Position numbers and translations under genes: made by a program. Shown one piece after another: positions 1 to 41,343 of a stretch of DNA of 41,343 nt. Within the stretch, counting starts at the first letter, position 1; the number at the start of each line of letters is the position of its first letter. A model generated the notes under the pieces. It was not told the DNA's origin. It saw nothing but the letters and a program-made list of their open reading frames with translations, and ran no database searches. Source of the stretch: Synechococcus sp. (lineage in GTDB: Bacteria > Cyanobacteriota > Cyanobacteriia > PCC-6307 > Cyanobiaceae); NCBI GenBank assembly GCA_046081905.1, contig JBJTWS010000082.1:1-41343 (forward strand), written 5' to 3'.

Positions 1-303
1 CACGGCCTCAACCGGCTGGTGGAGCAGCTCCGCCAACTGGCCCGCCAGCGTGGCTGGGTGGCCGAGCGCTTCGATGGCTGGCAGGGACGGCTGCCGGCCC
101 TGTTGCAAAAGCGAGTCGGGGCCAGCAACAGCCGCTTTGCCCAGCGGTTGTGGGGCCAGGACTGGGGGGAGGTGTTCCCCCCGGACCAGTCCGGTGTGGC
201 CCGCGCCACCGGCCAGGGATTGGTGCTGGATCAGGAGCTGCGCGACGAGGCCCTTGAGCTGTTCCTGACCTACCGCCGGCGCCTGCCCCGCCACCTGCGC
301 TGA
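1..303 (+). CDS. Hypothetical protein, 3' end only (runs off the left edge)
   Basis: Frame 1 is open from base 1 (HGLNRLVEQLRQ...) to TGA at 301-303, with GC-rich third positions like host genes. It converges on the next gene. No family recognised. Confidence 0.55.
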   Translation, partial: HGLNRLVEQLRQLARQRGWVAERFDGWQGRLPALLQKRVGASNSRFAQRLWGQDWGEVFPPDQSGVARATGQGLVLDQELRDEALELFLTYRRRLPRHLR

Positions 304-307
304 GTGC

Positions 308-1075
308 TCAGGCCGGGCGGTGGGCCTGGGGTCTGCCCGCTGCCAGGTGTGCCGATGACAGGCGGCGGCGCAGGCGGCGGCTGGCCCGGAAGGCGGCGGC
401 TATGCCCAGAAGTGGCAGCGGGCCGGGAGCGGAGTAGATGGTGGAACTGCTATCGCCATCGCCATCGTTATTGACATCAATGCCGTAGCCCTGCAGCCTC
501 GCAGCGGCGTAGACCTCTTCACCCCCTATGTCGATAAAGTTGTTGAATGACCCGAAATTGGGATTAGTGCCTGTGATAATGAATGAAAGGGGGTCGTTAA
601 GATCCAGGCGATTTGGTTTGTCAACAGGGAAGTTCAGTCGAAGGCCTAGGCCGTTGATGCCATTGGCCATGTTGATGTTGTCGGGGTTATAGGTGAAGCC
701 TTGCGTCAAGCAGGGGGATGCTGGGGCTGGCGGAACATCGCCTCTACATACGGAGCTAATGTTGGCATTCTCGGCAAGATTGAATGCAACTGAGCTAATG
801 AAGGCGCCCGAATCTGTGTCGAGATTGGCATCAAGGGTCAGGATTACTGAATTTGTTACGGCAGTGTTTCTAATTACGGCCTCTAGCCAGCTGGCGCCAT
901 TCCCGCCCAAGGCGGGAGATGGATCATTATTCGTCTCAAATCGCGCATCTCTGAATTCAAGCCTTAGTGATTCAGCGCCTAATGTTGCTCTTGAATGTGC
1001 TGGTGGCGCTATTGCCAAAAGCGCAGCGCTGCCTGCGGCGCAATAGCTGCACTTCAGGATCAGGCTTTGCGTCAA
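308..1075 (-). CDS. Secreted/surface protein with a cyanobacterial PEP-CTERM-like (PGPLP) C-terminal sorting signal
   Basis: N-terminal signal-like segment ([13 protein letters not shown]). The Asn/Asp-rich body includes DVNNDGDGD. The C-terminus [24 protein letters not shown] gives motif, hydrophobic stretch and basic tail. The TTG start is uncertain. Confidence 0.8.
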
Positions 1076-1292
1076 GCCATGTCCAAGTTTAAGCGATAAA
1101 ATTATTTTTGCAAGGGGATTAAGGGACCTCTTTTGTCTAGGAAGAAAGTGGACTGATATTCAGCCTTCGCTGAAGCGTTGCAGTGGCAGCCTGGCGCCAA
1201 TTCGGCTGGCTGCAAAGTGGAGCAAAAGCCCTCGGCAGCGTCCTGCTTCACCCTCTGCGCGATCATGGAGCGCAAGCGCACCACCTGTCCCC

Positions 1293-3998
1293 ATGGCCGC
1301 CGTTCCTCCCCAATGCCCCCGCAGCGGCGCCGAGATCCGCGCAGCCTTCCTGGCCTTCTATGAGCAGCGCGGCCACAGGCCGATGGCCAGCGCCTCCCTG
1401 GTGCCGGAGGACCCCACGGTGCTGCTCACGATCGCCGGCATGCTGCCGTTCAAGCCGGTGTTCCTGGGGCAGGCGGAGCGGCCGGCCCCGCGGGCCACCA
1501 GCAGTCAGAAGTGCATCCGCACCAACGACATCGAGAACGTGGGCCGCACGGCCCGGCATCACACGTTCTTCGAGATGCTCGGCAACTTCTCCTTCGGCGA
1601 CTACTTCAAGGAGCAGGCGATCCAGTGGGCCTGGGAGCTGAGCACCGAGGTGTTCGGACTTTCACCGAAGCATCTGGTGGTGAGTGTGTTCCGCGAGGAC
1701 GACGAAGCCGAGGCGATCTGGCGTGATGTTGTCGGCGTGAACCCCAAGCGGATCATCCGTATGGATGAGGCTGACAACTTCTGGGCCTCGGGCCCCACCG
1801 GCCCCTGCGGCCCCTGCTCGGAGATCTACTACGACTTCAAGCCCGAACTCGGCGACGATGCCATCGATCTGGAAGACGACAGCCGCTTCATCGAGTTCTA
1901 CAACCTGGTGTTCATGCAGTACAACCGCGACGCGGAGGGCACCCTCACGCCGCTGGCCAACCGCAACATCGACACCGGCATGGGCCTGGAGCGCATGGCC
2001 CAGATCCTGCAGGGGGTGCCCAACAACTACGAAACCGATCTGATCGTTCCGCTGATCGAAACAGCGGCAGGCCTGGCGGGTGTGGAGTACCGCGCCCTCG
2101 ATGAGAAGGGCAAAACCAGTCTCAAGGTGATCGGCGACCACTCCCGCGCCATCACCCAGCTGATCGGCGATGGCGTCACCGCCAGCAACCTGGGCCGGGG
2201 TTACATCCTGCGTCGCCTGCTGCGCCGCGTGGTGCGCCACGGCCGCCTGCTCGGCATCGACAAGCCGTTCCTGACGGCCATGGGTGAGGCGTCGATCACC
2301 CTGATGCAGGACGCCTATCCCCAGCTCGTGGAGCGCCGTGAGGTGATCCTGGCGGAGCTGCAGCGCGAGGAGGCCCGTTTCCTGGAAACCCTGGAGCGCG
2401 GCGAGAAGCTGCTGGCGGAGGTGCTGGCGGCGAAGCCGAAGCAGATCAGCGGCGAGCAAGCCTTTGAGCTCTACGACACCTACGGCTTCCCGCTGGAGCT
2501 CACCGAGGAGATCGCCGAGGAGCACGGCCTCACGGTGGACACCGCCGGCTTCGAGGCGGCGATGGAGGAGCAACGCCAGCGGGCCAAGGCCGCGGCGGTG
2601 AGCATCGACCTCACCCTGCAGGAGGCCATTGATCAGGTGGCCGCCGCCGCCCAAGCCACCGCCTTCAAGGGCTACGAGGCCCTGGAGCATCCCAGTTCCG
2701 TGCTGGCCCTGGTGGTGAACGGCGAGCCGGCCGAGCGGGCCAGTGCTGGCGATGCGGTGCAGCTGGTGCTCGATGTGACTCCCTTCTACGGGGAGGGCGG
2801 CGGCCAGGTGGGCGATCGGGGTGTGCTGCTGGGCGGTGGCGACCACACCAGCGTGGATGCGGGCGTGATCGTGAGCATCGCGGGCGTGTCCCGCAACCGC
2901 TCGGTGTTCGTGCACAGCGGCCGGGTGGAGCGGGGCAGCCTCGCCGTGGGGGATCTGCTCACGGCCCGGGTGGACGGGGCCTGCCGCCGGCGCGCCCAGG
3001 CGAACCACACCGCCACCCACCTGCTGCAGGCCGCCCTGAAGCAGGTTGTGGATCCGGGCATCGGCCAGGCCGGCTCGCTGGTGGACTTCGATCGCCTCCG
3101 CTTTGATTTCCACTGCCCCCGCGCCGTGACGGCGGCCGAGCTGGAGCAGATCGAGGCGCTGATCAATGGCTGGATCAGCGAGGGCCATGTCCTGGTGGTG
3201 GAGGAGATGGCGATCGAGCAGGCCAAAGCTGCCGGCGCGGTGGCGATGTTCGGCGAGAAGTACGCCGATGTGGTGCGGGTGGTGGATGTGCCCGGCGTGT
3301 CGATGGAGCTCTGCGGCGGCACCCACGTGGCCAACACCGCCGAGATCGGGGTGTTCAAGATCGTGGCCGAGAGCGGCGTGGCCGCCGGCATCCGCCGCAT
3401 CGAAGCGGTGGCGGGCCCGGCGGTGCTCAGCTACCTGCAGGAGCGCGACGCCGTGGTGAAGGCCCTGGGCGATCGCTTCAAGGCCCAGCCCGGCGAGATC
3501 GTGGAGCGGGTGGCGATTCTGCAGGACGACCTCAAGGCCACCCAGAAGGCCTTGGCCGCGGCCCGTCAGGAGCTGGCCCTGGCCCGCTCGGCGGCCCTGG
3601 CGGCCCAGGCCGAAGCCGTGGGTGCGGCCGGGGGTGGCGAAGGGGGCGGAGAGCCGTTCCAGCTGCTGGTTGCCCGCCTCGATGGCGTGGAGGGGGCGGC
3701 CCTGCAGAACGCCACCCAGGGGCTGGCGGATCAGCTGGGCGACACCGCCGCCGTGGTGCTCGGTGGCCTGCCGGATCCCGCCGACCTGGGCAAGGTGATC
3801 CTGGTGGCGGCCTTCGGCAAGGCGGTGATCGCCAAGGGGCCCCAGGCCGGCAGGTTCATCGGTGGGGTGGCGAAGGCCTGCGGCGGCGGTGGCGGCGGCC
3901 GGCCCAACCTGGCCCAGGCCGGCGGCCGCGACGGGGCAGCCCTGGAGGGGGCGCTCGAGCAGGCCCGGCAGGAGCTCAGGCACGCCCTCGGGGCCTGA
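1293..3998 (+). CDS. alaS: Alanine--tRNA ligase
   Basis: Motifs [53 protein letters not shown], editing-site NHTATHLL and ELCGGTH, and C-terminal [13 protein letters not shown]. 901 aa. Confidence 0.99.
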
Positions 3999-4014
3999 GG
4001 CTTTCCCTCAGGCC
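3992..4014. terminator. Hairpin spanning two convergent stop codons (possible bidirectional terminator)
   Basis: Perfect 9-bp stem GGCCTGAGG-ctttc-CCTCAGGCC, containing the alaS TGA and the opposite-strand TGA. No long U-tract. Confidence 0.5.
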
Positions 4015-5800
4015 AGCAGGGGTGCGGCCTGGAAGGCCGCGAAGCCGGCGAAGCGGATCTCCGCTCCCACCAGTCCGCTCGCCTGGCTGCTGAAGAGGTT
4101 GGGAGCCACCAGGCCCAGTTCGGCGCTGGCGGCGCCCAGGGGGGGCGCCGAGCTGTTGGGCGCGGGTGCGGTGGCCCCCGGGAGCCCTGCCGAGCGCTGG
4201 AACGCAGCAAGGCGCTGGAAGGCCGGCAGTGCCTGGAAGCTGCCAGCCGCCCCCAGCCCGGTGATCGGATCTCCACCCACCCCTGGAACCCCGGCCGGCG
4301 GGGCCAGGGGGCTCTGGGGCGGCTGGAGCACGGGGGACACGGTCACCTCCGGCGTGCCGGCCCCGCCGTTGCCCCGCAGCACCAGCTCCTTGAGGTCGCG
4401 CTCGGTGATGGCGGTGCCGCCCTCCTCCAGCGGAGAGGGGGTGGTGATGCCTCCGCCGGCCTTCACGCCCAGCAGGCGCTCGGCGTTGGCGCGCTCCTCC
4501 GGGGTGAGCAGCACACCGCTGGGTTGTCCTTCCCCGGCCCTGGGGCCGGCTGCTCCGCCTCCCTGGATCAGCAGGTCCAGCCGGTCCTGCTGGCGCTGGG
4601 CAGCATCGCCACCGAGGCGCCCTCCGGTGGCCTCGTGCAGTTCGAGGCCTGATCCGGTTTCCTGTGCCTCCGGGTTGGGGGTGCCGGAGGCTGCGGGTTG
4701 ATCCTCGCTGGAATCGTTCGGCGTGCCGCCGTCGTCGCCACCCTGGTTCTGGCTGTCGTCGTCGCCGTTGCCTGCGGAGTCTCCGTCGTTGTCGTCGTCG
4801 TTATCACCGTCGGCGCTGTCGTCGTCGCTGCCGTAGGTCGCAGAGTCCTTGTTGCCGTCGCCGTCGGTGTCCTGGTTCACCACGGCTGTCTGCCCTTCAG
4901 AGCCGCTCGGCGGCATGGCCGTTGACCCCGGCGGATACGACTCGGTCGTGCCGTCGCCGCGGGTGATGGTGGAGGAGCCATCGGCGTTGACGGTCACATG
5001 GCGGAGTTCGGTCGAGCCGTCCGGGTAGGTGATGGTCACGTCATAGGTGCCTGAGCCGTCGGCGTTGTTGTTGATGTTGTGAAGGGTCCCGGTGATCGCG
5101 CCTGAGGTTGCGTTGCCCGGATCGGGAGATGCAGGGGCCGGCGCGGGCTGGGCGGTCTCCGCAGGGGCGGGGGCGCCGGATCCAGCCCCGGGGTTGGTGC
5201 CAGGCCCAGCGGCTCCGGTCCCGGCTGCCGGAGCCCCCGTCCTGGGCAGATCCTGCAGCGCCGGCGCTGCGGGTTGCCGGGGGGCTTGGGCCGTTGTGTC
5301 TGCAGGGGCGCTCGGTTCACTGCCCCCCTGCTGGGCCGCCTCCACCTGCTTCACCACCGGGCCCACCACCTCCCGCACCGCCGCCTTGGCCCGCGCTCCC
5401 CGCAGACCCTCCCGCACGATCCGGTCGGTGAGTTTCCGGGCTTCGTCGGTGTCGTCGATGCCCACCAGCTGCAGGTGGCCTGCGCGTCGATCAGCGCACG
5501 GGCCACCTCGCCGGCCCGCGGCAGGAAGGCCGGCGCCGGCTGGCCTGTGAGGGTTTCGATCACGGCCTCGCCGATGAGCGTGTCGGCGGTGCCGCCGCTG
5601 CTGTCGTCCGTGAGGCGGCGGTCGAGGATCTCGTTGGCCACCCGCTCCACCAACGCGCTGTCCGCCCCCACCAGCTGCAGCGTGGCGGCGGCGTTGATCG
5701 CGAGGCGGCTGGTTTTCTCCTCCTCCTTCCGGTTCTTGCCCCGGGGCACGAGGCGATCGCTCCAGCTCTGGGCGGTGGTGCGTTGTTTCTAGGCGGCCAT
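4008..5800 (-). pseudogene. Disrupted ~600-aa acidic low-complexity protein (in-frame TAG at codon 4, 1-nt frameshift near 5475)
   Basis: GGAG precedes ATG at 5800, which reads M-A-A-TAG-K-Q-R-T-T-A-Q-S-W-S-D-R-L-V-P-R-G-K, in frame with ORF 5351..5749. Adding one C at ACC(C)TG joins this to ORF 4008..5867 and restores AQATLQLVG, matching the earlier AAATLQLVG. The body has a Pro/Ala linker, xDGS/T hairpin motifs and an Asp-rich tract (DTDGDGNKD). Confidence 0.7.
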
Positions 5801-5874
5801 GGTGTGGCTCCGCTGGGTTCCCTTCACTGTCCGCAGTTCCGGGACCGGGTCCTGGGGGGCAGCGCATCGCTGGG

Positions 5875-5890
5875 CGTGAGGTTGCTCACA
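5875..5890. promoter_or_regulatory. CRP-type operator (TGTGA-N6-TCACG on the minus strand)
   Basis: The plus strand reads CGTGA-GGTTGC-TCACA, a 9/10 match to TGTGA-N6-TCACA. It sits in the 116-bp gap between the divergent Crp gene and the disrupted gene. Confidence 0.7.
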
Positions 5891-5916
5891 GGCCGTGGAT
5901 CCGTCCTGGCGGGAGG

Positions 5917-6642
5917 ATGCGCAGACGCTTCGCCGAGCTGATCGCTCCCCCCATGCCCGCTCCCCTGCACTGCGCGGATCTGGCCCGCCTCCCCCTGTTT
6001 GCGGGGATCGAGCCGGCCCTGCTGGAGCCGCTCCTGGAGGGGCAGCTGCCGCTCTCCCTCTCCGCCACGCAGGTAGTGATGATGGAGGAAGACGAAGGCA
6101 TGGGCCTGCTGGTGCTGCGGCAGGGCCTGGCCAAGGTGCGGGGCTTCTCGGCCGATGGCGAGGAGGTGACCCTGGCGGTGCTCGGGCCGGAGGCGCTGCT
6201 GGGGGACATGGCCGTGCTGGCCGATGGGCGCCGCACCGCGGACGTGGTGGCCCTTACGGAGCTGCAGGCGGTGAAGCTGCGCTCGGAGCCCTTCCGTCGC
6301 CTGCTGACCCGTGAAGTGGCGCTCGCTCTCGCGCTGGCCCGACTCCAGGCCCACCGTCTGCGGGCGCTCAACCGCCGCTTCCTGCTGCGCGGTGCCGATG
6401 CCACCACCCGCCTGCTGGCCGCCCTGCTGGAGTTTGCTCTCCAGAGCGACCCCGCCCGCGACCCCGAGGCCCTGGTGCCGCCGTTGCCCCAGCGGGAGCT
6501 GGCGGCCCTGGCCGGCCTCTCCCGCGAAACCGCCTCCCGCTCCCTCAATCAGCTGCGGCGCCAGGGAACGGTCTGGGGCGGTGAGGAGGGCCTGCGGATC
6601 GCCAACCTGGCAGCCCTGCGCAAGCGAGGGCTCTGGCACTGA
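5917..6642 (+). CDS. Crp/Fnr-family transcriptional regulator (cNMP-binding domain + HTH)
   Basis: LPLFAGI start, cassette LGPEALLGDMAVLADGRRTADVVA, and HTH LPQRELAALAGLSRETASRSL with a CRP-like RE-x-x-x-R recognition helix. Alternative ATG at 5953. Confidence 0.93.
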   Translation: MRRRFAELIAPPMPAPLHCADLARLPLFAGIEPALLEPLLEGQLPLSLSATQVVMMEEDEGMGLLVLRQGLAKVRGFSADGEEVTLAVLGPEALLGDMAVLADGRRTADVVALTELQAVKLRSEPFRRLLTREVALALALARLQAHRLRALNRRFLLRGADATTRLLAALLEFALQSDPARDPEALVPPLPQRELAALAGLSRETASRSLNQLRRQGTVWGGEEGLRIANLAALRKRGLWH

Positions 6643-6706
6643 AGCCGGCGCTGCAGCTCCTTCCGGCACCCGGCCCTAGCCTCAGGCCATTGTGTGCTGA
6701 TTCCGA

Positions 6707-7132
6707 ATGTCTTTCCTACGGGGCTCCCTCGGCCGTTCCCTGCTTGCCCTCGGCCTTGTGCTCTCCGCCGCCAGCGCGGCCTGGGCGACACCCGCCGCCA
6801 GCCTGTTGAAGAGCCTCAAGCTGCCCCTGCCGAAGCCGGCCGCCAGCCTGTTCGCCGCCAATGCCCTCGGCCAGACCAGCCTCAACACCCAGCTGCCGGG
6901 CCAGCCGGATCAGCTGCTGGCCAAGGAGAAGGCTTCCCTCAGCCAGCAGGGCTACAGCGAGCGCACGATCAACACCGTGAGCGGCCCCTGGGGCTTCAAT
7001 CTGGTGATGGATCCGCCGGCCGGCACCACGGTGGATGGCACCCCCGAGGGCAAGACGGCCGCCCTGGTGCTGCAGTCCACGGCGATCGGCCCCGGGCAGC
7101 TCAACCTGAACGTGCGCTTCGAGGGGCTGTGA
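6707..7132 (+). CDS. Hypothetical exported protein
   Basis: Sec signal peptide (RSLLALGLVLSAASAAWA|TP) and host-like codon usage. Same strand as the Crp gene, 64 bp downstream. Confidence 0.8.
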   Translation: MSFLRGSLGRSLLALGLVLSAASAAWATPAASLLKSLKLPLPKPAASLFAANALGQTSLNTQLPGQPDQLLAKEKASLSQQGYSERTINTVSGPWGFNLVMDPPAGTTVDGTPEGKTAALVLQSTAIGPGQLNLNVRFEGL

Positions 7133-7150
7133 TGCCGCTCGGCTCCTGGA

Positions 7151-8854
7151 TCAGAAGCGGTACTTGAGCTGGGCGTAGAAGCCCTTGCCCAGCACCCAGT
7201 CGGTCCATGGACCGGGGTTGTCGTCCACCTGGAACTGCTCCACCCAGCCCAGCTCCACCAGCCAGTGGTTGCCGTTCAGCCAGCGGGCCAGCAAGCCGCC
7301 GGAGCCCACGGTGTCGGAGAAGCTCACCCCCGCCAGGTTGGTCTGCACCCCGCCCACGCCGAAGAAGGGCACGATCTGGAAGGTGTTGCTGCCATTCTGC
7401 CAGAAGCTCCAGCTCACCTCCGCGGTGCCCAGCCAGCCGCTGTCGCCGCTGATCAGCTGCCCGGGCAGACCCCGCAGGCCCACATCGGAGCCCAGGGTGA
7501 ACTGCATCGGGCTGGTGAGGGGCCGGAAGGCCACCTGCCCCGCCGCCCGCAGGTTCAGCTGCCAGCTGGGGGCGAAGGCCCAGGCGGTCGACGCGATCGC
7601 CCCCAGCGCCGTGGCCTTCCCGGGCACGATGTCGGCCACGGCGAGTTCCTTTCGCTGTGCTTCGGGGGTGACGGCGCTGATGCCCTGCAGCAGATAGACG
7701 TTGCCGCCCCAGCCCACCCGGTCGGCGAAGCCGTTGGCGCTCAGCCCCAGCCGCACGTAGCCGGAACTGGGCGAGCGCACCGATTCGGGCACGAGGTCCG
7801 GCAGGGCCCGGCCGTCGAGGTAGGTGTTGCTGCGGTTGCCGCTGAAGCCGGCGAAGAAGCTCCAGCGCTGGCTGAGGGTTTCGTGGAACACCCGCTCAAG
7901 TTGACCCAGCCCCTGGTACTGTACGGTGCTGATGCCATCGCTGGGCGACGGCAGCTCGATCAGGTTGCGGCGGCTGTAGCCGAAGGCGCCGGTGAAGTTC
8001 CACTGGTCTGCCAGGGGGAGGGTGTAGCTCAGTGAGGTGATCACCGCCCCGAGGCTGCCGTCGGTCTCGCCGTCGAGTTCGCCGTAGAGCAGCAGGGTGT
8101 CGCCGCGGGTGGCCAGGTCGCCCTTCACGAGGGTGCCGAGCAGCCGGGCATCCCCCGAGCCGTTGGTGCCGTCGTTGCGCGCCGAGAACTCCCCCTGCCA
8201 GCGCTGCGCACCGGGCTCCACACTCACGGTGAACACGGCCTGGGAGGGATCGCTGCCCAGACGGGAGAGGTTGCCGCGCACGGCGCTCACCCCCGGCAGC
8301 CGTTTGAGCAGCTGCAGCTCGCGCTCCACCGAGGGCACATGCAGCACGCTTCCCTGCAGGGGCCGCAGCAGACGGGCGACGCGGCGGTTGAGGCGCTCGT
8401 CCTTGCCGGTGACCCGCAGCTCCACCACCCGCCCTTCCACGACCTCCAGGCCGCCGGGGGCGGGGGTGTCGCGCACATAGACGCGGCTGTTCACGTAGCC
8501 ATCGGCCACCAGCCGGGCCGAGAGGGCCGCGGCGCAGGCGTTCAGGGCAGCAGCCCGATCGGGCTGCTGGGCGCAGGTGCCGAGGATGCGCTGCAGCTCC
8601 ACGGGGGAAAAGGGGGTTTCCCCCTGAATCGACGGCAGGGGTGTCGGCTCCCCCTGCGGGGGAGACTGTGGCTGGCTGGGAGGGACCTCGCCCGGTGGGG
8701 GCTCGCTGGTTCCGGTTCCCGGCTCGATCTCCACCGGAACGGGCGGTGTGGGCTGCCCCGGCTGTGGCCGGGTTTCGCCCGCCTCCGGGCCCGGCAATCG
8801 GATCGGGCTGTTCTGGAGCGGCGGGGCCACCAGCTGCGCCAGAAGGGGAAGCAT
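7151..8854 (-). CDS. Two-partner secretion outer-membrane transporter (TpsB; ShlB/FhaC/HecB family)
   Basis: POTRA signature LVADGYVNSRVYV...LEVVEGRV and a second POTRA (ERELQLLKRLPGV). Amphipathic beta strands, loop-6-like motif FTLGSDVGLRGLP, and terminal YAQLKYRF. Probable ATG at 8854; the ORF-track start at 9151 looks over-extended. Confidence 0.93.
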   Translation of the reverse strand: MLPLLAQLVAPPLQNSPIRLPGPEAGETRPQPGQPTPPVPVEIEPGTGTSEPPPGEVPPSQPQSPPQGEPTPLPSIQGETPFSPVELQRILGTCAQQPDRAAALNACAAALSARLVADGYVNSRVYVRDTPAPGGLEVVEGRVVELRVTGKDERLNRRVARLLRPLQGSVLHVPSVERELQLLKRLPGVSAVRGNLSRLGSDPSQAVFTVSVEPGAQRWQGEFSARNDGTNGSGDARLLGTLVKGDLATRGDTLLLYGELDGETDGSLGAVITSLSYTLPLADQWNFTGAFGYSRRNLIELPSPSDGISTVQYQGLGQLERVFHETLSQRWSFFAGFSGNRSNTYLDGRALPDLVPESVRSPSSGYVRLGLSANGFADRVGWGGNVYLLQGISAVTPEAQRKELAVADIVPGKATALGAIASTAWAFAPSWQLNLRAAGQVAFRPLTSPMQFTLGSDVGLRGLPGQLISGDSGWLGTAEVSWSFWQNGSNTFQIVPFFGVGGVQTNLAGVSFSDTVGSGGLLARWLNGNHWLVELGWVEQFQVDDNPGPWTDWVLGKGFYAQLKYRF

Positions 8855-9219
8855 GGGGGAAGGCCGCGGAACACAGGCCGAATTGTGCGCGAAAAGCCCG
8901 GTCCATTCCAGCTGTGGTGGCCCTCTCCTGAAATTGGCGCACAAAGAAAGGTGGGAGATTCTTGGCATCCGGGGGGAAGGATCCCCTGCCCGAAGAACCT
9001 GCCCGAAGAAGAGCAACCAGTCGATTGGGCCTGGGAGAGGTGCATCAGGCTGTCCTCTTTTGCCATCGCCGCCCTTCGTCCCGCAGGGCATCCGCCTGTT
9101 CTGCGGGTAATGATTCGGTGAACTTCTCCTCTGTGGCCCGGGGTTTGGCAACGGCGCCGAAGAATCTCCCAGACAGCGGCCTTACAGTGAGGCAGGCTGT
9201 GTGGTATGGAGTACGGGGT

Positions 9220-12200
9220 ATGACCGGCGCTGCGGGGGGCAAGGGGTCTGCGGTGATCGGGGCTTGGGGCTCCGGGAGTCGTTCGGGCCGCTGGTGCCCC
9301 GCCCACTCCCTGGCGCCCCTGGCCCTGGGTTTGCTGGGTTCCCTGCTGCTGGCAACCCCCTCCCAGGCGGATGTGGCCGGTGCCGGTGGCGCCCGCAGCC
9401 TCGGCACCCGGGTGAACGGGGTGGATGGTGGCCGTTGCGGGTCAGGCTTGTGCGGGGTGAGCGGCGGTACCGGCAGCGGCAGCAATCTGTTTCACCGCTT
9501 TGCGGAATTTGATACGCGGGGCGGCCGTATCCACGGCGTTTCGATCGATTCCTCCGGCTACCGCAACGTGATCGTGGGGGTGATTCACCCCCAGGGCAGC
9601 TTCATCGACCGAACGGTGGCCCTCACCAGTGCCGGCAATCTCTTCTGGCTGTCCCCTGGCGGGATTCAGATCAGTGGGGCGGGCGGCTTCCAGGGGGTGA
9701 GCCAGCTCAACCTCAGCACCGCCACGGGGCTGCGGGTGGGTGGCTTCGTGTTCGACGCCCTCTCCACCACCGCTCTCCAGGCGGCCCAGCTGAGTGGCGA
9801 GCCGCTGGCCGGGCGCGCTGGGCTGGTCACCGATCCCGCCACCCTGGCGGAGATGGGGCTGCTCTCCAACGGCGACCTCTCGATTTCCGGCGGGTTGCTC
9901 ACCGTGGATCAGGGGCTGCTGCTGGATGCGCAGGGCGGCAACGTGCTGCTGCAGGCGGCCGGCCTGCAGGTTCCTGGCGGCTCGGTGGAGCTGGCCGGTC
10001 GCAACGTGGCGCTCACCGACAGCACCGTGGATGTGAGCAGCACCACCGGCTCCGGCGGCAGCATTGCCGTGAGCGGCGAAACGGTGAACCTCACCAGAAG
10101 TGTGCTCGATGCCAGCGGTGGTCTCGGGGGGGGCTCGATCAGTCTTGATGCGGTTCAGGAGGTGAGCCTGCAGGGTTCCGACCTTCTGGCCCGGGGCGGG
10201 GGCGGCTCTGCGGTGGAACTGCAGGATCAGGTAGTTGTAACCACGGAGGATGCGCGGACAGCCGCCTCCATGGAGGATTCCACCGCCACTGGCACGTACG
10301 AGGGGGACGAGGTGGCCAGCCCACCAGTGCCGCCTTCTTCTGAGGAGCCCACCATGGAGGAGCCGGTGGCTGCGCCGGTACCTCTGCCGGCGAGGAATGT
10401 GTCTGGCAGCCTGGCGGAGGGTGATCCCGCTCAAGGCGGCTCGATACAGATCGAGGCTGAGACGGTGCTGATCACGGGAGGATCGATTAATGCCTCTGGT
10501 ACCGACGGCAGTGGTCAGGTGACCCAGACCGATGGGCTCTCCGATTCCTGGACCCTTGGGCCGGCAGCAGGTTCCGTGTCGCTCCAAGGCCGCGGCGGTT
10601 CGGTGGCGATCGAGGGAACCAGCGTGCTGCAGGGGGGCACGATCAATGCCGCCGGTTCCAGCGGCGGCAGCGTTTCGATCATGGCCGGGGACCTGGTGAG
10701 CGGTGCACCGATCTTCACCCCCGGCATCGCTGGCCAGGGGGGTGATATTCGCCTGTTGGCCGAGCGCTCCATCTTGCAAACCACGAGTTCCGCGCTCGAC
10801 GCCAGTGGCCTTGATGGGGGTGGATTAATCCATCTTCAGGCCGGCACGGACCTCCTCGTTTCCGGCATGCTCCGGGCCGTGGGGGAAGGTGCCACGGCGG
10901 AGGGTGGTCTCCTTGAGGTTTCCTCCGGCGGGAAGGTTTCCCTCCTGGCAGCAAGCCTCGATGCAGGCGGTGGAGGTGGTGGCGGCACCATCCATGTGGG
11001 TGGTGGCTTTCAGGGAGCTGCCCTGGAGGGGGGGGGCACCAATGCATCGGTGGCATTGGTGAACGGATACACGAGCCTCAAGGCGAACGCTCGTCAGAGC
11101 GGGAATGGCGGCACGATCGTGGTCTGGTCTGAGCAGTCCACCGATTTCTACGGATCGGCAGAGGCCATGGGGGGCAGTCTGCTCGGTGATGGCGGCTTGA
11201 TCGAGGTTTCTGGGAGGGAGAGTCTCGTTTTCGGTGGCGTCGCTGATGCCTCAGCCCCCAATGGCGCGCCAGGCTCGCTGCTGCTGGATCCCAAGAACAT
11301 CATTATCGACGCCTCGGGAGTTGGCGGCTTTAGCTATTCTATCGAGAACATTATCTTGCCTGACGGCGACTCGAGGGTCAGCCTTATCGAGACTTTCCTC
11401 GCTGATAGTCGCATCCTTGTTAGCGATCTGAGCGCCTCATTTGCAGGTGTTTCGGGGGCGGCCTATTTTTTTGATGGTTCAACGGGCGCCCTTCTCGGGG
11501 CCCTATATGGTGTCGAAGAATTTGGGGAGGGCGATACTATTCTGGGTTCAGGTCTTGCCTCCAGCAAGTTATTTTTGTTTTCTCCTTATGCTGATGTGGC
11601 TGGAGTGGCCGATGCAGGTGCTCTTACCTGGGTGGACCTCAGCCCGGTGGGCTCCAGCACCCCTTCGATTCGTTTCGTGGACGGCAGCTCTATTGCTGTT
11701 ATTGGCAGCAGCATATCCCTCGTGGGAGGCTCCACTGGGGACTTCAGTGGTTATTCTTTAGAAGGGGCTTATGCGGGCGCTGATTCTGCGTTAAATGGAA
11801 GCATCTACAACTATCTTGTTCTTACCCCCGGCTGGGATGGCGCTGGCATCATTGATGTTGGTGCCGTCACTTGGATCGAGGGGGCGTCGGGCCAGCTCTC
11901 CGGCGGCAAGAATGGGGCGCTGATCGGAACTGGCCACTCTCTAGTGGGGAGCAACACAGGAGACTTTGCATCTCCCTACCTACGCGATCTGGACCAACAA
12001 GCAGACTATAATAGGCTAATTCTTACCCCGCTGTGGGATAACGCATTGCAGGTGGATGCCGGAGCTCTCACCTGGATCAATTCCAATAATGGTCTGCTTG
12101 CCGATGGTGCCACGGGAGGGGAGATTACGGCAAGCCGTTCCTTGCTCAACACAGGCAGCGCAATCTATAATTTAAATTCCGTCGACGAAGATGGCACTAT

Positions 12201-15200
12201 CTTCGTCGACAACACTTATCAGTTCTACACGGTTCGCGACGATTTCTTTGAAGGGGGCGGATCTGTGCTGGTTTATAGCGGTGGCTGGGATGCTGGCTCC
12301 GAAGTGGATGCCGGGGCCATCACGTGGATGGACGGGCGTTCAGGCGGGTTAGTGGACGGGAACTCTGGGGGGTTGATTTCCTCTCTGAACTCCTTGGTGG
12401 GAAGCAGCACAGGTGATTTGAGTATATACGAAGGATCTGCCGACCAGGGTTCCTACTATTTCTACTACTACGCCTACATTGATCGGCGGGACGGCACCCT
12501 GCCTGGCGATGGTGCGCCACTTCCTGTCTCCACCGTCTTGCTTGGGCTCCCCTCCTGGGATGGGGCCACCGCCTCCGACGCTGGCGCTGCCCTCTGGCTC
12601 AATCTCGATGCCTCCACAGGTGTTGCTCGCTTGGCGGATGGCTCCCCTGCTGCTGGTGTGATCGGTACAGGCAATTCCTTAGTGGGTTCCAGCTCCAATG
12701 ACCAGATTGGTCAGTCCGGAACCCAGCTCAGTCTCTACTCCCAAGACTTCGCGAACGGTCGCCTGCTGCTTCTGAATCCCAACTGGGACAATGCCACCCT
12801 GGCAGACACCAACTCCGGTGTGATTGCAGTAGATGCCGGCGCGGTGACCTGGCTCAACCCGTTCACCGGCGCCCTCGCCGATGGTTCCTCTGCATTTGGG
12901 GCAATCTCCAGTGCAAATTCGCTGGTGGGTACGAGCACGAATGATCGGATCGGATCATCTGTAGAGGAGGTTTACCCCCAAGAGAACTTCAACTTCTCCC
13001 CCTATGTTCTGCTTACCGCTTCTGGCTGGGACAACGGTGCTGTCGCACCGGATGCTGGTGCCCTGCTCTGGATCCGCGGCAGTGATGGATCCCTGGCCCA
13101 GGACGCGACCAGTACCGTCGCGCCCCCTCCGGCGGTGGGAAATGTGTCTCCCTCCACGGCCCTGGTGGGCAGCTCCGCTGGCGATGGGGTGGGTGCCGGC
13201 CTGAATTTCCTCTACGGGCCATACGACAGTGAGTTGCTTGCCTATCCCACTCCCAACCTCCTGTTGGCCACCCCCAGCTGGGATAACGGATCCATTGTGG
13301 ATGCCGGAGCGGTTACCTGGATTTCTTTGGATACTGGCAGGCTCTCGAATGGAGCGCCTGCCCTTGGATTCCTGGGCAGTGCCAACTCCTTGGTGGGATC
13401 TTCAGCCGGTGATCAGATCGGTTCCCGGGTCGAGGCCAGCTATGCCTACCAGGACGACGCCCCCCAGAACCCCTTGATCGTGGCCCCGGGTTGGGACGGC
13501 CCCTCTGCGGTGGATGCCGGCGCCGTGACCTGGATCAGCCGCGACACCGGCAAGCTGGCCACAGGGGCTGGCAGCTTCGGCTCCATCTCCTCGCTGAACT
13601 CTCTGGTGGGTTCCTCCACGGGAGATCAGGTGGGCCAGAAAAGTGTCACCCTCACCAATTTCTTCACCGGTAGGGGCGGGCCCGTGACTGTGGCTCTGCT
13701 CACCCCGGACTGGGATGCGGGTTCCACTGCTCCGGATGCTGGTGCCGTGACCTGGCTTGACCTACGGAATGGCATCTTCGCAAGTGGGTCTGCGGCGGTA
13801 GGAGCGGTGAGTGCGAGTAACTCCTTGGTAGGACGCTCCGCAGGGGATGCCATAGGAGCGTCCTATTCCCTCCAGTTCAACATCGACAGTGGCGCCTCCC
13901 TAGCGCTCCTCTCTGGCGGCTGGGATAACCCTGAAACCAGTGCCGCCGATGCTGGCGCCTTTACTTGGATGAATGGTGTTACTGGAAATCTGGCCGATGG
14001 CTCCACACCGGCAATTGGAGCGATCTCAAACCTCAATTCGCTGGTGGGTACAAGCATGGGCGATCGGGTGGCTGACGCCAACCTTACTGATCAAAGCTCT
14101 AACGGGATGCTGCTGCGCATGCCCTCCTGGGATTTAACGGGTCCTATCCTTTCCCTTTCCATTGTTTTCGAGTCAAGTGGAGTCGGAGTTGGGGGAACTA
14201 CGTTTTTCGCGGATGGAGAATATATCTTGCTGAGCGACGTTTCAATAATTAGCCTGAATGGCGACGGCGGTTTGGATCCGACATTTCGGTTGATCGGTCC
14301 TGGCGGGGCGATAGATCCCTCTGTTATAAACTTTGACAATGTTGGCCCTAATGAGCCCTTTAACGCAAGTTTCTTCAACGTTCCTCAGGGCACTTATTCT
14401 GTGGAAGTAACTATGCCAGCTGCGGCCGGTGCGGCAAGTAGTTCCTCGGGTTTTTTTGTGACTTTGTCCGCGCCAGCGCAGGAGTCTGTTGGACTCATCG
14501 CTGCCGATGCTGGTGCCGTTGCCTGGGTGAACCTTTCAAATGGGAGTCTTGGTGACGGCTCGTTGGCGATCGGTGATCTCTCCAGCGCGAATGCTTTTGT
14601 GGGCACCTCCTCTGGAGATCAAGTGGGCTTAGCTTACGACTCCGACCTGATCGGAAGCCCGTTCTGGGATGACCCAAACGGTAATATTGCGGATGTTGGC
14701 GCTCTCACCTGGCTCAACCTCGCCACGGGCCAGCGTAGCGATGCAGGTGTTCTGATTGGTGCTCTAAGCAGCTCAAATTCCCTTGTCGGTGGCAGCAGTG
14801 GTGATCGAGTCGGAGCTTTCTCCAGTACGCAATCCAATGTGTCAGGCGAGGTTGTCGAGAGCTATCTGGTGCAGGCCCCGCAAAATAATGGGACCAGGCT
14901 GCTGGGCTCGCCGGATTTCGACGGATCTGGTATCGCCGACTCCGGAGCAGTTACGTTTTTGGACGTGATTCAAGGAAGACTTGTCAACGACCAACTGATT
15001 GAGGGCATCCTGGGGCCCTCCAACTCTCTCCTTGGTGCAACAGTTGGTGAGCGTTTTGGCGTGCTTGCAATCAGTGGGCCTGGGGAGCAGTCAATGGTCT
15101 TTGATGCTAATGAAGGGGTGCTGCTACATAGCCCCGGATGGGATGCCGGTAGCGTCGAGGATGCTGGTGCTTTTGCATGGATGCGCACAATCGATGGTCA

Positions 15201-18200
15201 GCTCTCCGATGGCACCTTTTCCGGGGTCATTGGATCCTCCAATGCACTGCTTGGCAGCACGGCTGGTGATACCGCTGATCTTGGTGCGACCAACATCTTT
15301 GGGAACAATCTGGCATTTTTCCCAAACTGGCATGATCCAACCAGTGGTTTATCTGTTGGGGCCATGGCCTGGGTCTCGGGTTCAACGGGTGCCTTGGCAA
15401 ATCAAGCGAGTGGGGGCACCATTGAATCGGTGGCTCTACGCGGAGCCATGGCTGGGGATTTTGACGGTTATTCTACCCTCTCCCTTGGAGGCAATGCACT
15501 GGTCTTTACCCCTGGTTGGGACAACGGACCGATCATTGATGCTGGCGCAATGACCTGGGTCAACATGTCCAATGGTCAGCTGACCTCCAATCTGGATGCA
15601 TCTCCTGTGACCTTCGAAACCCTGGGAGCCTCTGTATCTCTTGTGGGCAGTGCTAGTGGAGATTTTTCTGGATTCACCCTCGAAAATGTGGGTGGTGGCA
15701 GTGCTGTTCTGCTCACGCCCATGTGGGATCAGGGTATTCTAGAGGATGCCGGTGCTGCCACTTGGTTGCAGGGGGCTACCGGCCAGCTTGCTGGTACCCA
15801 AGGTCCCATTCTAGGCACGATTGGCCCTGAGCGGTCAATCGTTGGTAGTGCCTCTGGCGATTTCGCCTCTGCATCACTGCTCACTGTAGGGAGTAATCGC
15901 CTGATCTTTACCCCATTCTGGGATGATGGTGTTCGCCAGGATGTGGGGGCACTCACCTGGATCGATTCCGCCATGGGTTTGCTCAGTGATGCATCCAGTG
16001 CAGGAAACATCGGAACCGGGATCTCCCTTGTTGGTACCAGTACTGGAGACTTGTTCGACATCGGGCTCCGCTCCTTGTCCGCCGGGCCGGTACTGATCAG
16101 TACCCCTCGCTGGAGCGATGGCGTGCAGACCGATGCTGGCGCGCTCACCTGGATGAACACTTCCAACGGTCTCCTGGCTGATGGCAGCAGCGGTGGCGCG
16201 ATTGGTATCAGTAATTCACTGCTGGGCACGGGATACAGGCCTGGAGATAGCACTGATCTTTTTTATGCCATTAATGAGTTCTCCTTTGTCGCCGAGGATG
16301 GCTCCTCGGGTCAAAGCTTGCTAATCTACAGCCAATACTTGAATCCGGATTACAGCTCCGCCGTTGCGATTGACTCCGGCAGAGGCGCTCTCACTTGGAT
16401 GGATGCTGGTACGGGTAGGTTGGTCAATGGGTCCAGTGGAGGATTCATTGATTCATTAAACTCCTTGGTGGGATCAGCCGCTGGGGACTTCAGGCCGGAA
16501 AGGGACAGCTATTTGCCATGTACTCTGTGTGGCTTCTTTACTCCTTCTCAGATCTACGCTGAGTTCAATCTGATTCGAAGTGGATCGCAGGTCTTGGTTC
16601 GCAGTCCCTTCCTCGATCTGGGCACCTTGTCGAATGTTGGCGCTGTCACTTGGATTGATATGGCCACTGGGCGCCTCGGTGACGGCATCACTCTTGCCTC
16701 AGGCGTTCTCGGTTCAGCAAACTCACTCGTAGGAACGGGAGCTAATGAATTCTATGGGTCCCGATTTCTTGGCCTCCAACCCCAGTTCTACGACACCGAT
16801 GACCGACAGGGTTGGTATTTTGGCTCGAATCCTGTGCCAGAGCTGGATCGTATCGTTGTACGTTCTCCCGACGCTTTGATTAATGGCAATCCTGGAGCAG
16901 GGGCGGTAACCTGGATCGATTTAGCGCATGGTTTGCTGGCTACGGGAGCTCCGGTTGTGGGCGTCGTAGGCAGTACCAATTCCTTGGTTGGTACTTCTAG
17001 CGGGGATGCGCTGGGAGAGGAGTACACACGGCTCACTGGCGACTCTTCCTCATGGAATCTCAGTTTTGAAACTCCCAACTGGGACAACGGAGTGGCCACT
17101 GATGCTGGTGCAGTTACCTGGATTCAGGGCAATACCGGCCAATTCGCACTCGGATTAGCAGGTGTAGGACCGATCAGTTCTGCCAACTCTCTAGTTGGCA
17201 GTTCCAGCAATGACGAAATCGGCAGAAACCTCCGGTTACTGGGTCAAGTGCGATCCGATAGTTTCGGTTCCTATGGCTCCAGTGTGGCTTACATCAGCAG
17301 TGGCTGGGACAATGGATCAGCAACTGATGCAGGCGCCGTTATATGGATGAACGGATTTAATGGACAGTTGGCTAATGGTGCTTCTGCCTTTGGTGTTGTG
17401 AGTAGTGCTAATGCTTTGGTGGGAAGCACGTCCGGTGACGGAATTGGTTCGTTTACAGAGGATGTCGGCTACTCCTCCTCTGGTTCCGGTGTCAATCTGC
17501 TTCTTCTCAGTGGAGAATGGGACAACGGGTCCTTGGTGGATGCTGGAGCTGTGACCTGGATCAAGGGCTCCACTGGGCAGCTCATGAATGGAGAGGCTGC
17601 AATCGGACCAGTTAGCGCTACCTTCTCTTTAGTAGGTTCTCAGACGGGGGATCGGCTTGGTGGAGACTACCTGACCTTCGGCTCGATCTTCAACTTCGGA
17701 GAGGGTCCCTCGGAGTCTTCCTACGGTCGGAATGTCTTGCTGATCTCGCCAGATTGGGATGCGGGGGAAGTTCAGGATGCGGGAGCGGTCACCTGGATTA
17801 GTGGTTCTACCGGCTTGATGGTGGATGACACAGGAACTGGTGTGGTGAGCTTCTCCAATTCCTTGATTGGAAATTCTGCCGGCGATCGGGTTGGATCCTC
17901 GGTTGTCAAGATTTCAGATGATCGCTTGGAACCGAATGCCTTCCTCGTGAACGGTCCCGGTGCGACAGATCCGGGCACTGGCAACCCGACCAACACATCC
18001 ATGAGCATAGAAAATCGCATAGTTCAGGATGTTACGATTTCTAGCCGTCCTCCCCTTTCCATTCTGCCGGACTCAGGCGATTCTGGAGTAATTAATAGTG
18101 CGTTTTTGGTTGGCACTGACCCTGGCATAAATGTCACCATTCTTCCCGGGGCCATTACATCCATAGTGAGCACCGGTACTAATGTGACCTTGCAGGCTGC

Positions 18201-20154
18201 GAACGATATCTTCCTGCGTTCTAATTCCCCGATCACGGCATCTGGTGGAGCGGCCGGCGCGCTCACCCTCCAGGCGGGACGAAGCATCACCCTCAATTCC
18301 AGTATCACCACCAGTAATGGTGACCTCATACTGTTGGCTAACGACCCGGAAATCAATGCTGATCCTGAAAGCCTGGCCTTTCGAGATGCAGGTGCTGGAT
18401 CCATCCTTCAGCTCAGCGGTACCAGCATTGATGCAGGCAGTGGCACGGTCACTATGCGAGTGGGGTCATCGGTACCTGGTGCGGAGGCCAGCACAATCAG
18501 CCTGGCGCAGGTTACCGCTGGCAGTATTGATCTAGCAGGGCCAACAATTGGTCTTTCTGGCGCCAAACTCTTCACTCCGGTGGCGGGGGGGGTGATCAAG
18601 ATGGATGCAGATTCCCTCACGCTGTCCTCAAGTCTGCTTGATGCTTCGACTCTTGTTGGAGACGGTGGCCTCATTCAACTGGATGGTGGTGTAACTACGA
18701 TCGGGGGCAGCGTAATCACTGCCTCCAGCACGGATCCCAGTGGGCGGGGGGGCGTGGTTGAGGTGGGTGTGAACTCCGCGGCCCGTGTCCCTCAGCTGAC
18801 TATCACTTCATCAGACCTGCTGGCTAATGGTGTTCTTGATGGTGGCTCGATTTCCCTGGATGGCGATCAGATCACGATCTCTGGTGGTGTGATCAATTCC
18901 TCCGCTACTGGCGATGACCCAGCTGCAACTGGAGGCAGGATCAGAATTGGCAGTTTTGACGATGACGTTACGGTAATTGGCTATCTGCCGAATGTGGTGA
19001 ATCTGAACAATGCCACTCTGATTGCTGATCCCCCTGCGGTGGGTGGTCTTCTTACGGTCAATGGTGTCACAATCAATGTGAACCAGTCCTTGTTTAATGT
19101 CACCGGCTCCACTGGTGGCACCCTTCAGGTTGGATCTCCTGCTACCAGTGTCTTGGCCTTCGGATCAGGCTCCACTCAACTACTCGGCGGCGTTGATGCG
19201 AGTTACACCTTGCAAGGCACAACGATCTTTGGTTTTGAAAATGTTCGTGGGCCTTCTGGAGCCTCAATCAAGACTATCGGTCAGGTGGTGGGGCCTCCTG
19301 CGCCAACACCTATACCATCACCAATACCAACCCCCACTCCTATTCCTGCTCAGCCCTCTCTCTCTTCTCCGGCACCCACATTTGGCGTAATCTCTACCAA
19401 CGTGGTCGTGCCGACTGAAGTCCCGATAGGGATGACAGTTCCTCTGTTCTTGGCGTCTCCGCAGTTGGCGGAGCTTGTGGCCCTTGTCTACAGCCAGGAA
19501 CCTCTGCAGTTACAGCAGGAACTTCTCGACTATGCCGCTGTATTTAGTCAGTCGTTGGTGTTTTCCCAGCAGGTCAGCTTCAGCGAACTAGTAGCGCTCT
19601 CTCTCAATACAACAGACTTTTTCCTGGGTGGAGATCCCCTGCTTGGGGCGAATGGCGTCTACCAGTTCACGGCCGAGGATTTTGCCTACGCCGACATGCT
19701 TGACACACAGTCTTCCTTCTCAGTTGATAGTGATCTCAGCCTCGACGACTCGCTCGATTTTCTTCTGCAGCTCGATGATTACCCATCTCCGTTCGCGGAT
19801 GGCTCCGTTCTTTTCCCTGCAGACCCATCCGAAACTCGTCTGGCATTGAAGCTGGTGCTGGATCTGGGACTCGAGGGCTTTGTGGCCAACAGCCTTGATT
19901 TCTCCTCGGATATACGAGTGGGTTTCTCCACTTTGTTCATCACTCCAATTACGCTTACGGGTGCTGAGGCGGCTGCTCTCTTCGCTGAGTCAGAACAGCT
20001 GGCTCAGGATTATACTTCCGAAAAGCTTGGCCTAGAAAAGAAGAATGATGGTAAAGCACCAACAGCGATCGAAGTGCAGAGCCTGCTACAGAAAATCCAG
20101 CAGTTTGTGCGTGGCCGGCAGTCGACCGGCCCCGCCCAAGGAGGGGGATCATGA
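9220..20154 (+). CDS. Giant TpsA-like filamentous-haemagglutinin-family exoprotein (TpsA1, ~3640 aa) with a GAVTW repeat array and no CHAT domain
   Basis: Signal peptide (LALGLLGSLLLATPSQA|D) and TPS-like domain (NLFHRFAEF...NLFWLSPGGI). Beta-helix repeats GG.GG.I, then GGLIEVSG...GSLLLDPKNIII. WD..DAGAVTW..NSLVG repeats, a Pro-rich linker and an acidic C-terminal region follow. Start uncertain (ATG 9220 or GTG 9253). Confidence 0.92.
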   Translation: MTGAAGGKGSAVIGAWGSGSRSGRWCPAHSLAPLALGLLGSLLLATPSQADVAGAGGARSLGTRVNGVDGGRCGSGLCGVSGGTGSGSNLFHRFAEFDTRGGRIHGVSIDSSGYRNVIVGVIHPQGSFIDRTVALTSAGNLFWLSPGGIQISGAGGFQGVSQLNLSTATGLRVGGFVFDALSTTALQAAQLSGEPLAGRAGLVTDPATLAEMGLLSNGDLSISGGLLTVDQGLLLDAQGGNVLLQAAGLQVPGGSVELAGRNVALTDSTVDVSSTTGSGGSIAVSGETVNLTRSVLDASGGLGGGSISLDAVQEVSLQGSDLLARGGGGSAVELQDQVVVTTEDARTAASMEDSTATGTYEGDEVASPPVPPSSEEPTMEEPVAAPVPLPARNVSGSLAEGDPAQGGSIQIEAETVLITGGSINASGTDGSGQVTQTDGLSDSWTLGPAAGSVSLQGRGGSVAIEGTSVLQGGTINAAGSSGGSVSIMAGDLVSGAPIFTPGIAGQGGDIRLLAERSILQTTSSALDASGLDGGGLIHLQAGTDLLVSGMLRAVGEGATAEGGLLEVSSGGKVSLLAASLDAGGGGGGGTIHVGGGFQGAALEGGGTNASVALVNGYTSLKANARQSGNGGTIVVWSEQSTDFYGSAEAMGGSLLGDGGLIEVSGRESLVFGGVADASAPNGAPGSLLLDPKNIIIDASGVGGFSYSIENIILPDGDSRVSLIETFLADSRILVSDLSASFAGVSGAAYFFDGSTGALLGALYGVEEFGEGDTILGSGLASSKLFLFSPYADVAGVADAGALTWVDLSPVGSSTPSIRFVDGSSIAVIGSSISLVGGSTGDFSGYSLEGAYAGADSALNGSIYNYLVLTPGWDGAGIIDVGAVTWIEGASGQLSGGKNGALIGTGHSLVGSNTGDFASPYLRDLDQQADYNRLILTPLWDNALQVDAGALTWINSNNGLLADGATGGEITASRSLLNTGSAIYNLNSVDEDGTIFVDNTYQFYTVRDDFFEGGGSVLVYSGGWDAGSEVDAGAITWMDGRSGGLVDGNSGGLISSLNSLVGSSTGDLSIYEGSADQGSYYFYYYAYIDRRDGTLPGDGAPLPVSTVLLGLPSWDGATASDAGAALWLNLDASTGVARLADGSPAAGVIGTGNSLVGSSSNDQIGQSGTQLSLYSQDFANGRLLLLNPNWDNATLADTNSGVIAVDAGAVTWLNPFTGALADGSSAFGAISSANSLVGTSTNDRIGSSVEEVYPQENFNFSPYVLLTASGWDNGAVAPDAGALLWIRGSDGSLAQDATSTVAPPPAVGNVSPSTALVGSSAGDGVGAGLNFLYGPYDSELLAYPTPNLLLATPSWDNGSIVDAGAVTWISLDTGRLSNGAPALGFLGSANSLVGSSAGDQIGSRVEASYAYQDDAPQNPLIVAPGWDGPSAVDAGAVTWISRDTGKLATGAGSFGSISSLNSLVGSSTGDQVGQKSVTLTNFFTGRGGPVTVALLTPDWDAGSTAPDAGAVTWLDLRNGIFASGSAAVGAVSASNSLVGRSAGDAIGASYSLQFNIDSGASLALLSGGWDNPETSAADAGAFTWMNGVTGNLADGSTPAIGAISNLNSLVGTSMGDRVADANLTDQSSNGMLLRMPSWDLTGPILSLSIVFESSGVGVGGTTFFADGEYILLSDVSIISLNGDGGLDPTFRLIGPGGAIDPSVINFDNVGPNEPFNASFFNVPQGTYSVEVTMPAAAGAASSSSGFFVTLSAPAQESVGLIAADAGAVAWVNLSNGSLGDGSLAIGDLSSANAFVGTSSGDQVGLAYDSDLIGSPFWDDPNGNIADVGALTWLNLATGQRSDAGVLIGALSSSNSLVGGSSGDRVGAFSSTQSNVSGEVVESYLVQAPQNNGTRLLGSPDFDGSGIADSGAVTFLDVIQGRLVNDQLIEGILGPSNSLLGATVGERFGVLAISGPGEQSMVFDANEGVLLHSPGWDAGSVEDAGAFAWMRTIDGQLSDGTFSGVIGSSNALLGSTAGDTADLGATNIFGNNLAFFPNWHDPTSGLSVGAMAWVSGSTGALANQASGGTIESVALRGAMAGDFDGYSTLSLGGNALVFTPGWDNGPIIDAGAMTWVNMSNGQLTSNLDASPVTFETLGASVSLVGSASGDFSGFTLENVGGGSAVLLTPMWDQGILEDAGAATWLQGATGQLAGTQGPILGTIGPERSIVGSASGDFASASLLTVGSNRLIFTPFWDDGVRQDVGALTWIDSAMGLLSDASSAGNIGTGISLVGTSTGDLFDIGLRSLSAGPVLISTPRWSDGVQTDAGALTWMNTSNGLLADGSSGGAIGISNSLLGTGYRPGDSTDLFYAINEFSFVAEDGSSGQSLLIYSQYLNPDYSSAVAIDSGRGALTWMDAGTGRLVNGSSGGFIDSLNSLVGSAAGDFRPERDSYLPCTLCGFFTPSQIYAEFNLIRSGSQVLVRSPFLDLGTLSNVGAVTWIDMATGRLGDGITLASGVLGSANSLVGTGANEFYGSRFLGLQPQFYDTDDRQGWYFGSNPVPELDRIVVRSPDALINGNPGAGAVTWIDLAHGLLATGAPVVGVVGSTNSLVGTSSGDALGEEYTRLTGDSSSWNLSFETPNWDNGVATDAGAVTWIQGNTGQFALGLAGVGPISSANSLVGSSSNDEIGRNLRLLGQVRSDSFGSYGSSVAYISSGWDNGSATDAGAVIWMNGFNGQLANGASAFGVVSSANALVGSTSGDGIGSFTEDVGYSSSGSGVNLLLLSGEWDNGSLVDAGAVTWIKGSTGQLMNGEAAIGPVSATFSLVGSQTGDRLGGDYLTFGSIFNFGEGPSESSYGRNVLLISPDWDAGEVQDAGAVTWISGSTGLMVDDTGTGVVSFSNSLIGNSAGDRVGSSVVKISDDRLEPNAFLVNGPGATDPGTGNPTNTSMSIENRIVQDVTISSRPPLSILPDSGDSGVINSAFLVGTDPGINVTILPGAITSIVSTGTNVTLQAANDIFLRSNSPITASGGAAGALTLQAGRSITLNSSITTSNGDLILLANDPEINADPESLAFRDAGAGSILQLSGTSIDAGSGTVTMRVGSSVPGAEASTISLAQVTAGSIDLAGPTIGLSGAKLFTPVAGGVIKMDADSLTLSSSLLDASTLVGDGGLIQLDGGVTTIGGSVITASSTDPSGRGGVVEVGVNSAARVPQLTITSSDLLANGVLDGGSISLDGDQITISGGVINSSATGDDPAATGGRIRIGSFDDDVTVIGYLPNVVNLNNATLIADPPAVGGLLTVNGVTINVNQSLFNVTGSTGGTLQVGSPATSVLAFGSGSTQLLGGVDASYTLQGTTIFGFENVRGPSGASIKTIGQVVGPPAPTPIPSPIPTPTPIPAQPSLSSPAPTFGVISTNVVVPTEVPIGMTVPLFLASPQLAELVALVYSQEPLQLQQELLDYAAVFSQSLVFSQQVSFSELVALSLNTTDFFLGGDPLLGANGVYQFTAEDFAYADMLDTQSSFSVDSDLSLDDSLDFLLQLDDYPSPFADGSVLFPADPSETRLALKLVLDLGLEGFVANSLDFSSDIRVGFSTLFITPITLTGAEAAALFAESEQLAQDYTSEKLGLEKKNDGKAPTAIEVQSLLQKIQQFVRGRQSTGPAQGGGS
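11450..17950 (+). repeat. About 28 imperfect 60-90 aa coding repeats (DUF5650/FG-GAP-like) in TpsA1
   Basis: Manual count of 27 GA(V/L/x)xW-type cores plus one degenerate first unit (SGAAYFFDG). Most are followed by NSLVGS..GD. Confidence 0.85.
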
Positions 20155-21419
20155 ACAGTTTGAGTTCCAGATCTCAGGTGCCTTTTCTCTGGGCCCTGCT
20201 GGCAGTCGCTACCATAGCCCCTGCTCTGGCGGAGCCCGCAGCACACACTCCTCCGGCATCAATTACGGCGGCATCCCTACCCCCGCCCGCGATGTTCGAT
20301 CGAAACCTCTACACTCCAGCGGCAATCCGCCTGAGCTTTACCACTGCATCCTCTGCTTTCCAGACCCAGTCCTCTTTCCTCGATATCAGCCTCATTCTTC
20401 CCCAGGGGGATGTGGTGGGACGACGAGTCCCGATCTCTGTGGAAGATCTGGCTCCCCTGCTGCGCGATCTCTATGGCCAGCTTGCCCGCCAGGATTCTCT
20501 TCAGGTTTCCGACGCCCGCTCCCCGGCACGTCAGCTGTTCGATCTTCTGATCCGTCCAGTGCTGCCGGAGTTGCGGCAGGCGGATGTCACCACCCTGCTT
20601 CTGTCTGTGGACAGCGGCCTGCAGGCGATTCCCTTCGGCGCGCTGCATGACGGTGAGCGGTTCCTCGGGGAATCGATGGCCTATTCCCTCACGCCCTCAA
20701 TCGGCCTGATGCCCCTCGATGTGCCCGATGCCGTGGTGCCGGATCGGGTGCTCTCGGCCGGCAGTGCCCGCTTCGAGGGCTTGGCCCCGTTGCCGTTGGT
20801 GCCACAGGAGCTTGAGAAGATTGCCTCCCTGCTCCCGGCGGAGCAGTTCCTCGATGCGCGCTTCACGCCCGAGGTGCTGATGTTCAATGCCGGAGATCCC
20901 TCGATTCGCAAGGTTCATGTAGCCACCCACGCGGAGTTTTTTCCCGGAGGACCCGATAAAGCGCGCATCTACTCCGGTACCGTCCCGATTGCCTTCACAT
21001 CCTTCTCCTCCCTTCGGCAACGCCGGGATGAGGATCCCCTGGATTTGTTTGCGCTGAGTGCCTGCCGCACGGCCTTAGGCGATAAGGACAGTGAACTGGG
21101 TTTTGCCGGCCTGGCCCTCCAGGCTGGATCCCGCAGTGCCGTGGGCACCCTCTGGTACGTGGATGATGTGGCCACCTCGGCTTTTTTCGTGCAGTTCTAC
21201 CGCTATCTCCAGGCGGGGATGCCTAAGGCTGAGGCCCTCCAGGCCACGCGGCAGGCGTTTGCCGCCGGCCAGGTGCGCCTCCAGGGCGACCAGGTGGTGG
21301 GGCCTGATGGCTTCGTCTTGCTGCGTGGCCTCACCACCGCGCAGCAACGCAGGATCGCGGCGGGCGTGCAGCATCCATACTTCTGGGCCGGCATCCAGCT
21401 GCTGGGCACTCCCTGGTGA
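20151..21419 (+). CDS. Stand-alone, signal-peptide-bearing CHAT (caspase-like clan CD) protease
   Basis: ATGA overlap with the TpsA1 stop. Signal peptide FLWALLAVATIAPALA|E. Motifs LQAIPFGALHDGERFL, catalytic HVATHAEF (His codon 20928), LSACRTALG (Cys codon 21063), LWYVDD and HPYFWA. Confidence 0.94.
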   Translation: MNSLSSRSQVPFLWALLAVATIAPALAEPAAHTPPASITAASLPPPAMFDRNLYTPAAIRLSFTTASSAFQTQSSFLDISLILPQGDVVGRRVPISVEDLAPLLRDLYGQLARQDSLQVSDARSPARQLFDLLIRPVLPELRQADVTTLLLSVDSGLQAIPFGALHDGERFLGESMAYSLTPSIGLMPLDVPDAVVPDRVLSAGSARFEGLAPLPLVPQELEKIASLLPAEQFLDARFTPEVLMFNAGDPSIRKVHVATHAEFFPGGPDKARIYSGTVPIAFTSFSSLRQRRDEDPLDLFALSACRTALGDKDSELGFAGLALQAGSRSAVGTLWYVDDVATSAFFVQFYRYLQAGMPKAEALQATRQAFAAGQVRLQGDQVVGPDGFVLLRGLTTAQQRRIAAGVQHPYFWAGIQLLGTPW

Positions 21420-21489
21420 TTAGCTGCCCCTGCGGACGCCTGGGCTGAGAACTCGCTGAGAGCAGGCCTTTTCCACAGGCTGGGGGCCC

Positions 21490-21503
21490 GTAGCTTTCGG
21501 TAC
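21490..21503 (+). promoter_or_regulatory. Candidate NtcA box (GTA-N8-TAC) upstream of TpsA2
   Basis: GTA-GCTTTCGG-TAC in an AT-richer intergenic gap. TAN3T hexamers lie 18 nt (TAGCAT) and 24 nt (TAATTT) downstream, neither at the usual ~22-nt spacing. Confidence 0.35.
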
Positions 21504-21613
21504 TTCCTCAGGCAGCAATAGTAGCATTAATTTGAAGGTTAGTGCTGAAACTTATGCGCCTCGGCCTCCCCGGTATCAGCACAGGCGATTCCACCGCAAA
21601 TCCGGCGACGTTT

Positions 21614-24600
21614 ATGCGAGTAGATCCGCCCTGCGAGGGCACTGATCATCGCTCTCCCCCCCAGGGAGATGCCACCCAGAGACTTAGGTTATGGGCCTTC
21701 ACCCTCGGTTTGGGTCTTGGGTGGCCTCTGCTCCTGGGCGTAGCACCACCGGTCCGTGCCGAGGTGCGGGGCGTGGAGGGGGCCCGCAGCCTTGGCACCG
21801 TGGTGAACGGCGTTCGAGACGGCAGCTGCGACAGTGGCCTCTGCGCCGTGAGCGGTGGCACGGGTGCCGGCGGCAATCTCTTTCATCGCTTCGGCGCCTT
21901 CGACACCCGGGGGGGGGTCACCGGGGTGCGGATCGAGTCCGGGGGTTACAGCAATGTGTTGGTGGGGGTGATTCATTCCCTTGGCAGCTTCATTGATCAG
22001 CCGGTTTCGCTGAGTAGCAAGGGGAATCTGTTCTGGCTCTCACCGGGCGGCATCACGATCAGTGGTGCCGGTGGCTTTCACAACGTGCAGCATCTGCAGC
22101 TGAGCACGGCCACCGGCCTCCGCTTGGGAAGTGGGCTGTTTGATGTTTTCGGCACCACGGCGGATCAGGCAGCCCTCCTTTCATCTGAGCCCTTGCGGGG
22201 TAGTGCGGGGCTGGTGAGTGACCCGGCCACCCTCTCCGCCCTCGCGCTGGAGCGCAATGGCGACCTCACTCTCTCCGGTGGCCTGCTTACGGTGGAGGAG
22301 AGCCTGCTGCTGGATGCCCAGGGCGGTCATGTGGTGCTCCAGGCGGCTCAGGTTCTCCTGCCCGGCGGGCAGGTGGACATTGCGGGCCGTGAGGTCAGCT
22401 TGGAGAACAGTCAGGTGGATGTGAGCAGCGCTGCTGGTCTGGGTGGTAGCGTCAAGGTGGACACGAAAACGCTCTCCCTGGCCGGCAGCCGGATTGACGC
22501 GAGCGGCGCCATCGGTGGTGGTGAGGTTTCGCTCGTGGCCTCCGGCATCCTGAGCCTGCAGGACGGAGAGGTTGCTGCTCGTGGAACCGTTCCTCCCATC
22601 GAAACGGAGCCGAGCCGCCCGCAGAGCATCGATTCGGAATTGTCCCCTGGTTCTGCTGTGGCGGAGTCTCTGCCGGAAGCCAACTCCATGGGGCGGGGAG
22701 GCCAGGTGGAGATCATTGGGGCAAGTGTGGTGCTGGCTGGAGCGATTGACGCTTCCGGCAGCCAGGGTGGCCAGGTCACGGTTAAGGCCAGCAGCCAGCT
22801 CTTCAGCTCTGCGCCTGTTCAGGTGGAAGGTACGGCTGGGAGTGGTGGTTCGATCACACTCCATGCCGGTGGCAATGTTGTCCAGAGCGTCCAGTCGGAG
22901 CTCAAAGCGAGCGGCAGCACAGGTGGTGGCACCATCCGCGTGACTGCGGACCAGAATCTCTTCAGTTCTGGCCGCTATGAAGTACTTGGCACCGGTGATT
23001 CTGGTGTTGGTGGACTGGTGGAAGTCTCGGCACCGAGCGTCACTTTGCAGGGAGCGCACCTGGATGCCAGCGGCAAAGCTGGCGGCGGCACTCTCCATGT
23101 GGGCGGGGGCTTTCAGGGGGCAGCACTCACCTCCGGGGCTGCCAATGCCCAGATCAGTACGATCACCTCCTCCACTGTGCTCAAGGCAGATGCCGCCAGC
23201 TGGGGTGATGGCGGCGAGGTGGTGGTGTGGTCCGAGGAGGTCACATCATTCTCCGGCCTTGTCAGCGCCCGTGGTGGGGAGCTTGGAGGAAATGGTGGTT
23301 TGTTGGAGGTGTCGGGGAAGGAACTGCTTCAGTTCAGTGGTGAAGCGGATGCAGCTGCCCCACTCGGGACGCCCGGCACGCTCCTTCTGGATCCGAAGAA
23401 CATCATCATCGACGCAGCAGTGTCTGCCGAGCAGGTGGGCTACAGAGTTACCGATCTGGTGGATCCCAATCCTCAGACGAATGACGGCTTTGGCCGGTCT
23501 GTGCTGGTGCTTCCCAACGGTAACATCGTTGCGCTGGACCCGCTGGATGATCTCGACCCGCTTGCGGCATTCGATACTGGAGGGGTTTATCTCTTTGATG
23601 GATCGACTGGACAGCTTCTGTCATTCTTGCTGGGAAGCACCACTGGCGACAGTGTTGGCAGCAATGGTGCGATTTCGCTGGGCAGCAATGGGAACTATCT
23701 GATTCTGAACCCGTCCTGGGATGCGGGAACTGCTACGGATGCTGGGGCCGTCACCTGGGTGAATGGGACCACGGGTCTTCTCGCGGATGGCTCTACAGGC
23801 GGGGTATTGAATTCTGCGAATTCCCTCGTTGGATCCACGGCCGATGATACTGTAGGCGTCTCTTTTGGAGGTTTTGGATATACAGCTGTATACGTTCTGC
23901 CAAGTGGAAACTATGTGGTTAGCTCCAGTCGTTGGGATTCACTCGATGGAGTTATTGATGTGGGTGCCGTGACCTGGGGTGATGGAAGTCTTGGGATTAC
24001 AGGCACGATCAATTCGGTAAACTCATTGATTGGCGCCCTCCCAAGCGATGAGGTTGGCTCCGACGGAGTTACGGTGCTGTCTAATGGCAACTACGTAATC
24101 AATAGTCAATACTGGAATCTCTCCACCAGTATATCTTTTGCTGGTGCTGTAACCTGGGCGGATGGATCGGTAGGGATAAGCGGTGTCGTGAGCTCTGTCA
24201 ATTCTTTAGTTGGCAACGCTCATAATGACATCGTCGGGTGGGCTGTTGGGAGTACAGTTATCCCTTTGGAGAATGGAAACTTTTTGGTTGCCAGCCCTTT
24301 CTGGGATGGTGGAGCAACAGATGTGGGAGCTGTGACCTGGGTGGATGGGAGTAATGGCCGCACCCTGGATGGGAATGCGGGAGGATTCATTGATTCCACC
24401 AATTCTTTGGTTGGAAGCAGCTCTTTTGACCGTATTGGTACGAGCGTGGTCACGTTGGCCAATGGCAATGCAGTGGTTGTCAGCCCCGGCGCCAGCATAG
24501 GGGGCGCTGTGGCTGTGGGCGCCGTCACCTGGATCGATGCCGCTGTTGGACTTGCGGGGATCGTGTCTGAAGTCAATTCTCTCGTGGGCTCTTCGGATTT

Positions 24601-27600
24601 TGATCAAGTGGGAAGCAATGGAGTCACGCCATTGGCCCAGGGAAATTATGTGGTTCGAAGCGAGTTCTGGGACAATCCTGATACGATCGCTTTCGACGCT
24701 GGTGCCGTCACGTGGGGAGATGGGAAAGCCGGTATTGCTGGCGCTGTCAGCAGCCTGAATTCGCTTGTTGGAACCACTTCAAATGATGTAGTTGGCCTCT
24801 ACGATATTGCCGCCCTTTCGAACGGAAACTATGTTGTAGTCAGCTCTGATTGGGACAACCCTGTCGCACTGGCTGATAACGCCGGAGCCGTTACCTGGGG
24901 GGATGGAAGTGTGGGCGTGAAGGGCTCAATCAGTACTGCGAACTCCTTGATCGGAACAGCTGGCGACCGGATCGGGGCTTGGGGCATTGGAACCTTCAAC
25001 TCTTCTTATGAAGCTATCGAGCTGACGAATGGAAACTATGTCGTAATCAGTTCTGAGTGGAGTGGCGATGGCTCCGGCATCCCTTCCCCTTCCTACGGGG
25101 CGGTCACGTGGGTCAATGGCGCCACAGGCAAGCTCTCGACGGGGGATCTGGGCGGCGTCTTGAGTTCCACGAATTCGTTGGTGGGCTCAAGCCCGAACGA
25201 TTGGTTGGGGAATCAAGGCATTGTTGCTCTGGAAACGGGAAATTATGTTGTAGTCAGTCCAAATTGGGATCTCAATTCCTTCACCTCCGACGCAGGGGCG
25301 GTTACATGGGGCGATGGTGTTACAGGACAAACAACAGGCATTGTTGGTACGTCGAATTCCCTTACGGGTTCCTCTCCCAATGACCAGCTTGGCCTTGGCG
25401 GAGTGGTGGCACTTAGCTCAGGGAATTATGTAGTTGTGACCCCTGACTGGGATCTGAATTCCTTTACCTCTAATGCGGGGGCGGTCACCTGGGGAGACGG
25501 TGTGACCGGTCAAACAACAGGCATTGTGGGTACGCTCAACTCCCTTACGGGTTCCTCGTTTAATGACCGGGTTGGCTCTGGTGGAGTGGTGGAACTAACC
25601 TCTGGAAGCTATGTGGTTGTCAGCCCCGCATGGAATCTGAATTCCTTCACGTCAAACGTGGGAGCTGTGACTTGGAGCAGTGGGTTGGAGGGCGTGATAG
25701 GTGTTGTCAGTACCTTACATTCTCTGACAGGAAGCACGGCTTGGGATCAGGTAGGCCTTGGTTCTGTGCAGGCTCTACCTGATGGCAACGCTGTGGTTTC
25801 GAGTCCTCTCTGGGATCGTGGAGGGGTGGTGGATGCAGGGGCAAGTACCTGGGTCGATGGATCTAAGGGCATCACAGGATTTGTAGATGAAACCAATTCA
25901 TTGGTTGGTCAAACCGCTGGTGATTTTGTGGGCGACAATCCTGTCGCCATCTTGGAAAGTGGAAACTATGTTGTTTCCACACCTAATTGGAGTAACCCTG
26001 CGCTGGGCACCTCTGGTTCTGGTGCCGGAGCTATCACATGGGTGGATGCCAGCCGTGGCCTCACAGGTCAGGTGTCATCTGGGAATTCCTTGGTGGGTGA
26101 TCAAGGGTTTGGGTTCTATGGTGCTTGCCCGGACGGCTGTCTAGGCAATGTGACTCCGCTGAATGGTGATCAGTTTCTGGTTGGCTCTACGGAATACGAC
26201 GTGTCTGGAGTGCTGAATGCTGGCCTGCTTCAGCTGGTCATTGGCAATGATTACAGCTTTGCGGCTTCTCCCGGTGCTGATCTCAGCCTTACTCCAGCTC
26301 AGATTGAGGCAATCGCCAATCGTGGTATGGCGGTGGTTCTTCAGGCCAGTAACGATATCACTTTAGCCAGCGGATCCGATATCATGATCGATAATCCCAC
26401 TGGAACGGGTGGTTCCCTTTCTCTGGAAGCAGGGCGCTCCATCCTGTTGAACGGTTCGACCATCACCACGGATGGCGCAGATCTGAACCTGCGGGCGAAT
26501 CAGAAGGTGCCTGATGCCATCTTTCGCGATCCTGGTGCCGCGGTGATCACGATGGCATCTGGCGCGAGCCTGAATGCAGGATCAGGCATCGTTCGGATCG
26601 AACTCGCCTCCACGACCGCTGGTTCGGGCGATGCGGGAGGAGTGACTCTCGGTCAAATCAGTGCGGCTCGTATCAGTGTCGATGCGGCTGCCGGGCTTTA
26701 TCTCTCCCCGGTGGCGCACCTTGAGGCATCTGCCATCAGTGGCGATTCCATTGAGTTGAACGCCGGCTCTGGTGCGTTTGTGAATGGGCGAGGTGCAGAT
26801 GCACTGCTTGTTGGTAGTGGAGCTTCGTGGAGGATCTATTCATCTTCGCCAGAGCTTGATGCGATTAGTGGTCTTCTCCCTTCCTTCATCCAGTACGACT
26901 TCGCCTTTGGAGATATTAAGGTCGTTCTCGGCGCTGGCAATGGCTTCTTCTATTCCATTGCTCCATCGCTTTCGGTAGATCTGGTTGGCCCCGCAACCCG
27001 TATCTATGACGGCACCACGCAAATCAATCTGAACTCTTCGAATCTCAGCCTCTCTGGCGTCCTGAATGGCGACCTCGTTACCCTGTTGCCATCTCCCTTG
27101 CTTGGCAGCCTGAATTCCAAGGATGTTGGCACCAATTTAATCGTTTCGGTCACTGGTCTTGGCATTGACTCTATCTCCAGCAGCGCAATTCTTGGCTCGG
27201 TTCCCGTCTACGGCTACCAGCTGGCTTCCTCCACGGCTTCTGCTGCTATTGGCGAAGTTACCCCGGCGACGTTGAGCGTGACGCTGCTGGACCAGAGCAA
27301 GGTGTATGACGGCACGCAGGCGGCTGTGCTGGGGGTTGGGGATTATCAGATCAGCGGTGTTGTGGCGGGAGAGGGCCTGACGATCAGCCAGACGGTGGGT
27401 CTGTACAACAGCAAGGATGTGGCGAGCGCGAGTGGGGTGAGCGCATCGCTGTCGCCGGGGTTTTATGTGGCTTCAGGGGGGACGGATCTGGGGAACTACA
27501 GCCTGGATCTGCTGGCGGAGGGGACTGGAACGATCACGGTCCGCCCCCTCTCCACCTGGCAGGGCAGCCAGGGTGGCTTCTGGAGTGATGCTTCTCTGTG

Positions 27601-30433
27601 GGATGTCCTGCCCAGCACGGGCAATGTGGCGGATGTATTCATTCCGTCGACATCGGGGTTGGTTGTTTACGACGTCTCGGCAGGTATCACATCCCTGCAA
27701 TCTCTTCGTCTGGAGGGTGTGCTTCGGATCGATGGGGCTGAGTTGGGAGTGTTGTCGACCACCACGGTGGGAGCTTCTGGTTCGCTGGCTCTCATGTCTG
27801 CCGGATCCTTCGCCACTGAACAGCTCACGGTGCAAGGCAGTGTGCGGTTGGATGGCACGCCGTCGGTGAATGCCCTCACGCTCTCGGGCGGCCAGGTGGA
27901 GGCGACCCAGGGACTTTCGCTTTCCTCCCTGTCCGTTCCCGGCGGTCTGCTCACGGGGGGCGGCTCTTTGGTGGTGACGGATTCCTTTACCCAGAGCGGT
28001 GGAGAGATCACAAGCTTCTCCGGGATGGATTTCACGCAGCGAACTGGTGATCTCGTGCTCTCGGATGGGATGCTGCGCTCACTCGGTGCCACGGTTTCGC
28101 TGCGGGCTCCGGAGGGATCGGTGCAGCTCACTCGCACCACGGTGGACACCAGTGGTGCGGCGGTGGGAGGGACGATTCTCCTCAATGGTCGTTCGCTCCT
28201 ACTAACCGATTCCAGCCTCAATACCTCCGGTGCAGCTGATGGCGGCACCATCTCGATGGGCATCGAGGTGCTCCCAGATTCCGTCACGATCCTGCGCTCC
28301 CAGCTCGTGTCAGATCCACCGGCTCTGGGCGGATCGATTCTCATCGATGGGCGGGCCATCTCGATTGAGGATTCACCGCTCAATGTCTTTGGCTCCACTG
28401 GCGGGCAGATCCGGATCGGCTCCTCCCTTACCAATTCCCTTTCTCTCGGTTCCGGCACCCTGCTGCAACTTGGCCCTTCAGGTTCGATTCAGCTCACGGC
28501 GTCTTCGCCGTCGGCCATTTCTGATGCCGCGAGTCGCGAGGTGCTTGGGCTGCCTGCTGCGCCAGCGCCCACCACTTTCCCAGAGCCCTCGCTGGTTCAG
28601 GTTTCGCCAACCCGTTCCGGTGCGGCGCCGTCGCCTGATGTTCCAGCGGCCACAACCCTGCAGGAGCTGATCCTCGCGCTTAGTTCCACGGTGGATCAAC
28701 CTCCGCTGGTGCTTTCCTCCGCTGCGCAGGCATCCAGTGCCGATGGGTCACGAGCTGCTCCCGCTCCCCTCGGCTTTGCGACAGCGGATCTGACGGCCCA
28801 GTCGCCGATCGAGATCTCCCTGGATTCGAGTTCGTTTCTCCTGGTCGGAGACCTGGCGCCCAGTGGCAGCGTTCTGCTGCAGGGGGCGGACTTCCTGATG
28901 GAAGATCTCTTTGGCTCCACCGACCTCCTCTCCTCCACGACTCTGGACCTGGAGCTGCTTGAGCGGAACGGGCTCCTGCCCCTTGCCTTCGAACTGGAAT
29001 CGCTGGGGACCGATGCGCAGGGGGATCTCCTAGTGGAGCTGGTGCGGGAGGACCCCCTGCGCAGCGACCTCACCGACTCAGGGGCAACGGTGCCGGCGGC
29101 CACGGAGATGGATTCCCGTTTCCAGGGATCGATCGCCGTTGACTCCGGTCTCCTCCTGGCGGTGGGGGTGGTGCCCACGGTGGAGGCCCGGGAAGACTTC
29201 GTGGAAGCGGAACAACGGGCCTTCAGCGAAACAGCCGCTGGCTTGGGCCTGGAGAAGGGCGAGCGCACCACGGCCGTTTCCCCGGAGGAGCTGCAGGCGG
29301 TGCTGCAGGGGATCCAGCGAGCCACGAACTTCACCCCTTACCGTCCGGCGGTGCTGCGGATGACCTTCAGCACGGACGCGGATCGCGGCGAGGGGATGCT
29401 CGACCTCACCCTGGTGCCGGCCCAGGGGGACGTGGTGGGGCGCCGGGTGGTGATCGATGCGGCCCGCTTCGGCGAGCAACTCCGCGGTCTGTACAGCCAG
29501 CTGGCTCGTCAGGAGCCGATGCGGCTGGTTGAGCCGCAGGCCCCGGCGCGCCAGCTCTATGATGTATTGGTGCGGCCGATCGAGCAGGAGATCGCGGCGC
29601 TGGGCATCACCACCCTGCTGCTCTCGGCCGATCCCGGCCTCCGGGCGGTGCCCTTCGCGGCCCTGCACGACGGCGAGCGTTACCTGGCCGAACGGATCGG
29701 GATTGCCCTCACCCCCTCGATCGGTCTGATGCCGCTCGACGTGCCGCCTCCGGGCGTCAAGAGCCAGCTGCGGACCGGGGCCTCCCGTTTCGAGGGCCTG
29801 GCGCCCCTGCCGCTGGTGCCGCAGGAGATCAGCCGGCTGGAGAGCCGGCCAGGGCGTGCCTACCTGGATGCGGCCTTCACGCCGGCGCTGCTGCTTGAGA
29901 AGGCGGGCGATCCCTCCTATCAGCAGGTGCACGTGGCGACCCATGCCGAATTCCTGCCGGGCGGGCCGGGCAAGGCGAAGCTCTACTCCGGCGTGGGACC
30001 GATGACCCTGGCGGAATTCACCCAGCTGCGCCAGCGGCGCGAAGGCCAGCCGCTCGATCTTTTCACCCTCAGCGCCTGCCGCACGGCCCTGGGCGACAAG
30101 GACAGCGAACTCGGCTTTGCGGGCCTGGCGCTTCAGGCGGGCTCCCGCAGCGCCATCGGCACGCTCTGGTACGTGGATGACGTGGCCACGTCCGCCTTCT
30201 TCGTGCAGTTCTACCGCTATCTCGATGCGGGGATGCCCAAGGCCGAAGCCCTGCAGGCCACCCGCCGGGCCTTCGTGAGCGGCGGCGTGCGGCTGCAGGG
30301 CGATCGGCTGCTCGGTCCCGATGGCCAGGAGCTGCTGGGGGGCCTCGATCCTTCTCAGCAACGGCGGGTGGAGAGCGGGGTGACGCACCCCTACTTCTGG
30401 GGTGGAATGCAACTGCTGGGAACTCCGTGGTGA
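21614..30433 (+). CDS. Giant TpsA-like exoprotein (TpsA2, ~2940 aa) with GAVTW repeats, YDG repeats and a fused C-terminal CHAT protease
   Basis: Signal peptide (..PLLLGVAPPVRA|E) and a TPS domain paralogous to TpsA1, then GTLLLDPKNIII. GNYVV.S..W..GAVTW repeats, YDG motifs (TRIYDGTT, SKVYDGTQ), and CHAT motifs HVATHAEF, LSACRTALG and HPYFWG. Start uncertain (21542, 21554 or 21614). Confidence 0.93.
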   Translation: MRVDPPCEGTDHRSPPQGDATQRLRLWAFTLGLGLGWPLLLGVAPPVRAEVRGVEGARSLGTVVNGVRDGSCDSGLCAVSGGTGAGGNLFHRFGAFDTRGGVTGVRIESGGYSNVLVGVIHSLGSFIDQPVSLSSKGNLFWLSPGGITISGAGGFHNVQHLQLSTATGLRLGSGLFDVFGTTADQAALLSSEPLRGSAGLVSDPATLSALALERNGDLTLSGGLLTVEESLLLDAQGGHVVLQAAQVLLPGGQVDIAGREVSLENSQVDVSSAAGLGGSVKVDTKTLSLAGSRIDASGAIGGGEVSLVASGILSLQDGEVAARGTVPPIETEPSRPQSIDSELSPGSAVAESLPEANSMGRGGQVEIIGASVVLAGAIDASGSQGGQVTVKASSQLFSSAPVQVEGTAGSGGSITLHAGGNVVQSVQSELKASGSTGGGTIRVTADQNLFSSGRYEVLGTGDSGVGGLVEVSAPSVTLQGAHLDASGKAGGGTLHVGGGFQGAALTSGAANAQISTITSSTVLKADAASWGDGGEVVVWSEEVTSFSGLVSARGGELGGNGGLLEVSGKELLQFSGEADAAAPLGTPGTLLLDPKNIIIDAAVSAEQVGYRVTDLVDPNPQTNDGFGRSVLVLPNGNIVALDPLDDLDPLAAFDTGGVYLFDGSTGQLLSFLLGSTTGDSVGSNGAISLGSNGNYLILNPSWDAGTATDAGAVTWVNGTTGLLADGSTGGVLNSANSLVGSTADDTVGVSFGGFGYTAVYVLPSGNYVVSSSRWDSLDGVIDVGAVTWGDGSLGITGTINSVNSLIGALPSDEVGSDGVTVLSNGNYVINSQYWNLSTSISFAGAVTWADGSVGISGVVSSVNSLVGNAHNDIVGWAVGSTVIPLENGNFLVASPFWDGGATDVGAVTWVDGSNGRTLDGNAGGFIDSTNSLVGSSSFDRIGTSVVTLANGNAVVVSPGASIGGAVAVGAVTWIDAAVGLAGIVSEVNSLVGSSDFDQVGSNGVTPLAQGNYVVRSEFWDNPDTIAFDAGAVTWGDGKAGIAGAVSSLNSLVGTTSNDVVGLYDIAALSNGNYVVVSSDWDNPVALADNAGAVTWGDGSVGVKGSISTANSLIGTAGDRIGAWGIGTFNSSYEAIELTNGNYVVISSEWSGDGSGIPSPSYGAVTWVNGATGKLSTGDLGGVLSSTNSLVGSSPNDWLGNQGIVALETGNYVVVSPNWDLNSFTSDAGAVTWGDGVTGQTTGIVGTSNSLTGSSPNDQLGLGGVVALSSGNYVVVTPDWDLNSFTSNAGAVTWGDGVTGQTTGIVGTLNSLTGSSFNDRVGSGGVVELTSGSYVVVSPAWNLNSFTSNVGAVTWSSGLEGVIGVVSTLHSLTGSTAWDQVGLGSVQALPDGNAVVSSPLWDRGGVVDAGASTWVDGSKGITGFVDETNSLVGQTAGDFVGDNPVAILESGNYVVSTPNWSNPALGTSGSGAGAITWVDASRGLTGQVSSGNSLVGDQGFGFYGACPDGCLGNVTPLNGDQFLVGSTEYDVSGVLNAGLLQLVIGNDYSFAASPGADLSLTPAQIEAIANRGMAVVLQASNDITLASGSDIMIDNPTGTGGSLSLEAGRSILLNGSTITTDGADLNLRANQKVPDAIFRDPGAAVITMASGASLNAGSGIVRIELASTTAGSGDAGGVTLGQISAARISVDAAAGLYLSPVAHLEASAISGDSIELNAGSGAFVNGRGADALLVGSGASWRIYSSSPELDAISGLLPSFIQYDFAFGDIKVVLGAGNGFFYSIAPSLSVDLVGPATRIYDGTTQINLNSSNLSLSGVLNGDLVTLLPSPLLGSLNSKDVGTNLIVSVTGLGIDSISSSAILGSVPVYGYQLASSTASAAIGEVTPATLSVTLLDQSKVYDGTQAAVLGVGDYQISGVVAGEGLTISQTVGLYNSKDVASASGVSASLSPGFYVASGGTDLGNYSLDLLAEGTGTITVRPLSTWQGSQGGFWSDASLWDVLPSTGNVADVFIPSTSGLVVYDVSAGITSLQSLRLEGVLRIDGAELGVLSTTTVGASGSLALMSAGSFATEQLTVQGSVRLDGTPSVNALTLSGGQVEATQGLSLSSLSVPGGLLTGGGSLVVTDSFTQSGGEITSFSGMDFTQRTGDLVLSDGMLRSLGATVSLRAPEGSVQLTRTTVDTSGAAVGGTILLNGRSLLLTDSSLNTSGAADGGTISMGIEVLPDSVTILRSQLVSDPPALGGSILIDGRAISIEDSPLNVFGSTGGQIRIGSSLTNSLSLGSGTLLQLGPSGSIQLTASSPSAISDAASREVLGLPAAPAPTTFPEPSLVQVSPTRSGAAPSPDVPAATTLQELILALSSTVDQPPLVLSSAAQASSADGSRAAPAPLGFATADLTAQSPIEISLDSSSFLLVGDLAPSGSVLLQGADFLMEDLFGSTDLLSSTTLDLELLERNGLLPLAFELESLGTDAQGDLLVELVREDPLRSDLTDSGATVPAATEMDSRFQGSIAVDSGLLLAVGVVPTVEAREDFVEAEQRAFSETAAGLGLEKGERTTAVSPEELQAVLQGIQRATNFTPYRPAVLRMTFSTDADRGEGMLDLTLVPAQGDVVGRRVVIDAARFGEQLRGLYSQLARQEPMRLVEPQAPARQLYDVLVRPIEQEIAALGITTLLLSADPGLRAVPFAALHDGERYLAERIGIALTPSIGLMPLDVPPPGVKSQLRTGASRFEGLAPLPLVPQEISRLESRPGRAYLDAAFTPALLLEKAGDPSYQQVHVATHAEFLPGGPGKAKLYSGVGPMTLAEFTQLRQRREGQPLDLFTLSACRTALGDKDSELGFAGLALQAGSRSAIGTLWYVDDVATSAFFVQFYRYLDAGMPKAEALQATRRAFVSGGVRLQGDRLLGPDGQELLGGLDPSQQRRVESGVTHPYFWGGMQLLGTPW
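23480..26240 (+). repeat. About 14 imperfect ~60-aa coding repeats (DUF5650-like) in TpsA2, including three close 183-bp copies at 25238, 25421 and 25604
   Basis: 13 GAxTW cores plus a degenerate first unit (TGGVYLFDG) and a degenerate closing unit (NAGLLQL). The G(N/S)YVVV..W.LNSFTS..GAVTW unit recurs at exactly 183-bp spacing. Confidence 0.85.
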
Positions 30434-31143
30434 TGTCTTCGCCTTTTCTGTCAAGGGCCGGTCTGCTCCTTGTGGTGGCCGCTGGCCTACCGCTGGGCAG
30501 CGCCATCCCCGCCTCCGCCCAGGTGCAGGTGGTGTGCCAGGGCACCTGGCTGGAGGCCCGCGGCAGCGCCGAGCGCAAGCGCCCCACCCGCCAGCTGGCC
30601 GTGTCCCTGGCCTTGGAAGCCGAGGCGGCTGAGGCGGATGGGGCCTTGGCGGAGCTGCAGCAGCGGCTGGCGACTGTGCGATCGGCGCTGCAACGCCTGG
30701 GGGTGCGGGATCTGGAGGTCACCTCCCCCTCCACCTGGCAGCGGGGGGCAGTGCCCCGCCGCCCGGCGGCTTACGTGGCCCAGCTCTCGGTGCAGGGCGT
30801 GCTGGATCCGGAGCGGTTGCAGCCCCTGGTGCGGGAGGTGGGAGCCCTGCCTGGCGTTCGGCTGTCCCCCGTGCGTCCCCAGGCCGATACGGCCAGTGAT
30901 CCGCAGGTGCGCCGGGAGTTGCTGCGCGCCGCCTACCAGGACGCCCTGCGCCAGGGCCGGGAGCTGGTGGAGGTGCTGGGCCTCTCTACGCTGCGGCCGC
31001 TCCAGGTGAGTGTGGAGGGAGGTCCGCAGCTGCTCCCGATGCGGGCGATGGCCGTGGAGGCGGCCCCGCCCCCCTTCGACCCGCGGGAGCTGCCGCCGCC
31101 GATCGATCGGCTCACCCTGCAGGTGCAGTTCTGCGCCCAGTGA
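30433..31143 (+). CDS. SIMPL (DUF541) domain exported protein
   Basis: TGATG overlap with the TpsA2 stop and a signal peptide. SIMPL-like pattern LEARGSAE...V.L.LE..A, RRELLRAAYQDALRQGRELVEVLG, MRAMA and terminal LQVQF. Confidence 0.82.
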   Translation: MSSPFLSRAGLLLVVAAGLPLGSAIPASAQVQVVCQGTWLEARGSAERKRPTRQLAVSLALEAEAAEADGALAELQQRLATVRSALQRLGVRDLEVTSPSTWQRGAVPRRPAAYVAQLSVQGVLDPERLQPLVREVGALPGVRLSPVRPQADTASDPQVRRELLRAAYQDALRQGRELVEVLGLSTLRPLQVSVEGGPQLLPMRAMAVEAAPPPFDPRELPPPIDRLTLQVQFCAQ

Positions 31144-31162
31144 TCGGGGGTGGGGGCGCGGC

Positions 31163-32650
31163 TCAGCCTCCCCGCAGCACGCCGAAGAGTTGCCGCATCC
31201 GCTGCAGCACGGTCATCTCGCCGGGCAGGGAGCACTGCTGCATCCGCTGATCGAGGGCGGCGCGACGTTCCTGCACCAGCTGCGCCATCCGCTCCAGCAG
31301 GATCGAATCCTGCTCCAGCAGGGGCTGCAGATCACGGCGCTCCACTTCCAGGAGCAGGCACTCGCGGGTGGTGCGCACCGTGGCGCTGCGGGGATCGTCG
31401 GTGAAGAGGGTCATCTCGCCGAACACATCCCCTGGCCCTAGCGTCGCGATCGGGTGCTGGATCGGTCCGCCATCGGCCTTGAGCACCTCCAGCTCCCCGC
31501 CCACGATCTGATAAAGGGTGTCGCCGCTTTCCCCTTCCCGCACCACCACTTCCCCGGGCCCGAAGCGCAGGCAGCGGGTTTCCCGGGCCAGATGGGCCAG
31601 CTGGGCGGGATCCAGACTCTGGAACAGGCGGTGACCCGCCAGCAGGGTGGCCCGTTCGTTCACCTCCAGCGCTTCCGGCTTCGGCACGCCCGGATCGAGC
31701 CGCTTGGGGCGGATTTCCTGTACCGGGTAGGGCACGCTGTGCCCCGCCCGCTGCAGGGCGTACCAGAGCTGCTCCAGCAGGTCGCTGCGCACCGCGAAGC
31801 GGCTGCCGTCGGTGGCATCGAGGTGCCAGACCATCAGCTCATAGGCAATGGCGCTGTCTCCGTAGGCCGACACCCACACCTGCGGGGCCGGATCCGGCAG
31901 CACCCGTGGATGCTCCCGCAGCACCGAGAGCATCAGCTCCTTCGCCTGGGCGGGGGGAAGCGCGTAATCGAGGCCGACGCTGAAGCGGTTTCCCACCGGG
32001 TCCCGTTCGCGGTAGCGATGCAGGATCGCCTGGGCCACGGTGTCGTTGGGCACCACCACCCGGGCGCGCTCCAGTCCGATCAGGTGGGTGTTCATCAGGG
32101 TGAGGCCCACCACCGTGCCCTTGGCATCGCCCAGATCGATCCAGTCGCCCTCGCGGAAGGGGGGATCCAGCTGGAGGGTGATGCCGGCGAAGAGATCTTT
32201 GAGGGTTTCCTGCGCCGCCAGGCCGATCACGGCGGTGAGCACCGCCGAGGTGGTGATCACCCCCACCAGATTCACGCCGGCGTGCTGACGCAGCACCACC
32301 ACAGTCACGGCGCCCGCGGCCGCCATCATCCCCAGATCCCGCAGGATCTTCGGGGTGGCGGGCCACCAGCCCAGAACCGGCGGCACCTCCAGCAGGGCCC
32401 AGCTGCCCAGCCGGATCAACCCGAAGAAGGCCGTGGCGGTGGCGAGTGCCTCCGGCCAGCGACCGAGGCCGCTGGCGGCCGGGGTGGCGGGCAGCAGGCA
32501 CACCACCGCCTGGATGGCCAGGGCGGCCAGGGGGATCGGCAGGGGGACGCCAGGCAGCCGGGTCCGGCGGCGCAGCGTCACCGCAAACACGAGCAGCAGG
32601 ATCGTCAGCCCGATCGTGAGCCCAAGGCGATCGAGGGCTGGCATGGCCAT
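31163..32650 (-). CDS. MscS-family mechanosensitive channel fused to a C-terminal cyclic-nucleotide-binding domain
   Basis: MscS core VIGLAAQETLKDLFAGITLQLDPPFREGDWI and VVVPN. cNMP cassette LGPGDVFGEMTLFTDDPRSATV. Start at 32644, 32650 or 32665. Confidence 0.93.
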   Translation of the reverse strand: MAMPALDRLGLTIGLTILLLVFAVTLRRRTRLPGVPLPIPLAALAIQAVVCLLPATPAASGLGRWPEALATATAFFGLIRLGSWALLEVPPVLGWWPATPKILRDLGMMAAAGAVTVVVLRQHAGVNLVGVITTSAVLTAVIGLAAQETLKDLFAGITLQLDPPFREGDWIDLGDAKGTVVGLTLMNTHLIGLERARVVVPNDTVAQAILHRYRERDPVGNRFSVGLDYALPPAQAKELMLSVLREHPRVLPDPAPQVWVSAYGDSAIAYELMVWHLDATDGSRFAVRSDLLEQLWYALQRAGHSVPYPVQEIRPKRLDPGVPKPEALEVNERATLLAGHRLFQSLDPAQLAHLARETRCLRFGPGEVVVREGESGDTLYQIVGGELEVLKADGGPIQHPIATLGPGDVFGEMTLFTDDPRSATVRTTRECLLLEVERRDLQPLLEQDSILLERMAQLVQERRAALDQRMQQCSLPGEMTVLQRMRQLFGVLRGG

Positions 32651-32703
32651 CCGGGAAGAGCTCAAGCATTCTGGGTGGAAGCTCCCGTCCCTGCCCAGCG
32701 ACC

Positions 32704-33069
32704 GTGCATGACCCCGGAGTGATCTTCAACCTCTTTCTGATGCTCTCGATGGGGCACTTCGTGGGGGATTTCGCGATGCAGAGCGATCGCATGGCGGTGG
32801 AGAAGTGTCCCGGCTGTGAAGTGGTGCTCTCCTGGCGCTGGTGGCTCACGGCCCATGCTGCGATTCACGGCTTCCTGGTGGCCTGGCTCACGGGCATTCC
32901 CCTGCTGGGCCTAGCCGAATGGGGCATCCACATCCTCATCGACCTGGGGAAATGCCGCGGCTTCTATCGCCTCACCACCGATCAGGGTCTGCACATCCTC
33001 TGCAAATCCATCTGGGCGGTGCTCGCCATAACCCTCGGGCCTGGGTCAGGCTGGAGGGCAGTAGTTTGA
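32704..33069 (+). CDS. DUF3307-family small membrane protein
   Basis: Motifs GHFVGDFAMQ..MA..K, HAAIH, HILID..K and DQGLH on hydrophobic helices. Confidence 0.82.
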   Translation: MHDPGVIFNLFLMLSMGHFVGDFAMQSDRMAVEKCPGCEVVLSWRWWLTAHAAIHGFLVAWLTGIPLLGLAEWGIHILIDLGKCRGFYRLTTDQGLHILCKSIWAVLAITLGPGSGWRAVV

Positions 33070-33080
33070 AGGGATCCGCG

Positions 33081-33734
33081 ATGGCAGCCCCGATCCGGTT
33101 GCGCTTGTTCCTGCCGGCCCTGCTGGCTCTCGGTGTGGCGGCCGCGCCGGCGGCCTGGGCCCAGGAGAACCTGCGCAACACCTTCCCCGGCCGGCGGGTG
33201 GGGGGAGGCACCCGCGGTGAGTGTTCGGCCCGCGTGGTGGCCAACCTCGTTCCCTCCACCAGCGTCTTTGCGCCCGGGGCCAGCCGCCGGATCGGCGTGC
33301 TGGAGGGTCCCACCGCCAACCCGCGGCCGCTGCGGCTTGCCTTCCGGCCCCTCAACAGCAGCGGCTCGGCCGACATGGCCCGCACCGCCACCAGCCTGCG
33401 GACGCTGCCAGCCTCCCCCGCCGGTGTGACCCTGGTCACCCTGCCCCTCCTGAAGGCTCCCACCGTCTGGGAGTCGTCGTTCGCCTGCGAGGAGGGCACC
33501 CCCGATCCCCAGGACCCGCTGGCCTTCGTGCAGTCAGAATCGCCGCCGGCCGTGAGCCTGCTGGTGGCCGACACCGACAGCACCCCCGAGGACAAGCCGC
33601 TGCAGGCGGCCCTGCAGCAGCTGGCTCAGGCCTGTGGGTCCACCGCGCCGCGGGAGCAGGTGGCCCGCCTGTTCGGCCTCACGGATGTGGTCACGGCCGA
33701 ATGGCCGGCAGCGCTGCCGGTGCGCTGCCCCTGA
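33081..33734 (+). CDS. Exported DUF928-like protein
   Basis: ATG 33081 gives a signal peptide (LFLPALLALGVAAAPAAWA|Q), followed by PGRRVGGGTRGEC, the typical N-terminal motif of cyanobacterial DUF928 proteins, and a W-x-x-x-x-x-C segment. Four Cys in total. Confidence 0.7.
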   Translation: MAAPIRLRLFLPALLALGVAAAPAAWAQENLRNTFPGRRVGGGTRGECSARVVANLVPSTSVFAPGASRRIGVLEGPTANPRPLRLAFRPLNSSGSADMARTATSLRTLPASPAGVTLVTLPLLKAPTVWESSFACEEGTPDPQDPLAFVQSESPPAVSLLVADTDSTPEDKPLQAALQQLAQACGSTAPREQVARLFGLTDVVTAEWPAALPVRCP

Positions 33735-35610
33735 GCTCCCAGATGTCGAGGGGCTCCTGGCGGCCCTTCACCTGCAGCGAGCCCCAGTGCTGCCACTCCA
33801 GGGCCCAGTCCTGGGGCAGCAGCGCCCGGGTGGCCGACGACACCAGCACCCGGCAGGTGTTGTCCTGCCGGGTCTTGTCGATGCTCTCGAGCCGGGAGGC
33901 GCAGTTCACCGTGTCGCCGATCACGGCGTATTCGAGCCGCTCGCTGCTGCCCATCGATCCGGCCAGCACCTCGCCGGAGTGGATGCCGATCCGCAGCCGC
34001 ATCGCCGGGGCCCCCTCCGCGGCCAGGGTCTGGTTGAGCCCCTCCAGGGCCTGCTGGATCTCCAGGGCGGTCTCGATCGCGGCGCGGGCGTCCGCCTCGG
34101 CGCTCTCGCTCAGGGGGGCGCCGAACACGGCCAGAAAGCCATCGCCGGTGAACTTGTTCACCATGCCCCCCCGCCGGGTGATCGCCGGCACGCAGTAGGC
34201 CATGCCGCGGTTCAGCCAGGTGAGCAGGTCGGCCGGCGACAGCCGCTCCGACACCGTGGTGAAGTTGCAGGTGTCCGAGAACAGGATCGTGACCGGCAGC
34301 TGCCGGCCCTCGAACCGCCCGTCGCTGAGCAGCTCCTCCCGTTGCTCCCACAGCTGCCGCGCCACGGCGGGGGAGGTGGTCTGGCCCAGGAGCCGCTGGA
34401 TCTGCTGGCGCTGTTCCTGGCTGGCGGCACCGCGCCGCAGCCAGCCGGCCGCCGCCATCAGCACCAGGGCCGCCAGGGGTGCGACGGCCCCCACCCAGAG
34501 GTTCTGCAGCAGGAGCAGGCCCAGCCCCCCGGCCAGCGCGAGTCCCACCAGGGCCGTGACCAGCACGCTGCGCCGCAGGTTGGCGAAGGATTCCCCCAGG
34601 GCCACCCCCAGCAGCACCGCCACCAGCTCCAGCAGGTGGTCGAGGCTGGCGGAGGAGGGGGTCACCCGGTGGCTGAAGTCGCCCCGCTGCCGCTCCAGCA
34701 GGGCCGCCACCCGCAGGGCGTGGATCTCCACCCCCGGCATCAGCAGTTGCTTGGCGCCGGCGCTGAAGCGGGTCTGGGGGATCGGAAAGAGGTCCCGCAG
34801 GGAGGGGGCCGTGCTGCCGATCAGCACGATGTGGGCGCGGATCTGGTCGATCGGCACGCGACCGGCCAGCAGGGCCCGCAGCGACCAGATCGGAAAGCTG
34901 CCGGGCTGCCGGAAGCTCAGCATCTGCTGGTAGCCGGCGGCGTCGAGGTCGCGGTAGCCGCCGGAGCCGGGCTCCAGCCAGGGACCGGGATCGCGGCCCT
35001 GCTCGAGCGTCTGCCGCAGGGAGGGATCGCCCCTGGCCACCTCCACCAGCCGCAGCGGCAGCGCCACGGTGGCTTCGTCCTGGCCGGCCACGTGCACCAG
35101 GTCGCGCCGCATCACTCCGTCGGCGTCCACCACCAGATCGTTGAAGCCGAGCTGCCTGGCCGGGGCCCCGGGCACGGGCTCGATCCCCTCGGCCACGTTG
35201 AAGATCGTGACCAGGCGCGGTTCGCTGCGCACCAGCCGCCGCAGGCAGTTCTGATTCGGGCCGATGCCCTTGTCGCGGTAGAGATCCAGCCCGATCGCCA
35301 GGGCGCCTTCCTGGGCCAGCCGTTCGATGCCGCGGCAGAGAAGCCCGTCGTCGATCGGCCAGCCGAACGCCTGGATGTCGTCCTCGTCCAGTCCGATCAG
35401 GGTGATCGGCTGCTCCCTGCCGGACGGGGCCGGCCGGTGGGTGGTGATCAGGTCGTAGACGAGCAGGTCGAGGGACTCGGCCAGGCGGCTCTGCTGCAGC
35501 CCCAGCAGCAGCAGGGCGGCGCCGCCGTAGGGGGCGGCGCGCTTCAGCAGGGCCACCGCCTGGCTCCGCAGCCGTTCACTGTCCGGCAGGAGGAGGCGGA
35601 GGCCGGCCAT
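33691..35610 (-). CDS. CHASE2 + 3 TM + class III adenylate/guanylate cyclase
   Basis: AAGGAG RBS before ATG 35610. CHASE2 motifs ITLIGLDEDDI..FGWP, IGLDLYRD, DADGVMRR, IVLIG and MPGVEIHA, then three TM helices. Catalytic motifs ILFSDTCNFT, NKFTGDG, RIGIHSG and YAVIGDTVNCASRLE. Confidence 0.95.
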   Translation of the reverse strand: MAGLRLLLPDSERLRSQAVALLKRAAPYGGAALLLLGLQQSRLAESLDLLVYDLITTHRPAPSGREQPITLIGLDEDDIQAFGWPIDDGLLCRGIERLAQEGALAIGLDLYRDKGIGPNQNCLRRLVRSEPRLVTIFNVAEGIEPVPGAPARQLGFNDLVVDADGVMRRDLVHVAGQDEATVALPLRLVEVARGDPSLRQTLEQGRDPGPWLEPGSGGYRDLDAAGYQQMLSFRQPGSFPIWSLRALLAGRVPIDQIRAHIVLIGSTAPSLRDLFPIPQTRFSAGAKQLLMPGVEIHALRVAALLERQRGDFSHRVTPSSASLDHLLELVAVLLGVALGESFANLRRSVLVTALVGLALAGGLGLLLLQNLWVGAVAPLAALVLMAAAGWLRRGAASQEQRQQIQRLLGQTTSPAVARQLWEQREELLSDGRFEGRQLPVTILFSDTCNFTTVSERLSPADLLTWLNRGMAYCVPAITRRGGMVNKFTGDGFLAVFGAPLSESAEADARAAIETALEIQQALEGLNQTLAAEGAPAMRLRIGIHSGEVLAGSMGSSERLEYAVIGDTVNCASRLESIDKTRQDNTCRVLVSSATRALLPQDWALEWQHWGSLQVKGRQEPLDIWELRGSAPAALPAIRP

Positions 35611-35749
35611 GGCGCGGAGCTCCTTGGGGCAGGGATGGGCCGATTCTGGACCGCTCCGGCGGCGCCGGCATCCGCGTTGGCGCCATGGGCTGCCTGATCG
35701 GGCCGGCCTCCATACAGTGGGACCGGCCGATCGGTTCCTGCCGTTCCCG

Positions 35750-37609
35750 ATGACCAGCACTCCGCTGTCCCAGGAGCCCCCGGCTTCGGCTCACTCCACG
35801 GTCCCGGGCCAGACCTCGGATCACGCCCTGGTGGAGATCCTCTCCATCGCCACGGCCCTGAGCAGCGCCAGTGATCTGCGCAGCCTGCTGCATCTGATCC
35901 TCTCGAAATCGAGGATGCTCACCAACAGCGATGCCGGCAGCATCTTTCTGGTGGAGCGTCCCGATCGCCGCCGCGACCCCCACGGAACCGACGAGCTCTG
36001 GTTCGCGGTGTCCCAGAACGCGACCCTGCTGGCTCGCGCCCATGCGGCCGGCACGCCGGACGCGTTTGAAGAGAAGATGATGGATATCCGTTTCCCGCTC
36101 ACGCCGGAACGGCTGGTGGGGTGGACGGCCCTGGCGGGGGAAGTGCTCAATCTCCCGGACGTCTATCAGCTGGCCCCGGATCTTCCCTATCACTTTGATC
36201 CCACCGTCGACCACGAACTCGGCTATCGGGCCGTATCGGTGCTCTGCGTGCCGATGCGCTCCACCAGCGGCCAGATCGTGGGGGTGATGCAGCTCATCAA
36301 CCGCAAACACGACGCCGGGGCCCTGATCGATCCCGAGACGGCCGTGGCGGTGACGCGGCCCTTTGATGAGTTCGACCAGAGGCTGATCGAGGCCCTGGCC
36401 AGCCAGGCGGCGGTGTGTGTGGAGCGCACCCGGCTGCTGGAGGCCCAGCAGCAGTTGATCGATTCGATGATCACCCTGCTGGCGGGGGCGATCGACGCCA
36501 AGAGCCGCCACACCGGTGGCCATTGCGCCCGGGTGCCGGAACTGGCCTTCCTGCTGGCCCGCGCCGCCGACGCCGAGGAGGAGGGCCCCCTCGCGGAGTT
36601 CCGCTTCCGCACGCCCGATGAATGGCGTGAATTCCGCATCGGCGCCTGGCTGCACGACTGCGGCAAGGTCACCACGCCGGAGTATGTGGTGGACAAGGCC
36701 ACCAAGCTGGAGACCAACTACAACCGCATCCACGAGATCCGCACCCGCTTCGAGGTGCTGCTGCGGGATGCCCAGATTGCCCGGCTGGAGAGCCTGCTCG
36801 CCGGGGAGGATCCGCAGGCGGCGGATCAGCGGTTCGAGGCGTGCCGCGCCGCCCTGCAGGAGGAGTTCGCCTTCCTGGCCACCAGCAACCTCGGTGGCGA
36901 ATTCTTTGCGCCGGAGAAGGTGGAACGCCTGCGCCAGATCGCCCAGCGCACCTGGCTGCGCCATTTCGATGATCGGCTGGGCTTTTCCTGGGAGGAATTG
37001 CAGCGGCGCTGCGCCGAGGGGGGCGAGGAAACCTTGCCGGTGGTGGAGCCGCTGCTGGCCGACAAGCCCTGGCATGTGATCCCGCGCCTGCCGGAAGACC
37101 GGCCGGATCCAAAAAACGGTTTCCGCATGGAGGTGCCGGAGCATCTCTACAACCGGGGCGAGATCTACAACCTCTCCGTGTCGCGCGGAACGCTCACGGA
37201 AGAGGAGCGCTACAAGATCAATGAGCACATCGTGCAAACGATCATCATGCTGGAGAGCATGCCCTTCCCGGAGAATCTCTCCCGCGTTGGCGAATATGCC
37301 GGTGCCCACCACGAAACCCTCGACGGCCGCGGCTATCCCCGCCGCCTGACGGAAGAGCAGCTCTCGGTGCCTTCGCGCATCATGGCGATCGCCGACATCT
37401 TCGAGGCCCTCACGGCGGCGGACCGCCCCTACAAGAAGGCCAAGACCCTCTCGGAATCAGTGGAGATCCTGGCGGGATTCCGGGATCGCAGACATATCGA
37501 TCCCGACCTCTTCGCCCTGTTCCTGCGCAGTGGCGTGTACCGCGAGTATGCAGAGCGGTTCCTGGCTCCGGAGCAGATCGATCCCGTGTCGATCGAGAGG
37601 TTCCTCTGA
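35750..37609 (+). CDS. GAF + HD-GYP metal-dependent phosphodiesterase
   Basis: GAF domain (DAGSIFLV, VLNLPDVY, GYRAVSVLCVPM, GVMQLINRK). HD-GYP motifs HTGGHCARV, WLHDCGK, INEH, HHETLDGRGYP and IADIFEALT..DRPYK. Probable ATG at 35750. Confidence 0.93.
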   Translation: MTSTPLSQEPPASAHSTVPGQTSDHALVEILSIATALSSASDLRSLLHLILSKSRMLTNSDAGSIFLVERPDRRRDPHGTDELWFAVSQNATLLARAHAAGTPDAFEEKMMDIRFPLTPERLVGWTALAGEVLNLPDVYQLAPDLPYHFDPTVDHELGYRAVSVLCVPMRSTSGQIVGVMQLINRKHDAGALIDPETAVAVTRPFDEFDQRLIEALASQAAVCVERTRLLEAQQQLIDSMITLLAGAIDAKSRHTGGHCARVPELAFLLARAADAEEEGPLAEFRFRTPDEWREFRIGAWLHDCGKVTTPEYVVDKATKLETNYNRIHEIRTRFEVLLRDAQIARLESLLAGEDPQAADQRFEACRAALQEEFAFLATSNLGGEFFAPEKVERLRQIAQRTWLRHFDDRLGFSWEELQRRCAEGGEETLPVVEPLLADKPWHVIPRLPEDRPDPKNGFRMEVPEHLYNRGEIYNLSVSRGTLTEEERYKINEHIVQTIIMLESMPFPENLSRVGEYAGAHHETLDGRGYPRRLTEEQLSVPSRIMAIADIFEALTAADRPYKKAKTLSESVEILAGFRDRRHIDPDLFALFLRSGVYREYAERFLAPEQIDPVSIERFL

Positions 37610-39480
37610 TTCCCCCCGGCGAGCCTCAGGAAAGCCCGCCCCGCCCTGACGCGGCCCCCCTGGCCGAACGGGCCCTGGAGGCTCTCCGCCAGGGGAAGGC
37701 CGCGGCGGCCCGCACCCTGCTGGAGGAGGCCCTGCGGCTGGCTCCCGCGGATCCGGCCCTGCGCCACAACCTGGCCGAGGTGCTCCGCTGCCAGGGGGAG
37801 GCGGCGGCGGCCGAGCGGGTGTTCCAGGAGCTGCTGGCGGAGCATCCGGGCTTCCTGCCGGCCTACGGCTCCTTGCTGGCCCTGCTGGAGCACCGCCGGC
37901 CGGACCCGGATCAGCCCAATCCGCGGCCGGTGTTGCTCAACAACTACGGCAATGCATTGCAGGCGGCCGGGCGGCTGGCTGAGGCCGAGGCGGCCTATCG
38001 CCGGGCCCTGGCGCTGCGGCCCTCCTATGCCCATCCCTGGGCGAACCTCTCCTATGTGCTGCGGCTCCAGGGGCGCCTGGCGGAGGCCGAGCTCACGGCC
38101 CGCCGGGCCCTGGTGCTGCAGGAAGGCCATGCCGGTGCCCTGGTGAACCTCGGCTGTGCCCTCACCGAGCTGCAGTGCGAGCAGGAGGCGGCGGAATGCT
38201 TCCGCCGGGCCCTGGTGCTGAGCCCAGGCCACGCCGAGGCGCGCCACAACCTCGGCAGCGGCCAGTTGCTGTCGTTGCTCAGCCGGGCGGACCTCGCCGA
38301 GGAGGAGCTGCTGGCGCGGCACTGCGCCTGGGGGGAGGCCCTGGTGGCCGGGGTGCCGCCCCTCCCGCTTCCCCCGGCCCGGGGCGGGCTGCCGCGGGTG
38401 GCCTTCCTCTCCAGTGACCTGCGCCGCCATGCGGTGACCCTGTTCCTGGAGCCCCTGCTGGAGCACCTCGATCGCGGCCGCGTTGAGGTGGTCTGCTACG
38501 CCAGCCAGCCTGAAGCCGGGGATGCCGTGGCGGAGCGGCTGCAGGCCCTGCCGCTCACCTGGACGCCCTGCCTCTCGCTCACCGATGCGGACCTGGCCGC
38601 CCGGATCCACGCCGACGCCATCGACCTGCTGATCGATCTCAACGGCCACACCCGCGGCATGCGGCTGGCGGCCCTGGCCGGCCATCCGGCCCGCCGGCAG
38701 GCCTCCTGGCTCGGCTACCCCTTCCTCACCGGCCTTCCCAGCCTCGATTACCGCATCAGCGATGCCTGGGTGGATCCGCAGGACACGCCCCCACCGGAGC
38801 GGCCCATGCGGATGGACCGCTGCCAGTTCGTGTTCCGCCCGCCGCCGGAGGCGCCGGCGGTGGCCCCGCTGCCGGCCCTCTCCCGCGGGGCGATCACCTT
38901 CGGCTCACTCAACAACATCCTCAAGCTCAACCCCGCCGTGGTGGCGCTCTGGAGCCGCCTGCTGCAGGCCTGCGAGGGCAGCCGGCTGCTGCTGCAGTAC
39001 GGCCAGCTCACGGAGGCCTACTGGCGCGGGCGCGTGCATGGGCTGTTTGCGGCCCATGGGGTGGGCCCCGAGCGGCTGCTGCTGCGCCCGCCCCTGCCCG
39101 GCGGTGCCCACCTCGCTGCGTACAGCGAGATCGACATCGCCCTCGATCCCTTCCCCTACAACGGCCTCACCACCACCTGCGAGGCCCTCTGGATGGGCGT
39201 GCCGGTGGTGACCCTGCGGGGACGCAGCCGCCAGGGGCGCGGCGGCACCAGCCTGCTGGCGGCCCTGGGCCGCCGGGACTGGATCGCCGCCGAGGAGGAT
39301 CACTACCTGGTAAACGCCCTGCAGCTGGCGGCCGATCCGGTGGCGCTGGCTGCCGAGCGCCTCGCCCTGCGGGAGCGGATGGAGCGCTCGCCGCTGCGGC
39401 AGGAGAGTGAGCATGCCCGCTCCTTCGAGCGCTGCGTGGATCAGATCCTCGCCTTGCCGCCGCCGGTGCCCTCTGGCTGA
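37606..39480 (+). CDS. TPR-containing SPINDLY/OGT-family (GT41) glycosyltransferase
   Basis: TPR repeats (NNYGNALQ..GRL.EA...YRRAL) and catalytic motifs RVAFLSSDLRRHAV, IDLLIDLNGHT, SWLGYP, FGSLNNILKL and DIALDPFPYNGLTTTCEALWMGVPVVTL. The frame stays TPR-like upstream of GTG 37780, back to a CTG at 37606. Confidence 0.9.
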   Translation: MIPPGEPQESPPRPDAAPLAERALEALRQGKAAAARTLLEEALRLAPADPALRHNLAEVLRCQGEAAAAERVFQELLAEHPGFLPAYGSLLALLEHRRPDPDQPNPRPVLLNNYGNALQAAGRLAEAEAAYRRALALRPSYAHPWANLSYVLRLQGRLAEAELTARRALVLQEGHAGALVNLGCALTELQCEQEAAECFRRALVLSPGHAEARHNLGSGQLLSLLSRADLAEEELLARHCAWGEALVAGVPPLPLPPARGGLPRVAFLSSDLRRHAVTLFLEPLLEHLDRGRVEVVCYASQPEAGDAVAERLQALPLTWTPCLSLTDADLAARIHADAIDLLIDLNGHTRGMRLAALAGHPARRQASWLGYPFLTGLPSLDYRISDAWVDPQDTPPPERPMRMDRCQFVFRPPPEAPAVAPLPALSRGAITFGSLNNILKLNPAVVALWSRLLQACEGSRLLLQYGQLTEAYWRGRVHGLFAAHGVGPERLLLRPPLPGGAHLAAYSEIDIALDPFPYNGLTTTCEALWMGVPVVTLRGRSRQGRGGTSLLAALGRRDWIAAEEDHYLVNALQLAADPVALAAERLALRERMERSPLRQESEHARSFERCVDQILALPPPVPSG

Positions 39481-40525
39481 AGGGTGCCGTCCAGGGCGGT
39501 GGTGGCCCGCAGGGCCAGGCGATAGAGGGCCTCGGGGAGGGGCTGCACGGGGGCGTTGGGATGGTGGTCCCCGCTCAGAACATCGGTGCCTTCGAGCCAG
39601 GTGAGGGCGGGGCGGAGCGCCTCCCGGAAGTGGGGCTCGATCGCCACACGCACCCCCGCGGGCATCGCTTCGGCCCCCTCCCCGAGAACGGGATCGTGGG
39701 AGTGGCGCTGCCAGAAGGTCTCCAGCAGGCCCAGGGCGTCGAGCTGGCTGAGCATCTGGCTCTGCCAGCCGTACCCGGGGGCTTGCCGTCGGCGCTGTGG
39801 CGCCGGCCCATGGCGCTCTTGCGCCGCAGCTTCTGGAGGCCGGTGAAGGGCAGATGCATCCCGCGGAGATAGTCGCGGTGCAGGGCCAGGGTCTGCTCCG
39901 GGCAGCGGGGGAGAAGTTCATGGCAGCCCGCCCGCAGCCAGGCGCGGGGTCCCGGGCGGAAGATCACCTTGCGGCCGAAAGGGAGCTGGAAGTAGTTCAG
40001 CCGTCCCTGCTGGATGGCCAGCACGCTGCGGCTGGCCTGGAGGGGTTCGGCACGATCCGGCAGCGCCCTGGCGCCGATGCGGCCGTAGTCCGCCAGGCGG
40101 GTCTCGTCGAAATCGCGGGGGGCCACCCAGTTCTCCAGGGGATAGGACAGGCACTGGATGGCGGGGGGAATGCCGGCCAGGAGCGGGCGCAACCCCGAGG
40201 GGGCCCACAGGAATTCATCGGCATCGAGGGAGTAGATCCAGCCGGGCTCCGAGGCCTGGGCGATCTCCACAAGGGCATTGCGGAAGGCTTCCTCGTGGAA
40301 GGCGGGCTCCCCCAGTTCGTAGAGGTGCAGCCGTTCCCCCAGCGGCGAATTCCTGAGGCGTGCGAGGCCCGCCGCGGTGCCGTCCTGGCTGCCGTGATCG
40401 AGCACATAGAGATCATCGGCGTGGTGCAGCAGGCAGTGCACGATGGCCACGGCAGCCAGGGGCCATTCGTTCCGGATGTTCAGCAGCGCCGTGATCCGCA
40501 CGGCCTCAGCCCGGCCGGAGGGCAT
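39441..40525 (-). pseudogene. Family-2-like glycosyltransferase split by a 1-nt frameshift in a C5 run (39777-39781)
   Basis: Motifs NIRNE, YVLDHGSQDGT and WIYSLDADEF. One extra C gives GKPPGYGWQSQMLSQL and joins ORFs 39575..40525 and 39441..39755. The ATG overlaps the speA stop (TGATG). Confidence 0.75.
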
Positions 40526-41343
40526 CAGCCCTGCAGGTAGGTGGTCTGGCGGAGGCTGGTTTCGAGGTGATCCATCAGACGGCGCACCTCGCTGATGCGC
40601 AGGTCGCCGCGGCCGATCGCCGCCTCGCTGGCCACCCGCAGCCGCTCCAGCAGCAGCTCCGGATCGTGCTCCATGGCCTCCAGCACCTCGGCGTTGGTGT
40701 TGCCCCGCACCACGTGATCCACCCGGTAGCCGCCGCCGGCACCTAGGCGGATGTGCACCGCATCGGTGCTGCCGAAGAGGTTGTGCAGGTTCCCCATCAC
40801 CTCCTGGTAGGCCCCCGCCAGGAAGAGGCCGATCCAGTAGGGCTCGTCGTCGCGGAGCTCGTGGAGTTCCAGCAGCGGCTTCACCTGGCCCCGGTCGATG
40901 AAGCGGGCCAGTTTGCCGTCGGAGTCGCAGGTGAGGTCGGCGAAGCTGCCCAGCCGCTCGGGCCGTTCGTCGAGGCGGTGGATCGGCATCACCGGGAAGA
41001 GCTGATCGATCGCCCAGGTGTCCGGCGCGGAGCGGAACACCGAGAGGTTGGCGTAGTAAGTGCTGGCAAGAGCCGCCCGCAGGGCACGCAGGTCTTCCGG
41101 GATGGGCCCGTCGGCCGGCAGCTGCCGGGCGATGGTCTCGGCGCAGGCCCAGCTGAGCTGCTCGGCCCGGGCCCGCTCCGGCAGGCTCAGGTAGCCGAGC
41201 CGGAAGGCGGCCAGGGCATCGGCGCGGAACTTGATCGCGTCGTTCCAGGCCTCCTGCAGCCGCTCCAGCGGGGGAACGTCTTCGCCGCCGCTGCTTGCGT
41301 TCTGCTGGTCCGTGATGCCGGCCAGGGTGTCGCGCAGGTTGCG
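40525..41343 (-). CDS. speA: Biosynthetic arginine decarboxylase, 3' part (runs off the right edge)
   Basis: Motifs YYANLSVFRSAPDTWAIDQLFPVMPIHRL, DLTCDSDG and GAYQEVMGNLHNLFG. Confidence 0.96.
   Translation of the reverse strand, partial: RNLRDTLAGITDQQNASSGGEDVPPLERLQEAWNDAIKFRADALAAFRLGYLSLPERARAEQLSWACAETIARQLPADGPIPEDLRALRAALASTYYANLSVFRSAPDTWAIDQLFPVMPIHRLDERPERLGSFADLTCDSDGKLARFIDRGQVKPLLELHELRDDEPYWIGLFLAGAYQEVMGNLHNLFGSTDAVHIRLGAGGGYRVDHVVRGNTNAEVLEAMEHDPELLLERLRVASEAAIGRGDLRISEVRRLMDHLETSLRQTTYLQG

Follow-up and report, generated by a model that had tools for sequence, protein, structure and literature searches.

The described pathway closest to the present locus is that of Sinorhizobium meliloti, leading from NsrA through CyaD1, CyaD2 and CyaK to Clr (PMC13001267, PMC5498481, PMC4222275). 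In the excerpts of these papers an outer-membrane barrel stands upstream of CHASE2 cyclases, with a Crp-type reader and a target gene next to the cyclase and a phosphodiesterase in the locus, and the window analysed here (the whole stretch of 41,343 nucleotides from the freshwater picocyanobacterium Synechococcus sp.) is similar in these respects. Unlike in that pathway, the barrel of the window is a TpsB transporter, and the passages on NsrA mention no filament, CHAT or DUF928. The phosphodiesterase SpdA, encoded beside cyaD1 and clr, is described there as not hydrolysing 3',5'-cAMP (PMC13001267, PMC5498481, PMC4222275), and the exported FecR protein encoded beside a CHASE2 cyclase of S. meliloti as not needed for signal perception.

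Envelope proteases are represented by DdvA of Myxococcus xanthus, a periplasmic CHAT whose His-Cys dyad is in the resting state and which was proposed as the first protease, activated by a signal, of a trans-envelope relay, according to the cited excerpt (PMC11506125). DdvA is a membrane anti-sigma protein that carries TPRs, and its output runs through an ECF sigma, whereas the CHATs of the window sit on or beside a TPS filament, with a cyclase as the linked output. Neither of them carries a TPR, and the DdvA-type architecture of a membrane-anchored TPR-CHAT with a cytoplasmic anti-sigma part was not found. Bordetella FhaB, with FhaC, forms a two-partner filament whose periplasmic C-terminal part is controlled by DegP, CtpA and SphB1, with a rearrangement when a target is met (bioRxiv 2021.05.21.445233, PMC13232309); these are separate general proteases and the abstracts describe no signalling to a cyclase, in contrast to the cyclase-linked CHAT of the window. 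LapA, LapG and LapD of Pseudomonas fluorescens unite an adhesin, a periplasmic protease and an inner-membrane receptor in one control unit (PMC3032545), which as excerpted differs in its inside-out direction, c-di-GMP receptor, N-terminal cleavage and protein families. The bCNG channels, consisting of MscS with a C-terminal cNMP domain, are mostly cyanobacterial, with role and gating stated as unknown in the excerpted account (PMC13591265); unlike in the published accounts, as excerpted, the bCNG-type channel of the window is tied genomically to CHASE2 cyclases.

The module in the window joins four open questions, namely CHASE2 sensing, the role of DUF928, the use of bCNG channels and the substrates of most bacterial CHAT proteases, and its conserved gene set offers a way to test what sensors of the CHASE2 family detect. 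No description of it was found in the literature searched; a mention of the cluster may exist in supplementary gene tables of cyanobacterial studies.

Table 1. Features of the window, in order of position.
Feature	Position	Strand	Remarks
Module: TpsB, two TpsA, CHAT, DUF928-like protein, CHASE2 cyclase, plus neighbours	4008..37609		
Pseudogene of a low-complexity protein	4008..5800	-	divergent from crp; likely Crp target
CRP-type box	5875..5890	.	one mismatch to TGTGA-N6-TCACA
Crp-family regulator (cNMP-binding + HTH)	5917..6642	+	PF00027, PF13545; start possibly 5953
Small protein, export-like leader	6707..7132	+	in 5 of 80 related loci
TpsB-type outer-membrane transporter	7151..8854	-	ShlB E 5.5e-15, POTRA_2 E 4.7e-6
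TpsA1 filament	about 9220..20154	+	~3640 aa, DUF5650 repeats, without CHAT domain
Two-helix C-terminal tail of TpsA1	19948..20121	+	like the segment preceding CHAT in fused proteins
Stand-alone CHAT1 with own hydrophobic export leader	20151..21419	+	CHAT E 7.5e-49
TpsA2-CHAT fusion	about 21614..30433	+	TPS-like N-terminus, DUF5650 repeats, YDG, two-helix segment, CHAT
TpsA2 two-helix segment	about 29180-29326	+	
TpsA2 CHAT	about 29339-30430	+	
SIMPL (DUF541), export-like leader	30433..31143	+	PF04402 E 7e-18
MscS channel with C-terminal cNMP-binding domain (bCNG architecture)	31163..32647	-	pocket G410-E411, R420-S421
DUF3307 membrane protein	32704..33069	+	PF11750 E 1e-7
Divergent DUF928-like exported protein	33081..33734	+	profile-profile comparison with DUF928: hhalign 96.8%, E 2.7e-10
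CHASE2 receptor with class III nucleotide cyclase	33691..35610	-	PF05226, PF00211
GAF-HD-GYP phosphodiesterase	35750..37609	+	accessory

Gene content and spread of the module

The block is a conserved cyanobacterial module of TpsB, TpsA filaments, a CHAT protease, a DUF928-like protein and a CHASE2 cyclase (Table 1). All the parts named in an earlier sequence-only reading are present where it placed them, and all are intact except the pseudogene at 4008-5800. Among 31 relatives with full 10-kb flanks, which are not independent since about 20 share one gene order and apparently form one Cyanobium clade, the DUF928-like gene stays linked in 31, TpsB in 28, CHAT in 28 and TpsA in 26, together with MscS-cNMP in 29, SIMPL in 30 and DUF3307 in 30, and several arrangements of the genes occur. 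Across 73 genomes of the family, the module cyclase and the DUF928-like protein are found in 20 each and together in 19, while CHAT is present in 16 of the 20 module-cyclase genomes versus 2 of the other 53. The genes for TpsB, TpsA, CHAT, the DUF928-like protein and the CHASE2 cyclase thus co-occur and remain linked, so that the earlier reading withstood the first test that could have refuted it.

The association extends to other orders, where true DUF928 adjoins 6 of 12 cyclase loci and two run on into TPS-CHAT fusions. Within 1.5 kb of the best 30 DUF928 loci of the class, CHASE2 or a cyclase was found at 17 and TPS, CHAT or TpsB at 10, and DUF928 itself is present in 167 of the 201 cyanobacterial genomes sampled.

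Reduced versions also exist. One copy in G066 has an intact cyclase, a truncated DUF928-like gene and a broken CHAT. The complete genome G068 keeps the cyclase, the DUF928-like protein and an exported CHAT, and no TpsB or TpsA match was found in it, so the filament is not needed in every case; its CHAT has a helix pair of its own as judged by eye (profile match only E 0.17). CHAT, the DUF928-like protein and the cyclase might accordingly be a self-standing envelope sensor, with the filament as an output or passenger tied to it by transcription only within the cAMP island at alaS-ndk-speA. This island also gathers FecR-CHASE2 cyclases, glutaminase-cNMP and other cNMP proteins, and CRP boxes precede tpsA in G069, G055 and G066. 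Such a reading is nevertheless distinctly unlikely, as TpsA and CHAT are covalently fused in 41 of 65 CHAT frames, and in other orders too, and split TpsAs keep their tail, including two that lie far from the island in G060.

Filaments and CHAT proteases

POTRA and ShlB barrel matches assign TpsB to the type Vb transporters. The N-terminal 1600 aa of TpsA1 and TpsA2 are 38% identical; the TPS domain reached E 1.7e-4 in TpsA2 (22 bits, below the Pfam cut-off of 33.5) and had no Pfam match in TpsA1, and the equivalent genes in L141 and L147 match TPS with E 1e-41.

The sequence-only reading had counted two CHAT proteases with intact His and Cys. Both dyads are indeed intact, H260/C305 in CHAT1 and H2801/C2846 in the second, which is no separate gene but the C-terminal domain of TpsA2. 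The window therefore holds one CHAT fused to its filament and another split from TpsA1 with an export leader, a pairing that had escaped notice. CHAT1 starts in an overlap with the TpsA1 stop, and contigs of three of four sequencing runs, all from one study that possibly includes the source sample, bridge this overlap without differences. Profile and dyad place both proteins in the CHAT family (PF12770), and His and Cys are invariant in 33 CHATs. By hydropathy and inspection by eye, on which all export leaders here were judged, CHAT1 has a leader of hydropathy 2.38, and values of 1.9-2.4 in 8 of 8 intact stand-alone CHATs compare with 0.7-1.9 in 41 of 42 fused ones; the periplasmic action proposed for CHAT would fit such a leader. 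At least 3-4 switches between the fused and split states were counted on a quick tree of 52 rows, from which duplicate, truncated and 5'-open rows were left out. No solved structure matched the CHAT profile by sequence, and the fused tail with CHAT, folded from one sequence, gave no usable model (pLDDT 37).

Across relatives the split falls after the one conserved two-helix tail of TpsA. A profile built from fused proteins only detects this tail in TpsA1 at residues 3577-3634 (E 1.7e-11), and it is present on 13 of 14 readable TpsA ends of split-type genomes. The complete genome G060 has a single TpsB and a single free CHAT for five TpsAs. Taken with the fused and split CHATs and the common tail, this suggests that variable filaments dock on one shared periplasmic protease. 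Because the window contains a natural fused/split pair, the proposed key step, the TpsA tail acting on CHAT, can be reduced to two small soluble proteins.

An enzyme at the C-terminus of a filament with variable middles also recalls contact-dependent inhibition, in which CHAT would be cargo delivered to neighbour cells and the DUF928-like protein a self-protection; the C-terminal domain of FhaB is proposed, in the excerpts, to be exported upon contact. Unlike swapped toxin tips, CHAT is highly conserved (61% mean column identity), and it has repeatedly become a separate protein that bears a leader of its own and lacks a TPS domain, which makes the cargo reading very unlikely.

The DUF928-like protein and the CHASE2 cyclase

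The DUF928-like label of the earlier reading held in the sense of a remote relationship. None of 55 members of the protein family passes the Pfam cut-off for DUF928 (PF06051), the window protein has no Pfam match of any kind, and DUF928 is unmatched in G000; by profile comparison it is a divergent relative of DUF928, not a member, with which its place beside CHASE2 and an Atlas DUF928 cluster score of 0.85 agree. Conserved features are an N-terminal Arg/Gly motif (FPGRRxGGGTRGxC) and four invariant Cys. The model (pLDDT 88) predicts an FN3-like sandwich, matched by VIA to FN3 domains with Z 6.5 and by Foldseek only to weak beta-sandwich hits; MtxA is absent among the 50 VIA matches listed. The motif itself is predicted to be ordered (pLDDT 82-91), which makes it less like a loose cleavage loop. 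Five matches of the N-terminus to P0143 were rejected as chance, the latter being a leucine-rich-repeat protein.

The cyclase combines CHASE2, membrane helices and a cyclase domain that keeps D446, K486, D490, N569 and R573, which we take to be the catalytic residues. The presumed purine-selecting sites hold Lys (K486) at the first but Ala562 at the second; a cAMP output is predicted. No solved structure matched CHASE2 by sequence.

With all its catalytic motifs retained, the cyclase looks like a signal producer. This speaks against an inside-out switch, in which CHAT would mature or release the filament near the tail while the CHASE2 receptor and the DUF928-like protein restrain CHAT in the manner of LapD and LapG. 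The shared tail could then be a substrate tag, G060 has one CHAT for five TpsAs, and the processing of FhaB by periplasmic proteases and the Lap system provide precedents; against the switch, CHAT, the DUF928-like protein and the cyclase are retained in G068, where no filament was found. On balance we consider a release switch unlikely.

A proposed outside-in relay

The reading we tentatively favour, at somewhat less than even confidence, is a relay from filament contact through CHAT and the DUF928-like protein to the CHASE2 cyclase and cAMP, its direction being one that gene linkage itself does not show. TpsB would export TpsA, whose C-terminus would stay in the periplasm by analogy with FhaB, and the two-helix tail would bind CHAT, acting in cis in TpsA2 but in trans in TpsA1. 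Several variable filaments could thereby share one protease. Contact at the filament would switch CHAT, which may cut or remodel the DUF928-like protein, the putative input of CHASE2, at its Arg/Gly-rich N-terminus. The resulting cAMP would be read by two proteins that also serve other cyclases, the MscS-cNMP channel and, in genomes that have it, Crp. If so, small cyanobacteria would sense contact via secreted filaments and convert it into cAMP, a point relevant to how they aggregate, are grazed and encounter phages. Several observations weigh against the relay: the lack of filament matches in G068, the G066 copy with its intact cyclase, the TPS scores below the cut-off, the predicted order of the N-terminal motif in the DUF928-like protein, the non-independence of the relatives and the dispensable FecR neighbour in S. 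meliloti.

A bolder version, which we hold to be unlikely, treats interchangeable TPS filaments as surface receptors whose variable middles choose the target, while the shared tail completes or releases CHAT and thereby unmasks a DUF928 ligand for CHASE2. It would amount to a protease-activated receptor across both membranes in most cyanobacteria, and would name the CHASE2 input and the bCNG role.

Candidate cyclic nucleotide readers and the HD-GYP protein

Crp and the MscS-cNMP protein had been put forward as the readers of the signal. Both are present in the window, but they are optional (13 and 15 of the 20 module genomes, respectively) and shared with other cyclases, MscS-cNMP also occurring near FecR-type CHASE2 cyclases. 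The channel has the bCNG architecture, with putative gating by a cyclic nucleotide. Crp combines a cNMP domain with an HTH whose recognition helix reads SRET, as expected of the CRP family; its pocket retains G96-D97 and R106-T107, with Asp in place of the pocket Glu, and it scores below all NCBIfam equivalog cut-offs.

The HD-GYP protein had been taken as the eraser. It carries the HD-GYP motifs. Its PDB relatives 4mcw, 5z7c and 4r8z are cyclic-dinucleotide phosphodiesterases, and GGDEF proteins are abundant, occurring in all four other HD-GYP genomes tested; it is thus likely a c-di-GMP phosphodiesterase and probably not the eraser, and its GAF domain (nearest 1ykd) could possibly let a cyclic nucleotide regulate it. 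The complete circuit of that reading, with cyclase, Crp, channel and HD-GYP as one dedicated writer-reader-eraser unit, is overstated and in our judgement highly improbable. It gains from HD-GYP directly adjoining the cyclase in G000, G002, G003 and G060, from the enrichment of Crp with the module against 4 of the 53 other genomes, and from Synechocystis Slr2100, an HD-type phosphodiesterase reported to degrade cGMP. Of the 20 module genomes, however, 6 have HD-GYP, the complete G062 lacks it, G001 has neither a Crp match nor an adjacent HD-GYP, this assembly contains 11 cyclase-domain matches, and SpdA offers the contrary example.

CRP sites, pseudogene and minor features

Two CRP-like sites were observed in the window against 0.62 expected, a number reached in 13 of 100 shuffles, so the box at 5875-5890 alone is not above chance. 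The box noted earlier does exist and its position is kept in G003, but it precedes a genus-restricted pseudogene and not the module, and box and gene are both missing in G002. The second site, at 33425, was rejected, lying inside the DUF928-like frame. One-mismatch sites in related loci are not enriched (29 versus 25.7 expected); exact CRP boxes stand upstream of tpsA or DUF928 in Crp-bearing relatives.

ORF 4008-5867, with which the block had been made to begin, is no gene: it carries a stop at codon 4 and a one-base frameshift near 5475. Its counterpart in G003 is intact (633 aa), and 80 other loci gave no match. The same lesions occur in contigs of runs X1-X3, from one study, and the frame is open in the related strain X5 from a different study.

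The small protein at 6707..7132 has no Pfam or NCBIfam match, with weak Atlas leads, and the opposite-strand ORFs 1662-3983, 33634-35697, 35576-37312 and 31454-32722 are without Pfam match. No tRNA was found in the window and no sigma-70-like promoter in 30300-38000. The DNA repeats of the window are the coding repeats of the filament only.

Envelope module of the window

Every component named in the sequence-only reading was found in the window, and the assemblage of TpsB, TpsA filaments, CHAT protease, DUF928-like protein and CHASE2 cyclase, with MscS-cNMP, SIMPL and DUF3307 genes alongside, forms a real envelope module that is conserved and, it appears, undescribed, a proposed case of trans-envelope signalling to CHASE2 cyclases. 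Both proposed CHAT proteases exist as domains, the first in a gene of its own, with a start that overlaps the stop of TpsA1, the second as the C-terminal domain of TpsA2 and not as a separate gene. The exported protein called DUF928-like is a relative by profile-profile comparison (96.8% against seven true DUF928 proteins; DUF928 at 0.85 by Atlas features) and lies under Pfam detection, with a DUF928 match in 0 of 55 family members; its predicted fold is an FN3-like sandwich. The first ORF of the block is a pseudogene, the counterpart of which is intact in another genome (G003). Its lesions, together with the split TpsA1/CHAT1 junction, recur in contigs of sequencing runs X1-X3, and its frame is open in X5, a related strain.

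Features of the window and of related loci, with their coordinates
Feature	Location	Strand	Remark
Exported protein	window 308-1075		no Pfam match
Crp	window 5917..6642	+	
TpsB N-terminus	window 8830-8854		
TpsA1	window 9220..20154	+	
Filament repeats	window 10500-29000		
CHAT1	window 20151..21419	+	
TpsA2-CHAT	window 21614..30433	+	
DUF928-like protein	window 33081-33734		
CHASE2 cyclase	window 33691..35610	-	
GAF-HD-GYP	window 35750..37609	+	
TPR-GT41 (O-GlcNAc transferase-like) and GT2 gene	window 37780-40525		after HD-GYP in window's genus
Three tandem DUF928-like genes	L119:17085-19095		G060
Glutaminase-cNMP protein	L041:10297-12207		
Calpain-family (Peptidase_C2) gene	L123:12302-14206		G062
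CHASE2 cyclase with FecR-domain protein	L191:4468-6803; L192:1781-4581; L116:10642-15348; L185:3500-6159		near ndk-speA

The TpsB N-terminus is unusually short in the window and its relatives alike, about six residues preceding a conserved Gln-Leu-x-Ala-Pro-Pro, and may be an atypical export signal. Over the filament repeats GC falls to 53-58% versus ~70% in the surroundings, which fits an exchange of variable middles.

Literature searches, in which subscription journals were thinly covered, found no description of the CHAT domain with CHASE2 in cyanobacteria, of two-partner secretion with a CHAT protease in cyanobacteria, or of the CHAT domain with hemagglutinin; a paper on DUF928 records CHASE2 and DUF928 clustered in a single Nostoc.

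Linkage in relatives

Among the best 80 of 149 cyclase loci, which are not independent because many look like one clade, the cyclase was accompanied by genes for the DUF928-like protein (75), DUF3307 (61), tpsB (58), tpsA, MscS-cNMP and SIMPL (46 each), CHAT (44), HD-GYP (6) and crp (3). The 31 loci with full flanks held DUF928-like (31), DUF3307 and SIMPL (30 each), MscS-cNMP (29), tpsB and CHAT (28 each), tpsA (26), HD-GYP (4) and crp (0); gene order varies, and alaS is the usual neighbour. With a cyclase cut-off of E < 1e-130, placed at a clear score gap, 20 of 73 family genomes have the module cyclase; the DUF928-like protein occurs in 20, 19 being shared. CHAT occurs in 16/20 module-cyclase genomes versus 2/53 others, MscS-cNMP in 15/20 versus 6/53 and Crp in 13/20 versus 4/53.

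Beyond the family, a DUF928 gene neighbours the cyclase at six of 12 loci, and two loci continue into TPS-CHAT fusions. DUF928 is present in 167 of 201 genomes sampled across the class, and within 1.5 kb of the best 30 DUF928 loci there, 17 have CHASE2 or a cyclase, 10 have TPS, CHAT or TpsB, and 11 have none of these. In L119, a locus of the five-TpsA genome G060, three DUF928-like genes stand in tandem by a single cyclase and a giant RTX/RCC1-repeat protein gene lies between CHAT and tpsB.

Filament tail, CHAT and the proposed relay

Fusion to a long protein accounts for 41 of the 65 CHAT frames; 12 more are open at the end of a locus, and the remaining 12, scored as stand-alone, comprise eight intact copies, three broken remnants and one short fusion. 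A hydrophobic leader is present in all eight intact copies (hydropathy 1.9-2.4); of 42 fused forms, 41 have values of 0.7-1.9 and one, the window's fused copy, has 2.24. In a quick tree, 52 CHAT domains require four fused/split switches, three of them forced by strong branches, with fused copies from the window's genus nested among split ones. The split point lies at one constant place.

A profile built solely from fused proteins located the tail, a conserved two-helix segment preceding CHAT in fused proteins, at the extreme end of 6/6 split TpsAs tested and of four further ones. In complete genome G060, five TpsAs go with a single TpsB and a single free CHAT, and a profile lacking G060 sequences places the tail terminally in four of the five, the fifth having helix 1 only; in total it is on 13 of 14 readable TpsA ends, the unreadable ends of L052 and G035 being left out. 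No TpsB or TpsA match was found in complete genome G068, whose exported CHAT itself bears a similar helix pair, judged by eye. Most simply read, tail and protease belong together and would meet in the periplasm.

We tentatively regard the module as an outside-in relay from filament to CHASE2 cyclase, at somewhat under an even chance; the observations concern its anatomy alone. Contact at the filament would pass through the tail to CHAT, which would act on the DUF928-like protein and thereby on the cyclase, and the resulting cAMP would reach shared readers. The DUF928-like protein carries an invariant Arg/Gly motif at its mature N-terminus, which makes this motif a candidate CHAT cut site. According to PMC11506125, separases cut after Arg whereas craspases differ. 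The closest known systems, NsrA-CyaK-Clr, DdvA, FhaB and Lap, each have one leg of the module and none joins them, in the descriptions compared. A Lap-like release switch is an unlikely but appreciable alternative to the relay, a sensor working independently of the filament within a cAMP island is distinctly unlikely, and CHAT as a delivered protease is very improbable.

Proposed cAMP readers and the HD-GYP protein

Where present, Crp is linked to the cyclase, lying <15 kb from it in G034, G048, G055, G060, G062 and G068. Exact CRP boxes in related loci number six versus 1.0 expected (1.69 Mb), all in three Crp-bearing genomes; some are upstream of tpsA or the DUF928-like gene, with one more upstream of tpsA in G069, and their placement suggests feedback on the module in those Crp-bearing genomes. 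The window's own box accompanies the pseudogene. Boxes on three other contigs of the source assembly (C157, C260, C37; L187-L189) adjoin copies of a small ORF that recurs there and may be a mobile element.

The MscS-cNMP gene is also found near FecR-type CHASE2 cyclases. A fusion of glutaminase with a cNMP-binding domain, a possible further cAMP reader, is encoded near the module in 16/80 relatives' loci. In G062 (1.9 Mb, 32% GC), a calpain-family gene preceded by an exact CRP box adjoins the short TpsA-CHAT.

The complete writer-reader-eraser circuit proposed as one unit is unsupported, as the full GAF-HD-GYP protein occurs in 6/20 module-cyclase genomes and no Crp match was found in complete genome G001. 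In favour of such a circuit, four genomes have HD-GYP directly next to the cyclase, and Slr2100 reportedly acts as a cGMP phosphodiesterase; against it, SpdA, encoded beside cyaD1 and clr, is inactive on 3',5'-cAMP. A closed circuit with HD-GYP as eraser is highly unlikely. The nearest relatives of the HD-GYP protein are 4mcw, 5z7c and 4r8z, and those of its GAF domain 1ykd (a cyanobacterial adenylate cyclase GAF) and mammalian PDE GAFs. G062 has the module and Crp, and a search there for GGDEF proteins and the window-type HD-GYP found neither.

Source assembly and flanking genes

The source is a metagenome assembly of 3.06 Mb (completeness 83%, contamination 5.5%) with several alaS fragments, so its genome-wide counts, such as GGDEF matches (22; 4-25 in four other HD-GYP genomes) and exact CRP boxes (eight, several by the repeated small ORF), may take in foreign contigs. 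The window cyclase is 80% identical to a Synechococcus sp. CS-1328 record versus mostly 55-68% for other Cyanobium/Synechococcus records, and the runs best containing the window sequence are freshwater metagenomes. Cyanobium-like loci under non-cyanobacterial titles such as Rhizobium, Bordetella, Klebsiella and Blastopirellula (L035, L036, L060, L065, L091, L099, L101, L109) are likely mislabelled records or mixed bins.

Inside speA, the right end of the window shares an 82-base overlap with contig C377, and the cAMP island therefore likely goes on into that contig. A second kind of CHASE2 cyclase, paired with exported FecR-domain proteins, was seen at four loci. The TPR-GT41 and GT2 genes are possibly for glycosylation, and GT2 is apparently frameshifted at its end. 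The exported protein near the window's left end terminates in what we take to be a PEP-CTERM-like sorting tail.

Follow-up and report, generated by a model that had tools for sequence, protein, structure and literature searches.

A filament tail predicted to dock in trans onto a separately encoded CHAT protease in Synechococcus sp.

TpsA1 and CHAT1, adjoining genes in a 41,343-nucleotide stretch of Synechococcus sp. DNA (assembly GCA_046081905.1, contig JBJTWS010000082.1; the window), may encode as two separate pieces a unit that is fused in the paralogue TpsA2, with docking of the TpsA1 tail onto the protease tethering the filament and likely triggering a signalling cut. We give this reading a probability of about 0.5. 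The complete signalling chain, running from the tail through CHAT, a DUF928-like protein and a CHASE2 cyclase to cAMP outputs, we rate just short of an even bet. The features concerned are:

8962..20154, plus strand: TpsA1, a 3730-aa ORF with probable start ATG 9220, a TPS-like N-terminal domain, DUF5650 repeats and a predicted C-terminal docking tail.
19936..20103, plus strand: predicted docking tail of TpsA1, comprising a beta-strand (19936-19959) and two helices (19963-20034 and 20065-20103), from sequence, HMM and models.
20138..20154, plus strand: Shine-Dalgarno-like AAGGAGG and ATGA stop/start overlap, read from the sequence.
20151..21419, plus strand: CHAT1, 422 aa, a predicted stand-alone separase-like protease with a pseudo-protease and a catalytic domain (His260 at 20928, Cys305 at 21063).
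20151..20231, plus strand: Sec-type signal peptide predicted for CHAT1 by a rule-based test, with cleavage likely to follow P-A-L-A27.
21542..30433, plus strand: TpsA2, with CHAT (29339-30430) directly behind its tail (29150-29320); the fusion is probably secondary.

TpsA1 and TpsA2 (2963 aa) are both rich in DUF5650 repeats and, read by eye, have signal-like N-terminal stretches; a Pfam profile search placed 18 DUF5650 stretches in TpsA1. In TpsA1 the TPS domain profile (PF05860, cut-off 33.5) matched over its positions 27-231 at a sub-threshold 19.2 bits (E 0.0012), and no NCBIfam model matched this domain. TpsA1 ends with AEAAALFAESEQLAQDYTSEKLGL (19963-20034) and, further on, AIEVQSLLQKIQQ (20065-20103), with 16 aa remaining before the TGA. 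Their equivalents in TpsA2 lie at 29180-29251 and 29282-29320, from where the same frame continues into YRPAVLRMTF at 29339. The first-pass annotation had aligned the TpsA1 tail with the segment that precedes CHAT in TpsA2, and the alignment held: BLASTP found 25 identities over 68 positions (37%), and the last 75 aa of TpsA1 reached a local score of 71 against the whole of TpsA2, compared with 39.5 ± 4.8 (maximum 62) for 300 shuffles. With an HMM whose training set contained nothing but fused proteins, the TpsA1 tail scored 37.5 bits. Modelling extended the tail to a predicted beta-strand (19936-19959) ahead of the two helices. The tail matched no Pfam family.

The TpsA1/CHAT1 split is evolved and not a frameshift, as had been proposed. 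Among 119 related CHAT domains, from genomes that are kin and hence non-independent, 51 are split and 53 fused. In the split loci the tail ends 4-26 aa ahead of the stop of the upstream ORF, where it scores 7.7-52.8 bits with an HMM built from 44 fused proteins, the best other frame reaching at most 5.5, and 21 of the 24 fully fetched upstream ORFs carry a TPS-like domain. Over the 104 split and fused loci the tail-CHAT module is single and conserved; identity of the C-terminal module is 40-65% among relatives, and the tail itself is variable, with a mean column identity of 35% and one column at 90%. An assembly error or a recent frameshift in a fused gene might be suspected, since the window comes from an assembly that is 83% complete and in 380 contigs, but we discount it almost entirely: there are 50 other split loci, a stand-alone relative (P0004, 80% identical) comes from another genome, the second gene has its own ribosome site and 53 extra residues, and contigs from four sequencing runs cross the junction with zero indels and match the fused TpsA2 junction too (a single study supplied all four runs, two of which are possibly the window's own source). 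The direction originally claimed, a split derived from a TpsA-CHAT fusion, probably does not hold for this pair. Fused TpsA2 nests within a split clade and is, judging from the trees, probably a re-fusion (AU p=0.043), though the fused state is also seen in four cyanobacterial homologues at greater distance; of 116 rows, 33 went into the careful tree and 60 into the quick one, with rows L025, L043 and L117 excluded as truncated.

CHAT1 was described as an ATGA-coupled gene with about 50 extra N-terminal residues and an export signal, and we recovered each of these elements, the export signal as a rule-based prediction. AAGGAGG lies 6 nt upstream of CHAT1, the start of which overlaps the TpsA1 stop as ATGA (27 of 51 split loci likewise have a 4-nt overlap as their first candidate start), and 53 residues precede YTPAAIRLSF. 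CHAT1 and the CHAT of TpsA2 are 63% identical over 369 aa; PF12770 (CHAT, clan CD) matched with 167.1 and 166.3 bits (cut-off 24), and the model of the fused paralogue shows a separase-like pseudo-protease and catalytic fold. Columns His256, His260 and Cys305 do not vary across the alignment rows, 51 of them split and 52 fused, and His260 is presumably the catalytic His, going by the CHAT family motif. CHAT1 contains no TPR repeats, Pfam matching CHAT alone and merely 53 residues standing ahead of the domain. A home-made signal-peptide rule was passed by CHAT1, by 50 of 51 split relatives and by 224 of 1187 control ORFs, in a test biased towards the split set, where several starts were permitted. 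At the place equivalent to the predicted cleavage site, the relatives P0004 and P0006 have P-V-L-A/E-P. Signal peptides in cyanobacteria may also route proteins to the thylakoid lumen; we nevertheless consider a periplasmic site of action for CHAT1 likely.

The claim that the tail docks onto CHAT in trans was supported by structure prediction. In the fused model the tail, one strand and two helices, packs against the protease (pLDDT 90.6, pTM 0.92), as it does when tail and CHAT1 are co-folded. The trans complex reached an ipSAE of 0.93, against 0.00 for the best of three controls; the pass mark was attained by 116 of 157 solved pairs and 2 of 215 mismatched pairs, with the proviso that two parts of one split gene often pass through likeness to solved proteins (Csx29, separase) and that author-made alignments were supplied. 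Repeat runs shared at least 96% of contacts, with partner pLDDT of at least 87. On these models, docking in trans is very probable. The predicted interface avoids His256, His260 and Cys305, the tail instead contacting residues 313-324 just past the Cys305 loop, and a pseudosubstrate inhibitor is therefore unlikely. Conservation is not enriched at the interface on the pseudo-protease domain (0.62 over 43 positions versus 0.61 over 102). The fold search was led by 7y9x_B, at Z 28.7 over 338 aligned residues (rmsd 3.5), and 5fc2_B, at Z 25.5 over 303 (rmsd 3.1); the alignments begin inside the tail, at 11-14% identity. A PDB sequence search returned no match for tail-CHAT and two chance matches for CHAT.

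Many picocyanobacteria carry a giant predicted surface-filament gene whose tail either is fused to a caspase-like protease or has such a protease encoded separately alongside, in that case with a predicted signal for export. The protease occurs in 117 of 401 family genomes searched: 112 have tail and CHAT, 5 CHAT only and 3 tail only, the CHAT of the last three being diverged or broken. One free protease had been suggested to serve several filaments. This fits genome G060, a single contig with one TpsB, one free CHAT of this subfamily and five tailed TpsA genes elsewhere, and genome G186, with four tailed TpsA genes and three such CHAT proteins, but not the present genome, where a search of the 83% complete assembly found no tailed TpsA genes beyond two, each with its own CHAT. 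Two further genomes (G168 and G054) were dropped as extra-tail cases because their tails lead into CHAT genes cut by contig ends. In G147 a tail and a CHAT, both unlinked, have their six nearest relatives at the same six loci, suggesting that tails pair with CHAT by subtype.

Neighbouring genes supply candidate partners:

7151..9151, minus strand: TpsB (ShlB/FhaC-type) outer-membrane transporter (PF03865 E 5.5e-15, POTRA_2 E 4.7e-6); bounds are those of the ORF, the real start probably being later.
33081..33734, plus strand: small exported DUF928-like protein with an N-terminal FPGRRVGGGTRGEC motif (Gly14 and Arg17 invariant in 51 rows); candidate substrate.
33691..35760, minus strand: CHASE2-adenylate/guanylate cyclase membrane sensor (PF05226, PF00211); candidate receptor.
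31163..32665, minus strand: MscS channel with a cyclic-nucleotide-binding domain (profile match); candidate output.
5917..6642, plus strand: Crp-family regulator (profile match); candidate output.

We counted homologues of 12 window genes around 59 split or fused loci of at least 15 kb. TpsB was near 51 of them, the CHASE2 cyclase near 40, an MscS-channel match near 23 and a Crp-family regulator near 12. The DUF928-like gene is present in 112 of 117 CHAT genomes, near only 12 of 26 split loci; of 5 near-complete genomes inspected, 3 have it but no CHAT. The tail-CHAT unit is co-inherited with TpsB and the DUF928-like gene and often linked to a CHASE2 cyclase. Its product belongs to an Atlas cluster named DUF928 at 0.85, which we treat as a lead only; Pfam DUF928 (PF06051) did not match it at E up to 1, its fold search gave generic FN3/Ig matches (best Z 7.2), and its profile has no similarity to that of the tail.

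These components suggest the following sequence of events. TpsA1 and CHAT1 are both predicted to cross the inner membrane via signal peptides, and TpsB would export the filament N-terminus first. Because CHAT has no TPS domain, the folded tail-CHAT unit would remain in the periplasm as a stopper for the filament. There the strand and helices of the tail are predicted to complete the pseudo-protease domain and to contact the helix past the catalytic Cys loop. Docking of the tail, or strain upon it, might make the protease active; CHAT might then cut past the invariant Arg of the GGGTR/G motif in the DUF928-like protein, the product might act on the CHASE2 cyclase, and cAMP might reach Crp and the cNMP-gated MscS, these four last steps being the most tentative. 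Cleavage after Arg by CHAT1 is a specificity borrowed from HetF and separase; the S1 residues described are D2151 in separase and K670 in Csx29. A bolder and rather doubtful extension is that of a split separase-like mechanosensor, in which any two-partner filament with a 60-residue tail could plug into one common CHAT in the periplasm, which would join TpsB as a second core component. Load on or contact of the filament would act through the tail, so that the protease cuts an Arg-ended peptide, the ligand of the CHASE2 cyclase, off the DUF928-like protein; tail subtypes would choose the protease, and lineages would repeatedly switch between fused and split wiring.

The same predicted docking geometry would also fit a release protease, which would cleave the filament it is docked on close to the tail and so shed it, the signalling genes then controlling the protease rather than being its output. 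CdrA, a two-partner protein, is described as being freed by periplasmic LapG near its C-terminus (PMC11898600), and a fusion would place protease and site on one chain. Against this, the 80 aa before the tail contain no conserved Arg (no single distance exceeds 6 of 51), and the invariant Arg motif sits on the DUF928-like protein instead. A cut site may, however, be non-Arg or variable in position, and we rate this alternative as unlikely rather than remote. Less likely again is that the tail acts as an allosteric inhibitor, CHAT being silent when docked and active once the filament is pulled out or lost. Csx29 and DdvA are reported to rest inactive and to be switched allosterically (10.1101/2022.09.03.506347, PMC11506125), and the contacts just past the Cys305 loop would suit such control, but the tail keeps clear of the catalytic residues, unlike securin as described (PMC10317155). 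The tail also hides a beta-sheet face that fused forms cover in cis, so that free CHAT is likely incomplete, and fused proteins would need an earlier cut for release.

Secreted polymorphic toxins are described as including some whose C-terminal toxin domain is caspase-like (PMC3482391), and tail-CHAT might be exported to work extracellularly, either as an effector or as a surface protease, split CHAT leaving by another route and binding the tail at the surface. We regard this as very unlikely: CHAT1 is without a TPS domain, the genes found at the loci, in the count of homologues of 12 window genes, are for transport and signalling, and the C-terminal module is conserved (40-65% identity) and not swapped, one module recurring over the 104 loci with no variable C-terminal domain of the polymorphic-toxin type. 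A folded unit of ~45 kDa would plug the pore whether active or not, and CHAT might be simply a bulky stopper and structural anchor with incidental protease activity, but the invariance of His and Cys in both split and fused rows makes this highly improbable.

Our preferred reading, docking that tethers the filament and likely triggers a signalling cut, has parallels in several systems; the literature searched contains no description of the tail-CHAT arrangement itself. In Pseudomonas aeruginosa, CdrA/CdrB with LapG likewise combines a two-partner-secreted filament held by its C-terminus with a periplasmic protease, although the portions of these accounts consulted describe neither a stable docking tail nor a fused form (PMC11898600, PMC4694147). 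The anchor of CdrA is described as a cysteine hook, whereas TpsA1 has no Cys beyond residue 2523, and 5 of 51 split tails have at least two Cys in the last 100 aa. LapG is not known to be a CHAT protease. DdvA of Myxococcus xanthus, a periplasmic TPR-CHAT anti-sigma factor, resembles CHAT1 in its fold (Z 20.1, rmsd 3.9, 298 aligned), in placing CHAT outside the cytoplasm, in its resting state and as the proposed start of trans-envelope signalling (PMC11506125). By that description it is a TPR-containing, membrane-anchored regulator of a sigma factor, whereas CHAT1 is soluble, lacks TPR and would have its N-terminal helices supplied by TpsA as a second chain. Csx29/TPR-CHAT (Craspase) and separase share with CHAT1 the His-Cys dyad and allosteric control from a segment before the protease, besides being its best fold matches at 11-14% identity, but are cytoplasmic, carry the regulatory segment in cis and respond to RNA or securin. 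HetF of Anabaena PCC 7120, a cyanobacterial CHAT protease with one substrate, cuts PatU3 after Arg117; it differs as a membrane protein with periplasmic TPRs that acts on cell division, and the portion of its description consulted draws no link to secretion (PMC9457339). In Magnetospirillum the exported Ig-like protein MtxA adjoins a CHASE2 adenylate cyclase, with neither a protease nor a TpsA in the part of the account consulted (PMC4439547). The DUF928-like model has an Ig/FN3-type core, but its match to 4z29 has a Z of only 5.8 and rank 40 among tied FN3 domains, so kinship to MtxA is not established.

The natural split reduces the system to a minimal unit for testing: the 60-residue tail plus a ~42-kDa soluble protease, both easily made. 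A guess from gene neighbourhood (TpsA, CHAT, DUF928, CHASE2) thereby becomes a single assay of binding and activity. If our reading is true, a third core partner joins two-partner secretion, and a separase-type protease is completed in trans by a secreted filament. A surface filament would then control a protein cut within the cell envelope through docking of its tail onto the protease, which would offer a way to identify the inputs of CHASE2 sensors in picocyanobacteria, abundant in aquatic habitats.

The TpsA1 tail matches the segment before CHAT in TpsA2 with 37% identity across 68 aa (alignment score 71; 300 shuffles gave 39.5 ± 4.8, maximum 62), and CHAT1 is 63% identical to the CHAT of TpsA2. 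The CHAT1 start lies within an ATGA overlap and has AAGGAGG 6 nt before it. The tail likeness, the ATGA coupling and the signal-like start of CHAT1 described in the first-pass annotation are thus all present in the sequence. A check for a continuous frame found the TpsA1/CHAT1 junction spanned without indel by contigs of four runs, which belong to one study and two of which are possibly the window's own source. A stand-alone relative of CHAT1 from another genome (P0004) shares 80% of its residues along the full length, and its N-terminus is signal-like.

The window belongs to an assembly of 380 contigs that is 83% complete; among named records, those closest to it come from Synechococcus and Cyanobium, and the runs containing it are freshwater metagenomes. 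The gene order is Crp, a small gene with a signal-like N-terminus, TpsB (minus strand), TpsA1, CHAT1, TpsA2-CHAT, SIMPL, MscS-cNMP, a DUF928-like gene, a CHASE2 cyclase and a GAF-HD protein. Features in the window are:

4008-5867 (-): 619-aa ORF, Pro/Gly/Asp-rich, without Pfam match
6707-7132 (+): 141-aa ORF with signal-like N-terminus, without Pfam match
8962..20154 (+): TpsA1, tail at 19936..20103
20151..21419 (+): CHAT1
21482: between CHAT1 and TpsA2, outside both ORFs; one base missing in 4/4 runs, the extra base probably being an error in the window
21542..30433 (+): TpsA2, tail fused to CHAT
33081..33734 (+): DUF928-like gene
33691..35760 (-): CHASE2 cyclase
37780-41343: TPR and glycosyltransferase-41 gene plus family 2 glycosyltransferase, near the locus

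The TPR/glycosyltransferase-41 gene, which could modify the filament, has a match near 4/59 loci. Contigs C68, C303, C144, C292, C146 and C4 of the same genome carry seven further CHAT-family matches that belong to other kinds, another TpsB that is partial and adjoins a CHASE2 gene, and five further CHASE2 matches.

We fetched 39 loci and 92 regions (most, not all, of the matches), which yielded 119 distinct CHAT matches at E 1e-40 or better. A tail HMM trained on 44 proteins that are clearly fused divided these into 53 fused, 51 split, 6 other, 6 outgroup and 3 truncated. The ORF upstream of a split CHAT scored 7.7-52.8 bits, and the best other frame at most 5.5; the tail ended 4-26 aa from the stop of this ORF, and a TPS-like domain was found in 21 of the 24 upstream ORFs fetched whole. 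An evolved split, as opposed to a frameshift, is therefore borne out by 51 loci that keep the tail at the upstream ORF's end. The signal peptide claimed for the separate CHAT is likewise predicted among the split relatives: 50/51 split proteins pass a home-made rule compared with 224/1187 control ORFs, an uneven comparison in which several starts were permitted per split protein and one per control. Among 401 family genomes, CHAT occurs in 117, the tail in 115 and both in 112 (in the three tail-only genomes CHAT is diverged or broken), figures that overstate independence because the tail profile derives from CHAT neighbours and the genomes are kin. At L148:990-7003 (G348), a TpsA whose end is tail-like but diverged lies opposite a stand-alone signal-bearing CHAT on the other strand, and the TpsA-CHAT fusions of L155 (G234) and L156 (G288) are disrupted by stops or frameshifts.

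The history of the split is less direct than the proposed division of a TpsA-CHAT fusion. Fusion is probably the old state, because it is found in four cyanobacterial homologues that are more distant and that have, by eye, a similar two-helix segment. TpsA2 itself is probably a re-fusion from the split clade and not the parent of the TpsA1 split, as judged from the following sequence comparisons. A careful 33-row tree places CHAT1 as the sister of four fused proteins, TpsA2 among them (support 95/90), nested in a 21-row clade (99/96) whose remaining members are all stand-alone. Uniting the 20 stand-alone rows cost 21 log-likelihood units, with a p-AU of 0.043 that is borderline because the group was chosen after the tree was seen. 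The motif F-x4-Y-x-P occurs in 45/51 split proteins, 20/24 long-linker fusions and 0/29 short-linker fusions. A quick tree of 60 rows required at least 7 changes between fused and split states. The long linkers (31-70 aa between tail and CHAT, in fused relatives such as L073, L077, L066 and L001) may represent signal peptides that have decayed, or sequences from which signal peptides arose. In G147 (L064:9300-9540 (-) and L147:2600-2700), the unlinked CHAT may have borrowed its signal peptide from a TpsA 5' end, because its MTTRRAI start resembles that of a TpsA there.

AlphaFold2 modelled the TpsA2 tail and CHAT (52 rows) with pLDDT 90.6 and pTM 0.92, the tail forming a strand and two helices at 91-97 except in the loop; the best fold matches were Csx29 (Z 28.7), separase (Z 25.5) and DdvA (Z 20.1). 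The suggested co-folding of the TpsA1 tail with CHAT1 as two chains scored 0.93, whereas the best of 3 controls reached 0.00; at least 96% of contacts agreed between runs, and partner pLDDT was at least 87. The score mark, only rough with own alignments, is reached by 116/157 solved complexes and 2/215 mismatched pairs. The score supports binding in trans and falls short of proof, because halves of a split gene may pass through likeness to solved proteins. The tail is predicted to touch the pseudo-protease sheet at 51-64 and 78-95, the linker at 182-194, and residues 313-324 and Trp422 of the catalytic domain, but not His256, His260 or Cys305. Two points weigh against docking: conservation at the predicted interface does not exceed that elsewhere in the domain (0.62 vs 0.61), and the tail sequence is variable. 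Taken with the genomics, the predicted docking is well supported.

The idea that one free protease serves several adhesins fared unevenly. A search of the window's 83% complete genome assembly for further tailed TpsA genes found two tails only, each paired with its own CHAT. By contrast, the single-contig genome G060 carries tail matches in five TPS-bearing genes, with CHAT following 0/5 of them. Its one CHAT of this subfamily sits in a core locus alongside the genome's sole TpsB match, a CHASE2 gene and three DUF928-like genes; two further CHAT-family genes are of other kinds. Three of its TpsA genes are tandem with near-identical tails (G060:C1:2355670-2390000; L142, L143), and the last is broken or misassembled, because its second tail helix is in another frame. 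The three DUF928-like genes are also tandem (G060:C1:2417087-2419094), possibly as diversified signals. G186 has 4 tails and 3 CHATs of this subfamily; G168 and G054 were discarded as further examples, because the tails there precede CHAT genes truncated by contig ends. In G147 the unlinked tail and the unlinked CHAT draw their six nearest relatives from one set of six loci, and a different four are common to the linked pair, which points to pairing by subtype.

Because CHAT1 has a predicted signal peptide and no TPS domain, it would most simply remain periplasmic, and the TpsA1 tail would then have to be held there as well. Two-partner export has a known order, from which we infer that the folded tail-CHAT complex would form a stopper beneath TpsB. 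The invariance of the His-Cys dyad argues that proteolysis matters. Of the 59 loci, split or fused, that span at least 15 kb, TpsB lies near 51, a DUF928-like gene near 41 and a CHASE2 cyclase near 40. The DUF928-like gene occurs in 112/117 CHAT genomes, the other 5 being 80-87% complete; its product carries FPGRRVGGGTRGEC, with an invariant Arg, at the mature N-terminus, followed by an Ig/FN3-type core. The CHAT of HetF cleaves after Arg117 (PMC9457339). Given the dyad, the co-occurrence, the invariant Arg and this analogy, our reasoned guess is that CHAT, with the tail as activator, would make a signalling cut at the Arg motif of the DUF928-like protein. Against it, 3/5 near-complete genomes checked (G158, G323, G455) have a DUF928-like gene and no CHAT of this subfamily was found in them. 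The main rival is that CHAT would shed the filament; CdrA/LapG (PMC11898600; see also PMC4694147) is a known precedent for a two-partner filament under protease control, but the 80 aa before the tail hold no conserved Arg position.

A CHAT in the periplasm has a precedent in DdvA (PMC11506125). A literature search, partly aimed elsewhere and covering few subscription journals, found no paper on TpsA-CHAT or the tail. TpsB substrates in Anabaena, and Slr1753 of Synechocystis, have reportedly been studied. The locus represents a genuine and conserved variant of two-partner secretion that can be tested, and in which, by the predicted docking, the protease would be completed in trans.
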